From Lepidodermella squamata (lineage: Eukaryota > Animalia > Gastrotricha): a DNA stretch of 64,000 bases. The stretch is from assembly GCA_047495785.1 (NCBI GenBank), contig JBLDXI010000025.1, forward strand, positions 1,302,001-1,366,000. Reading direction: 5' to 3'. Positions 1-64,000 of this stretch are shown one piece after another (the first letter of the stretch is position 1; each line of letters opens with the position of its first letter). Below the pieces are notes generated by a model, which was not told the DNA's origin, made no database searches, and saw only the letters and a list, made by a program, of their open reading frames with translations. The position numbers and the translations under genes are program-made.

Positions 1-127
1 CTCGGACCACTCCATTAGCGAATCAGGTTTCTAGTACTAGTACTTGTCTGAAAATAGTTTATTTTTCCCAGCGCGAAAAAGTACAAAATTTCAACTGGAC
101 GACATGAATTGAGAGAAAAACATGAAA

Positions 128-682
128 TTAAATATTCTGGCAGTTGTCACGAAACCACAAAGCATTGTCAATAAAATTGACGACTCTGGTCTTGAATTGC
201 TTTAAATTGACATTATTCGGCATTGAAAAGCCCCCTGAATCAGGCGATATTTGACTGGCAATATTGCAAACCGTCCGCAGAGTTCCGTAACACTGAACAA
301 TTTTGTCGAGCATACTGAAGAAAATAGGCGCAATTTGCTGCTGTTTCGAATTTTCACTGTCAATCGAAATGTCATCAACTGATAACCGGCCGCAGTAATT
401 TTTCTTGAACGCATGGGCAACGAAAACGATACCAGGGATAACTTTAGAATATCGTGATTTCTTGCCGCCAGTTAGGGCTTTAGTTACAGCGCTCGATATG
501 ACTAACCGGCTGCGAAGTTGCGAAGTTGACTGCTTCCCAAAAACAGCTGATTCCAGCTTGGTGATGCCATTACTCAAACAAAAATCCGTGGACGAACTTT
601 TGGAGCATTTTGAAGATTGCACGGCGTTAGCTGGTCGCCGCAGCAAGGTGAAAGAGAAAAAGACAAAGGGCAGGAAAATCAT
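128..682 (-). CDS. Secreted 4-Cys helical protein, unknown family, member A
   Basis: Intronless 184-aa ORF with a hydrophobic N-terminus (MIFLPFVFFSFTLL). Motifs VFVAHAFKKNYC, VQCYGTLRTVC and FIDNALWFRDNC align with the ORFs at 1030-1443 and 50709-51147. Confidence 0.75.
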   Translation of the reverse strand: MIFLPFVFFSFTLLRRPANAVQSSKCSKSSSTDFCLSNGITKLESAVFGKQSTSQLRSRLVISSAVTKALTGGKKSRYSKVIPGIVFVAHAFKKNYCGRLSVDDISIDSENSKQQQIAPIFFSMLDKIVQCYGTLRTVCNIASQISPDSGGFSMPNNVNLKQFKTRVVNFIDNALWFRDNCQNI

Positions 683-1029
683 GTCACGTTTTGCGGTTTG
701 AGGCTTAATCCCGTCCGAAGCGCGCCTTATCTCTCATTGTTTGAGGATAAGCTACTTTGTCAGATTATTAGTGATGTTTACGAATTTAATTTTAACCCGA
801 ACCGGCAGCTTTATGCGGATATGTGCGAGCTAATTATAGCCTGGCGATCGGAAATCCTCGAGCATATCAGGCGCCCCCGTTCCGGCAAGCTACTACGCTA
901 GTGCCTTTCATTAACCGAAATTTCGAGAAAATTTTGACTGACAAACCCGAAAGATCATGGCTAATAGAATCAGGAGGGGATTTATTTTGAAAAATACGGA
1001 AATCAACAGACAGAATAATCAGAGTTTAT

Positions 1030-1443
1030 TCACTGCTCCTGAAGACAATGTCCGCTGTACCATACAGCATTTGACGCGAATGAGTCTGCGAATAACCGAT
1101 TCGGCTTATTTTTAACGGCACTTCGCAAAAGTCCATCCGCACTGATGCAAGCTGTGTTGAGAGTTTTGTAGCATTGAACCGCTCGATCGAGTAGGCTTGA
1201 GAACAGTGACTTCATATTTCGAACCATATCAACGACTTCTCGCTCGTCCTTGCCAGAATTCGTGCAGAATTTCATCCGGAAAGAGTGAGCCATGAATATG
1301 GCGCCGGATAGTGACTTCGGGATAACTACAGGTGTTCTCAGGGTGTTAAGCGACATATCTAACAGATTCGGCTCGTCTTGCATCATAACGTTGCACAGAA
1401 CATCTGCCCATGTGAAGGCAGCTAGGAAAAGCGATGTCCTCAT
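1030..1443 (-). CDS. Secreted 4-Cys helical protein, unknown family, member B
   Basis: 137-aa ORF with a signal-like start (MRTSLFLAAFTWADVLC). Motifs IFMAHSFRMKFC, VQCYKTLNTAC and FASNAVWYSGHC are colinear with member A. Confidence 0.75.
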   Translation of the reverse strand: MRTSLFLAAFTWADVLCNVMMQDEPNLLDMSLNTLRTPVVIPKSLSGAIFMAHSFRMKFCTNSGKDEREVVDMVRNMKSLFSSLLDRAVQCYKTLNTACISADGLLRSAVKNKPNRLFADSFASNAVWYSGHCLQEQ

Positions 1444-1717
1444 GATTGGGCTGAGTGAATTATTGACCGAGCTAGTGAATTGCAGACTGAATTACGCTAA
1501 AGTGAGATTTTGCGTGGCTTAAATAGGCTTTGTCTTGCTAATAATCGCCAGATATTTTCGAACTGTCACGAAGTATTTTTTATTTTTAAAAGGCTTTCCG
1601 GTTCGCGAAACGCCCAGAGCTCAAATTGATTTTTCTCTGCGACTTGTCTGTAATAGCGCTTAATGAGAGTTTTATTTCAGACGTACAAAACCTATTCTTT
1701 GTCTGATGTAAATACAA

Positions 1718-2843
1718 TCAGCGCAGTAGACCTAGGCTTCGGCGTTGGCGGAATAGCTTAACCCTAAAATTCCATGAAAAAGTTCAAATTTTCTATAATT
1801 TGACAAAAAGATAAACCTACGATAAATATACGATGATTAGAGTGGCGAGGCCTAATACTGTCCCCAGTATCGCAGCTGCGATTACTGCCCCGTCGTCATG
1901 TGAAGGCGTGATAGTACTTGAAGCAACGTGGTTAGCCGCCGTGGATTCGATCTCAGTAACCTGGTTAGCCGTCGTGGATTCGATCTCGCGGCAGCTTTTC
2001 TCGCCTGTGATCCAGTCTAGTCTATGGTCATTACAGACATCGCCGCAGCACGTGCATATATTAGAATTGTCCTCAGCGTAATAACTCTTTCCGCACAAAT
2101 CAGGCGTGGGCAGGTTTATCGCGCCCCACTCGTAGGCTACGCCTAAGTCCTTCCTAAAAATGACCTTTTTCTACGAAATACAGTGAATGTAATGATTCAC
2201 TCAGCTGTTGAAACCTTACATAGCAAACTTGGTCGTTAGTTAGCGGAATAACGATGACATTTTCTGGAAGAATAGGGCTGTCTGAAGACTACAGGTGAAT
2301 ATAACCACGAAATCAAGTCCTGGAACCAGTACAAATTGAACTCACGTGGTACGACAGGCACGTCTTTTGGATAGCATAGTGCGGCTTATCGTTGCATGAA
2401 TCGTCCAGCGACGCATTATTGCACGTTTCCCCGCAACAGGTACATGTTCGCGTGTACTCGAAACTGAAATTTGACGGATTTAAGCCCCGTTGTACGTTAC
2501 GCTCGAGAGTTTCCTCAATGACATCGCCACATTGGAATTTAGGTATTCCCCGCTCTGCACAGCCCCATTCGAATTCCGATGCTGTAGAATTTTCGCCATC
2601 GATTCTAGTGAATTTCGCTATTTTGCGTTTCTAAAAAGAGCCTTCACTATAAAGTTGTCTATAAACCGCATTTTATACATAGCAGAAGGCGTGTTCTGAG
2701 TTGCAGCTGATTTCGTCTCCGCTAATTGGTAAATCGGAAGTCACACTTGTTGCTTTGTTGCACTTGTTGAGATCGATTTGTATCGCCTCAGCAGAAAGTA
2801 AGAATAACAGCCCTTGCAAGCCTGTAGCAAAGAGCTTTTCCAT
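1718..2843 (-). CDS. Double Ly6/uPAR three-finger-like protein TFD1, type I transmembrane, 5 exons
   Basis: Signal peptide MEKLFATGLQGLLFLLSAEA; two CTCCGxxCN...C domains; Ser/Thr stalk; TM AVIAAAILGTVLGLATLIIVYL; basic tail VKLFRQRRSLGLLR*; GT-AG introns. Confidence 0.8.
1926..1988 (-). repeat. 33-bp coding tandem duplication in the TFD1 stalk (EIESTTANQVT / EIESTAANHVA)
   Basis: Two near-identical ggttagccgycgtggattcgatctc units are visible in the DNA and in the translation. Confidence 0.85.
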
Positions 2844-3098
2844 TTTTGCAGCATGAAATATTTTATAGAAGTGTAGTGACTGATTTTTTAGATAAGGAAA
2901 TGACCACCTGCCAATTACCGATAAGCAAGTTGGGTAATTACATATGCATTAGAGACTTGTGATAATTGTTTTCTTACTTTCATCGTGGACGAGAACGGGG
3001 CAAGCTTGAAGCCTTCATGGTAATGATGTGGGATTTCATAAAATAAGGAATGGCTGTTATTTTATAAAAAAGCAAATTAGTATGGCCAAGTTTAGCTT

Positions 3099-3140
3099 TA
3101 TTCATACTATAATATCAGTATTCATACTATAATATCAGTA
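3099..3140. repeat. Perfect 20-bp tandem duplication overlapping the TFD2 stop codon
   Basis: ttcatactataatatcagta occurs twice in tandem. Confidence 0.85.
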
Positions 3141-4494
3141 ACTACGACCATTTAGCCCACGATTAACCAGTGCTAAAGTCTCGATGCCACCTCGTTTGAT
3201 TACATATAGCCGATAGCTAATAGTAAAAAGTAATCTCGTTAAAGTAATCATGATTAAATAAAAAGTTACCTTAAATATGCTATAATAAGGAGGGCTATGC
3301 CTAGGAAAGCTCCTAGCACTCCTCCAACCACTGCAGCTGTCGAATCACCTCCACTTTCTTCAGTCGTCGTAGTCAACACTTTTGTCGTCGTTGTAACATC
3401 CGGATTAGTTGCAGTTGTTCCAGGCTCTGGCGAAGTTGTAGTTCCTTCCGTGGGAACAATAGGAGTTGTTGGTTCTTCAGTTGATGCTGTTGCTTGCGTG
3501 GAAGCACTTGGAGTTGTTGGCTCGACAGTTGTTGGCTCGACAGTTGTTGTTGTTCCTTCTGTTGAAGTTGTTTGCTCGTCAAAGCATTTCGAGCTGTTAA
3601 CCGTGATCGAATTCAGAATATCTCCGTTGCAGAGAGAGCCGCAGCATGAACACAGTTTACCACTGTAGTTTTCATCAGCCGCATCGTAGCTGAACGGGCA
3701 TAACTGGTTCGGAAGAAGCGATAAACCCGCCCATTCGTATTCAATTACGCCATTGACAACGCGACTAATTTTCTGTATATTCAATTCAATAATAATTGGT
3801 GAAAGGATTGAATTTCGAAACCAACCGTGCATTGCTCAATGTCGGTTACGGGCACTTGAATCGATCTATCTGGATCCAAGTCGGGATTAGTAGATGATCC
3901 AGGCTATGAAGAGAAACGGATACAGGCCCAATAATATACTTCATGATCGATTTTCGTACCCTGTTGTAGTAGGAGTAGCACATTTTCCCGCTAAATTTCG
4001 GCTCTTCATTGCAGCTCGAATCATACTTGGCGTCATTGCACAAGTCTGCGCAGCAAGTGCATGTTTGGGTGTTGGCATAACTGAAAAAATCCACGGCAAC
4101 TCTACCGCCTCGACTCGAGAAAATTATTTCGCCACAATCATTCTGGTAGAAATCCTTCACTGGCCAATTATCACTTGAGCAGTCCCATACATAGTACGTC
4201 GATTGCTTTGTCGAGTTACCGGCGAAAATCTGCGTCTCAACTACCCTAGCTTTCTTTGAGAATTTATTAAAGAAATTCCTTCAAAAATTACATTTTTATG
4301 GAAACTTTTACCAAGCAGAATGCAGACGGGTCATCACAATTCACATTGGTGGCATCAGCAGGTAATGAGCCGTTGTTCTCGTTAACCGCTTTGTAGCATG
4401 TCAAGCCATGAACTGAACAGCCTAAGCATCCAATGAGAAAAATGGTTCTAAAGCTTAACTCGAACCACATCGTGAATTTTTCAGAGTTTACCAT
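3135..4494 (-). CDS. Double three-finger-like protein TFD2, type I transmembrane with mucin-like Thr-rich stalk
   Basis: ORF pieces 4288-4494 (signal, LTCY...FCL), 3846-4160 (CTCCADLCN) and 3266-3832 (CSCCGSLCN, Thr-rich stalk, TM). Last exon reads YRLYVIKRGG...GRSY*. Confidence 0.8.
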
Positions 4495-6510
4495 TTTATC
4501 AATGAAACAGAGAATTATGCTGCTCCATTATCTTCCCGGTTATCCATATCGCTATCTCAATGACAAGAAGGATCTTATCACATCCACTAATAAACTATAG
4601 AATGTAGTTTAAGCCCCTACTACAGGAGTTCTTATTTTTCAAGAATATCTGGCAAAAAATAACCGACCTATACCTAAAATTCGAAATTTGTAAAATATCG
4701 AATTGTCAAAGCTACTCGACCTATATTTCTGGGGACAATTCTATATTTGTCAACGAACGATCCGGTGATCACTTATGGTTTATATAACTCTATTTTTACA
4801 TTTTTATATTAAACCGGGAATACCAGTGGGTCTATTTCATCTGCTCACTTAAAAATGATTTTTCATTGTGAAATTACATTTTCTTTTATTTTCAGCGTGT
4901 AACGGAAAAAAGAATGATCTCAAAAATAAACTAATTTGTTATTTCAGCTGGTGGCTAAGGAGGATAAGACGCACTTAAAAATTGAACAAAACTGAACAAA
5001 AACCACTCTTCGATAAAGTGAATGCATTGTCAAGGCGGTGTTAAAAGGCGGTCTGATTGGTTTAAATTCTAGTAGCCGACATCGCAAAGTATTACTCTTC
5101 AGAAAGGCGATAAAAAATACATCAAATTGAAATTACGGTACACTGTCAAAGTTCAAAGTCGTCCTCGCCTCCATGAAAGGGTTGAGAGTGGTCTCAGAAC
5201 TGCGCTTTGACAGCACTTGTGTTGTTGTCAGCAATATCAGCATCAGGCTAGTTTTAATTTTCTCACGTTGACATAGTACCTACGCCATATCATGCTCACT
5301 AATAAAATTTGAGATTAACTTGTTAACTTTATGATTGAACTTTATGATTTTTTCGCGATCGCCTCTCCTCTTCTCCTGTGGAAGTCAGTTTTTTGGCCTA
5401 ATTACATAAGTAGAATCAGGAATATCATTAGGCGACTTGCACGCAACAACAATTTGCGGGAAATAGGAAACAAATAGCGTAATGCATTTGATGACTTGAA
5501 ATCTATTAGCTGTTGCATCATTTCAAATGGCAGCTGTTAGGAGGCACCTAACTATTTTGCTAAATAAGGCGCGAGAAGGTGAATTTTTCAACCTGGGGAA
5601 GACTAGTAGTTAGTGACTTCAATCGCAAAAGGAAGGCGTCAGCATACAGGCAGTTTGCGGCATAAAAAATGCGGCTATTGGCAGATTGCAAACTAAAGTA
5701 GGTTTTGACAGTTTTTGTAACATGAATGTTGTCTCCAGTCTCGAGAGATATGGTTAAAACTAGCTTTCCAGTGTCAAAAAATAATTGGAATTAATTAATT
5801 GTGTAATTAATGAAATTTCAATTTTTTAAACGTCAATGATCAAAAACTGCTGAGAATTCATTTAATAAAGCAAAAGATCGGCATGATGCTGTGTAAAGAT
5901 GTGTTGACTTCGTTGATCTTGATTAAGATGATTGCCAAAAATGTAATGAGATGATTCATTGGTCGAGTTGGACTTTGGACCTCATTAAAAATATCACGCT
6001 TTTTCTGATTTTCTGCAAACCGCGGCGTTCTATATTACGTCTCTTGACTATGGAAGGATCGTAAGCGTCCGACCTTTACTAGTATCTATGGACGGCATGC
6101 CAGATGGCCGTTGACGTCGTGGCATGGCTGACAGCTGTTGCTGTCATATCTACCAGCAGCAGCTCGTTCGGGGCATGGGCCGGGCTGGTGTTGCTTGAAT
6201 AGCCGGCGTAGCCGTGTGCCCCGTGGAGATTAATCAGATAAGGGCTAAATTCACTGCTGTTGTTGTTTTCAAACCAATCTTCGCGCGTTGTTTCACGAAT
6301 TGCTCCATTTTCGCGTTTTTCGTAAAAATATCAGCCGCCATTTCGTCAGTAGCACAACACTCAATTTTCACTAGATTTCACCTTGATTTCACCAACTTAT
6401 TTGCAATAATTTCGATCAGGATATGGAGCTTGCTACCAGTCCCCCTCCGACACTCGGTTCGGTTTGGCATCAATTATATTTACATCACGCCCGGTGAATT
6501 TGGGTGCACC

Positions 6511-6661
6511 GGAGTGAATTTTAGGTTAGAGCGTTTATAGCCGCACATCAGGATGTATGTTTAATAGCTATTCGTAGATCCTGATGTATGTGGAGTGAAT
6601 TTTATTTTAGAGCGCTTATAGCCGTACACCAGAATGTATGTGTAAAGTTTATTCGTACATT
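6511..6661. repeat. Imperfect tandem duplication of about 80 bp
   Basis: Two copies of ggagtgaattttaNNttagagcgNttatagccgNacaNcag...tattcgta. Confidence 0.7.
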
Positions 6662-7243
6662 AATAGTTTTATCCATGTTATTCTTGAGAATTAAGCAAAC
6701 AAGTTTGGGAAATTATTACTCATATTACTGTTCTTTTGAGTAAGATGCGGAATCCAGCTACACCATTTAGAAAGTGCCATGGAATGATAATCGGTGAAAT
6801 AAACTGCATAGGCCGTATTATTTTGCCTTTATTCCCGGTCCACCCGTGTCCAACCCAAAAAGTGGGAACCAAAAGTCGATTTATGTAGAATTTTCATATA
6901 AAACGATTCTTCGTCAGTTGAAGAATTCAACAGTCGAAGTTCCATAGCCATAGCTCTCACACCTGGGCAGCAAGTTCAGTCGCTAAATATCATGTACCAC
7001 TATTCAATCTGTTTATTTTATTGTCAGTTTATTCCTTCTCATTTTCGAATGCAAGTCCGAATCCAAAAAAGGGGGGGGTGTTCCATCTTTCATGACACTA
7101 ATCTCAAAAAACCCATGTCTCATCTCCCATAAGTTTTTATACTCAAATAGAAGAGAAGATTGAGAATAAGGTTTTAAAAGAGAAAACAGCGAGAACCACA
7201 GCAAATTATCCACGACTTTTTCGTCCTGATTAGCAATCACACT

Positions 7244-7422
7244 TTAAGGTCAAAGTCGAGTTTTGGAGCCGTGCTATTCTGAGACCTCACACTGCGGTGG
7301 CTCCCGCATATTTGTTCTATTTATAGAAGTTGGCATTCTATTCAACTTGTTACACGTGAAATAAGAGATGTAAAGTGTAAAGTCTCAGAATAGAACGGCT
7401 CCAAAACTCGATTTCAGCTTAA
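7244..7422. mobile_element. Short MITE-like element with about 45-bp imperfect TIRs, flanked by TTAA
   Basis: Left arm ttaaggtcaaagtcgagttttggagccgtgctattctgagac; the reverse complement of the right arm is ttaagctgaaatcgagttttggagccgttctattctgagac. TTAA at both ends (Kolobok/piggyBac-type TSD). Confidence 0.7.
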
Positions 7423-7565
7423 TCGAGTTTTTTTAATTAAATGAGCACCCATGAATTATAATCACAACTCCAGTTTCCTATGATTCAAATACCGTAACTG
7501 GAAGGTAAACGTGTAACATCTTTTACTACTACTATTAGGATATGTTCATTAAAAATTAACGCAGC

Positions 7566-8669
7566 ATGGGAAATAGAGTATCTAACGCCGTGAAGAAGGC
7601 TGCAAGTTTCATACCTTTTGGTGGAGCGATCGGCGCTGCTGCTGGAGGAGCAGGATCAATAGCTGGGTCAGCAGTGGGAGCAGTAAGTGGGTTTCTCGTT
7701 GGATTATTTGATAGCGTGGAGGCCGACAGTAAACAAATTCCTCAACATGCGTTGGTAAGGCTATTTTTGCGTCCGTGACAATCAATCTCATTATATGAAT
7801 AGAATACCGAAGCTAATAACATGCGAGGAAATCAACGAAATTCCCAAGACTACGATCTAAAAAAGGCAGAAGCTCGTGCGCTCGCTAGAGCAATCCGCCT
7901 GGGAATGAATACGAAAACCGACTTCAACATAGCAGTCGCTGGTCTTTCCGGCGCTGGAAAGTCTGCCTTGGTGAATGCACTCCAAGGCAAAAATGTAGCC
8001 AAAGAAGATGTTGTTGAATGCACTTCCGAACCTACGGCGTACGACCTAGAAATTGGTAAAACCCTGCCTGTTCATTTATGGGATGTTCCTGGAAGTAGTA
8101 CACCCAGTAACCCAGCTGCCGAATACTATCAAGACAAATGTCTGTTCTATATGGATTGCTTGATAATTGTATATCAGAGATCAATTTTGGAGTCTGATGT
8201 CTCATTTGCGCGACAAGCAAGGGAAAACAAACAACAAGTCTGCTTTGTTAGAACCCGGGCGGATCAGGACGCCGATAACATTGCTGATGCAAAATATGAT
8301 TCTCCCGATGGCTACAAAGCGCTCGCAACATCGCAGCGTCGGGAAATTTGTACGGAACTTGGACAAAAAGCCGAGAAGCAATTCCACGATAATATTAGTC
8401 GATTCACAGAACTGGATGGTGTTCAGCATTTTTACGTAAGCAAGAGGAGAATGATGGAAGTAAGGAAAGACAGCTATTTGCTTCCGGCGGTATTTTTTGG
8501 CGAGGAAGAATCTACTGCAAACAAACGATATGAAAGCAATTTCCCGGAAATGGATGAATTGCGGATGCTGAGATGGATCATTGAAAGTGTGAGCGAGACA
8601 CGCAATGTCCGACTGAAGTTGAACAGTGACATCTTAAATAAATTGGGTCGCTGGTTTAAGCTGATTTAA
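7566..8669 (+). CDS. Immunity-related GTPase (IRG/IIGP-like), 2 exons (7566-7754, 7803-8669)
   Basis: NIAVAGLSGAGKSALVNAL (G1), LWDVPG (G3), FVRTRAD (G4), and V(E)CT.EPT.Y typical of the IIGP family. MGNRVS N-terminus. A 48-bp phase-0 GT-AG intron joins the two ORFs in frame. Confidence 0.85.
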
Positions 8670-9623
8670 GAACTGGACTGATCAATGAATCGCTTGATTG
8701 TCTACCCGATTGACCAAAAAATTGTTTCCAACAGTTAATTATTGCCGAGTTATTACCGATATCGTATTATATTTTATATTCAATATTCATGTAAACTGTC
8801 GATATCAAAATGCTTGTGTTCCCCTGTGAAACCGTTAACCATATGAGCCTATACAAATAAAACCACGAAATGCCAAAATAAGATTGTGCATGTGTGAGTT
8901 CAAACAATCTGACAGTTCAGGACTTCATTCTTGCAGAATATCCGTTTTTAATTTCAGACTGGTTTTCAAGATTGGTTCCACGTAGGAATACACCTTCCGT
9001 ATTTGGTGAAAATGCACGCGAAGAAGGGCTGCGTATTTTTTCATCCCCATGAAATACGCCATTTCATAGATTAGAGTGATTCCCGTTCTTCCAACAACGA
9101 CCACCCAACCGCGCGGTTTCCCAATAATTAATCTCAAGTGCACACCCTCCCAACCAATGCTCCCAACCTCAGCATTTAATTAAAATTAAATTAATTTTCC
9201 CAGTCACCGGCGAAGTAACGTGGTCATTTTACCCATCAGTTCTAACTATACTACTGCAGCCCCGCCTCGCAAAAATCAGCCGAGTGGTGCTCAAGCTGTC
9301 TGAAATGCTTTTTATTTCTCACCCACGTTGATTGCCCAGGCTAGTTGGGTTATTCAACAATGAAAATAGCCTGTAAAGATCTGAATTTTAGCAATTTTGG
9401 CTGGATCATCATTTAGGTAAGTAAGGCAGCACAATCGATTGCTTTCTTAGGGCCATTTTCAAGGTTTCAAGGCCTGGCTCTGTCTAATGCGTGAGTTTTT
9501 ATGTTTGAGTTTGAAGCCCATAGGTTTATCCAGTATGAGTATCATCGAAAGACTGGCACCGATTTGTACCTTGCATATCGTCACTTTTACTGCGCGTATT
9601 TACGACCGCAATTATTGCCTTAT

Positions 9624-11475
9624 TCAGCCGAAAGGAAAACCAAAGAAAAGTGTTGACTGCGTGGTAGTAGTTAGCTGGCCGCACGTCGGCAGCGCGACAT
9701 CGTATGTTTTCATGGCGATGCATTTGACCTTGCCGGTAACGCCCGCTGGAAATTTCTTGCCAGCATCACACGCGCACGTGAAAGATTCACCGACACTGAC
9801 GAAATCATCTTCGTTTTCGCGACCATCAACCTCACAATATCCGCCGGAGATTTCACTCGGGAAAGCGCAGACTGGTTTCGCGGTTGTTGAGCTGAAGGTG
9901 CACGATGGTCTGCTACCATCCCACGTGTCCATGCCCTTGCAGGTCAACGTGACGGTTGCACCGTTTTGCCCATTGGTTAGATAACCTCTGTCGCAGCCGC
10001 ATATAGCTTTCTCTCCAACATCGAAATCAGTCGCGCCATCGTTTAGTGCCGACATGCAGTAGCCATTGGTCAGAGTGTCCAAAGCAGAAAGAGTACAGAA
10101 AGGTTTCAGTGTGGTGGTAATCTTCACACACTTCGGCAGCACACCAGAAAATGTCCTGGTTGATTGACACTTCAGAACTCGATCCCCTGTGAACAGGTAG
10201 TCATCTTCATCGTTACATGCACAAGAAACCTTAAAGGTTGAAGGCAGAAATTGAATTGTATGAAAGTTGTTAACATCATTTGAAATACCGTTCGCCCGAT
10301 GTCAACATCGTTATCGTCATCGCCTTCCTCGGCGTGGCAGACGCCTCCGACAAACGTGGGAGCCTTGCCGCAGCCGGCAGCACGAGTGGTTGTGGCGACC
10401 CTGACGCAGGTTGGGTATTTGGACCAGGCGCCATTGGTCTGACAGGTAATCGTGGGATTTCCAGACATCTGGAAGCCAGGATTGCACTGGAATGAATAAG
10501 GATTAGTACAAGCGAATATTTCAGCCCATTAGCCTACTGTGAATGTAACAGCCTCTCCGATTCTAAAGATCTGTTTGTTGTCGGCGCCGCCGATACAGTT
10601 GCTTCCATCGCAGCCGGTATTGGGAACGTCCTTCGGCCTTGCGCATGTAGGAGCCAGGGTGGTTGTAGTTATAGGCTTGCAGGTGGGAACATTGGAGAAT
10701 CTAAGGTTTAAAAATGGGTATAAACTTAAGTTGCCTTGAAAATTGACGAAAAATACCTGTCATTTCCGATGCATCTAGCCCGTGCGCTCGTTGGCCACAA
10801 AGCGTCACGACGTTTACGACCAGACAGTGTTGCTGTAGCGCTGACGAAGTATCCAGAGTTGCACATGCAAGAAACTTCCTCATTCAACGCGATGCGTGGA
10901 TTCGTGGTGTTAATTCTTGAGCAGGTACCGTAAGCGACTAAAGGTAATTTTGCGCAGCCCGGGAATATTGTAGTGGTTGTGATAATGGGTTTGCAGGTCG
11001 GCGGGTTCAGCCAAGTGTTCCATTCTTTACAAGTCGGGTTCAGTACCCCAGTTGAGCGCGTGTAGCCGGTCTGACAGGAGCAGGTAGCTTGGTCTCTAAC
11101 TCTGAAGTATTTTCCACCCAATTTCGCGCCAATGCATGAGCCGAAAGGCACCGTTGGGGGCGAGCAGATCATCTCACAAGTTGGGCTCTGGGTCCAAGTA
11201 CCATTGGCCTGGCATGTGACCTGAATCGGACCAGTGAAAACCCAGCTGGAGTTGATTGGCTTGTAATAGACAACGGTATTGGGGTCGTAGAGCTGCAGGT
11301 CCTTGACTTCGCTGGTTTTGACAAGGAAGGAAGCAGCGCTAGAGTCAGCCCATGGCTTAGTTGAGCAGTTGCCACAGTAGACAAAGGGCGGATTGCCGCA
11401 CTGGCGGCCATTGACAGAACTGAGGAAGAAACAAGCTACGCCCAGAAGGGCGAAGGAGAGAACAGCTTTCAACAT
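9624..11475 (-). CDS. Secreted multi-Sushi/CCP protein (7 modules with Thr-rich linkers), 4 exons
   Basis: Signal peptide MLKAVLSFALLGVACFFLSSVNG; repeated C..P...G.C...CxC..G(Y/F)...C....W....P.C modules; three short GT-AG introns join the ORF pieces in frame. Confidence 0.85.
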
Positions 11476-11976
11476 CGGTAAGACTGACTTGGTTTCTAAT
11501 CTACTCGGCAGCCCCTATATGTATTCTGAATTCGCATGAAAGCGGACGCTATTGCACGATATTTCATGCATACTAGAAATTATATTATCCTTATAACTGA
11601 TGGCAGTGAACTTTCTTTCGGCAAAAAATAAGCGGCGGCAGAGTTTTAAAGCACAACCAGGGAAGCTCACTTCTAACGTGGCGAACCGATGCCTTATACT
11701 GCTCAAGAAAAGCCTTGTTTCCTCAAAACAAGTTACGTGCTTATAAATGAAAGCTCACTGATGTTGCAGTTGCGGATGTGCCGCTTCCCGACGTCGATGC
11801 TGAGTGCTAATGGCAGGTTTATCAGCTATGCCTTCTCATTCTTGGGCACGAAAGCGAATTCCCTGCTCGTAGATACACGAAATCTGAATAGGTAGTGCTC
11901 GCGGATTGCGACTTGCGACAACTGTGGCAGCTATCTCATGACAGAGGATGTAACGCGCTACACGAGTGCTCGAAAA

Positions 11977-12055
11977 GTGTCGTACCCGGGGATTGAACCC
12001 GGGCTGCCTTTCTGAGAAGGCACGGCTCTAACCTTTGAGCCACCATGGCCGACAC
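11977..12055 (-). tRNA. tRNA-Glu(CTC)-derived pseudo-tRNA or SINE head
   Basis: A box TGGCTCAAAGG, D stem GCTC/GAGC, loop TT-CTC-AG, T arm CCGGG-TTCAATC-CCCGG, then TTTT. The canonical 7-bp acceptor and anticodon stems do not pair, so it is probably not a functional tRNA. Confidence 0.6.
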
Positions 12056-12422
12056 CCACTCCGTGTTTGCTTACGCGGTTGTAAGGGGACCAGGAGGAGA
12101 GATGGGAGGTGGACTCGCTCCCTATAGAGGAGATTACAAGATGGATCGTATCAAGCTAGGTTATAAACTAGGGGAACTCAATTCCCCTTTTAGAGTTAAT
12201 ATTTTTCAGGAGTTTCATATATTTCTAAGCTTTTCCCAAGAGTTGATTGTCTAATTGAATGCAATAAACGTATTTCAATTTATTGAATACCGTGAGTAAG
12301 CGTGCACTCCCGATCTCTTATTGGCCAAAAGTACAAAATATAAAAAGATGATGATATTCCAATAATTAAAATTGATCAGGATTAACGGAAGTAAGCGATA
12401 TACTGAAAGAATTATCTTTGTT

Positions 12423-13676
12423 TCAAAAGCATCGTCTGTGAACAATCGTCGGACCAGTTTCATCGTATTCACTCCTGCTGATGCACATTCGCTCGAAAAT
12501 GGACAGTGACGCTAAAATAGACCCGCCTTTCCAAACTGAATTAATGCGATCGGGATCCGCGATAACTTTTACTTTCATCGGTGCTAAACCGGTGAGCTCC
12601 TTCAGCAGGCGATCACCTAAACCGGCAAATAATGTGTTACCGCCGGACAATACGATGTTGGAGTACAAGTCCTCGCGAATATCCTTATCGCATTTCATGA
12701 TTGCGCTATGCACCATTTCGTGTAGTCCACTCTTGGCTATATTGAGGTGACTTGGCTGGAATAGAACTTCCGGACAGCGAAAACGTATGTCCCCCAGGCT
12801 AATAATCAGGCCATCGGGGAGTTCGTACGTCATTTCAATGGAGCTTGATCGAGTAGCCTTCTGTATTTCGTCTTCGAAGTCCAACGCGACATAGCCCAGA
12901 GTTTGCTTGATTTTTCTGACTGTTTCTCGTTCAGAGGGTATATTGAAAATCATACCCGATTCTGTCAGGAGACGCGCCATGTACGTAGTCAAATCCCGCC
13001 CGCCTAACTCTAGAATCTCGACAGCATGAGGAATATGACGATCTTCGTAAATTGGAGTAATAGTTGAGATTCCATCGCCAGATTCAACAACAACGCCTGT
13101 TGTACGGTGGGCCGAATACAGCGCAAGGAACCCTTGATTCGCTGCATAGTAAGCTGGGACATTGAACGCTTCAAACATGATCTCTGTCATTTTCTCTCGA
13201 TTCGCTGTAAGAGATGGGGAATTTAACAATCGTTTAATACTACATATTCCCATGAATACACAAGTACCTTTACTGCCATGAGGTGAGTTCTGATTGACAG
13301 GCACCTCTGATATTAAAACAGGATGCTCGTCAGAATGAACTTGGAGTTCGCTGTCGAAGGTGTGATGCAAGATTTTCTCCATGTCGTCCCAGTTCCTAAC
13401 CAAGCCGCGTTCAATGGAATAATCCATAGTGAGAATGCCGCGTCTACCCATAGCAGCGTCGCCAATATAGATTTCACGTTGTTCACAGCCGGTGAAGCTG
13501 TTTCGATAGCGAGGACGACCAACGATCGGTGGAAAGGCAGCCGTAGGCGAATTCTCCCCTGCAAACCCTACTCTGAACAACACTGACCCAGGGTCGATTA
13601 CTATGGGAATTGCCTTTGAACAAACACCGTTAGACAGTCCAGCTTCTTTTACTTTTGCCGTAGTTTCTTCAGTCAT
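12423..13676 (-). CDS. Divergent actin / actin-like protein (63-bp stop-free intron at 13205-13267; 5' end uncertain)
   Basis: GFAG...FP.IVGRPR, NWDDMEKI.HHTF, ANREKMT.IMFE.FNVPA, YELPDG, RFRCPE.LFQP, LSGGNT, GP.IVHR.CF. A splice acceptor at 13698 suggests further 5' exons. Confidence 0.9.
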   Translation of the reverse strand: MTEETTAKVKEAGLSNGVCSKAIPIVIDPGSVLFRVGFAGENSPTAAFPPIVGRPRYRNSFTGCEQREIYIGDAAMGRRGILTMDYSIERGLVRNWDDMEKILHHTFDSELQVHSDEHPVLISEVPVNQNSPHGSKGTCVFMGICSIKRLLNSPSLTANREKMTEIMFEAFNVPAYYAANQGFLALYSAHRTTGVVVESGDGISTITPIYEDRHIPHAVEILELGGRDLTTYMARLLTESGMIFNIPSERETVRKIKQTLGYVALDFEDEIQKATRSSSIEMTYELPDGLIISLGDIRFRCPEVLFQPSHLNIAKSGLHEMVHSAIMKCDKDIREDLYSNIVLSGGNTLFAGLGDRLLKELTGLAPMKVKVIADPDRINSVWKGGSILASLSIFERMCISRSEYDETGPTIVHRRCF

Positions 13677-14604
13677 TTCTTCGTAAGTATCTATCACCTA
13701 ACGGAAGCCTAAACTCTAACGGAAAATAGTAGAAAACACAGCATCAGTAGCAGTTGTACTAATTACAAACTTACTCGTTCTACTTCCTCGAACTTTCCTT
13801 CAACCTAATTCCATGAGAAATACGCGCTTACTTTCAGCAAATATTGCATCGACCTCAAATTTTATCGCCGCAAAACCTACCGAAATACGAGTCGCCTTGG
13901 AACTGTGTACATAGGAAATCTGACATAATGGTACGCACTTTTATAATGTTGGTTTCAGATTCGCCACACAAGGAGTGTGTTTCTTTTATCTTTATTGCAA
14001 TTGACGGGAGAATTTAACCTACGCATTCAGCTAAGTATGATTCAGCTTTTATTATTTCTTGAGCGAGCAAGTCTCATTCGCTGCTTCTATCGACGTGGCT
14101 TTTCGAGGCACCAAATGAATCGTATTTTCCGGCTTCTTTTGTGGTATAGCGTAAATCTGGAATTATCTGATTTTTCTGATTGAATCCAGATTGGTTGGCT
14201 AAAAAGCGAATGATGTCCCGTAGCAAAATTATGCACGTTTATAATTAATTATGCAAATGAGTTTGAGAAAAAACAGGAAACAAGAAAAATTTGCCAGCAA
14301 AACGTTCGAGGAAAAAATCTCGTTTCTTGTATTTTTCAAACTCATTTGCATAATTAATTATAAAAGTGCAAAATGTTGCCACGGGGTGCGCTTTCCCATT
14401 TTTCCACGATCAAACTTTTTGACCGATTTTTTTGCGCGTTCGCTACAAATAAAGGTCACAGGTTCAACTAAGTCATCAAATAGGTATTATCAATTTCTCC
14501 AAGTTTGCGCGCCTGATCGTACAAAGCCAAGGTTCGAATCATCATAAATTTATTGTTCTATTATTTATGCATTATATTTTTCATCGGTCATTCATCGACG
14601 AATC

Positions 14605-15862
14605 TCATGCGTCTTCGTCGCTGCTGCTATCGTCGTCTTGAATGATTCTCGCTCGATCGTCTGTTGAATACGGGTCATCGTCGTTGTGCGACGAACTTCG
14701 AGGAATGGCTTTGTACCTAAATTGAGAAAGTCGTACCCGCGATGATAAGAAAATAAGCCATAAGTGAATTTCAACTTACAAGAAATGGGCGATTATGGTA
14801 ACTGCGATTACGAGGATGAGTAGCAGAGATACCGTGATCGATCCGAACACCTCAACGAGCTGATACACCTCGCCATGCTGAGGGCTGGTTGTTGTCGTCG
14901 ACATATTTGGCGATGCAGTTGTGGTATTCCAGTTGGATGTAGCAGTACTCTCGGCAGTTGACGGCATAACAGTCGTTACCGGGGCTGGAGCAGAACAGTT
15001 TGTATTAACGGTGATTCCATCCATACTTCCATTATTGCACTCCCGGTCACAACAAGTACATAGACTAACTGAGGTAGTATTCGTTTTGCTGTAGAAACCG
15101 TCACCGCATTTCCCCTTTCTTTGAGGAATGCTAACAGCAGCCCACTTGTACGAAGCTGAGCGTAGAAACAGCGTAGACATTTTCTAATCAGTAGAAATGT
15201 AAGCGAGTTATTTACAGGTTATAGAATTTCACGTTTCCCTTACAGAGCAAGTTTGTGTTGCAGTGATTGGTACTATTACTGAGTTCCGAGTATCGAACTC
15301 TGGATTTTGGCTCTAATTAAAGAAATAGGGTAGTTTGAAACAGCTCATGGCGGATCGAGTCTTACTTGTAACGCGTTGCATCGAGCAGCGAATACCACAG
15401 GATTTACGCAAGAGTTATCCAACGTGTCATTATTGCAAAGATCTCCACAACATGAACATAAGCTCGTATAGGTATACATCATTCGAGTGGGGTCGATTCT
15501 AGCTCCGGTTGTAAGCTCTATCTTGTCATTGCATTCGTAGAACGACCCATCCATAAGTGGGTCATACATCTTTTCATCGAAGCAATCCCATTGGTATTGC
15601 AGTGTAGCATTGGTCATGGGACCCGGATACTCACCTTCCGCCGTGGTTTGCAGCCCTTTCTAAGAAAAATATTGGATTTTCGCATTAAACCTTATATCAA
15701 ACAAAATCTCACTGTGCAAAATGTGTTGCAGTTAACTTTCTGTGCATTGCTCGGCAGGGAAGAGTTGTCATTACTTACAGCTTGATAGCACTCAAGAGCA
15801 TTCGAAGCCCTGAATAAAACCAGGAGAGAAAGTGACACGAAAAAACCACCAGTCAAGGTCAT
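14605..15862 (-). CDS. Double three-finger-like protein TFD3, type I transmembrane with acidic Tyr-containing tail
   Basis: Signal + LECY...FCT; CSCCGDLCN; CTCCDRECN; Thr-rich stalk; TM; last exon YKAIPRSSSHNDDDPYSTDDRARIIQDDDSSSDEDA*. Confidence 0.8.
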
Positions 15863-16030
15863 CTTTTGAGCCAAAATAGAGTACTAACACTTCACAAAAG
15901 CCTTTCCCACGGTTTTGCCGACCGTTTTACCCTATTTCCCAAATATATCTTATCTGCGTTCACCGCTGCGTTTTTCACCTAGAACGGTAGCTCCGTAAGA
16001 TAAGAGTTACGCTGAAATCTTTATAAAAAA

Positions 16031-16972
16031 TCAAATTAATATCAGTATTAATGTTACTATTACAACTACAAAAGTTATCATGCTCTGGCGAAAACTCGAT
16101 TCAGCCCGATTAGGGCCACTGATAGTCGAAGTTATGTTCTTATTTGCCTTGAGGAAGCATTCATTCGTTCCAGCCGTGATGTTATCCATTCTTTGGTCGT
16201 TGCATTCGTCTCCGCAGCAGGTACACCGTTTTTCAGTTGTAGCACCGCCTTTATAAGCCATGCTCCAACAACTTGACGTAGTTGCTCCCCATTTGTACTC
16301 AGCCCCACTCGAGGTATTCCTAGCAATTTTCTGCAAAAAGATGATATCAAAAGGCTTGAAAAGAGGCTTTCAATTTACGTAGCAGTTTTGTCCATTTGTG
16401 ATCGGAGCGATGATGGCTTTCCTAGAATTCAACTTTGGACTCGAGTCCTGTAACATAATTAGTCAAATTCACTGACGAAACTGGGTCAACTTACAACATG
16501 AATCTTGCATTTCTTGGTGTATTTCGGCGGATTAGTGCATTCAGAATCGTCCATGTAATCATCGTTGCATAGATGCCCGCAGCATGTGCAGATCAAAAGA
16601 TGGTCGTAAGTCTTAGAGTCAATGTTCCGAACCGATGTGGTTTCAAAGGTGTCGCCACACTTGATGTTATTTATTACGGGATCGTTCTCCATGCAACCCC
16701 AGATGTACCAAGTCTCAGAAACAGTTCCAGGTTTGTTTCTATCCATTTTCAAGACGGTCATTTTCTGTTACGGAATTCAAGGTTCAGAGCAAAACTTCGA
16801 ATTATCATGTTACCGTGCAGAACACATCGTCGCCGTTGCAGAATTTAGTCACAGGGGGAATAGGTAGCGCATTTCTTTGACTTTGAGCTGAATAACATTG
16901 AACAGAATCAGCTGATGCACGTTGAAATACAGCGATAACAAAGCACGGAAACAATAGACGGTACATTCTCAT
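16031..16972 (-). CDS. Double three-finger-like protein TFD4, probable GPI anchor, 4 exons
   Basis: MRMYRLLFPCFVIAVFQRASA signal; CTCCGHLCN; CTCCGDECN; hydrophobic C-terminus with no cytoplasmic tail. Confidence 0.8.
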
Positions 16973-17342
16973 TTCTGGCCTGCAAATTGTACTGATTTGT
17001 TTTCTTCCGCGTCGTCCGTAAAAAAATGTTGTTCAAAATTACTGGGGGAAACCGCTTAATATTGCGTAGCCAAGTCGCTGGATGATTTCATTATACGCGT
17101 GCGTAGCCGAGTAACTTTAAATCAGGAAAATTGGTTGCAGCGTAAAAATTATTGATTTTACATTATTTTTCGCGTGAATTCAATAGATATGATTGGCCAT
17201 TGAATAAACCCATTGAGAAACACGCTAAAATGATTTATATAAATTGCGGAAGAAAACCACTCTGGGGATTTGGAGGTAAATCCAAACTTTGTCCGGTTTG
17301 GTTCGCATTGACAATTCGACAATTTTCTGAATCCGAAATTTA

Positions 17343-18280
17343 TTAATTCAATAAGTTGATATTAGCTAAAAACATGGCTAGTAATGAGGCTGATAAGTGA
17401 CCAACACCGGAATCAACGCAGCCAGTTTTCTTTTCCTCTGCGACTGGATTCACGCAATCAGTCGAATCGCCATTGACATAGTCCATTCGTTCATCGTTGC
17501 AATCTTCGCCACAACACGTGCATCTCTTCTCGAGATACTCGCCTTTCACAGCACTATAAGTGCTGCCACAAGGAGCCGAAGAAGCTCCCCATACAAATTC
17601 AACGTCAGACCGATTGCTTTTCACGATTTTCTGTAAAGAGATTAAAGGAGTTCAAGCTTAGAACTGGTGGTGCGACCACTTACATAGCACTCCTGATCTG
17701 CGGTTATCGGGACAGAGATGGATTTTTGCTGGTTCAATTTTTGAGTTTTGTCCTAAATTTCAGATTTTTTAGTGTGAAATCCTTTAATTTTTGATAATTC
17801 GCCTTACAACATGGAGCTTGCACATCTTCGTGTAGATTGGAGTTCTGCTGCACGCGTCGTCCATTTGATAATCATTACATAGATTCCCACAACAGCTGCA
17901 AATGGTTGTGTACTCGTAAGTCGAGCTTTTCGGATTTTTGTCCGATGTTGTCTCCAAAACATCGCCGCAATGCATGTTTCCCAGAAGGGCTCGATTCTCC
18001 ACGCAGCTCCAAATGTAACGAGTCTCAACAGCCCGTCCGGGTTTATTTCGGCTCAATTTCATAACTCTCGATTTCTAAAAGTAAACTTAGTTCGCAATGA
18101 TTGTTAAGTAAATTTCTTACTCACCGTACATACGACATCTTCGCCAACACAATTTTTAGTTTGGGTGTTCAGGGGGAAAGTTGGCTGGGAGCTTTGCGTG
18201 TAGTAACAATTCACTTCATCCGCCGAACATCTTTGCCACACGGAAATGACGAAACATAGCGCTACTTGTAACTGCACCAT
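17343..18280 (-). CDS. Double three-finger-like protein TFD5, probable GPI anchor
   Basis: MVQLQVALCFVISVWQRCSA signal; CSCCGNLCN; CTCCGEDCN; C-terminal DSG...LSASLLAMFLANINLLN. Confidence 0.8.
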
Positions 18281-18716
18281 ACTTGAAATTTATCAGCATT
18301 CAGCCTCTAAACGAAAACTGAGTATGCCATTCAACGACCGCAAGACCACTGGAGACATGGGTCATTAATCGATGCCGGGAAAAAATGTGGCCAATTTAAA
18401 GCGAAAAAAGGAAATACTCTCTGGGATCGTGGCGCATCTCTAATGACTGATCCAGGCTTTTGTGATTGCGTTATTAAATCAATCATTGTATATTTCTCCG
18501 CGTCTCGCAAATTGAGATGCCCTCTAGTTCAGTGAATCGTAAAATCTCTCATACCGCGACAACCAATCTTATTTGAGCGGGAAAAGATAAATCAATTCTT
18601 TAGCTTAGATGATGAAGTTTTCCAATAACATAGCTTATTGGGTGTCAAAAAGAGGAAATGCCATGAAAGTGATCTGAATAATGACATAATTACTGATTTA
18701 TTTTTGATCCGAAGTT

Positions 18717-19690
18717 TCAAATATGGTTCAATGCTATGGAAGCTCCCAGTAAAATCAATTTCGTAACGATTGGCTTTAGGGCGGTGTTAGAATAGGCCAT
18801 TGGCGTTGTTGGCAGAACCTCCTTTGATCGAAACCGGCATTTGAAGTCTCTGGCCGTCGCATTGTCTAAGATTTGGTCGTTGCAGTCGCTGCCGCAGCAC
18901 GTACATGACTCCATGCGCTCGTCATCAGCAAATTGAACATGGTTCGTATCGCAATCAGCCGGTTTCGATGACGCGCCCCAGAAGTAAGTAGTCAGCCCTT
19001 TTCGCGTCTCGAGCATTTTCTACAATAGATCATTTATTAAACCATGGTTAAATCGGGGAAAGATCTACTTACGTAACAGTGTTGAGATTCAGTGATTGGA
19101 GCTGAGATAGCTAAGGGACTGAGTGCTGGTTCTGAATCCTGAAGAAATCGACAGTAGGGAAATTTCGAATGTGATAGCAGTAAAATCCTTACCACGTAGA
19201 CTTTGCATTTCTTGGTGTAAACTGGTCTTTTAAGGCATTCGTTCAGCATATTTCTCCCATTGCATAGATCTCCGCAGCAAGAACACAGAGTTGAGTGCTC
19301 GTAAACTGTTGGGTAGAAGCTCTCGGTCGTAGTCGACTCGAAACTTTCGCCACAATCGCGAATTCTATCGTCGTCTTCCATGCATTCCCAGGTGTAAGTT
19401 TCCGAGATAACAACCTCTGGAGCCTCTGCGGCTAGTTTCATTTGTCTCATAAGCTGATTAATAGAATGCTCTGTGTTATTGAACAATTTTGGCGACATTT
19501 TAAGAATTACCACACAGAAGACCTTTGAGCCTAGTGTTCTGCACTTTTTAGGCTCTGCATCTAACGGGAAATGTGGAGTCAACGTTTGAGCTGAGAAGCA
19601 TTCAACACTCCCGTATGCCGCAACATCCGAAAATTTATCGATAATGAGAGAGATAACTAATAGAGTTGAGAAGTTGAACTTCTCGCGCAT
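18717..19690 (-). CDS. Double three-finger-like protein TFD6, probable GPI anchor
   Basis: ORFs 19037-19729 (reading through short in-frame introns) and 18717-19016; CSCCGDLCN and CTCCGSDCN; hydrophobic end. Confidence 0.8.
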
Positions 19691-19897
19691 TTCTTTCTGC
19701 GGATGAGCTACATGAGCAATAAACAACACTCAATAATTGCAGTGAATCGTAAATACTGAAGGCGCGACATTCCTTGATCGAACTCAAGGGACTGCTGCGA
19801 ATCCCCAGAGCCGTAAATGAGCTCGTTTTAACACTCGACCGATTTTTATTAGCATATTTATGTGTTTGTACGCACGGCAATATAAGTAATGTCGCTC

Positions 19898-21033
19898 TCA
19901 ATTAGAATTTATTGTGGCTGAGCCGCCTTCGTAGTGGACTTTGTCCATAATGGCAGAGTCCGCGACTTGCTTTTTCAGTTTAAGCACATAGACGCTGAAA
20001 TTTTAGAAATTATTGATCAGCTCAAGTACAATGGTAATGACTTACATGGCCAAGACAAGTAGAATCAATGTGACGAGCAGAAGAGAACCTAAAACTGATC
20101 CGAGTATGATATGAAGGTCACCTTGAGGATTTGGGGTTGTCGCCACTGGTTGAACACCGCAACCAGTTTCGTTTAGGTTTATACCGTCCAAAACATGCCC
20201 ATTACATTCATTGCCGCAGCAAGTAACAACGCAGCCGTAGTCACCATTCAAAACCGGGTCATCATCAATAGGTTTCGATTCAAATGTATCGCCGCACTTG
20301 CTTCCGGCTGGCAAACTCACGCTACCCCATTCGTAAGAAGGATTGCCGTGAATAAGCCGAGACGCTTTCTAATTAATGATTCGATTTAGCTCTGAACTAT
20401 ATGAAAAAGTCTATTAAACTCACGAAGCAAACTTCTCGCGCAGTTGAAGGAGCAGAAATAGCTTTTTCCTTCTCTAAAACAGGCTCTAATTGCTGGGTAA
20501 AACTGCAATAGGATTAGAAGATCTTGTTTGGATTAAAAATTACAGTATGCATGAAGCATCTTTTGTCGAATTCAGGTTCCTCATTACAGGCATCATTGAG
20601 AATGCCGTCGTTGCAGTTATCGCCACAGCATGTGCATGCCGCTGTGTAAGATGACGATTTGCCGGAATCTTGCGACCAGATCCCATTTGACCGCTCGATG
20701 CGAACTCCACATTGAGCAAAAGAACCATCAGGAAGCGGCCATATGTTCTCCCAGCAGCCCCACAAATACTTGATCGAGCTCGTCAGGTCTTCCTTAACTT
20801 CTACCGTCTTGCTCTTCTACAATTGATCAGAATTTCGTGAAACTTGACAGATATTAGGGTTAGATTACCATGCAAAATGCGTTCGGTGCGACGCATTCGT
20901 AGCTTCCTGCATCAGCGGGAAAATGCATTGTTTCATTACTCGATCTGACATGATAACACTTTGTTTCGGCTCGAACTAAAGGCCAAACTAGGCTAGCTAG
21001 AAGGAAAATTGGAACAAATGAAGTGGGAACCAT
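19898..21033 (-). CDS. Double three-finger-like protein TFD7, type I transmembrane
   Basis: MVPTSFVPIFLLASLVWPLVRA signal; CTCCGDNCN; second domain CVVTCCGNECN; TM IILGSVLGSLLLVTLILLVLA; tail VYVLKLKKQVADSAIMDKVHYEGGSATINSN*. Confidence 0.8.
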
Positions 21034-21142
21034 GTTTTGCCAAGCAATGTATATCAGATCAATTTCATTAGTGTAAGAATAGATAACGCTTATCGTATAT
21101 AGACACAAAAACTATCATGAAACTGGGATAGTACATTCAATT

Positions 21143-22184
21143 TTATTTATCTAATAAAAAGCGAAACAAAAGGATTAAAGCCAAGCACAATGTTGATGGC
21201 TTCCGAAGCGGCGCGCTGTTAGACATTGGCATAGATACCTCAAATTCGTCATTCCCTTTAAACACAGATTTCGCCTCCGTGTTGACAGCATTGGATACAT
21301 TGACAACTCGTTTGAGAATTGGCCCAAGTCTTAGGTGAGAGGCCCCTGAAATTGAGCAGTCTGTGTTGTTCGAAAGAATCGCATCCAACTGCTCATTGCA
21401 GTCACTTTCACAGCATGAGCATTTTAATTTCGTCTTGACACCATCTGAGCTGAATTCGTTGTCAAAACATGAACCTGTATCGGCTCCCCAGATATACTTA
21501 TCCCTGTAGCCATCAAAAATCGATTCTTTCTGCGATAAGACCGAGAAATGAAATATCCAAGATCAAAGTGAAGTACTTACGAAACACCTCTGATTTTCTG
21601 TTATTGGAGCTGAAACAGCGGTTTCATTGTTGATCGCAGGATCTTCGCTCTGAAAATACATTCTTAATTAATTTGAAGCCGGCAAATTATGCTTTTACAA
21701 TATCAAGCTTGCATGACTTGGTGAAAACAGGGTCATCGTTGCATTCAGCATCCATATCGCCGCTATTGCACATGGATCCGCAGCAAGTACAGGTTGTTAC
21801 GTGCTCGAAATTTGTCCAAGCCTTTCCTATATCCTCTTCAACCTCCGATACTTGAGATTTCTCGAATTTCGTGCCGCATTCCACAGATGGTTTAGCTTCT
21901 GAACAGCCCCAGCGATAGACAACTTCGAGGACTTCTTCAGGACTATCGCGGCTAAATACCATGGTTCTTGTTTTCTAGAAATCGAAAATTAACATCGATA
22001 ATTAATAATTTCGATATTTTCTTACGGCGCAGAAGGATTGGTCAGTTTTGCAAATAATAGGCTCAGATTCGAGAGGCAAATCGCCAGAACGACTCGAGGC
22101 CGCGTAACACTGGACATTTCCAGCAGAAGCGACACATGGGTTCAAGAGAGTAAAGAATAAAGCGATAACTACGCACTGATTCAT
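21143..22184 (-). CDS. Double three-finger-like protein TFD8, probable GPI anchor
   Basis: MNQCVVIALFFTLLNPCVASA signal; CTCCGSMCN; CSCCESDCN; C-terminal SNSAP...TLCLALILLFRFLLDK. Confidence 0.8.
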
Positions 22185-22432
22185 GGTTATTTTACCTTAA
22201 ATAAATGAGTGCACCTATAGCTCCGGCTGGCTGCAGAAAAAACCAATTAACTATATCTTTTCCAGCCCCACTCATCAAAACATGAGTGGAGGATGCCTCA
22301 TCGGAAGCATTTTTTGCCCAGCACTTGCATAGCCAAAAATAGCGGTACGTCTCTCTCATCTGATTTATTCTGATAGCGGTAAATATTTATAAGGCCGATC
22401 GATTCTAAGATTCTTGTTAATGATCTGAATCA

Positions 22433-23376
22433 TTACCATCTAAAAGATAATAAGAGCATGCTGTAGACTATTCCTGCCCAGTCATTGGCAAAACATGAGG
22501 CGCTATTCTGCAGTAAAAAAGTTGGTTCGTGGCAATAAATGTCCTCAGCAGTGATATTATCCATTCTCGCGTCGTTACAGTCATTCGTGCAGCATGAACA
22601 GTACTTCTCCACGAAAATCGGCTGGTCCACTTGCTTGTAGGCTGTTGTTCCGCAACCGTAGGGCGTTACGTTAGAAGAACCACCCCATGTGAACTCACGA
22701 CGATTTCCATACCGAGCAGATAATTTCTAGAATAAACTTAGCATTGGTATCACGATAATTAAGAATTTAATCCTTACAAAACAATGCTCCTTTTCCGTAA
22801 CTGGGGCGAAAATTATTGTTGACTCGTTAATGTATTGATCCGGGCCCTGTAAATCCATGTTTAGGAATAATATAGATTTTTAGAGCAAAAGGCTAACCGT
22901 GGAGAGAATGCAGCTTTTAGTGAAAACAGGATCATCGTTACATTGATCGTCGAGCGAGTCGTCGTTACACATTTCGCCGCAGCATGAGCAGAAGGAAATA
23001 TGGCGATATGAGTAGTTGCTTTCCTTTGAAATGCGAGTTTCTTCGACCCCCTCGCCGCATTTGAGTTGATACCGCTCGAAACTGCCCTCCAAACAACCCC
23101 ACTGATAGACGATCAGCGTTCGATTTTCGGGGTCATCGTTCAGGTACTTCATGACCCTCGCTTTCTAAAGCAGAAATTAGAAAAGCTGAGAAAAAATTAG
23201 GTTGAACTTACCACGCAAACGGCAAATTCTGACTTGCATTCGCTGATTTTACTAGCATCAGGTAATTTTTCCGAGCTTCCTTTGAAGTGGAAACATTTTA
23301 TTTTCTCATATCCAGAGACAAATATGAAAAAGCCAAGCCCAACGAGTATTAGAGCTGAAAATTTGCAGGCAATCAT
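22433..23376 (-). CDS. Double three-finger-like protein TFD9, probable GPI anchor
   Basis: MIACKFSALILVGLGFFIFVSG signal; CSCCGEMCN; CSCCTNDCN; NSAS...hydrophobic end. Confidence 0.8.
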
Positions 23377-23509
23377 TGATGGCGAGTAAGCTAGGTTGAA
23401 AATTACTCTCATTAGGCGCAAAACCTCCGATGCTCACGCAACACATGGCCTGTTCTTCGAGCGAAAATCACTCAACACTTTCATTTTAGGCGTTCTATTT
23501 TATTTATTA

Positions 23510-24449
23510 TCACGAAAAATAGGCCACCAGTATTGGAATAGCAATGAACGCATTTTCATGCGTATTAGTCCTTGCATTGTTCATCGAACAGCGCTTGCTT
23601 TTTATGTCCACAAAATCCATCGCCGGGCCATTGCATTCATTTCCGCAACACGGGCAGTAATTTCCATGATGCGAAGTTTTGTTACCGGTTTTAACGATAC
23701 CTTGATTACATTTAAGCAAATTTAAAGAAGTTGCCGACCATTCGTACTCGACGCGACCTCCCATAAACCGAGCTGTTTTCTATTAAAAAATGTTAAATGT
23801 TGTAGTTTGGACTAAATATTATGTAAAAACCTACCAAACAGTGTTGATTTGGCAGGACTTTTGCCGTCATGGCTGTTGAAGTGTTGAGAACTGGCTCAGT
23901 GCTCTTAAAAGTCATCAATGTTACTGGAATCAAAATAAGAAGCTCAAAACTCACTGAATGGAAGTAGCACTTCTTATGTGACGTGAATTTCGGCGATTCG
24001 TTACACTTTTTGTCCATGTTAGCTCCGTTGCAGATACTGCCGCAGCACGTGCAAATCGAACGATGATTGAGAACATTTTCATGAACTGAAGACGTAAGCT
24101 CCAAGTTATCGCCGCATTGAATGTGGGCTAGCTCTAGGGCAAATGGAAGGCCAGTGCTGATACAACCCCAGTGAAAGTGAAATTTAACTGCAAGTATTTC
24201 GTTCGCATCACCTAGGAGTATCTCTGAAACCCTCATTTTCTATGGAAAAAAGCTGAATTAAAGAATGTAACTTACTAACCCAGCACTTACGTAACAAACA
24301 TCGTGCGGGGATAAGCATTCGACTGCTTCGGCATTTTTCCCAATGGCGCTTACATATTTGTGCGCATCCTTGGAAGAAAAACACTTCAGCCCACATGATA
24401 ATGGAAAGATTCCTGCTAAAATCACGTAAATTTCAACAAACTGTCTCAT
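23510..24449 (-). CDS. Double three-finger-like protein TFD10, probable GPI anchor
   Basis: MRQFVEIYVILAGIFPLSCG signal; CTCCGSICN; CPCCGNECN; NNA...AFIAIPILVAYFS end. Confidence 0.8.
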
Positions 24450-24646
24450 GATAGTTTGTTATTTATGATACCGGTCCATGCGCTTATTTGAAGACAGCCT
24501 TATTTGATTATTATAGACGCCCTATAATTGTTTACGTTCGTGGCGCGAGATAATTTGGCTCGGAGCTTTATTTCAGTCTCGTCCTATCCACAGAGCGGTA
24601 TATTCACAAAGCGGAAAATCGATACAAGCGGAAATAGGTCTGGTTT

Positions 24647-25692
24647 TCAATAGACTAAATAAAACAGCGCAATGCCAATTATGACTTCATAAGTTGCAGG
24701 GTTGTGTAGAGCTGCTCTTGAAATTTTCGGGCAGACATCGCTGTGAGTGGAGAATATATCAAGACGGTCATCATTACAGTCATTCCCGCAGCAGGAACAT
24801 GTTTTTTCTCTGAACGAGTGCGTCAAGAGTTTCGAAGACGTTCCGCATTTCTCTGTTGCGATAGTTGATGCGCCCCATTTGTAGATTCCTCGATCGTCTT
24901 GCTCGACGTAAGATTTCTGTGAAGTATATTGTTAAATCAGATTGTTTGCAGTAGCAAAGTATCAAAATTACGTAGCACTGTTCGTATTCAGTAACTGGTG
25001 CCGTTACCGCCAAAGTTTGATCCAATTGAGCATTCTCATCCTGGTAAAAATGAGTTACAAGTTACAATAAAGGTGTGTGGAAAGGGGCCTTCGGTTAGCA
25101 TAGCTTTCAAAGGACAATTGAGTCTTTATTATGGATTTCCTTAGATGAAAGCTGAAAGTTGAATTTCGGAGCTGTAATGTGTTAAAATCCTTATTAAATT
25201 CAATGCAGTTGCCACTTACCAAATGTATCTTGCATTTCTTTGTGAATTTCGGCGAATCATTGCACATTTCATCCATTTTCTTGTTATTGCACCACTCGCC
25301 GCAGCAGGTGCAGATCGATGTATGCTCGTAAGTTGAAGCACCCTGGGCCGCAAATCCCGTCATTTCTATGCGATCCCCGCAGGTAAAGCTGGTATGCTTA
25401 TCGCCGCTCACCTCATCTTCGATACAGCGCCAGTTGTAGTGAATCGATTCAATCTCTTGTGCGTTTTGCCGGGAAATTTCCATGACCCGAACTTTCTGAA
25501 ACAATTTTATGATAATAAATAAGTATATTATTTTAATAGGAAACTAACCCCGCAAACTGAATGTCTATTAAGGCAGGCCGCTTTCTTAGATTCTCGAGGT
25601 AAAATCCCATTTGTCGACTGGGCTTGGAAGCACTGAGCAGAAATACCCTGGACAAAACTAACCAAAAATAATGTCGGAACAATGCAATACAT
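24647..25692 (-). CDS. Double three-finger-like protein TFD11, probable GPI anchor
   Basis: Exon 1 (not in the ORF track) MYCIVPTLFLVSFVQGISAQCF...VCG; CTCCGEWCN; last exon KSYVEQ...CSCCGNDCN...VIIGIALFYLVY*. Confidence 0.78.
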
Positions 25693-25882
25693 TTTTTATA
25701 TCGATGAAACCGCAAAAAATGGAAAAGTCTCAAAAAAACAGCCGACAATTTATTTTAATGATACCTAATTTGCATTTTGTCGCATAGAACATGCCCGGCA
25801 GTTTACTTAACTATTGTCTAATGGAATTTTTTCTGCATTTTTTAACAAAAAATAACTTATATAAAACAGACACATAAATTTG

Positions 25883-26907
25883 TTAAACTATGAGAGCGGC
25901 AAAGAGTAGTAGCCAGGCTGTGCTGAGAAGAGAATTGATTCGCATAGCTGAATTAATGCAAAATCGACTTCGAACATCGATCTTGTTCATCGCATGTCCG
26001 TTGCATTCACTGCCGCAGCATGTGCAAAAGTTGCCGTAACTTCCATCCGTCGATCTCGAGCTGCTGTTTGTCACGACTCCTTCGTCGCAGAGAAGATTAC
26101 CATGAAGACTGCTGGCAAACCACTCGTATTCAACCAACGCGCCAGCCTCTGTCATGTACTTTCGCGAAGATTTCTGTGAAATACCAAGTTTGATGCATAT
26201 AAGGTACAAATCATAGATAGTTTACCACACAATGCTGCTTAGCAGTGACTGGAACTTTGGCTGCCGTTTTCTCGTTCAATTTAGCCTTGTTCGTCTGAAA
26301 AATGAGGAATATTCAAAATAAAATGGCTATAGGAATGATTCGTCATGAATTTTCGTATAGAAGGGATAGCTGTAGAAATGAATTCGGCGATTTCATACCG
26401 AGTCAACGTAGCATTTCATCGTAGTATTGAAATCCGGATGTTCCTCGCACTCGCCATCCAAATCTTCATCGTTACACAAATGTCCACAGCAAGTGCAAAT
26501 CGACTTGTGGTAATAGATGTTGAGCTTCTTCGGCGCTTTCGCTGTTTTCTCAATCGTATTGCCGCATTTGATAAACGGAGTCGTCGGACCAAGGGGGAGA
26601 CAGCCCCAGGTGAAGTAAATCTTCGACGTCAAAACGTGACCAGAAGCTGTTAGAATTAGCTCTGCAGTTCTCGTTTTCTGTAAAAATATATTTTTTCCTA
26701 AAGTCTAACGATTTCCCTGCAACTTACGTAGCAAATCGCATGGGGAGTTTTGCATGATGTATTCTTGGCATCGACCGGAAAGTCGCCCTCAACTTTTGGC
26801 CATTTATTCGAGTAACAGTGAACGTCCTCAGCCGCGAAACTCGTTTCTGTTACATGTAATAACGCCAGTAATAACAAGAAAATTCTTGCTCTCGGTTTTT
26901 CAGCCAT
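25883..26907 (-). CDS. Double three-finger-like protein TFD12, probable GPI anchor
   Basis: MAEKPRARIFLLLLALLHVTETSFA signal; CTCCGHLCN; CTCCGSECN; NSA...LLSTAWLLLFAALIV end. Closest in motifs to TFD10. Confidence 0.8.
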
Positions 26908-27186
26908 CTCACAGTATAACTGTCAGGTAAGCGCTATCGCATTTAGATGTAATCATTACTGCGGATATATTTTTTTGTCTGTTTACATTTCTGCCACGTT
27001 CGTACGCGCAGCGCCAGCAAAACATTATTCCCGCCAATAGTTTTAAACAAAGGAAGCAGTCACTACATAGATACAGAGCTCATCATAAATCACTTACGAT
27101 ATTTAATTGCAGAATGATTTCTTTATTGCTTTTCGCATGATTTAATCAAACCGGGAAGATCGTAAATAAAAAGTCGAAAATAGGTT

Positions 27187-28149
27187 TTAACAACAAGGAA
27201 TTATTAGGCGAAAAGTGGCAATGAAGGGTAGCCCAATTGTGATTATTGAATGAATGAATGTACTGGTAGCTGCGCCAGCAAGAGACGAGGATATCCTACA
27301 AAAATGATCACTCGCTGTTATTCCGTCCATTGTTGAGTCGTTACACTCATTGCCGCAGCATGTGCAAGTCTTCTCGACGAAAGTGTTGACCTGAGAATAG
27401 GACATTTCGCTACAATTTCTTGCGGCAATTGATGAGGAGCCCCATTTATATACAACAGATCCTCTATCACTTCGAACTTTTTTCTAAAATAAAGAAATTA
27501 GGTTTAGCTCAAAAGTCAGCCCCAAATCGAAAGTCTTACATAGCAATGTTCATTAGCCGTAGCGGGAGCTGAAATTGCTTTCGTTAGGTTTAAAACAGGA
27601 TCATAGGCCTTAATTGAGAGAATATTTATTTCTGAAATTAGTAAACGAATTTTAGACTCACGGAGTAAATTTTGCATCTTTTCGTGAATTCGAGGTATCC
27701 AATACATTGGCTATCCATATCCTCACCATTGCACATATCTCCGCAGCAAGAACAGATTGAAATATGGTCGTAACTTTCAGCTTCGGTTGTTGTAATTGAG
27801 GTCTTCTCAACTTGCTCGCCGCAGTGGAAAACTGGCGCATTCATCTCCCAGCAGGTCCATCTGTACCAGACCTCAATCGACAAACCCGGGTCGCTTCGGT
27901 CCATTACTAAAGTCCGGACTTTCTAAAAAGAGTATCCATAGATTTGAGATTTCTAAATGAACAAGTTCTTACAGCACAAACTGCATATTGGGTTGCGCAA
28001 TATTTCTCCTCGGCATCATAAGGCAGCAGACCGTCACCATTATTTTGAGCAAAGTAGCAGCGAAGTCTGCAAGTAACGCCACGTAGCAACTGAAAAGCGA
28101 TGAATGAAACGGTGATTAAAACAAAATTTCTCGCAAACATCTGATGCAT
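27187..28149 (-). CDS. Double three-finger-like protein TFD13, probable GPI anchor
   Basis: MHQMFARNFVLITVSFIAFQLLRGVTC signal; CSCCGDMCN; CTCCGNECN; small-residue stretch followed by a hydrophobic end. Confidence 0.8.
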
Positions 28150-28475
28150 TATGGCATTTCAAGTATAGGAAATAATAATCAGTGCAGATATGCATACATA
28201 TGTTGGCACGCTTGTTGCCCGGCCTGCGGCACCTTGGCGCGTAACATCAATATTAGGTAGCAGATGAAAGCTGATGGCTGCTTATGTATAGATCAATCGG
28301 CGCATCAGCCGTAAACATTACTGACAAGACTGTTACTGTTTTTTCTGTATTTCCCGGCTTGATGATTATTCACTTACTCAATAAACGACTTGTACGAGGA
28401 GTCTATTTTGGCAAAACTAATGAGCTTTGTACTGAATCAACCAACGCTAAGATTTATTCACGGCAAAATATGAAT

Positions 28476-30747
28476 TCAAGAGAGGAGCGATTGTAGAATA
28501 ATAGGTAGGAAAACGGCAAAAAATACCGTGGAATGAGCGAAAATTAACAGTCCGAACGACCAAACAGCGTTAACCCATACTTGCTGATCAAGAGATATTG
28601 ATAGACCAATCGTCGCAAGGAAAATGAAAGCCGCATTCATAGTGCCGTATTTGAGCGCAATGAGATCATGCCTCAATTCTTGCGACACTTGGGCGCTTCT
28701 CGTTAGCAGAACTCGCACTAAAATGCTGAGGATTGCCGCGAAATTTATCGCACCGATGGAGATGGTCCAGTAAAATTGGCTGTTTGATCGGCATTGGCTG
28801 GTTTTTACGGCGTAGTATGAGTCTAAAACCTCGTCAAAAGACTCAGAACTTTGTTTAGTCTCGTTTACAGGCCTGTCAGCCATCATCCAAACAAAACAGA
28901 TCCCAAACGTCAATACTAGCACAGAAAAATTGATAAATCGATTGCTTGACACGTGTGATCTTATGGGGACGACTGTCTTTGAAGATTTTCTTCTAACCTT
29001 TAACATAGCCGATGATACTCTGGATAGGAACATGCCGGTTGCCGAGCTGATCATCGTGCTTTTGAAGACTCTTAATGCTGAAATGGTTAGAGATATTCCA
29101 ATCGAAACTAAGATGAATATGAATGGGCAGGTTACGTCGGAATTTCGAATTTGAAACAAAACTGAGGCTACATCTGTAACTAAGGTACCTGGCAAAAGAA
29201 TAACTAACAATTTCTTCTCCTTACTTCGTGGCATCTTAAATGTCGATTTGTAGATCAAAACACCGGCTATTACCGATAATTTACCGAGTGTAACCAAACC
29301 AATAATGATCCAGAACAAAATCGTCGAAGTTTCTGTGGAGTCAATAATCAACACTATGGACAGGTCTTTCGGGGGCCTCCCATTCCGAGTGGTCCAAATT
29401 ATGTCAGATAGCTGAACCAATTTGTGTTTCGAAGGGTCCGTAGAATCCGTCGGGTCTTTAAGTGGATACCAAGTCATAACTAGGTCTTTCTGCGTGCCGT
29501 TAATCCATTGGTTGATGTATACTATCTTACTGTCCCGTTCAAGGCGTTCTGAAAAATCCATGTTGTCGAAAAGCGACTCCATTTTGACGATCGAGGTACT
29601 GTGATTCGTGACTTTCATCACGACATCTGGGTGACGTGAAAAATCAGCCAATGTGAGGTTTGAGGTGTTGCGTAGTAGCTTTTCGGCAGTATCAAGTGCA
29701 AGCAAGGCATGCTGCATTGCATCGTGGCAGTTAAATCTCACCGAGTACTCCTGGCCCTGGTCATTATTTGTCATTACATTCAGCCTTCTATCGAATTCCT
29801 CAATGCTGTAACCGAGAGATATAGCTTTTGACCTGTTTGAAGACTCGCTAATCTCGCCTATCCTGAACGATATGTCCAGTTGTTGGATAAAGTCATTCCT
29901 TGAGCAATTACGTGGCAGGTCCATGGTCATGGCGTCGATGAGAGGTGCTATGAACAGAAAAACGTATTGTGAACCTCTAATCCCGGCAAAATAGGCTTCG
30001 CATAGAAATTTAGCGATGGATGGAGGGTCTTGAATAGTTACGATGAGAATTCTAACTTTGGACATCTTGATAGGGGCCATGAATTCTGAATTGAAATCAT
30101 CAGAAGCCCCGTTGAATAGTACGTCAAGTCCAGCTTTTTCCGCAGCAACTGAAACAAATGGTCCATAAGGAGGTAGTCGTGTTGAGATGACCAAACCGAT
30201 CTATACGGATAAATAAACGTAGCGAAAATTAGTTTTGGTGAAAAATACTCACCTGGCGCCATTTCCCAATCTCCTTCGCGAAGAGCATGAATTCGATAAC
30301 CATCAACTCTGCCGGGCGTGCGACTCGATATAAATTGGGGAAAGCGAAGCGATTCGCAGTGAAAAGTGCCCCGCCACATCGCGTTGAGATTTGAACATAG
30401 TTTAGACCACGTGCTATCGCAGCAATATTCTGGCAAGCGTTCATCGGCCCAACAATAATGGGCGCCTTCCTATTTGCCGTATTTCCGTCAAACGCTATCA
30501 AATTGCGAACCCCTGCAATCGTTTGTGCCCCCTCGTCAGCGTACTGAGCTGACAAAATATAGTCAGGTAGAATGAATGGGTTGGCATTGACCGCATCCAC
30601 AGCGATTTGCATCCCTGACGAACAGATCTTGCCATTTAAGGGGCTTGCGCCAGTTCGAGGAACAAGAGCAAGAATTGTCAAATTAAGCTTTAAGCTGGTA
30701 GCGGAATTCGTAGCAAAGAGGATACACAGAATTAACCTTAGACACAT
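28476..30747 (-). CDS. Class C (GABA-B-like) GPCR: Venus-flytrap ectodomain plus 7TM; intron 30201-30252
   Basis: Signal peptide; GMQIAVDAVNANPFILPDY.L, IIVGP, FPNLYRV.P, FLCEAY..G.RGSQYVF, W...G.PPKD; seven hydrophobic segments with C-P (TM3) and QCRS (ECL2); ends shortly after FLP. Confidence 0.85.
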
Positions 30748-31420
30748 CTCGGGGTCAAAAAAGACTCGAAAGAAATGTTGAACACCTCCGATTTTTTATT
30801 TGTCATCTTCCATACATTCTTAAGATCAGTTAAGAAATATTGATTTATTTATGTTTTCGCCTGACTCGGATAAATATAATTAGCAATATTGATGAAGCCT
30901 TCGTCACAAGAGGTTTTTGAGCTTTTTTAGAACTGATTTAGTACACGTTGTCGCTTTAAAGCTAGCGCGAAAAAACGGGTTCGATCAAATTCATTAGGAG
31001 AGGAGGATTTGTCAGTGCTGTAGTCGAATGATCAGCCATCTAGGAACGAATGAGCACAGGCACTAATGAACTGGACGCCCTAAAACTGCCTTGCGCACTC
31101 AAAGTAGTTTGAATGTTAGAATATGCAAAGTGCAAAAAGCGGTTGTCGATATCCAAAGGAACTCAACATTTCAACGTAGAACCTTTGTTCTGTCGATGTT
31201 CTGCCGAGGCCGTTCGATTTGAGCTGGAGTTATTGAACCCCAAACCTGATTCTAACTGTCAAAATTCTTCAGCTGCATGGCAACGAGCGGTCTATATCAA
31301 CAATTAAAGATCCCATGTAAACTATCCGTCAATTAAATCGAGTGAGACTTGAACCGTTCAGTCATTTCTTCAAAATAATTTAACGTCAATTGAATTTTTA
31401 TTCTATGGGCTGCAGCATCA

Positions 31421-32626
31421 TTATTGAAGGGGATTCATCATCTCAACCCTGTCGTCATTACCACCCGCCAACTGTCGCCGCAAGCGAAGAGCATAGAGTC
31501 TGAAACCATAAATATGAGATTTTAGAGAAGTTTCGGACATATACAACACACTTACCCCACGACGCCAAGTGAGCACAAGGCTACGAATAATAAAGAACCA
31601 AGAACTGCTCCTATGATGATTCCCAATTCATCACTAGGAGTCTCATTGGCATGAGTAGTTGTTTTTTCGGGATTTTCGGTGGGCGGGAGTGTTGTGTGCT
31701 CATCAGGGCTTTCAGAAGTTTGCGTAACAGGGCAATTCTGGTCGTCCAAAGTCATCGAGTCGTATTCATTTCCATTGCAACGATCTCCGCAACATGTGCA
31801 AACTTTTTCAATCATCGAAGCTTGATCTTTATACGCTGAAACTCCGCATTGGGGCGCGTTTATGCAGCCCCATGTGTAGCTATCTCCAACTTCAGGAATA
31901 CGCTGTCCAATTTTCTAGGTCAAAAAACATAGGATACTCTATCAAAGGTGCATAATGCATAACAGTTTCAAACCATGCACGCCTGAGATGAGGAACACTG
32001 AACCTGAGCTGCGTTAGCAGGAAGATTAGGGCTAATAGGAGTTCCGTCCTAGTATAAAGTCAGCATAAAAACCTTCAAGTTTTAAATAGCAAGGACTAAC
32101 ATCGGAATAGACAGATCCCGCATAGCAAGTTTTGTCAAAAACTGGCGGCTGGTTGCAGTCTTCATCCATCGTACTGTTATTACATTGTTCCCCGCAGCAA
32201 GTACACGCTCTGGAGTAGTAAACTGTAACCGGTCCGTCTGGCATAGCAGAACCTTGCGTGATTTCAAGGTGATCGCCGCACTGAACGTTGAGCAAAGCGT
32301 CGTAGGCTGGGCCGATTGGAGCACAGGTCCATTCCCATTTGACTCCATAACTTTCAACGCCGTTAATAATTTCGCTGTATCTCGTATAGATTTTCTGAAA
32401 AAATGTTAGTTTCAATTGTCTATTAGAATTCCTATTAGAGGCTCACCATGCACAAATCGTTCTCTGACTGACAGTCCTCGAGGGGAGCATCTTGCGGTAG
32501 TGAATGCCGACCAGTTTCATTCAGCGCAACTTCGTCTTGATATGAGTAGCATTTCTTGCCTGAAATCTGCTGAAAAGACAGTGCGATTACAACTGAAAAA
32601 CAAAACGCCAGCTCGAATTGGACCAT
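31421..32626 (-). CDS. Double three-finger-like protein TFD14, type I transmembrane
   Basis: MVQFELAFCFSVVIALSFQQISG signal; CTCCGEQCN; CTCCGDRCN; TM; tail LYALRLRRQLAGGNDDRVEMMNPLQ*. Confidence 0.8.
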
Positions 32627-33141
32627 TTTGAATCAATTATTAACTGAAATACGTTTTTTTATAGATTCTACATCAAATGAGTACTTTGCATTGCTGTGTC
32701 TTATCTGTCTCCTTCGTGCGTTATCTTTCGTTTTCTTGTTTCTTTTCTTGGGTAAGCTGATAGATATTACTAGTTGCGGATAACTCATCTGGCATGGTCG
32801 CGGCGTCGAATGTAGCCACTTATTTAGGCCTCGGCTTCTGGGTTTATCTCAAGAAACGATCTATCAGCGTGGAGGTTGACGCGTCAACATTTGAAGGCAG
32901 CCCCAGCAGGCTTAAAGCGAAGATTTCTGGGCTGAGGTAACGTGAACTGTCCTCTTCTGGATATTATGGCTCCTTAATCTTTGATAAAAATAAAATAAAT
33001 AAATGGTAGCTTATATTGCAACGATGCCCCAAATAATGCGGTGGGTGATGCAGTAGTCTTTTGCGGACAATCCATAGTCTCCATAGTTAGGCAATAACTC
33101 ATTTCTTGCCATCTTTATTAAAAACATTAGGCCAAATACAT

Positions 33142-34396
33142 TTATGTTGAAATGATGCTGCTTCGCGGTGATTTGCTTGCTGTTAATTGAGCTTTTAGTC
33201 GCAGTATGAGAAACCTAAGAAAAAATGCCGGAATTAGAATACATGGCTGAGTGAAAATTTGCTTACAAAAGGGCAAGCACAATGGCGAAGAGTAACAGAA
33301 ACAGTATCGCAAAAATGCTGCTTAGAACAATGATTACATCCTGTTTCACTGGCGGGCTGACGCTGAGGTATTCGTTTGTTGAATATGGCATAGATGATGC
33401 CTGGAAACTTGTCGCAGTAGTTTCCATTACTTGCAAAGTCGAATCCGACGAATTCTGAAGGATGAATGCTGAACTCGGTAGTGTCGTAGATGCAGGCCTA
33501 TCCATCTCGCAATAGCTATCATTCGCTGCGATTTGATCGAAACTCGGCCCATTGCATAAATCCCCACAGCAGGTGCAAACCTTTTCTGAATCCTCGCCGT
33601 ATTGTTGGTAGAGTTTCATATTACAAGTATCGGCTTGACCAATGACAGATTTAGGCTTGGTTATGCAGCCCCACTGGTAATTCGAAGATTGATTGGAGTA
33701 TGATACATATTTCTAAAAGCACTACAATTTTTAGCAGCCTAGTTGAAGTTGCGTGTTTCATACCAAACAAGTTTGCTTCTCTGTGCAAGGAATAACCACA
33801 GCAGTTGACGGTAAGGCAGAGCTATTTAAGGACTGTGAAGGCACTTTTAACCATAGAATATAACTAAGGGGAAATCTCACGTGATCATTTGATGAGTAGC
33901 ATTTGTGACTGAATACAGGCTCTTCATTGCATTTCTCGTCCATATCCTTCGCGCTGTTGCAAAGATCACCGCAGCATGTGCAGGCCCGTGTGTAGTAGAA
34001 CACGTCATGATCGGGAGAAATTTTAGAGCCTATACCTGTCTCCAGGCTGTCACCGCACTGGAAGCCATCAGACATAAGATTTCCATTCCTAGCGCATCCC
34101 CACTGGAAATAGGTACCATAAACTTTAGGCCCGCTTGCATCGCCAATCACAACTTTTGCATAGACTTTCTGTTTGAGAAAAATAGTAGGTCAATATCGAA
34201 AACTGGTTCGTCTGTTTACCATGCACATGGTTTCATTTTGACCGCAAGTTTTTTTTACAGCATTTTGAGGTAGGCGATTTGATTGTTTCGCGTTTGCTAT
34301 GAAAGATTCGGAGAAGGAGTAGCACTGAAGAGCGTGAGCTGGTGTTACGGAAAAGTAGGTCAAGGCTATAGTAAAGCTGACACTAAATAGGGACAT
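33142..34396 (-). CDS. Double three-finger-like protein TFD15, type I transmembrane
   Basis: MSLFSVSFTIALTYFSVTPAHA signal; CTCCGDLCN twice; Ser/Thr stalk; TM; tail FLILRLKAQLTASKSPRSSIIST*. Confidence 0.8.
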
Positions 34397-34906
34397 TTTA
34401 GTCCCAGCCCTTTGCGGTCTCCTCTTCATGAACTTGAATAAATGCTCAAGTGTGCAATTTTTTCCGCTCGATGTGATGAATAGGCGATGATCGATATAAT
34501 GATATCATGGCCGCCCCATGCGGCCACTTAGTCTTAGGGCCGGCGTCATTTTTTCTTGACTGGCACGTGTCTAGAATGACAATACGCTCAATTGCTGTCA
34601 CTAGCGTCATCGCCGCCCGCTTAAATCCCACAGGGGCCGGCGCTGTGTGTCTCACAATGCGGTTATGAAAACGTTATTCACGCGCTAACTTGCACTTACG
34701 CGCGAATGGTTCACCGGTGAGAAATTGAGACGCGAACAAAGGAAACGCGCAGGAATGAATGACTATCTCTAGATAATGACACTCTCATTGTGTGAAATTG
34801 CTTGCATACCTCTGAATGGGCAATTTTCTTCAAAGAATTAGCTAAAAATTCAACCAACACACTACATGAAAATCGATCATTTATTCTTCTCACGCAATGC
34901 ACTTAG

Positions 34907-36842
34907 CTATTCCTTGACCAAGTCCTCAAGCCGCAGATCAGCATGCGTCAAGACTATCATAGCGATTTGGTAATAGAACGAGGTTTCATTGTATTTCGCC
35001 AGCTTTTTCTCGCTCTCAAATTCTTCGGGTATAGGATACGTATTGTGAAGCGCGTAAACTTCCCCAGCCGTAAAATTGATAGGAACATTGATTCCCAAAT
35101 TTGTGTAGTCAGCTTTGTATGTCGGGTGGCATGATCGATAGAAGCAGATACCTGTTAAAGATTCTCTCAATAACAGTTCAACAGGTTAGAGAGACTCTAC
35201 CTTGCAAATGAGGCTCTATCAACACGTGATCAGGATAGCATTCATAAGTTTTGTAGTACATGAAAAGGGAATTGTAGAAATAAGGAACCATCCCTATATC
35301 TGCTTTCGCTGACCATTTGAAGTTTCTCATTGATCTCTAAAAAAAGAGAAATAAAATCGATTAAAATTGATTTTAATGTTCAGGTTACTTGAACGTGGTA
35401 GAAATACTTCGAATTAGGCTGAGCTAGCATCACTCCGTTGCTCATGACATCTGGATAGTCTGGATAGCCAACGATGTCGTAACTCAGGACAACTTCGTGA
35501 CGCAGAAGTCTTTCGTCTAGAGGTTTGACGAAAATGGCATCCCAATCAAGGTAGATGCCTCCATAACGGAGGAGAGCTTCCACTCGCCAGACATCGCTGA
35601 TATGAGCTCGGTGATTCACAAGATTGCCAAAAACACTCAGCGGTAGTTGCGTGTCGAGGAAGTGAACCCTATTTTCCCCAAGTTTGAGCAACTTTTGCCA
35701 CCTAGCCCCAGAAGGAGGCTGATCTCCATGAACATAAATCTCAGCCCTGAACAAAACAAAAATCGAGTAAAATACAGCAAAATTTGCGGAACTCGCTTCA
35801 AAACGAAGAGACAGGAAAGCATGCTGAGATAAGCGTCAAATTCAAGAGGAGTCCCAGCTATCCAAATGTAGTGGCAGATAAGCGGGACTTTTGCGTTGTT
35901 TTCTCCGAGTTTTGGAACCATTTCATTCCTGGTGCCGTACATTAGAAGACGAGCGATTTGCGAGACTTGATTCTCGCCCATGAATATATCCTTGGGATAC
36001 ACTTCGACCCCAGGTAAGTATGAATAGCAGAAGTCATCGTCATTTGTTGAGTTGAGTACTCCTTTCTCTATTCTTTTGCAGCTATAGTTTGAGATCGCAC
36101 CCTTTCTATTGACAAAATGAACTTTGTCCCACTCGAATTCTATCGAGTATAAGGTCTCGTTTAATTGATTGCCAGAATCTGCAACGGGGTTGCTCAAATT
36201 CCCTCCGGCAAAGATTATGCCGTTAAGAGGTACCACAAAGCCACCACCTTCTTCCATTATTTTTCGAACATATCTCTCATAAGTTGGCGGGGATGTTTTG
36301 TAGTCCGCAGTCAAAAATGGGATGGTATCGAGAGCCTCCTCCCACCAATGATGATAGCAAGACTTATCCGGTACGGGCTCTTCAGGCATATGGATAACAA
36401 TCTGGTCTGGTTGAAGAAATCTGAGCGCACTCAAAACGCTGAGGTAGTTTTTGAATGTAAATTTTCGCGATTTTTCCGTCGATACGAAATGAACGACTCG
36501 CTTGAGATTGTATTGATTGACTAGCTTTGAGGACTGATAACTGCCTAGTTGATGACTGGACCAGCGCTCGATCGACCGACAGCCAGGGAATTTGAACTCT
36601 TTTCTGGCCTCATCCAAACGCTGCTTCTTCTCTCCCTCTGATAAAGTTGTTGTAGTCGAAGGGATTGTTGACGAGGTAGATGACGTTGATTGTTCTGTCG
36701 TAGTTGAAGTCGAGCAAGCGGGACAAGCAAAGCGCCCGCAGTAATCGAGGGCTTGTTCCAGCTCGTCATACCGCAAAATGCTGAAAATCACCAGGGCGAG
36801 TAGAATAACAAGCCCGACGGCGATTATCGTAAATTTTCTCAT
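34907..36842 (-). CDS. Type II membrane DXD glycosyltransferase (GT32 / alpha-1,4-glycosyltransferase-like), 4 exons
   Basis: N-terminal TM and Ser/Thr stem; VP.I.HYIW, SDVWRVEALLRYGGIYLDWDAIFVKPLD, NGVMLAQPNS. Exons approximately 36842-35797, 35746-35388, 35336-35202 and 35151-34907. Confidence 0.85.
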
Positions 36843-37246
36843 GCCTTTTTCATGTCATTATTTCGAAACTAAGACCAATGAAAAATAATTGATGCATTGA
36901 TGGATATTGCGTAAAATATTAAAACGAGAATAAATCGTGCCTCTAGCTATTGGAAACTCAATGTGTTTCATAATCCGGATTATACATTTTGACTTTTGCT
37001 GTGGTGACTTTTGCACGAAACTTGAGCAAAACTTGCGGCTAATAGTCGTTCAATGCTGGTTGCACTTTCCTTTTCTAGTAGGGAATTGAGCGAAAAATTG
37101 GGGAATGCATGTTTACATTATTGACAGCATCTTAAATGTGAATGATCATAATAAAAGGCAACCGATAAATGGGAAATTGCAATAAATATTTAATTCAAGT
37201 TGATTTTATCATCGATCTCTAGCTTTGTTCTCTTTATAGTACATAT

Positions 37247-38066
37247 TTAAGAAGTTTGCCGGGGCTGGCTTTGCTGCTGGTTCTGGCTCGGCATGATTCC
37301 TACAAAAGTAGCCTGATATCCCATAGGAGGCCGTGGAATTCCGGCTAGCGGAACTGGCGGAGCACCTGGGGATGGTGCTAATTTTGTTGGGCATATCGTG
37401 TCCAGCAAAGCATTCCCAACAACGTCGCGGTTTGACTTGGGAATCACGCTGTTGCTGAACTCTCGAACATTAGCAATTGAGCCAGTTATGCGGACCCAGC
37501 TGACATATTGGTAGCCTCTTCCAAAGAGAACGACCGAGATAGAAGCGCCCAGGAATCTCAGCCTTGAAGACTCCGCTTCAGCATATGATTGGTTGTAGGG
37601 CGAACTGCCTGCGAAGATGAACACAGAAACTCTTTTTCCATCGGTGTGGCCATTTTCGGGGATCAAAACCTGTGAAATCATAGTAATTCCATCGTCTCCC
37701 ATAGAGAGATAGCCTTACCTTAGTCCTTACTTCCTCCAAGGCACGGCCCAGATCTCCGTATTTGCCCAAGTCTTCGGTTGAAAGACTTGTGAAGTCGATC
37801 TGGCCGTTATCTCCGTCAAATTGAGATAACTTAGGGTCATTCAGGTGACTTATAACACGAGGTCGCATAGCGTACTCAACAAGCGCTGACTTTATCCAGT
37901 AACGCAAATTCAACTGAGCCATACGACTGATCAATGGCCGGACGTAATTCTCGTAACTATGTGCTGTGAAGTGGGCCCGATCAATCAGAAAAACGGCTTC
38001 GCCTTCACATTGCTGCTGGGAGTTAACCATCCCATAGCTTACAACGAAAATAACAAATTTCAGCAT
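37247..38066 (-). CDS. Secreted vWA-domain protein vWA1 with Pro/Gln-rich tail (intron 37670-37718)
   Basis: Signal; C...AVFLIDR, ALVEYA, DLGRALEEVR, RVSVFIFAG, ISVVLFG, terminal C. Confidence 0.75.
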
Positions 38067-38203
38067 GTTATATTACATGAAAGGAATGACTAGGAAGATG
38101 TGAGCATTTGACGCTCACAGGTCAATGACTTCGCACTGGTAAAAGTATCAACATTGCACTAGGAATGTGTTTATTCATCATTCATCATCGGAAATAATGA
38201 GTG

Positions 38204-39094
38204 TTAAGGCTGGGTATCTTGAGCCTGGCGTATGGCTTGAGCAGGCGGACGGGCAAGAGGCTGCTGGACAATCTGAGGTGGTTGTTGCAGAAAAGACAAA
38301 GGCCTGTTAGATAACTGAACCAAATTAGGAGCAACAGGGCCAGATAAGGGGAAAACGCTGTTGCGTCTAGCATTCTCCGCATCGCGTCGGCTTTCGTCAT
38401 CTGCAGCTGCAATACCACGGCAAGCTGAACGGAAGAGAATCCGTGAGAAAGTCTCAACATTTTCGACGTAGTTGTTCGGAAAAGCCATGACATTCATAGG
38501 CCCGCTTGAGATTAGAAGCCAGTCATTTGGATCGGCGCCTATGCCAAATAGAGCCACGCTGATGGTTGTTCCATTTTCTTTCAGATCTCTGGCCGTTTGC
38601 TCTGCGATTGCAAAATCAGTAGGGTTAGTTCCAGCAAAAATGACCACAAATACAGATGCTGAATAGTCGTGGCCGTTAGTTAAAACCTGGGGAAAATTGG
38701 ACATTTTTTATCTTCTTAGAAAATTATGTAATTGATTTGAAACCTGATCCCTAATCATTTCAAGAGCTGTTCCAACGTCTGATGCCACTCCGATGTCAGT
38801 GGTGGTCAAAGAGAATTTTTGCAGCCGTCCATTCGTGACGTTGAACAGGTCTTTATCGAGTTGAGCCCGCAGAACACTATTAGTAGCGTACTCAATCATC
38901 GCAAAGGCTCCATCGAGGCCTGCTAACTTATTAGCCAGGGCGATAATGCTTGGGCTGATTATAACATCGTAGTTGAGAGCTGTGAAGTAAGACCGATCGA
39001 GCACGAATACCACCTCGGGCTTGCAGTTCGGCAGCGTTTGAGCCTGGTGGCTACTTCCTGCGAAGATTGCTATCAAAAGTATCAGGTAAATCAT
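38204..39094 (-). CDS. Secreted vWA-domain protein vWA2 with Pro/Gln-rich tail
   Basis: Signal; CKPEVVFVLDRS, FAMIEYA, DVGTALEMIR, VFVVIFAG, ISVALFG; one phase-0 intron at the same position as in vWA1. Confidence 0.78.
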
Positions 39095-39413
39095 GCTTGC
39101 TTAAAATATGATATTCAAAACAAATGTTTACTAACATTTTCAACGGGAAGCGTGCTTTTACTCAGTGTAAACTCATTCACCCAGGTGGCGCTTTTTAATA
39201 AGGCGGCAAACATTTTTACTCGTGTTATATCTTCCTTATAAGAAAGGGTTGAGCTATCAATGAAAATAAACAAAATTGATTGGTTTTTGATTCTCGCTCT
39301 TTGGGCAGTTTTTTGTGAGTAATTGAATGGCGATTCAGAGCAAATGAATACGCTCCATCTCAATAGCTGGGTAAAAGTAGCTACTAGTTTTAACTACTAC
39401 TTCTTTTAGCAAG

Positions 39414-39833
39414 ATGGGTGCACTCCATTCTCAATATCGCCATGAAGAACTGAAGCAAGCAATCACCGATCTGGGCATTTTCACTGCAAAATCGTCGCTT
39501 TTTCCTCCCGAGGTCTCTTGAAACTAATAAATTACTATCATTAAAAATGTCCCTTCTTTTTAGAATACCCTCGACCGATATGCTCAGCATCTTCATCGTA
39601 GTGTGAAATGCGGAAATTTAGCGATGGTTAAAACGATTCTGTGGGACTTTGAACGGAACTATTGTGACAAAACCTCGGCATTTACACGACTTCGAATCTC
39701 AGCTTTGCTAAACAGAATTCCAAGCTGCGCTAGTCAAAATGCTGTTTTAGAGTCCATCTCGCAAGGACGCGTTGACATCGCGAAATACCTCATATCGCAT
39801 TGTGATGGCTATCAATCATCTCGTTTAGTTTAG
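39414..39833 (+). CDS. Small ankyrin-repeat-like gene or gene fragment (exon 39414-39512, intron 39513-39563, exon from 39564; 3' end uncertain)
   Basis: MGALHSQ... spliced in frame via a 51-bp GT-AG intron to ...HLHRSVKCGNLAMVKTIL...AVLESISQGRVDIAKYLI (two ankyrin-like helical pairs). Confidence 0.45.
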
Positions 39834-40262
39834 ATCTTGATTGTCTAGTGATAATGTAATAAATGTTTTATACGTGAAGAATGGCCTAGTTTAAAGGAAC
39901 AATGGCTAGCTTTTGTTAAATCCTCACAGGTGCATTGCCATACCTGTTGCACTTCAACTCGGTGCAATTGTTACAAAGATAGATTAGCTGGTACAACAAA
40001 AGAAAACCGCAGTCATCATCCGGTGGACACCATTTATTGTTCAATATCAGATTTTAGACAAAAAGTACTGTTACTGTTGTGCCTTTTAGTTACATTTTTT
40101 CCTTCATTGTTCTCAAAAAAATATTTGAATAGCAATAATATCCTAGTCATGGCAGTTAACATTTGGCTGAAGATGATGATTTTACTGTGTTGATAATAGT
40201 TTATCATTCAGATGATTTACATTGCATAGGACAGGTTTCTACGAAAGATCAGCCTTGGACAA

Positions 40263-41161
40263 TCAACGGCGAGCTCCGAAGTTGGGGAAGTTGAACGGGA
40301 ATCCGTTGCCGAAGTTAAACTGGCCGAGTCCTTGCGGGACCTGTGGGACTCGCGGGACCTGAGGAACAGCGGGCACTTGGGGAACTGGGGGAGGAGGAGG
40401 AGGAGCGGGCCTGTTGATAGACGGGCTGTCCTTTGACCTGTAACCGCTGTTGCCAGGGCAGAGAAGGTTGAAAATGGTGGCAGCAACCGCCTGAGGATTG
40501 TTGATCTTGTTCTCCGGGTACTGAGTAAGGAGACCCAGCGCGGATGGGATGCGAACCCAGGATGAGAGAAGGTTGGTGCCAGTTCCGAAAAGGCGGACGC
40601 TGATTGTGTTGTTCGGGTTCTTCTTCCAGCCCTCAGCGACCTCATCAGCAGCGGTCTGGTTGAAAGGATTGCTTCCGGCGAGGATGAAGATAACAGCACG
40701 GCGGCTGGCATCGTGACCAGTATCGGGTTGGAAGACCTTGAAATTCAAAAAAAGTTGACCTAATTTTTTAGAACTTTCATAAAATTTAATACCTGACCAT
40801 CAGCATCACCAAGAGCCTCGGCGAGGAGGGCTTCATCTCCGAGATCCTGGGTGGAAACGGTGAACGTGCTGATGGCGGTGTTGTCTCGCTTGAGAACGGC
40901 TCGCGGGTCAGTCAGAGGCCATGTAACGTTGGTCTCATTGGCGAACTCGAGGAAGGTGATTTTAACATCAGCCCATGTGTCGTTAACAATGTTGGTCAGG
41001 GCCTTGAGGGTGGGCGTGAAGGCGGTGGTGAACGTATCCGCTGTGAAGTAGGTACGATCGACGACGAAGACGCCATCCGCTTTGCACGTGGCCTTAGATT
41101 GGGCACTGACCGAGCAAACAGCGAGGGCCGCTACAGCTGCAACAGCTAACCAGCGAGCCAT
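40263..41161 (-). CDS. Secreted vWA-domain protein vWA3 with poly-Pro/VPQ tail
   Basis: MARWLAVAAVAALAVCSVSA signal; CKADGVFVVDRT, ITFLEFA, RRAVIFILAG, ISVRLFG; tail PPPPPPVPQVPAVPQVPRVPQ...FGARR. Confidence 0.78.
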
Positions 41162-42728
41162 TCTATACGAGATTTTATTTTGATATGTGTTATCAACAGA
41201 CTTAGAAAATAAGAATTGACAGGCAAATGAATTCTCGTAGGCTGGCCGTCGGGCTTTTAAGGCTTTAACTCGACAACGCACTCGGCTGTACAACGTCAAT
41301 TTACGACGCTCGGCAGAATATTTCTGCCGGTCGCGGCTTGTGTTTTCATCAGCATCATTTGTTTAACACGCCGCTCGAGGCTTATCTATCATGTCATCAG
41401 CGCATGCATCGCGGGCAATCGTTTTTTTCTACGTGTTTTTTCATCTCTTAACAGATGTTAAATCTTGTAGATCTTGTAGAGATACGCGCCAGCCTCTTTT
41501 TTTAATTGCCATCGTGATGATGACAGCACCCGGCGACCATTGCCCGCGCTCGGCGCTCGGCCGCTCAGGCCAGCCGGTGCTCGGCGTTCAACGAGGATTA
41601 ATGAAGGCGGCACGCTGTTGTGTTGAAGAGATAGTGGCCTTTGATTATCGCGCAAACCATCTACACGAATCTCTTGACTTTTGCGCCGACTCAGGTGCTC
41701 GTAAATGTGATCTGGTAATTTAACAGTTATAAATATTTTAGTCATTTTAAAACATGTTGCCATAAAGGATGCGTAACGTGGGAGACTGCTGGTAAGAACA
41801 GACGCTTTTAAGATAAGCAAATTCTAGAAAATTGTGAATCACCTACCAACTTTTTGGTAAATGAGCGCTTCTGTGGCCTGAACGGGTGTTTAAATAGACC
41901 TGGTCATGTGAGAGAAGCATAACGTGGGCGTAACAGCCGCAGGCTTATAAGGAAGCCATCTTGTCGTTTTTTTACGGTGCCGTAATCTCGGTCGCATTTG
42001 ACAAGCCTTTAGTGAGATCAGAAAGGAATGTTCTGGATACGGTTTTTATGTGCAGCTACAACCCGAAACCTTGGCTTACAACTACGCTTAGCAAACCTGT
42101 CTAAAAATATATTATCGGCCTTCTTCACGCCAAGTTGGAAGTTCATGCCGAATCTATATTTTCTCCGGTTGACAATTTCGCTGCAAGCAGCTTTCCAAAC
42201 GTATAAGCTATCAATTCGATTTACAACCCTGATTATCTAAGGCTCCCTCTGATTACTCTGTAAAACGTTATGAGAAGTACAAAAGATAGCAGAGAGCACG
42301 GTGCCCAAGCACAACTCGCTCACCTGTATCGTTTGTGTTTGCTTGGTTGCTTCACTCCGGCTTCGTTTATAGAGTTTCAATTTGTCTTATGCTATTACGG
42401 ATTACTGAGTGGCTGGATGATTGCTGATGCCTGATTTAATGTTTGAGTTGATGTAAGTCGGTGCAATTCTGAGCGTAGGCTCGCATTTCGAAAAATTCAT
42501 AATTCCAGCAGGGTTGGCTGGGCCTTCTTTTGGCTTATTGCCCTTAACGGTTCATTCGGATACGAGAAAAATGCGTAAATGGTTGGTTTTAGGTTTTATA
42601 AAGACGTTCGACAGCGACTTTCACCGCCTGCTTCCATGCAGTTGTAATTATTTATTCACAACATAAATATTGACAGCTAAAAAATTCCTTTTGATAAATA
42701 ATTCGAGGTAGAAATTTGATTAGCAACC

Positions 42729-43677
42729 CTATCCAAAGATTGGTGGACGAGTACGAGCGTTGCGGCGTTCTTCCGCAATGCGATCCTTGATTTCCTTCAT
42801 CTTATCGAAAGATTCGCCGCAGGCATTCTTGAACAAATTCTGAGCTGCATCGTCATCACCCGGAAACACGCTGGTGCTCGCCGTTTTGACATAGTCAGCG
42901 CCAAAATTCTTCCACTTGTTCTCGGTTCTCGCGTTAGCCGTACGGCTTCTTTCGTCGCTTTGCTGGCGGCCGAACAGAACAATTTGGAGGAATGACTTTG
43001 GCAAAGCTTTGACAGCGCTGATCGATTCCTGGAGAGCAGCCTCGTCCTGAGGATCGCTGGAACCAGCTAAAACCCAAACGAGATTGCTTCGATCTTCAGT
43101 GGAGCTTGCCTAAAGAGGGATGAAAGAGGGATGAAAGCATAATTTTCTATTAATCTTTACTTACCAGGTCAGCGGCAGCCTTAATACCAGCGGCCGGGTC
43201 TGAGGGCCCGCCAAGATCGGCAGGGTTCAGGTTCATTTTGAGTAGAGCAGCATTAGCGGGGTCCAACACGTTGTTATTATCAAGGTTCTGAGCAACAACG
43301 GCAGTGGCGCCGTATTGGACAATACCAACGAAGACCTCGGCATTTATGTCTGCAAGAGTGTCCTTGTTCTTTGTGAGAAGAGCTTGAAGAGTGGGTTTGA
43401 TCTGGCGATTGAACGCAGAACTGGGGAAGAAGTTGCGGTCGATAACAATGACGACGTTAGCCTTACACGAAGGAATCTCAGGGCTGGTGGTTTTGGGTTT
43501 TACAGTTGTGACTGCGGCAGTTGTCACTGCCCTTGCTGTGGTAGTGGCTGGAGCTGTTGTTGGTACTGCTGTTGTAGTTGGTGCTGCTGTTGAGACTGCC
43601 GCAGTCGTAGCATCCTGCGCCAAGGCAAAAGATGTGCAAGCCACAGCGACACCAGCTAGAATCATAGCAAACCTCAT
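42729..43677 (-). CDS. Secreted vWA-domain protein vWA4 with N-terminal Thr/Ala mucin-like segment
   Basis: MRFAMILAGVAVACTSFALA signal; TTAA repeats; CKANVVIVIDRN, VGIVQYG, RSNLVWVLAG, LQIVLFG; ends RRNARTRPPIFG. Confidence 0.8.
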
Positions 43678-44946
43678 TTTCGTGAAATTCGAAGTGACCA
43701 AGTTGGAAAATGATTCTCTACTTAGCGCCGATGTGTGAAATGGATAATTGACTTATCACGGCGGCTATTGCACCTAAAAATGCTATATATCACATACGCA
43801 TCACCACCTCAATTTCAAAGTCATTATCTCAACACCTGCCTTGCCTCTTGATGACTAAAAGATCTCGTTCATTATATGCGAAAACCCAATGTTTCGGTTG
43901 AGTAATTTGCTTTAATGAACAGTGAACGCTCTTGTCGCGTTTACTCATGATGACATCCATTCAATTGAAAACATCGACAGGGTAGCCACAGAAATACTTG
44001 ACCACAAAGGCGCCGTCTTTCACAACATCGAAGGGAAAAGATCCCATGAGTTGTTCCTTGTTCCTCTTCCTCTACATCACCGCGTAATAGTGAGTGTAAA
44101 ATGTTTCACTACTTCTTATATGTCTAAATAGGCATTGGCCATATCCTCGATTGGTCCTTACTCCGGCGAGTTAATTTTACTGAGGCCTGAGGGACAAAGG
44201 ATCAAGCAATCGACCTGATAACAACTCTAAAAGCATTAGGCATTGGTAGATACCAACTTTTCTCCGGTATGATTGAAGCAAGCCTGCGCAACGCTGTTAT
44301 AATAGCGCCTAGCTTAACTGTTTTTTTTCTTGAAAGTAGTGAATTGCAGGATAGCGCGGAAAAATTACCAAAATGTGGGCAGAAGTTCTTTTAGACGAAA
44401 TTTTCAAAATACGAACAAAAAAATATTTCAATGAAACTGGAACTGAGATGAATCTCGGAAAATACTGACAAAATCTTACAATTTTGATAAGCGCTGAGCG
44501 TAAACTAGAACCCATACTTAAACAGGTATGCATGTTGGAACAGAAGCCAGATGTTCGCAGCATTCTAGCCATTATCCGCAAAGCGATAAAAATTTTGTTT
44601 AGCGGCTTGGTAGTCCGCTGGCCTGATGTTGACGCTCATCCCGTTCGATTTTGTTTCGGCTGCTGAAGCGAACCTCGCTCTCTAGGGCTTGCGTATTGCG
44701 TGGCTATGAAGAGGCTATACCACTAAATCACAAGCCTCGCCTGAATTCCGTAAGTAATGAGGTACGAGTTACTTGAGTGGATCTTCAAGGCTGTTCTAGG
44801 ATAATTCGACACACCCTGAGCCTCGCGCAGAAAACTGAAAGCATATGGTACATAATTCACTTCGATTTCGTTGATAGCTTTTCAAAATGGCCATATATGC
44901 TATTTAAAAATTACTGATCATTAGGCTTACTTTTGACCTACTGTAG

Positions 44947-45395
44947 CAGTGTGGTCCAAACGTGGACTCCGGAGCCTTTTGGACTCTTTTCGACATTTTG
45001 CGGGCTCCGGAACGTTTTTTAGTTTTTTCGAGGTTGGACTCCAAATGGGCTCCGAACCTGGCCTCCGCCAGGCTCCACCGGACTCCCTCACCTGAAATTG
45101 GTCACCAACTAGAGGTTTCCCCATGAATCCTCGAACTTTTAATGCATTATAAGCCCATTTTCGGCTTGAAAATGCTCAAAAAAGCGTTGGCTAAAGCTCG
45201 CTTCGCTCGCGAGTCAACTTTTCTGAGCAGTTTTTCTGGCCACAAATTTTTTTGAACCCAAGTGTAAATACATATCACCCCCCTCCAATAAAAGCATACC
45301 ACCCCCAAAATTTTACTGAATACCCTGTGTGGACTCCCCCGGCCTTTTTGGGCTCCGACTGCGGACTCCAAACTTTTTGGGCTTGGACCACACTG
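44947..45395. mobile_element. Non-autonomous hAT-type MITE (449 bp)
   Basis: 13-bp perfect TIRs CAGTGTGGTCCAA / TTGGACCACACTG; perfect 8-bp TSD TACTGTAG at 44939-44946 and 45396-45403; multiple subterminal GG(A)CTCC repeats. Confidence 0.9.
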
Positions 45396-45642
45396 TACTG
45401 TAGCAGCCTATAAAGATGTGAAAGAAAATACGCAAAATTTGAGACAAGAATGAATATAGCATGTTTCGTTTTCATTAATCATTGGGGCTAAATTTTACGG
45501 TTTTATACGGATTGATAGAGGCATTCAGCAGAGGCTTCCACCGCCTGCTCTCAGTTGTAATTTATTTACAGTAGGAATTAACAGCTACAAATCGAAACAC
45601 TCTTATAAATCCAATATATTTTCAGTGTAGAAATTAGTTTGA

Positions 45643-46794
45643 TTAGCGACCGAAGCCAAAGATTGGTGGACGAGTACGAGCGTTGCGGCGTTCTTCCGCA
45701 ATGCGATCCTTGATTTCCTTCATTTTATCGGAAGTTTCGCCGCAGGCATTCTTGAACAAATTCTGAGCGGCATCGTCATCGCCCGAAAATGCGTTGTTGC
45801 TTGCCATTTTGACATAGTCGGCACCAAGGTTCTTCCACTTGTTCTCAGATTTCACGTTAGCTTTACGGCTCCTTTCGTCGCCTTGCTCGCGCCCGAACAG
45901 AACGATTTGAATGAAAGATTTCGGCAAAGCTTTGACAGCGCTTATCGCCTCCTGAACGGCAGTCTCGTTCTTAGGATCGCTGGGGCCAGCTAAAACCCAA
46001 ACGACATTGCTTCGATCATCAGTTGAGTTTGCCTGAGCAGGTATAAAAGAATTAATAGAATAATTATTACATATTCTATCCGACTCCACATACAAGTCCA
46101 GCGGCAGCCTTAATACCAGCTGCCGGGTCTGAGTTTGAACCAAGATCTGTGGTGTTCAGAGTAATCTTGAGAAGAGCGCCAGTAGCATGGTCCGAGACGT
46201 TCTTGTTATCAAGCTTCTGAGCAACGTCAGCAGTAGCGCCGTACTGGACAATACCGATGAAGACCTCGGCGTTTTTGTCAGCAAAAGTGTCCTTGTTCTT
46301 TGTGACAAGAGCGTGAAGAGCAGGTTTAATCTGGCGATTGAACGCAGATACGGGGAAGAAGTTGCGGTCGATAACAATCACGATGTTAGCCTTGCACGAA
46401 GGGACCTCGGGGGTGGTGGTTTTGGGTTTCACAGTAGTGACTGCGGCAGTCGTCAATCCACTAGCTGCTGTAGTGGCTGGTGCTGCCGCTGCTGCAGTAG
46501 CTGCCGCTGGTGCAGGTGGTGGCGACCGTCGACAGAAAGCCTACCTGGTTCTCACGTATGCCTTAATGACTACTCACGGCTCAGAACCGCCTGTTTTTTC
46601 TGAACATTATTATCATCTCAAGCCAGCTCATTAACTAGCGTCGATTACGGCGTGTGTAATGAACACCTTCTTCACCTACGAATTTAATTGTTTAATTGTT
46701 TTAATTGTTCAGGGGCTGAAGGGGCTGGCACCTGCGCCGTGGCGAAAGATGAGCAGAGAACAGCGACGCCAGCTAGAATCAGAACAATTCGCAT
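45643..46794 (-). pseudogene. vWA5, recent duplicate of vWA4 with exon 1 interrupted by an insertion of about 186 bp (in-frame stop)
   Basis: MRIVLILAGVAVLCSSFATAQVPAPSAP then EQLKQLNN* inside the insert. Coding resumes PPPAPAAATAAA...CKANIVIVIDRN...RRNARTRPPIFGFGR. Flanks resemble those of vWA4. Confidence 0.7.
46525..46695. repeat. 171-bp exact copy of 49299-49469
   Basis: accgtcgacagaaagcc...tacgaatttaattgtttaa is identical at both loci (offset 2774). Confidence 0.9.
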
Positions 46795-47058
46795 TATCGT
46801 TAAATTAGAGTTAACAAGAAAGTGGAAAATGATTCTCTAGTTTGTGCCGATGTGTGAAGTGGCTAAAATTGACTTTCATCACGGCGGCTGTTGCACCTAA
46901 ACGCTGTATCACATACGCATCGCCGCCTCAATTTCAAAGCCATTATCTCAACACGTGCCTCTCGACTCTAGTTGACCAAAAGATTCTCGTTCATTATTCA
47001 TTATTATGCAAAAAATCAAGAGTATCGGTCGAGTATAATTCCCCTGTATGCGAAATTA

Positions 47059-47455
47059 CCGTATTTTACGAATTATAAGACCCTGCCCTGAATTTTTTTC
47101 AAACGATGTACAAGTCCTGCCCTGTTTTTGGGGTCTGCCCTTTAATTTGGCTCTGCTCTATAATTTTTTCGAACCCAATCAGTCACCTGAACAGTACCTA
47201 GATCAACAGTTAAAACCGCCGAATAACCACTATAGCTACTGCCTTCCACCTGTGACTACACGCGTGAAGTGTGTGCTCAAGTGGATTAAGGTGGATGAAG
47301 GACGATTAGTGCACTTACTGACGAGAAATCGCAACCTATCCAACTTTAACCACTTACCCAGCAGGCGCCCATGTAAGCCCCTTCATACAAGGCCCTGCCT
47401 ATTATTAAGGTTCTGCCCTAAAATTGGGTCCTGCCTAATATTTCGTAAATTACGG
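47059..47455. mobile_element. Non-autonomous Tc1/mariner-type MITE (397 bp)
   Basis: TA-CCGTATTTTACGAATTATAAG...CTAATATTTCGTAAATTACGG-TA: imperfect TIRs, TA TSD and internal (G)CCCTGCC-like subterminal repeats. Confidence 0.75.
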
Positions 47456-48213
47456 TAATGCTCTGTCGGGATCTTTATAAGATGGCATCCAGTTAATTTT
47501 AAAATCGACATTTCGCGATGTTGCCCCCAAATGTACTTCACAAACTTCACAAACTCGCATACAACTCGATAATGGATCCAACAATAGAACAGATGCCTTG
47601 CAACGAAAACAAGGCGGAAGCCCAATCAACTAATCAACAGTCCCGAAGTCCGGAAATTCAGTATTGGAATAAGCATGGATTTGTTATTTTAATTTTGAAT
47701 ACAAGACTTTCTCTGAGCTAAAGAATGCAGGTCTTTCCGAATTTGAGTGATCACGATTCGATTCCTACAGGAAGCTTTTCCGAAATCCTTCCCCCTACCT
47801 TTCGTCGATTTGCTGGCCCATTTCGAATGGCGGAATACCTAAATCTTGAAAATTCCTTAAATTTGTTAAGCTGTTGTTAACTGGCTAGCGAGTTTATAGC
47901 GATTATGTAACAGCCAAGCTGTTCATTCTTGCGTTAATAGGCCTTGAGCTGGCAATCGTCGATTGCCAGCTGTCGACTGCCTGCTGGAATCGGAAAATAT
48001 TTTCATGATTAAGGGCAGAGTTTGGGTCGGTTCGCACAAGAGTCTTTTCGAGACAGTCTTTATACAACAATTTATTCTTTTCCAGGTATTCGCGTTAAAG
48101 ATGATGAAAATGAGTAACCATATTTTAAGGATAATAGCTTGGTTTAATGGTTAAGCATAAACTAAACCTCAACAAAACGAGAGAAATTTCTACAGTGAAG
48201 GTAAAACATCGAT

Positions 48214-49127
48214 TTAATCTCGGCGGAAGATTGGGGGGATGGTGCGGGCGTTGCGGCGCGCTTGCTGGATTTCGTCCCTGATTTCCTTGATTTTATCCGA
48301 AGTTGGGCCACACGCGTTCTTGAAAACGTTGTCTACAGCCTCACCATCACGAGGTACCGCGTTGTTGCTCAGGCTCTTGACAACATCAACACCAGCATCT
48401 GTCCACTTCTTTTCGACCTTCTCGTTGGCTTTGCGGCTCTTCTCGTCACCCATCTGACGGCCGAAGAGTAGGACTTGAACGAAGGAGTTGGGAAGGTTGC
48501 GGGCTTCAATGATAGCATCCTGAAGAGCGGAGGTATCCTTCGGTTCGTTGGGGCCAGCCAAAACCCAGATAAAGTTGCGCCTATCGTCGGTTGCATTGGC
48601 CTAAGAATTCATTAAATTTTTGGATCAATTTTAATAGTAAAATTTGTTTATATTACAAGTCCAGAAGCAGCCTTGAGGCCGGCGGCAGCGTCTGACGGTG
48701 AACCGAGATCGGTTGTGTTCAGGGTAATCTTGTCGAGAGCCCCAGTATCAGGCTTCGATACGTTCTTGTTATCAAGCTTTTGAGCGACATCAGCCGTAGC
48801 ACCGTATTGAACGATACCAATGTAGACCTCAGCCTTGTCTTCGGCGAGGGTGTCCTTGTACTTATTTAGAATGGATTTAAGGGCAGGCTTGATCTGACGG
48901 TTGAAAGCAGAAGCTGGGAAGAAGTTGCGATCGATAACAACGACAATGTTGGCCTTGCACGAAGGGACTTCAGGGGCCTTGGTGGTAGCCTTGGCAGTGG
49001 TGGCAGCAGCAGCAGTTGTGCCACCAGCAGCAGTCGTAGCAGCAGCTGCAGCTGTGGTTGCATCTTGGGCCATCGCCAAAGGCGCGGCGAATAGGAGAAC
49101 GCTAAGAATAATCTGAGCGCAGCGCAT
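48214..49127 (-). CDS. Secreted vWA-domain protein vWA6
   Basis: MRCAQIILSVLLFAAPLAMA signal; Ala/Thr segment; CKANIVVVIDRN; second exon RRNFIWVLAG...RRNARTIPPIFRRD. Confidence 0.8.
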
Positions 49128-49578
49128 TGTTGAATAAAATGCTTGAAACTGGAATCAAAAATTGACTACTGACACTTAAAAACGATTAATTTTCCTGCAG
49201 AGCCTTTTAAATGGCCGCCCACTGCACTTAACTGACCTGCTAACTGACGCTTAATGATTCAATGCTGAAGGTGATACGTCGAATGCCAGCCCACTAATAC
49301 CGTCGACAGAAAGCCTACCTGGTTCTCACGTATGCCTTAATGACTACTCACGGCTCAGAACCGCCTGTTTTTTCTGAACATTATTATCATCTCAAGCCAG
49401 CTCATTAACTAGCGTCGATTACGGCGTGTGTAATGAACACCTTCTTCACCTACGAATTTAATTGTTTAACGATGCGCCCATGCGTGCTTATGACGAAGTA
49501 TGTAAAAAACATAGTAAAAAAATAATAAAGTCATTAGGCGGGAGTCGAGTTTTTTTTACGCCAGGCCGGTCACCTCCG

Positions 49579-50337
49579 TCAACCAAACAACAGGCGCCAG
49601 TTGGTGAGCACAACACAGGAGTACCAGCCTTGATGGCAGATGACGGAGTTGCGGTCAGCCTCCAGAGCCGCGGCGTGTGCAGGGCACGCCGTTTCGAAGT
49701 AATTGAGCCCGACCATTTCTTCTGGACTGTTCACTTTCACATTAACATCTGTTATTTGCCGCATGGTAGTAAGAGGCGATGTGACTAGCTCAGACCATTT
49801 AGCAGTGTCATAGGCCACGCCGAATAATGTAGCGTGGATGACGGATCCGGACGCCTTCAATCTACCGGCATATAACGTCGCGTTTCCAGTTGGATCATCG
49901 GCAGAAAAGATAAGAACCAGAACATTTTGGTTTCGAAACTGAAAGTTGAATAATGGTCTCAATAATTCTTGGATCAAATGAACTGGAAATACCTGCGAGA
50001 TAATATATGCCAGAGCTTGCCCCAGGTCCATCAGTTTGCGCTCATCAAGGCTGGGTTCAAATTCCTTTTCTAAAGGATTTGACTCCACCAATAATCCATA
50101 TTCAATATTTGATATTTCGACCCGCCGGTTGGAGAAATATTCAGAGTATGAGTCTAAAAACCTTGATAAAAAAGATTGAGCAAGATCTGCGTAACTTTGA
50201 GTCCACGATGGCCCTTTGTTAAATAACGCCACGATTTTTGCATTGCAGGGTTGATTGCTCGGATTTCCGGATACGGTATGGAATGAAAGGCATGATGTAA
50301 TTATGCCGAATGCCGCAATAACGGTACACCTTGTCAT
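49579..50337 (-). CDS. Divergent secreted vWA-like protein vWA7 (probable in-frame intron after ...AYIISQ)
   Basis: MTRCTVIAAFGIITSCLSFHTVSG signal; CNAKIVALF, ISNIEYG, DLGQALAYI, VLVLIFSADDP, IHATLFG, terminal C; same blocks as vWA1-3. Confidence 0.65.
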   Translation of the reverse strand: MTRCTVIAAFGIITSCLSFHTVSGNPSNQPCNAKIVALFNKGPSWTQSYADLAQSFLSRFLDSYSEYFSNRRVEISNIEYGLLVESNPLEKEFEPSLDERKLMDLGQALAYIISQVFPVHLIQELLRPLFNFQFRNQNVLVLIFSADDPTGNATLYAGRLKASGSVIHATLFGVAYDTAKWSELVTSPLTTMRQITDVNVKVNSPEEMVGLNYFETACPAHAAALEADRNSVICHQGWYSCVVLTNWRLLFG

Positions 50338-50708
50338 TTTTGGTTTGATGTTGAAATTATTTGTCAATTTTCTTCTGAACGCTTTCCAGGATAATAAAGT
50401 TGGCTGAACTCTTCGCACTCAGCTTCTATCGACAAAGTAGCATTTTTGCTGCGTAAATGAGAAGTCGAGCATAAAAAGCGTTGGAATATCATCAAGAAAG
50501 CAAGCCGCTGTTTATTCCATTAAGCGTTGAGGTCCGTTCAAATTTACCTCAACCTATTATTTATTGTTTTCCTCCTTCAAAATCCTGGCAAAGTGTCAAC
50601 ACTTTTTATCAAAAATTCTTTGAGAATAAACTTATTAAAGCCATTTATCCAAACAGCCACGAATTCCACAACAAGAAACAAAACTTGAGTGTTAGATTTC
50701 AGCAAATA

Positions 50709-51147
50709 TTAGTAACAAAAATGCACAAGAGCCGATAAATCAAGGACAAAAGATCGAGCGAAGATGTAGAAGTCTTTCGGGAGTGAATCAATTTCCTTCC
50801 TTCGCAGATGCTTTTTAACCGATGAGTCTATTTTTCGCGCTTTCGCACAGACGAATGTTGTCAATTTCCTGCAGCGAACAGTTTGCAAGTCGCTTCCAGG
50901 CAGTTCTCGGCCCGGCGGGAAGCTTGCGCTCAAGTAGTCAGCCGGCGACACATCTGAGCAATACTGCGCTTGGAACGTTTTGGCTGCAGCGACTACGCTA
51001 GGCACCACGCGCTTCGTTCTGAATGCTTCCATAAATGCTTGGGCTTGCTGTAAAAAGTTACTTGGGGATTAAAAAGTAATGTTTCCCTGATATGCCTATT
51101 CATACCATGCAGCTGCATGTGGCAATGACAGCAGTGAAAATCTGCAT
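50709..51147 (-). CDS. Secreted 4-Cys helical protein, unknown family, member C (exon 51147-51106, intron 51105-51048, exon 51047-50709)
   Basis: Spliced N-terminus MQIFTAVIATCSCM|QAQAFMEAFRTKR; VVPSVVAAAKTFQAQYC, VRCRKLTTFVC (Cx7C) and FVLDLSALVHFC (Fx10C) match the spacing of members A and B. Confidence 0.65.
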
Positions 51148-51671
51148 TTTTTCTGCCTATCAATCTCCTATCGAAAAAACAAACGCATAGCACTGTAGAG
51201 GGAGTGTGAGCTGTTGGCTTTCGCGATGAAATAAATAGGTGACCAGCCGACTGTTTGATCTTTTTTCCCAGACGAAAGCATGAATTCGAAAGTGAACGGA
51301 CTTGAACCAAAAATGTGGTCAAGCGTAAATGAGTGCACGCTTCAATGCATGGGAAGATTGCAATGCGGGATGAGTTCTGCTCCGAGGGTTAATAACCGAT
51401 CCTGGCTGTAGATGACGTCAGCAATCTTGAATTGATGTTGATTGAGATGAGCAGTTAGCTACTAAATTTGTCAGTGGCGCTTCGCATGCGAATGTCACCG
51501 TGCTATCATTTCATCCCCCACTCCCGTCAGTCACTTGCATTCTCCTATGCGATAAGTAACAAGGTGTTATTGTTTTTCAAGTGTTATGTCTAAATTGTTT
51601 AGTAATCTGAGCACTTTAGCCGCAATTATCGTTCACATTCTTCGTCTTTATTTCGAAAAAAAGTGTCACAA

Positions 51672-52732
51672 TCAGCGGCTAAATATGAGCACCATTGTCT
51701 TGAGAAACATGTTCATTGGCAGTTTATCCGAGTTTGGATATTTTTCAGAAACTATCGATCGAGCAGACAAGAAGGCCATAGCTGCAGTTACGAAAACACA
51801 GCCTAAAACGCTGAAGGTATTCAAAGGAACGCCGAGAAACAATAATTGCCAAATGAAAGCGAAAACAACTTCGCAAGACCGCGTTAGCGAAACAACGCCA
51901 GCTGACACAACCCTGGCGGCAAATGCCTGCATAGCCTGGCCGAAAATCGCACTCACCGCTGTCAACAACATCATGCCTCGTTGAGCGTAACAAGGCGGCA
52001 TTTGAAAAACCCCGATGCATGCAACAATTAGGCAAAGAATTGGACCACTGGTGGCGGCGTAAAAGAATGAAATGGTTGCGTAGTTGACTTTTCGAAGTTT
52101 TCGAACGCAAAGGTACAGACCTGATTGGCAGATTGCGGCGCCTATTGCTAACGCACCCCCTATCAATCTCTCATCCATTGGAATATCATTCTTACTAACA
52201 ACAGAGGAAATTCCGAAAATGAAGGTTGGTCTTAACACGAAAATTACTCCTGTTAGGGTTAGGAATAAAATAGGGATATCGGATATAAAGCATCTCTCCT
52301 TCAAGAAAATCCGACCTAATAGGGTGGTCAAAGCTGGTGAAGTAGCGACAATGACGCTAACGTCTGCTAATGGTAAATAAGTCAGGGCTATGATATTCAT
52401 TGTCACGGAGACTCCTCCGAAAAACGACCTCCCAGCCAAAAATAGCCAATCTGGCCTGTTTCCGGTGTAGGATGCTTCGTGGAAGGCTACCTATTGGAAT
52501 TTCAAGAAAATTGCACGAAAACTGAGTTGAGCGGCAGAAAAACCTGAGGTCCGCATAAAAATATTGAAAAGGTTTGGCGAATCGCAGCGATCATGAATGG
52601 ATTCATGCGGAAATCGGCATTCAAAACTTTTACGACAAGGCTTCCAAGCGAGAATGATAACGCCCCAACGAGCCCTAGAAACACGCCAATCCCGCTGAAC
52701 GACAAGATTCGCGAACAGCCTTCTCCAGTCAT
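51672..52732 (-). CDS. EamA/DMT family transporter, SLC35G-like (intron 52491-52543)
   Basis: About 10 hydrophobic helices; LPLADVSVIVATSP..T.LLGRIFLKE, GV.FVLRP.FIFG, AGVVSL.RS.EVVFAFIWQ. Confidence 0.85.
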
Positions 52733-53539
52733 TTGAGTTTCATCAAAATTAAACCATCTAATGTTAACATTACTGTTTTTTATTCAAATTCTCTTTTAAA
52801 ATTCTTTTCTTCAAAGTTACTCTCATTTTTCTTCATAGCAAAAAGAAGAAAATTCAATAATATGATAGTTTCAATAATAGGACCATAAGACAACGTAAAT
52901 TATACAAAGCGTTGTCGGGAAATAACAGTGCCCCAAGAAGCGAATAATTTTTCGAATATAAAGAAGAAAAACGGCGATGAGCTTCGCAATAATTCCACAA
53001 TTATTATCATTATCAACACGGGTTAAACAACAAGGGTCGGGATTTCGAAGAAGAATAGAAAAATTACTCAGTTATTCAGACACATGCGGATAGAAGCGAC
53101 CATCACCTTTCAGCTTGATTATAATAGAACATCATTTTCAACATTCAAACAGAAAATTCAATGCTTTCGCTCAAAATATAGCTCAATTTTTCTAATAATT
53201 TTGCAAACAAAAACCGAAAGCGAGATTGAAAATATTCATTTATCATCTGGTCATGATGAAGAGTGCAGAGAAAAATCAGTTGAGAAAACGGCATCGAAAA
53301 AAACGCATTTTCTTGGCGCATTGATTCTAGGAAGTGCAAGTTTAGGGCAGTAAAATCGGAAGCTCAAAAACGTTTGAGGCTCTTGCTTTTGAATAAAAAC
53401 GAAGCGAGAAAAACCACAACCAGAAATAGCGTTCATTATTCAGGAATTCATTCAGGGTAAATATAACAGGATTTTGGTTTTTCGCAACAGGCAGTATTAG
53501 TGTAGTTATAATGTAATGCATCGTACAACAATAAAATCG

Positions 53540-56500
53540 CTATTTCGTAGCTGATGAAACGCACGAGTGATTGTGGAGGCTGAGGCTGTGGTGCGACGTC
53601 GGCGTGTTCTGCTGCGACTGCGACTGCACCGCATTCGACGAGCCCATCGGCGTCCGCGGCTTGATGCGCTCCGACTGCGTCCAGCACGTCTCTTCGTCCC
53701 AGTGGTCGGAGAAATTATCGAAAAAGACTAGCATTTCCGAGTCTGGGTTGAAGTTGTAGACGGCGTGCGACGCTTTGAATCGCCGCACTGATTCCAGAAT
53801 TTTGTGCTGGCGAAGGCGCTTTTCGAAGTTGATCGATGTACCGCCAGCCGCATCTTCTCGCATCGTATCAGGACATCCAAGATGCAAAAATGTCAGATCC
53901 TAAAAATAAAATTAAAATTAAAATTAAAATTAAAAAATTTCAGAATACTTTCTAGAAAAGCATGGGATATTATAGAGCAATTTAATAATTTAAAATGATG
54001 AAACAGATCGAAAAAATTCCAAAATATCATTGAGCTAGATGGAATGCTTACTGTTTCGCCGAAATATCCCCCACCTTAAAATAAATTCCCGCATTACTTG
54101 AATTTCCTGATTCTCCGTTGAGCTTATTTTTTCAATAATAATCAAGAAGTAACGAAATTGTACAAGCTAGTGCCCTCGTTTAGGGCCAAGTGGATGCCAA
54201 GTGGAGGCTTTTAAGGCCGTAAAAACGGAAACTATTATTCGTAAAATTTACAGAAGACTTTGTTGGCAAGAAGTCCTATAAATTCACTTACTTAAAAGTT
54301 GAGCTTAGTAATAGTGTCAATTATTGATGCAGTCTCAAGTGTTACCTTTGGCCTTGGCGAATAATTTATAAATTATTTTTAAACAATATAAGCTTACACT
54401 CAGGGTTAATCCGAGGTAGGGAATCGCAGGCGGATGGCAGTTTTCGAGTATACTCCTGTACGCCTTGAACGACCCACTCGAGTCGGTGAGATCTCGCAGC
54501 CCGTTGACAACTGACTTAATCCGCTTAACCACCCTCGCGGCTGAGGCGAGGCGAAGCACGGCGCCCGAATCGAGCGCACTCAACAGCGCTAGGCTAGAGT
54601 TGAAATTCTGCAGCTGCCGCAAATGCTGGACAACCTTCGCGAGTTTCAACATGAATCGCTCCCTCATTTTATCGCTATCTTGCTTCAAAATGATGGTCCG
54701 CGCCCAGAGTGACACGTCATTGAAATGGCGAGTAAAACTCGTTAAACGAGGCGTCATCAGCGAAATATCTCCCTTAATCGAATTCTCACTGCTGCTACCG
54801 CCGCCGCCGCCGCAATTAGTCGCGTAGACGAGTAATTCGGCTAAATCGAGCGATTCGAATAACCGCCAATCCAGCAGCGTCATCTGCTCGGCGATTCGCC
54901 GCGACCTGAAATCGAGTAGATTAGCCGGCCGTTTTGACGACGACGAATAATGCGAGTCTGAATGCGAGTTCGAAATCGCAGGGCTCAGCAGCAACACGTC
55001 ATTTTGATGCTGATTGAAATGGTTGTTCGACGGTAGATTCTGGAGATTCGCCTCGGCTCGAAGTAATTCCCGCCGCAGCGCTACGGCCAGATGCCACAGA
55101 CCCGGCCGCCGTAACAGCGAGTAGACGAATTCGGCCAGGCGAGATCGAAGTGACGGCCATCGAAATAGCGCGTCTGAGGTCGATAGGCTCGAAACGACGT
55201 GGACGAGTAGACACAGCGTTGAACAGGCCATTTTCTGCCGCGCGTCTTCCAGATTCAACCCGGCCTGGTGCCGCGATTCGGCCGTCAATTTTTCGAAGCG
55301 GTAAATCAGCTTATCGACGAGTTGATCCGGCGTTAGGAAAGTGCAGTACGTTGTTAGAAACGCGTCGACAAACGTGCGGTGCGACTCGGTTTGCGAGGGC
55401 AGCGATGCGTAGACGATCAACGCATCGGTTGGGCCGCTTTTCACGAGCCCCTTCTCGCCGGGCTTTTCGCTAAATTCGAGTAGTGATTCGACTTGATCCA
55501 TGAGTAAAATGTCCTGGCAAGCGCCTTGTCCGAGCGGCTGGGGCGGCCTCATAACCCGGTGGTTGTTGTTATTATTGTTCGATGATGATTGGCAGGAGGG
55601 CGGGGTGAGCGGGGGCGGGGCGGATGTGGCGATTTCCGGTTGTCGACACACCCAAACCGGCACTTGCGGTTGTTGTTGAGGTTTTCGATTGGCAGGTGGT
55701 GACATGGGCGGTTTCGAGGGCGCGTTAGTGCAAATAACAGGAATTTCGCGCGCCACGCTGCCGTTGACAAACAGCTCGGTCGAGGCAGTCCAGTTTTTCG
55801 TAGTTTCCTAATAATCAAACACAACAGGATGTAAGCGGGCAAGTCATACTTTTTCCTCTTGTTTATACGTGTATAATATCGAATAAATAACAACAAAAAT
55901 CAATCGCACGGTGCGCTAAGTCGAGTATGCAAAAAAATATTAAAAATTTGTGCACGCAATATCGGGATAGTAATAACGAGAAAATTGCGCACTGAGCCTA
56001 GTTCAATAATGACTCGAATAGGAAAAACTTTCTCGAGATAAATCGATCATTATATCAACAGCCCAAGGACTTCTCGCAGTAATTAGTTGAAAATTATAAG
56101 AATTTGAATAAATTGTAGATTAAATTAAGAATAAAATTAACGAGAATTGTAGTCAAGAGCAAAATTGTATTATATGAAATAATTTTTCAAGCGAAATTTC
56201 AAAAACTCGAGCAAAATTGTCATTTTCGAGTGGATTAAGCCAGATTATAAACTTGATGACAAAACCAAGTGCTAAAATGCACTTAAAATTCACCAAAAAA
56301 GTCATTGTTGGGCTCAGAGCCAAAACATTGAAAAATTAAACAATGAATTTGATGAATATATTTTCATAAAATATATCAATAACCTAAGAATAAAAATATT
56401 TCGACGATTCATACCTGTTTTGGTTGATGATTGATAGAGTTGTTTGAATTGTTTCCGGGCGCCGGCCGGATACTCATGTACTCAGGGCCAGGCGAGTAGC

Positions 56501-59500
56501 ACTCGACGTTATCGTAGACCCCATTTCGACCTAAGCCGTTGCTTTTCACTCGCTCAGGCGAAGACTCCGACCCAGAATCCCACCTCGGCACTGTGTTCTG
56601 ATATGGCGATGTTCGAGACGACTCGAATGAGACCGTTTTCAGCGTTTTTTCGAGTTGCGCCAATTTCCCGTGACCCCTCCGGTCTTGGGTCTGAGAACCG
56701 CTGAGAACGACTTGAACGGTAGACCTATTCCGGTGAGCGCCGGGCGCGGCGCCAAAACCTGACCCATCATCGGACGTATTCATCATAACGGTGGTCTTGA
56801 AAGTCGAATTGGCCGTTCTAAAAATAAAAAATTCATTAAAATCGGGAAACAAAAAATATTGAGCTTTTTACTTTGAATTCGGCATGTCTTCATTGACCGA
56901 GGTGGATTTTCGGACAGTAACCGGTACAACTGGCAAGCCTTCATCGATGCGGTTGAGCGTTTCCCGCAAACTGTTGATCACGTGAATCGTCTGTTGCTTA
57001 ATCGGCGGGCCGCGCGAGGGCGTTGCGGCACCGTTGCTGCAGTTATTATTATTATCAGGCAGCGGCCGCCTTTCCGTCAGTGTCGACCCGTTAGTTCGCA
57101 TGCTGATGCCGCTATCGCTCGGGCTGACCTGGTTGACTGCAGACAGCGATAGCAAATCGCACAATCGAGCCAAATGCGATAGTAGCGCTCCGACAGGTAT
57201 TAGCAGCGCAGTTGTCACAAAATCGTGCCTACAGAAAGTTGAAAAATGAGTGAAAAAATGAAAAGTCCAGCTTAATTTTTCCAATCGTCAAAAAATTAGA
57301 AAATTAGAATACACCTTTTCCCATTAGAAATTGCCGCGGCACCAAATGATTTTGCCGACCTATTTTTAGCTCGCACTTGTTCACGTGAATGATTGCTCTT
57401 ATTTTTTGCTTCTTCTTCGTCGTCGTATTCCACTTCTATGGCAATGATGGTAATGAGTGTATTTTATGGCTTTTGGCACTGATCAGAGCCAAAATATACG
57501 GCACGCGCCATATTTTCAATACGCTGATGTTGCTAAATTTAATATTGTGCTAAATTTGTTTAATATTTGGACCGTAATCTTCAAAGACAGAGTTTTATAA
57601 GCACTCATGAATGATGATTATAATTTGAACCTTATTTGGTCGTTCCGAATTTTAATACCTAAAACTGTGGAAACGCATTTTCTGAAACTGTTACAAAAAA
57701 ATTTCACCTCTGAAAACATTATCGATGGGCAATTTACTCCAGATATAAAAATACCGCAGCTCTAAGATTTGGGAGTATCGAAAATACGCCTTAAAATAAT
57801 TAATTTTAAAACCGTTATAAAAATCTGAAAATTAGATCGTTTTCTTATTGACCGTTGGAATTCTAAAGGAAGAATACCTACGAAGACTAACAATTTTTTT
57901 GATTGTAATTGTGCCATGTGGTAATTTTTAATGACATTCTTTCTTCCTTTTAAGAATATTTCTCTTACATTTGAAAATAATTTGCGAAATCAAGGTTCTC
58001 TTTTTGAATCAGCCGGTATTTATTTCCTCAACAAGCACCGCTATTTAGCATATTAAAATCAGCTGAAAAATGTTTCGCGAAATTCCGACATCAGGTGATA
58101 ATTTGTGGTCAATATATAATTTTTGCCATTTCTGCGAAAGCATCTTAATATAGATAACTCATATTAGAAGTTGCAGCTCTAAACTATTGTGAATGATATC
58201 ACTATGTAAAAAATATGGCGCGTGCCGTATATTTTGGCTCTGATCAGTGCCAAAAGCCATAAAATACACTCATTACCATCATTGCCATAGAAGTGGAATA
58301 CGACGACGAAGAAGAAGCAAAAAATAAGAGCAATCATTCACGTGAACAAGTGCGAGCTAAAAATAGGTCGGCAAAATCATTTGGTGCCGCGGCAATTTCT
58401 AATGGGAAAAGGTGTATTTGAAAAATCCAGCTTAATTCTTAGAAATTTCCAAATAATTATCCTTAATTGAAGATGGTTAAGAACTTGGGATTATTATCCT
58501 AGGAGTTGAGATTAGGATTTGATGAGCGCAATATCAGTAAACGATAATCGAAACGGAAAACAGCTGTTTTCGGTATTTTAAGGAGTTGATCAAACAAATT
58601 ACAGTCTCCGGGCTAAAAATAGCCGGTAAACACAGGCTGAAAACGTGTTCAAAGGCTTAACCTAGCTTAACTAACTATAAACTACTAGCACTAGGAGTAT
58701 TTATAAGTGAAAATACTCTACTATAGAGATCTACAAGTCGGCCGTTTTCATCCTCTGATGAGTATATAATAAGTTAAACGATAGCAATAATAATAATAAT
58801 AATAACAATAACTCAACAGGGCGTAGTGTATAACGTAGAAAAATCGCTGCTCTATTAACTGCTGATCGCGCGTGAGATATTGCGAGGCCGAACCTCATTT
58901 CTATCTACCTTAATAAAAATTACACGTGTGCGCAAAACGTATAGCAGTCATCGCGAGAGGCACATTGCGATGCACAGAGATATCAAATAACGCCTTTCGA
59001 GCAACGCAAAACCGGAACCATATAGTCGAGAGCGAGAGGGTTGGTTATAAACAACTGTTCGATTTGCGCACGATATATATGTATATCGGTACCCATATAA
59101 CGAAAAATCGCATTTTCTACGCGCGCGTTCAACCTCTTTCAACACAACAATAACAACGCGTCTAATAAAAACCGCAAACAATAAATAGTAAATAAAGCAA
59201 AAAGGCGCGCAAAATCACAAAGGTAAACATTGGTCTTCGGCCGCGAACCCGATCTACCCGGTCGCAAAAATATTAATACGCGTTATCTCTTTTTATCAGC
59301 GCTTGTTTGCGAGCGCATCCGCTAGATAGCGAACCGGGGCACGCTTTTTTATTATTTTTATACTACATATCAGCTCGAGTAGAAAAAGGCAGTGGGCCAG
59401 GTGGGGCGGAGTCGGCCGGCCGGACTGATCAGACGGAAAAATACGATAAAAATTATACGGCTATTACCGGAATCACTAAAGCGCTTTCAAGTCAAGTTGG

Positions 59501-62500
59501 ATGCGAAAATAAACAGGTACCAATAGATACCCGAGCGAAAATGTTGTTGCCCGGAAACAACAGCGGCGTGGCGTCAAGTGCAGAAAATATTGTTATCACA
59601 ATATATTACAGGTATACAAACGATTATCTTCGGAAATACACGCATAGGCATAGTGCAGCATCGCGGCCAAGTTCTTTTTAATTAGGTAAACTGAACCGGG
59701 GCTTGGTGCTCTAATATCAACAATAACACGGAAAAAATCACTCAATGCACGCAACCAAAAACAATCGGATATCCTGGATTACCAAGAACAAGCTTCAAAA
59801 ACGAGCCAGAATATACAAAATATGCTCATATTCAAATTATGATAAAAATCATGTAATAAATATAATTGGTAAATTCAGCCTAAATTTCAAGATTAGCCAC
59901 TAGATTGACCTAATCAGTAAGTAATCGAGATGTGGGAAAAAGGTATAAAAGAAAAATTTGGATGAGAGAAAATGAAGCGATCGAAATTCGGAAATTAGGC
60001 TCAATTACGAAAAAATCATTTGAAAAGAATATATAGGCTGGAAATTTATCAAAAATAAATCAAATAATTTAGCAAAAAAATCAGAATAATTCCTAAATAT
60101 TTCTATAATTGATTAATTACGTTATCAATCCACCCCAAATAAATGAAAAAAAATCAGCAAAAAATTACCTGATAGGCAACTGAGCTGCCGACTGGTCTTG
60201 ACTGGTTTTCGGGGACTGGCTGAGAACGTTACGAAGCTCGATTAGGATAAGAAAAAGCTGAGTTGCCGCGCTGTTAACCGCCTCAAAAAGTTGCTGCTGT
60301 TGTTGTGGCTGGTGGTTTGTAGCCGGCGGGACGGGCGAACTGGCGGCTGTTGAATCGACAAGAAAACACCGCTCAACAGCGAATAGCACCGCGTCGAGAG
60401 CGCGCCGGCAGTCTTTGAACAACGATCGGCATTGTTTAGTAGCCTAAAAACCACAGGAAAAAACTCGAGATAAGACGCGTGACAAAACCGAAATTGGATC
60501 TAGTGTAGCTCTCTACAGCGGGGGCTATTTCTGGGTACAGAATAATGCTAATGAGAATGTTTTGTATCCGAACCGCCGCCGTTTGACAGTGTGCATGCAA
60601 AATCCGAGAGGCAAATAAATAACATTATAATAAAGTGGTACATGGTGGTACCATGACTAGTAACTCTAGATGACGGCGGATGACGAAGAAGCCACAGAAA
60701 TCCCGGTCGCATTATTATTATTATAATATACGCGAGGCAATAACAACAATAACAGCGCAAGGAGTAGGAAGGGCGCAGTAATCTCTACGTGCGTGATTAA
60801 CCGCCCCGGCGACACCTATAGCTGAGCAGTTCGACCTTATTTACATTAATACTTTATCGCAACACATTTTTCGATTGCGCAACGCCAAGATATATAAATA
60901 TATACAAGACAAATTTTATTATATATAAGGTAGGTATATTCTAGGACTTAATTGTTTATTTATAGCACGCGGTGTTTGATCGCACGTGTCATATAGGTGC
61001 GCGACAGCTCTAGGGTGTGTAATAATAATATATAGCAAATCTATAATGCATCAGCCAAACAATACCTAGCAGCAACAATAACAACAAACATCCTGCTAAG
61101 AACAAGAAATGCATCAGGTGACGACGATTTCTATCGATTCGCGCGACTCGGCGCCCCCGACCAGAAACCGTAATTAACTAATTGCGATGGCGTCTCACTT
61201 TATTGGATTAAATCGAACCGAACCGCCTTAAACCGTGCGCAGCTGATGCACTTGTTCCAAGCCGCCGCAGCAGCAGCAATACGCCAGAGCGACAAATTGC
61301 AGCAGTATTAAGGTGGCTGGCTATATAGTAATAAGTTATTCCACAGCTAGTGGCGCAATAACACTGCGCTGTTTTTATTGCCCGGCTCCCGCTGCCTTGT
61401 TGCTGGCACGTTGTGTATAAGTAATCAACTTGATATACTTACTGAGTGTAGCAGTGGAGGAGAAGAAGACGAAATGCCTGTGTACTATAACCAACCAAGA
61501 CGCGTCCCCGAATAGCAGACTACTTACATTATACAAAAAGTTCATCGCATAGCGCATCTTCTTCATTTTCGCACCTCGCTCGCGCGTTAGAAATAACACC
61601 CCGGCGTATCTAACCAAAAATAACCAACGCCGCGTTTTTTATTTACCCTTGTATACAACGACCAAAAAACCAATATTTGCGCGATTTTCAGCCTGTCATC
61701 GGTCAATCGAGTGGAAAATCTAGCGAAAAAACTTTGCGAGAACAACAAATACAAGGCCTATTATTATAACAAGGTTGCTGTGCCCTGGTCGTAATTATGG
61801 GTTACTCGGAACGCGTGAAAGAAAGTGCAGATTGAAGGGTACTCGTTATAAGACGCGAGCGTGAAATTCCGATGCTATCTCGGTTTTGAAATGCGAAAAA
61901 TGGTAGGTTTTTATTCACATAAGCGCGGCGAAAACATTCCATTGACGAGAAAAAAGAATTCAAGTATCTAAAAATGAGCATTTCTCTAAATAATCTCTCA
62001 AAATTTTGAGCAAAACAAGGGTCAACAAGTCAATACTTGAAACGATTAACTGGGAATGAACGGAACTACTTATATCACGGCAGAAAAAAACAATATTGAG
62101 CATGAGGCAAGTATTCATAGCAATAATTTATGGTATTTTTTTATATTTTTCCTTCTCTATTAAAAAGAGATTCAAGTACTAGAACGACTAAAATTTGAAA
62201 TCTGGGCGTCAACAACTTAGGCGTTAAAGCAAATCTTGTGGAGTAACTTGATGTGTTAAGACGCAACTGCATACTAATCATGAGAAGCTTGTACCAATGA
62301 GTTTGGGTTGGGTTTTTTCATCTCGCTAGTGCATGAACTAAAGTAACTTTCTGTTTACTCAACTCTTACAAGTCAACCAAACGAATTGCCGCAAAAAAGT
62401 ATAAAAGCGAGAAAACCGCAGGGACTGTTTCGCTAATCATGGAGTTGGACCTTGAAGCGTTGTAGCTCCATCGTTTTTCTTTAAATTAAACGTTTTTTAA

Positions 62501-64000
62501 ATAATCAAGAAACTATTCAATATTAACTAGCAATAAATATCTAAACAGCCTCGCTTATCCGAAAATTAAGTCAGTGAGCTCAGTAAGTTTCAGCTTGATT
62601 AACGCTAAATAGGTATATGCTGCAGGAGCTCGCAATGTTATGAATCAATTATTCTAGTATAGCTAAACAGCGCATTTTCAAACTTATATTATCATACTAT
62701 TATCCATTAATTTTCTCGCGATCGAAAGCCTCAAATATCTCGACAGAGTATTTTATGTGAGCTTGAGCATCGAGAAATGACGAACTACCTAATAAGCCAT
62801 CCGAGGCCGATTCGAGGTCAAATCCATGCAGTCTTCAATTAAAGCGAAATATGAAATAATTCCGATCCCAAACAAAATAAACTAAGCGTTTCACTATGGC
62901 TTTTGTTGAAATGTTCGAAGATTCTAGTGCGGCTATCGTTATATTTAAAAAATCGAGCATTAAATTTGCACCGAATGCCACCGGTAAAATTGTTTACTAT
63001 TTCTACTGAGATGGGCTAATAAGTTCTATAGCCCTATATCAGGGCACTCAAGACTTCGATTTCCTCGAGAAATGTGAAAGCAGTGGTATTGCAAAAATTA
63101 GAGCGAGAGATATAAAATTGTCCACCAACAAATTTGTCATGACTTTTTTTATTTATTACAAAAAAACGAGATCGCATTTTAATGCCTTAAAACTAGACTA
63201 GAACTCACCACTCGTTTACGAAACATCACGTCACTACTCGCGAGATTAGCCAAAAACGTTAATAACAGGATTAAAACCCGGATGAAAGGCCTTATTTTCA
63301 CTACTAGTGCAAACTAATTTCATACACAAAAAAATGTATCAGCTTACATCAGTTTCCTCCCAGAAGTAGGGGCCATTTCGCGGCAGTGTTGCCAGCGACG
63401 TTAACGAAGCGTTGCGACGGTGGTTTTTCTTCGCCACAGCTTCCAGCTCGGCGCGTTTCGAAACCGAACCACTGCGAGTTAGCGGCGCGAAAGCACCGGA
63501 TTGAATAACCGGCACTTCGAAGACTGGTTTGACGTAGTTACTACCATCCGATTGAGCAGCATTCTCGACCTTCCGCAACGGCGGTTCGACTAGAGTTGTT
63601 GTTGCAACAGCAGGTTTTTGAGCATCATTCTTCGACTTTTTAGCGCGTAACCGTGGCAATGTTCCAAAAATTTGAGCGATTTGTATTGAAGCAGATAACG
63701 AATCTGAGCTAGGCCACGCTGCATTAGTAGTAGTAGTAGCAGCATGGCTATTACACAAATCCTGAGCCGATTGCGATTCCAATATCACAATTTCGCTTTG
63801 ATTCGACTGACTACCTGGTACAAAAATGAATTTTTTATTTTTGATTGACGATGAACCGGTTGATTGTTGGTGATTTCGGGGCAGAGTTGCGTAGGACGAG
63901 GCGGGCGAGGCCGAATCAGGCGAACCCCGCAGGCCATGAACCGAACTGAGCCGACCCTTGACTTTTCTCAGCAGCGAGGCGAAATAATTGCGAGGCGAAG
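53540..64000 (-). CDS. RAPGEF1: Rap guanine nucleotide exchange factor 1 (C3G) orthologue, multi-exon, 5' end beyond the window
   Basis: REM (FLTTYCTFLTP..L..KL.YRF) and CDC25 (IAEQMTLLD..LF, HFNDVS.W.RT.IL, NFNS.LALLSALDS, DSSGSFKAYR, PP.IPYLG, DLTFLHLG.PD, F.NFSDH..EE..W..S..IKPR). Candidate exons about 64000-63345, 60443-60168, 57228-56872, 56817-56414, 55800-54399 and 53899-53540; the upstream exons are less certain. Confidence 0.85.
57312..58414. mobile_element. Non-autonomous DNA transposon with about 205-bp perfect TIRs and TA TSD (1.1 kb), intronic in RAPGEF1
   Basis: 57308-57516 is the reverse complement of 58210-58418; ends TA-CACCTTTTCCC...GGGAAAAGGTG-TA; AT-rich interior with no ORF. 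Confidence 0.88.

Follow-up and report, generated by a model that had tools for sequence, protein, structure and literature searches.

A probable old tandem expansion of a divergent LU-superfamily family in the gastrotrich Lepidodermella squamata

A 64,000-nucleotide stretch of the Lepidodermella squamata genome (the window) contains an array of 15 genes. In the best explanation, the array arose long ago by tandem expansion, and its genes belong to a very divergent, lineage-restricted family within the Ly6/uPAR (LU, three-finger) superfamily. The probability of this reading is put at about 0.8. Transcription is documented by cDNA contigs on genes 4-8, and splicing on genes 4, 5, 7, and 8. The gene products would enter the secretory pathway, have two enlarged LU domains in a row, and be held on the outside of the plasma membrane by either a GPI-type signal or a transmembrane (TM) helix.

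Organization of the array

The motif C.CC...CN is found 29 times in a six-frame scan of the window, always on the minus strand and never on the plus strand, while about 0.005 copies are expected per shuffled window. A 30th copy, the variant C-VVT-CC-GNECN, is found in the second domain (D2) of gene 7. The copies form 15 pairs, one pair per gene. The 15 co-oriented genes proposed in the first-pass annotation are all present, intact, and with open reading frames. The outermost start is at 34396, and the 3' end of the array is the stop codon at 1817-1819. The latter limit had previously been placed at 1718; coordinates otherwise fit.

Unrelated genes break the array at 4.5-14.7 kb and 28.4-30.8 kb, and a 16th family member is located outside the window, about 4.5 kb ahead of its first position. 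A class C receptor gene lies inside the array, and an IIGP-like GTPase gene lies in an array gap. The window also has an actin-like gene with only about 55% identity to any database actin, and its search gave no protein of the same species. COX1, innexin, and connexin have no match in the assembly. The genome's many pLGIC genes speak against a sponge, and its QVR-type genes would be in keeping with a protostome. A promoter motif common to the 15 genes is not found in the 150 nt preceding each start codon, where just A/T-rich or TATA-like words occur in a few genes.

Gene structure

The genes follow a plan of four coding exons separated by GT-AG introns in phase 0. Intron lengths are 47-60 nt with two exceptions (104 and 179 nt). 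Exon 1 encodes the signal peptide and the first third of the first domain (D1), and exon 2 stops within D2. A typical LU gene has a signal-peptide exon and then two exons per LU domain, with flanking phase-1 introns (PMC6600238). The array genes differ from this structure: their introns are in phase 0 throughout, and the domains are not delimited by exon borders. Three family paralogues are intronless.

Six genes are of the TM type (all coordinates are on the minus strand). Gene 1 (1817..2843; exons 2843-2679, 2630-2346, 2288-2220, and 2170-1817) has a hydrophobic tail of 24 residues and a putative 5th exon further 3'. Gene 2 (3266..4470; exons 4470-4312, 4253-3960, 3903-3826, and 3772-3266) has a long S/T/P stalk and a candidate 53-nt intron, the donor of which overlaps the stop codon. 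Gene 3 is at 14776..15862 (exons 15862-15713, 15659-15366, 15312-15244, and 15183-14776). Gene 7 (19898..21033; exons 21033-20869, 20816-20544, 20492-20424, 20368-20046, and 19994-19898) encodes a type I TM protein. Its mRNA runs from about 21052 to 19843 with SMART cDNA adapters at both transcript ends, and an 899-nt cDNA contig has the joints 20492/20544, 20368/20424, and 19994/20046. The last two TM-type genes, both with 10 Cys in D2, are gene 14 (31552..32626; exons 32626-32447, 32394-32101, 32048-31974, and 31914-31552) and gene 15 (33263..34396; exons 34396-34220, 34168-33881, 33832-33764, and 33712-33263), the latter with a candidate terminal intron of 52 nt.

The other nine genes have GPI-like tails. 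Gene 4 (16031..16966; exons 16966-16814, 16764-16495, 16447-16379, and 16330-16031) has cDNA joints at 16764/16814 and 16330/16379, gene 5 (17343..18280; exons 18280-18125, 18074-17808, 17752-17684, and 17630-17343) at 18074/18125 and 17630/17684, and gene 8 (21143..22184; exons 22184-22026, 21974-21699, 21649-21581, and 21529-21143) at 21649/21699 and 21529/21581. In genes 4, 5, 7, and 8, the splicing seen in cDNA agrees exactly with the predicted introns. The exons of gene 6 (18717..19690; exons 19690-19511, 19453-19193, 19138-19073, and 19019-18717) are covered by cDNA contigs, and its least certain boundary is the exon-2 acceptor. Gene 9 is at 22433..23376 (exons 23376-23212, 23164-22898, 22846-22778, and 22726-22433) and gene 10 at 23510..24449 (exons 24449-24291, 24239-23955, 23903-23835, and 23779-23510). 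The two long introns are intron 2 of gene 11 (179 nt; gene at 24647..25692; exons 25692-25549, 25495-25220, 25040-24972, and 24916-24647) and intron 2 of gene 12 (104 nt; gene at 25883..26907; exons 26907-26728, 26677-26399, 26294-26226, and 26173-25883). Gene 13 is at 27187..28140 (exons 28140-27973, 27922-27662, 27608-27540, and 27483-27187).

Protein architecture and membrane anchors

The genes encode two-domain proteins of 250-345 aa. The signal peptide and anchor suggested earlier agree with the N-terminal hydrophobic segment and C-terminal hydrophobic tail found in all 15. Most of the TM-type genes (6/15) have an S/T/P-rich stalk before the helix. In the GPI-like class (9/15; genes 4-6 and 8-13), which is assigned from tail length alone, the terminal hydrophobic runs are 7-17 residues long, and these proteins may be attached by GPI. 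In gene 7, the 5th exon, known from cDNA, adds a cytoplasmic tail of 32 residues after the TM helix. The proteins end 0-32 residues past the membrane segment and have no kinase.

Cysteine signature and predicted disulfides

D1 is 102-115 aa long from the first to the last Cys. It has 10 Cys in all 15 genes and fits the pattern C(Y/F)..C..C..W.C..CG..CxCCGxxCN..D..C. D2 is 86-100 aa long by the same measure and has 8 Cys in 13 of the 15 genes, those of genes 14 and 15 having 10. The 8-Cys D2 lack both the second Cys and the one that follows W. Cys b and Cys d are jointly present or jointly absent in all 30 domains of the window. The first-pass annotation gave each gene two domains of the same signature. 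The two domains are confirmed, but because D2 mostly lacks the second and post-W Cys, the signatures of D1 and D2 are not identical.

The signature is as unusual as had been claimed, with a CxCC block, an extra Cys after CN, and a Cys count that is always even. Cys, W, and N are invariant across the paralogues. The post-CN Cys is also invariant and is found 8 residues after CN in D1 and 13-14 residues after it in D2. CN itself is present in all 30 domains; an Asn immediately after the last plesiotypic Cys is a hallmark of LU domains (PMC6600238).

The plesiotypic LU set consists of ten Cys bonded 1-5, 2-3, 4-6, 7-8, and 9-10 (PMC6600238). Cys 2 and 3 are missing from every domain of the family and Cys 4 and 6 from 13 of the 15 D2 domains, and two apotypic Cys have been gained. 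Since the superfamily tolerates disulfide changes, these departures do not exclude LU membership. Neither D1 (102-115 aa) nor D2 (86-100 aa) keeps to the LU norm of 60-90 residues. In the disulfide map that we infer, the first five Cys of the family would be plesiotypic Cys 1, 4, 5, 6, and 7, with the 2-3 disulfide missing throughout and the 4-6 pair also missing in most D2. In CxCC...CN, an extra Cys would be added to plesiotypic Cys 8, 9, and 10. This extra Cys may bond with the post-CN Cys, which would fasten the C-terminal linker to the last strand. Such an additional disulfide is suggested by Cys counts alone, and three pairings within CxCC are possible.

Predicted fold

Structures were predicted by AF2 for the 10-Cys domain of one relative and for one full-length paralogue from the same genome. 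Neither is encoded in the window, and window peptides were included in the alignment for the models. The domain model has a pLDDT of 87 and a pTM of 0.81. By VIA-align it matches TEX101 with Z 10.3 and CD177 with Z 10.2, and the top 34 rows are exclusively LU, toxin, or TGF-beta-receptor ectodomains. The Foldseek list obtained with this model is almost wholly LU, although the E-values are weak (best 3e-3). Atlas TM-scores are 0.5-0.62 to the UPAR_LY6, QVR, and Activin_recp clusters. The full-length paralogue model, of which D2 is low-confidence (pLDDT 50-90), matches uPAR with Z 11.3 in an alignment of 176 residues that extends over both domains. The earlier suggestion of a three-finger (LU) fold was thus checked with AlphaFold and Foldseek, and the models match LU-type structures nearly exclusively. 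The three-finger fold is supported by these predicted structures of family members.

Possible functions

By analogy with uPAR, C4.4A, TEX101, CD177, and Ly6/Lynx, the fingers and the concave sheet may bind other extracellular or membrane proteins. Each of the long-diverged paralogues would have its own partner.

It is possible, although unlikely, that the proteins are cis-acting accessory subunits tuning channels or receptors, as are Lynx1, Lypd6, and Drosophila Quiver. The main reading includes this role as a special case, and the two are compatible. The targets would be the very large repertoires of pentameric ligand-gated channels or class C GPCRs in this genome, where more than 166 scored Neur_chan_LBD matches are found out of 2530 first-look candidates, along with 1266 first-look candidates for class C receptors. 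The LU fold, the membrane tethering, and the class C receptor gene inside the array agree with this role. However, the receptor near the LU gene of a relative is not an orthologue of the receptor in the window, and canonical QVR-type genes of the same genome could take the role. Note also that with so many receptor genes, adjacency of LU and receptor genes is expected by chance. A conserved linkage with class C GPCRs was considered, as the LU gene P0011 of the relative is, like gene 14, just upstream of an ANF_receptor gene. It was rejected as chance: the receptors have no significant similarity, and there are more than 1000 candidate loci.

A more speculative and rather doubtful extension is that two-LU subunits are paired one-to-one with channels or class C receptors and form a combinatorial co-receptor code in chemosensation or neuromodulation. 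The apotypic linker disulfide and the loss of 4-6 would then make D1-D2 a new, rigid binding unit.

Distribution, age, and selection

The family numbers about 35 genes in this genome. A search of 1.84 billion representative proteins gives only 13 relatives, all of them unnamed environmental ORFs, consistent with the lineage restriction proposed in the first-pass annotation. Overall identity between the array paralogues is 22-44%, while Cys, W, and N do not vary. Branch lengths are about 1-2 changes per site. Judged from this sequence divergence, the paralogues are ancient, and the window has no recent duplicates. With protein identity of just 22-44%, synonymous sites are saturated between paralogues.

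The array, with its numerous paralogues that vary in the fingers while the scaffold stays fixed, could also be a rapidly diversifying repertoire for self/non-self, immune, or gamete recognition under diversifying or balancing selection. Two DNA haplotypes of gene 6 (19331-19592) are 6.9% apart, the 5' half of gene 7 is 2.8% different between individuals, and an IIGP-like GTPase gene lies in an array gap, all of which would fit such a repertoire. Nevertheless this explanation is improbable. The coding differences listed between individuals comprise 23 synonymous and 7 non-synonymous changes (roughly pN/pS 0.1), which indicates purifying selection. The paralogues are old and lack recent duplicates in the window, and all 15 genes are intact, with no pseudogene turnover. 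Old paralogues and mostly synonymous polymorphism among the differences listed do not support the ongoing rapid diversification assumed earlier, and the old tandem expansion remains the preferred reading.

Sequence similarity to known LU families

Pfam LU-clan models have no match at E<=10 to exon peptides or full-length paralogues. PF00021, PF17064, and PF01064 were also searched against the six-frame translated genome at E<=1; they match other loci of the same genome but no family locus. The remaining models of clan CL0117 were compared at the protein level only. PDB sequences are matched neither with a single sequence nor with a profile at E<=10, and the read-through ORF of gene 6 has no match in a word-indexed protein search. 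When the family alignment was compared by hhalign with 11 canonical LU/QVR proteins that the same genome encodes, the probability was 51% with an E-value of 1.5e-4.

The lack of HMM-level similarity to Pfam LU families or PDB sequences and a domain exceeding the 60-90 aa norm might be taken to mean that the likeness to LU is convergent, that the AlphaFold models mislead, and that the domain has a different small beta fold rich in disulfides. This is very improbable since two independent models match the LU superfamily nearly exclusively over the whole domain, CN follows the last core Cys in 30 of 30 domains, and the 77 columns aligned by hhalign are collinear with Cys paired with Cys. Secreted toxins or antimicrobial three-finger peptides, suggested by the use of this fold in snake toxins, have hardly any chance of being the explanation, given the hydrophobic anchor in all 15 proteins, the proven TM helix and cytoplasmic tail of gene 7, and the untypical two-domain size of 250-345 aa.

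Significance

Few extracellular binding scaffolds of animals are as versatile as the LU domain. In this family the scaffold has drifted while the fold, by prediction, is kept. The domains are enlarged, the exon structure is altered, two core disulfides are missing in most D2, and a new disulfide is probably added. The family is also a natural test of which disulfides the LU fold needs. LU genes have been counted using Pfam clan models (PMC13719153), and censuses based on Pfam-clan HMMs may miss the approximately 35 genes of this genome. If so, published LU counts for invertebrates are lower bounds.

To call the array an undescribed system, as was done at first, is an overstatement. Tandem expansions restricted to one lineage, apotypic disulfides, and GPI proteins with two LU domains have all been described before in the LU superfamily (PMC6600238, PMC13719153). 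This is a new divergent family within that known superfamily and not a new kind of system.

Comparison with known systems

The best structural matches of the family models are in the uPAR group (uPAR, C4.4A, TEX101, CD177, and Haldisin). These proteins resemble the array proteins in being membrane-anchored, in having a signal peptide, and in their succession of LU domains, as do the seven GPI-anchored two-LU proteins of the zebrafish chromosome-21 cluster (PMC6600238). The genes of both are, as in the array, clustered by tandem duplication. Sequence similarity between the uPAR group and the family is not detectable, however, and the array domains are larger. The array also differs in lacking the 2-3 pair, in having the extra CxCC Cys and the post-CN Cys, in the loss of the 4-6 pair from most D2, in phase-0 introns with exon borders that do not bracket domains, and in six members anchored by TM instead of GPI.

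Quiver/Sleepless (QVR, PF17064) and other protostome Ly6 proteins are GPI-anchored LU proteins. Their C-terminal CxC....CN lines up with CxCCGxxCN of the family in the hhalign alignment, and QVR-type genes are also tandemly arrayed, one such array being on contig C6 of this genome. While QVR proteins consist of just one domain, about 70-100 aa long, in which the N-terminal CxxC is retained, the array proteins are two-domain, and the QVR model has 39 matches elsewhere in the genome and 0 at family loci.

The ectodomains of TGF-beta/activin/BMP receptors (Activin_recp, ecTbetaR2) share the three-finger fold and match the family model with Z 5-6.7. They, too, have apotypic disulfides, and several Cys are clustered ahead of their CN. 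The Activin_recp Pfam model has no match at family loci, and these receptors are fused to a Ser/Thr kinase, which the array proteins do not have. Snake three-finger toxins (Z about 5) share the core fold and likewise lack the 2-3 disulfide. They are secreted single-domain proteins of 60-75 aa, whereas the array proteins are anchored, two-domain, and 250-345 aa long.

Array organization and neighboring genes

The window carries 15 minus-strand genes (numbered 1-15 by rising coordinate), each encoding two Cys-rich domains, D1 and D2. In a six-frame scan the motif C.CC...CN has 29 matches, on the minus strand only, while about 0.005 are expected per shuffled window. A 30th copy, in D2 of gene 7, is a variant with a shifted first Cys, and the 30 copies form 15 pairs. 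A phase-0 acceptor, (y)AG/AAA, opens the reading frame around each copy, and a GTAAGT-like donor follows about 31 codons after the first motif of each pair. The protein's hydrophobic N-terminus comes from the start exon, together with three Cys; the remaining exon (22-26 codons) terminates in C-x. Each gene has three phase-0 introns, which are 47-60 nt long apart from two of 104 and 179 nt. All 15 genes are intact (252-345 codons), so that the first-pass annotation's 15 co-oriented two-domain genes are borne out. A 16th two-domain member with a transmembrane-type tail is found at coordinates about 4.5 kb lower than the window start (L025, G000:C25:1294000-1302000, minus strand, with its motifs at 2971 and 3368 of that locus), and the array is therefore longer than the window.

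Adjacent array genes are spaced 110-640 bp apart, except at two larger gaps. The first contains an IIGP/IRG-like GTPase ORF (7821-8669, plus strand, between genes 2 and 3; Pfam IIGP E 3e-19), a multi-exon sushi/CCP-like Cys-rich repeat gene with a signal peptide (9624-11475, minus), and a single-exon actin-family gene (12423-13697, minus). No database actin is more than about 55% identical to the 424-aa product of the latter, a divergent actin-like protein. The second gap contains a class C GPCR gene (ANF_receptor and 7tm_3; 28476-30747, minus) between genes 13 and 14. Class C receptors are massively expanded in this genome, where a related query gives 1266 first-look candidates. The pentameric ligand-gated channel repertoire is also very large: Neur_chan_LBD has over 166 scored matches and gives 2530 first-look candidates, many of them in long single open frames. 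A single hint of linkage between the family and class C receptor genes failed on testing. Innexin, connexin, and COX1 have no match in the assembly. Two small-protein ORFs with hydrophobic N-terminal segments (128-682 and 1030-1443) and a gene whose product combines a TM/signal segment with a stretch rich in Thr/Ser and a large luminal part that looks conserved (35380-36842; only a weak New_glue match in Pfam) are also on the minus strand.

Expression and splicing

The public 2015 run (X1) is cDNA. Its contig ends at 21052 and 19843 carry the SMART template-switch/primer sequence. Contigs of this run are GT..AG-spliced on the minus strand exactly at the predicted introns of genes 4, 5, 7, and 8. 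One 899-nt contig covers the whole gene 7 mRNA and reveals a fourth intron (19995-20045). As what looked like the stop codon overlaps the donor of this intron, the true protein runs on into a cytoplasmic tail of 32 residues, which is rich in basic residues. In the 2024 DNA run (X2) the same genes are unspliced.

A predicted three-finger fold

Canonical genes of the Ly6/uPAR-type three-finger domain (LU) exist in the same genome: UPAR_LY6 has 32 matches (weak to moderate), QVR 39, and Activin_recp 5. None of these three models matches a family locus at E<=1 in the genome search. Neither exon peptides nor full-length paralogues match Pfam at E<=10, and PDB sequences give no match, even with the family profile as query. 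Among the QVR matches is a separate canonical LU expansion, about 20 small single-LU QVR-type (CxCxxxxCN) genes in tandem at G000:C6:314000-396000 (L038-L040). When the family profile is compared by hhalign with 11 canonical LU/QVR proteins of this genome, the probability is only 51% (E 1.5e-4) over 77 collinear columns. The alignment pairs the family's first five cysteines (a, b, c, d, and e) with the canonical, or plesiotypic, Cys 1, 4, 5, 6, and 7, and the QVR-type CxCxxxxCN with the family's CxCCGxxCN.

Structures were predicted for relatives of the window genes, not for the window-encoded proteins themselves. The first model is of P0005:23-150, a 10-Cys domain from an environmental relative; its alignment included all window exon-2 and exon-4 peptides. 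It is all-beta (pLDDT 87, pTM 0.81). In a VIA-align comparison with 48,161 PDB chains it matches TEX101 (Z 10.3), CD177 (Z 10.2), and GPIHBP1 (Z 7.5), and the top 34 rows are exclusively LU proteins, three-finger toxins, or TGF-beta-family receptor ectodomains. Foldseek matches are almost purely LU with weak E-values (best 3e-3), and an ESM Atlas search by shape returns UPAR_LY6, QVR, and Activin_recp clusters at TM 0.5-0.62. The second model is an intronless paralogue of the same genome (L011:1260-2204, 315 aa), with pLDDT above 90 in D1 and 50-90 in D2. Its top match is uPAR (Z 11.3), over 176 residues across both domains. These structural matches of both predicted models support the three-finger fold that the first-pass annotation had proposed.

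Cysteines and membrane anchors

D1 (102-115 aa) has 10 Cys in all 15 genes. D2 (86-100 aa) has 8 in 13 of 15 genes, and the Cys signature once thought common to both domains thus holds in full for D1 but not for most D2. The Cys absent from D2 are the second and the one following the invariant Trp; both are kept in genes 14 and 15. Since these two are jointly present or jointly absent in 30 of 30 domains, they probably bond to each other. The final Cys is 8-9 residues past CN in D1 and 13-14 in D2, and only 10-12 residues separate the last Cys of D1 from the first of D2. By the nomenclature of PMC6600238, the 2-3 bond would be absent from every domain and the 4-6 bond from most D2; the 4-6 deletion is not among the usual LU disulfide losses listed there. 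One apotypic Cys pair appears to have been gained. From the hhalign register, the apotypic Cys would be the one at position four of the CxCC block. Two variants point elsewhere: the D1 of another environmental relative, P0011 (CYCK in place of CxCC, also without Cys e), and the D2 of gene 7 with its shifted first Cys.

Hydrophobic tail runs of 21-24 residues, most behind S/T/P-rich stalks, are found in genes 1, 2, 3, 7, 14, and 15 (TM-type). The TM anchor of gene 7 is proven by cDNA, and candidate terminal introns in genes 1, 2, 14, and 15 are plausible. In genes 4-6 and 8-13 (GPI-type) the terminal runs are 7-17 residues and, by length, resemble GPI signals.

Evolution and distribution

Window paralogues are 22-44% identical. 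In a D1-core tree the nine GPI-type genes cluster (support 90/84), joined by the long-branched gene 1 and a single dispersed gene. TM-type genes branch deeply, interspersed with dispersed paralogues. Terminal branches measure about 1-2 changes per site, and the array is old, without recent duplicates. Among the best-supported 40 of 81 differences between the reference and runs X1 and X2, 30 are coding (23 synonymous, 7 non-synonymous), and one, at 19897, is just after the true stop codon of gene 7. The resulting pN/pS of roughly 0.1 indicates purifying selection. Neither the age of the paralogues nor these counts support the rapid diversification suggested earlier. At 19331-19592, which runs from exon 1 of gene 6 through intron 1 into exon 2, X2 has two contigs of about equal depth: one matches the window exactly, and its counterpart has 18 differences in 262 nt (6.9%).

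The exon-2 profile has 42 matches in the 121-Mb genome, corresponding on inspection of the loci to about 35 two-domain genes. Beyond the window and the 16th member, these form small clusters on contigs C45 and C26, one at 2.3 Mb on C25, and singletons elsewhere. Near-identical three-gene arrays on two contigs (L028, G000:C26:583500-590500; L029, G000:C25:2297500-2304500) are either haplotypes that were not collapsed or the product of a recent segmental duplication. Three copies on C32 (L011:1260-2204, L012:1315-2172, and L013:1134-1994) have no introns; they are apparently intact, about 85% identical to one another, and may be retrogene-like. They have an 8-Cys D1 and a 10-Cys D2, the opposite of the window genes. 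At L014 (C42) and L031 (C36) are a fused or decayed copy, which is part of a 500-aa open frame and has FTCC in place of CxCC, and a single fragment.

A search of 1.84 billion representative proteins finds only 13 relatives at E<=1e-3, all unnamed ORFs of metagenome, metatranscriptome, or run assemblies. One related contig carries a tandem mini-array of family genes. The family is not found in any annotated proteome of the searched collections.

Comparison with known LU proteins

The model proposed for the family is the cell-surface partner binding of uPAR, Ly6, and Lynx proteins. By this analogy, the fingers and sheet of each protein would most likely bind partners at the cell surface. It is also possible, again by analogy, that family members are channel or receptor accessory subunits.

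LU proteins are present in all animal phyla, with tens to more than 100 genes per invertebrate genome (PMC13719153). Tandem clusters, lineage-specific expansion, disulfide loss and gain, and GPI or TM anchoring are established hallmarks, and two-LU GPI proteins are already known, for example in the zebrafish chromosome-21 cluster (PMC6600238). What is new here is an LU-type family out of reach of HMM detection: its domains are enlarged, their Cys signature combines CxCC with a post-CN Cys, D2 mostly lacks the 4-6 pair, and the exons, joined in phase 0, do not bracket the domains.
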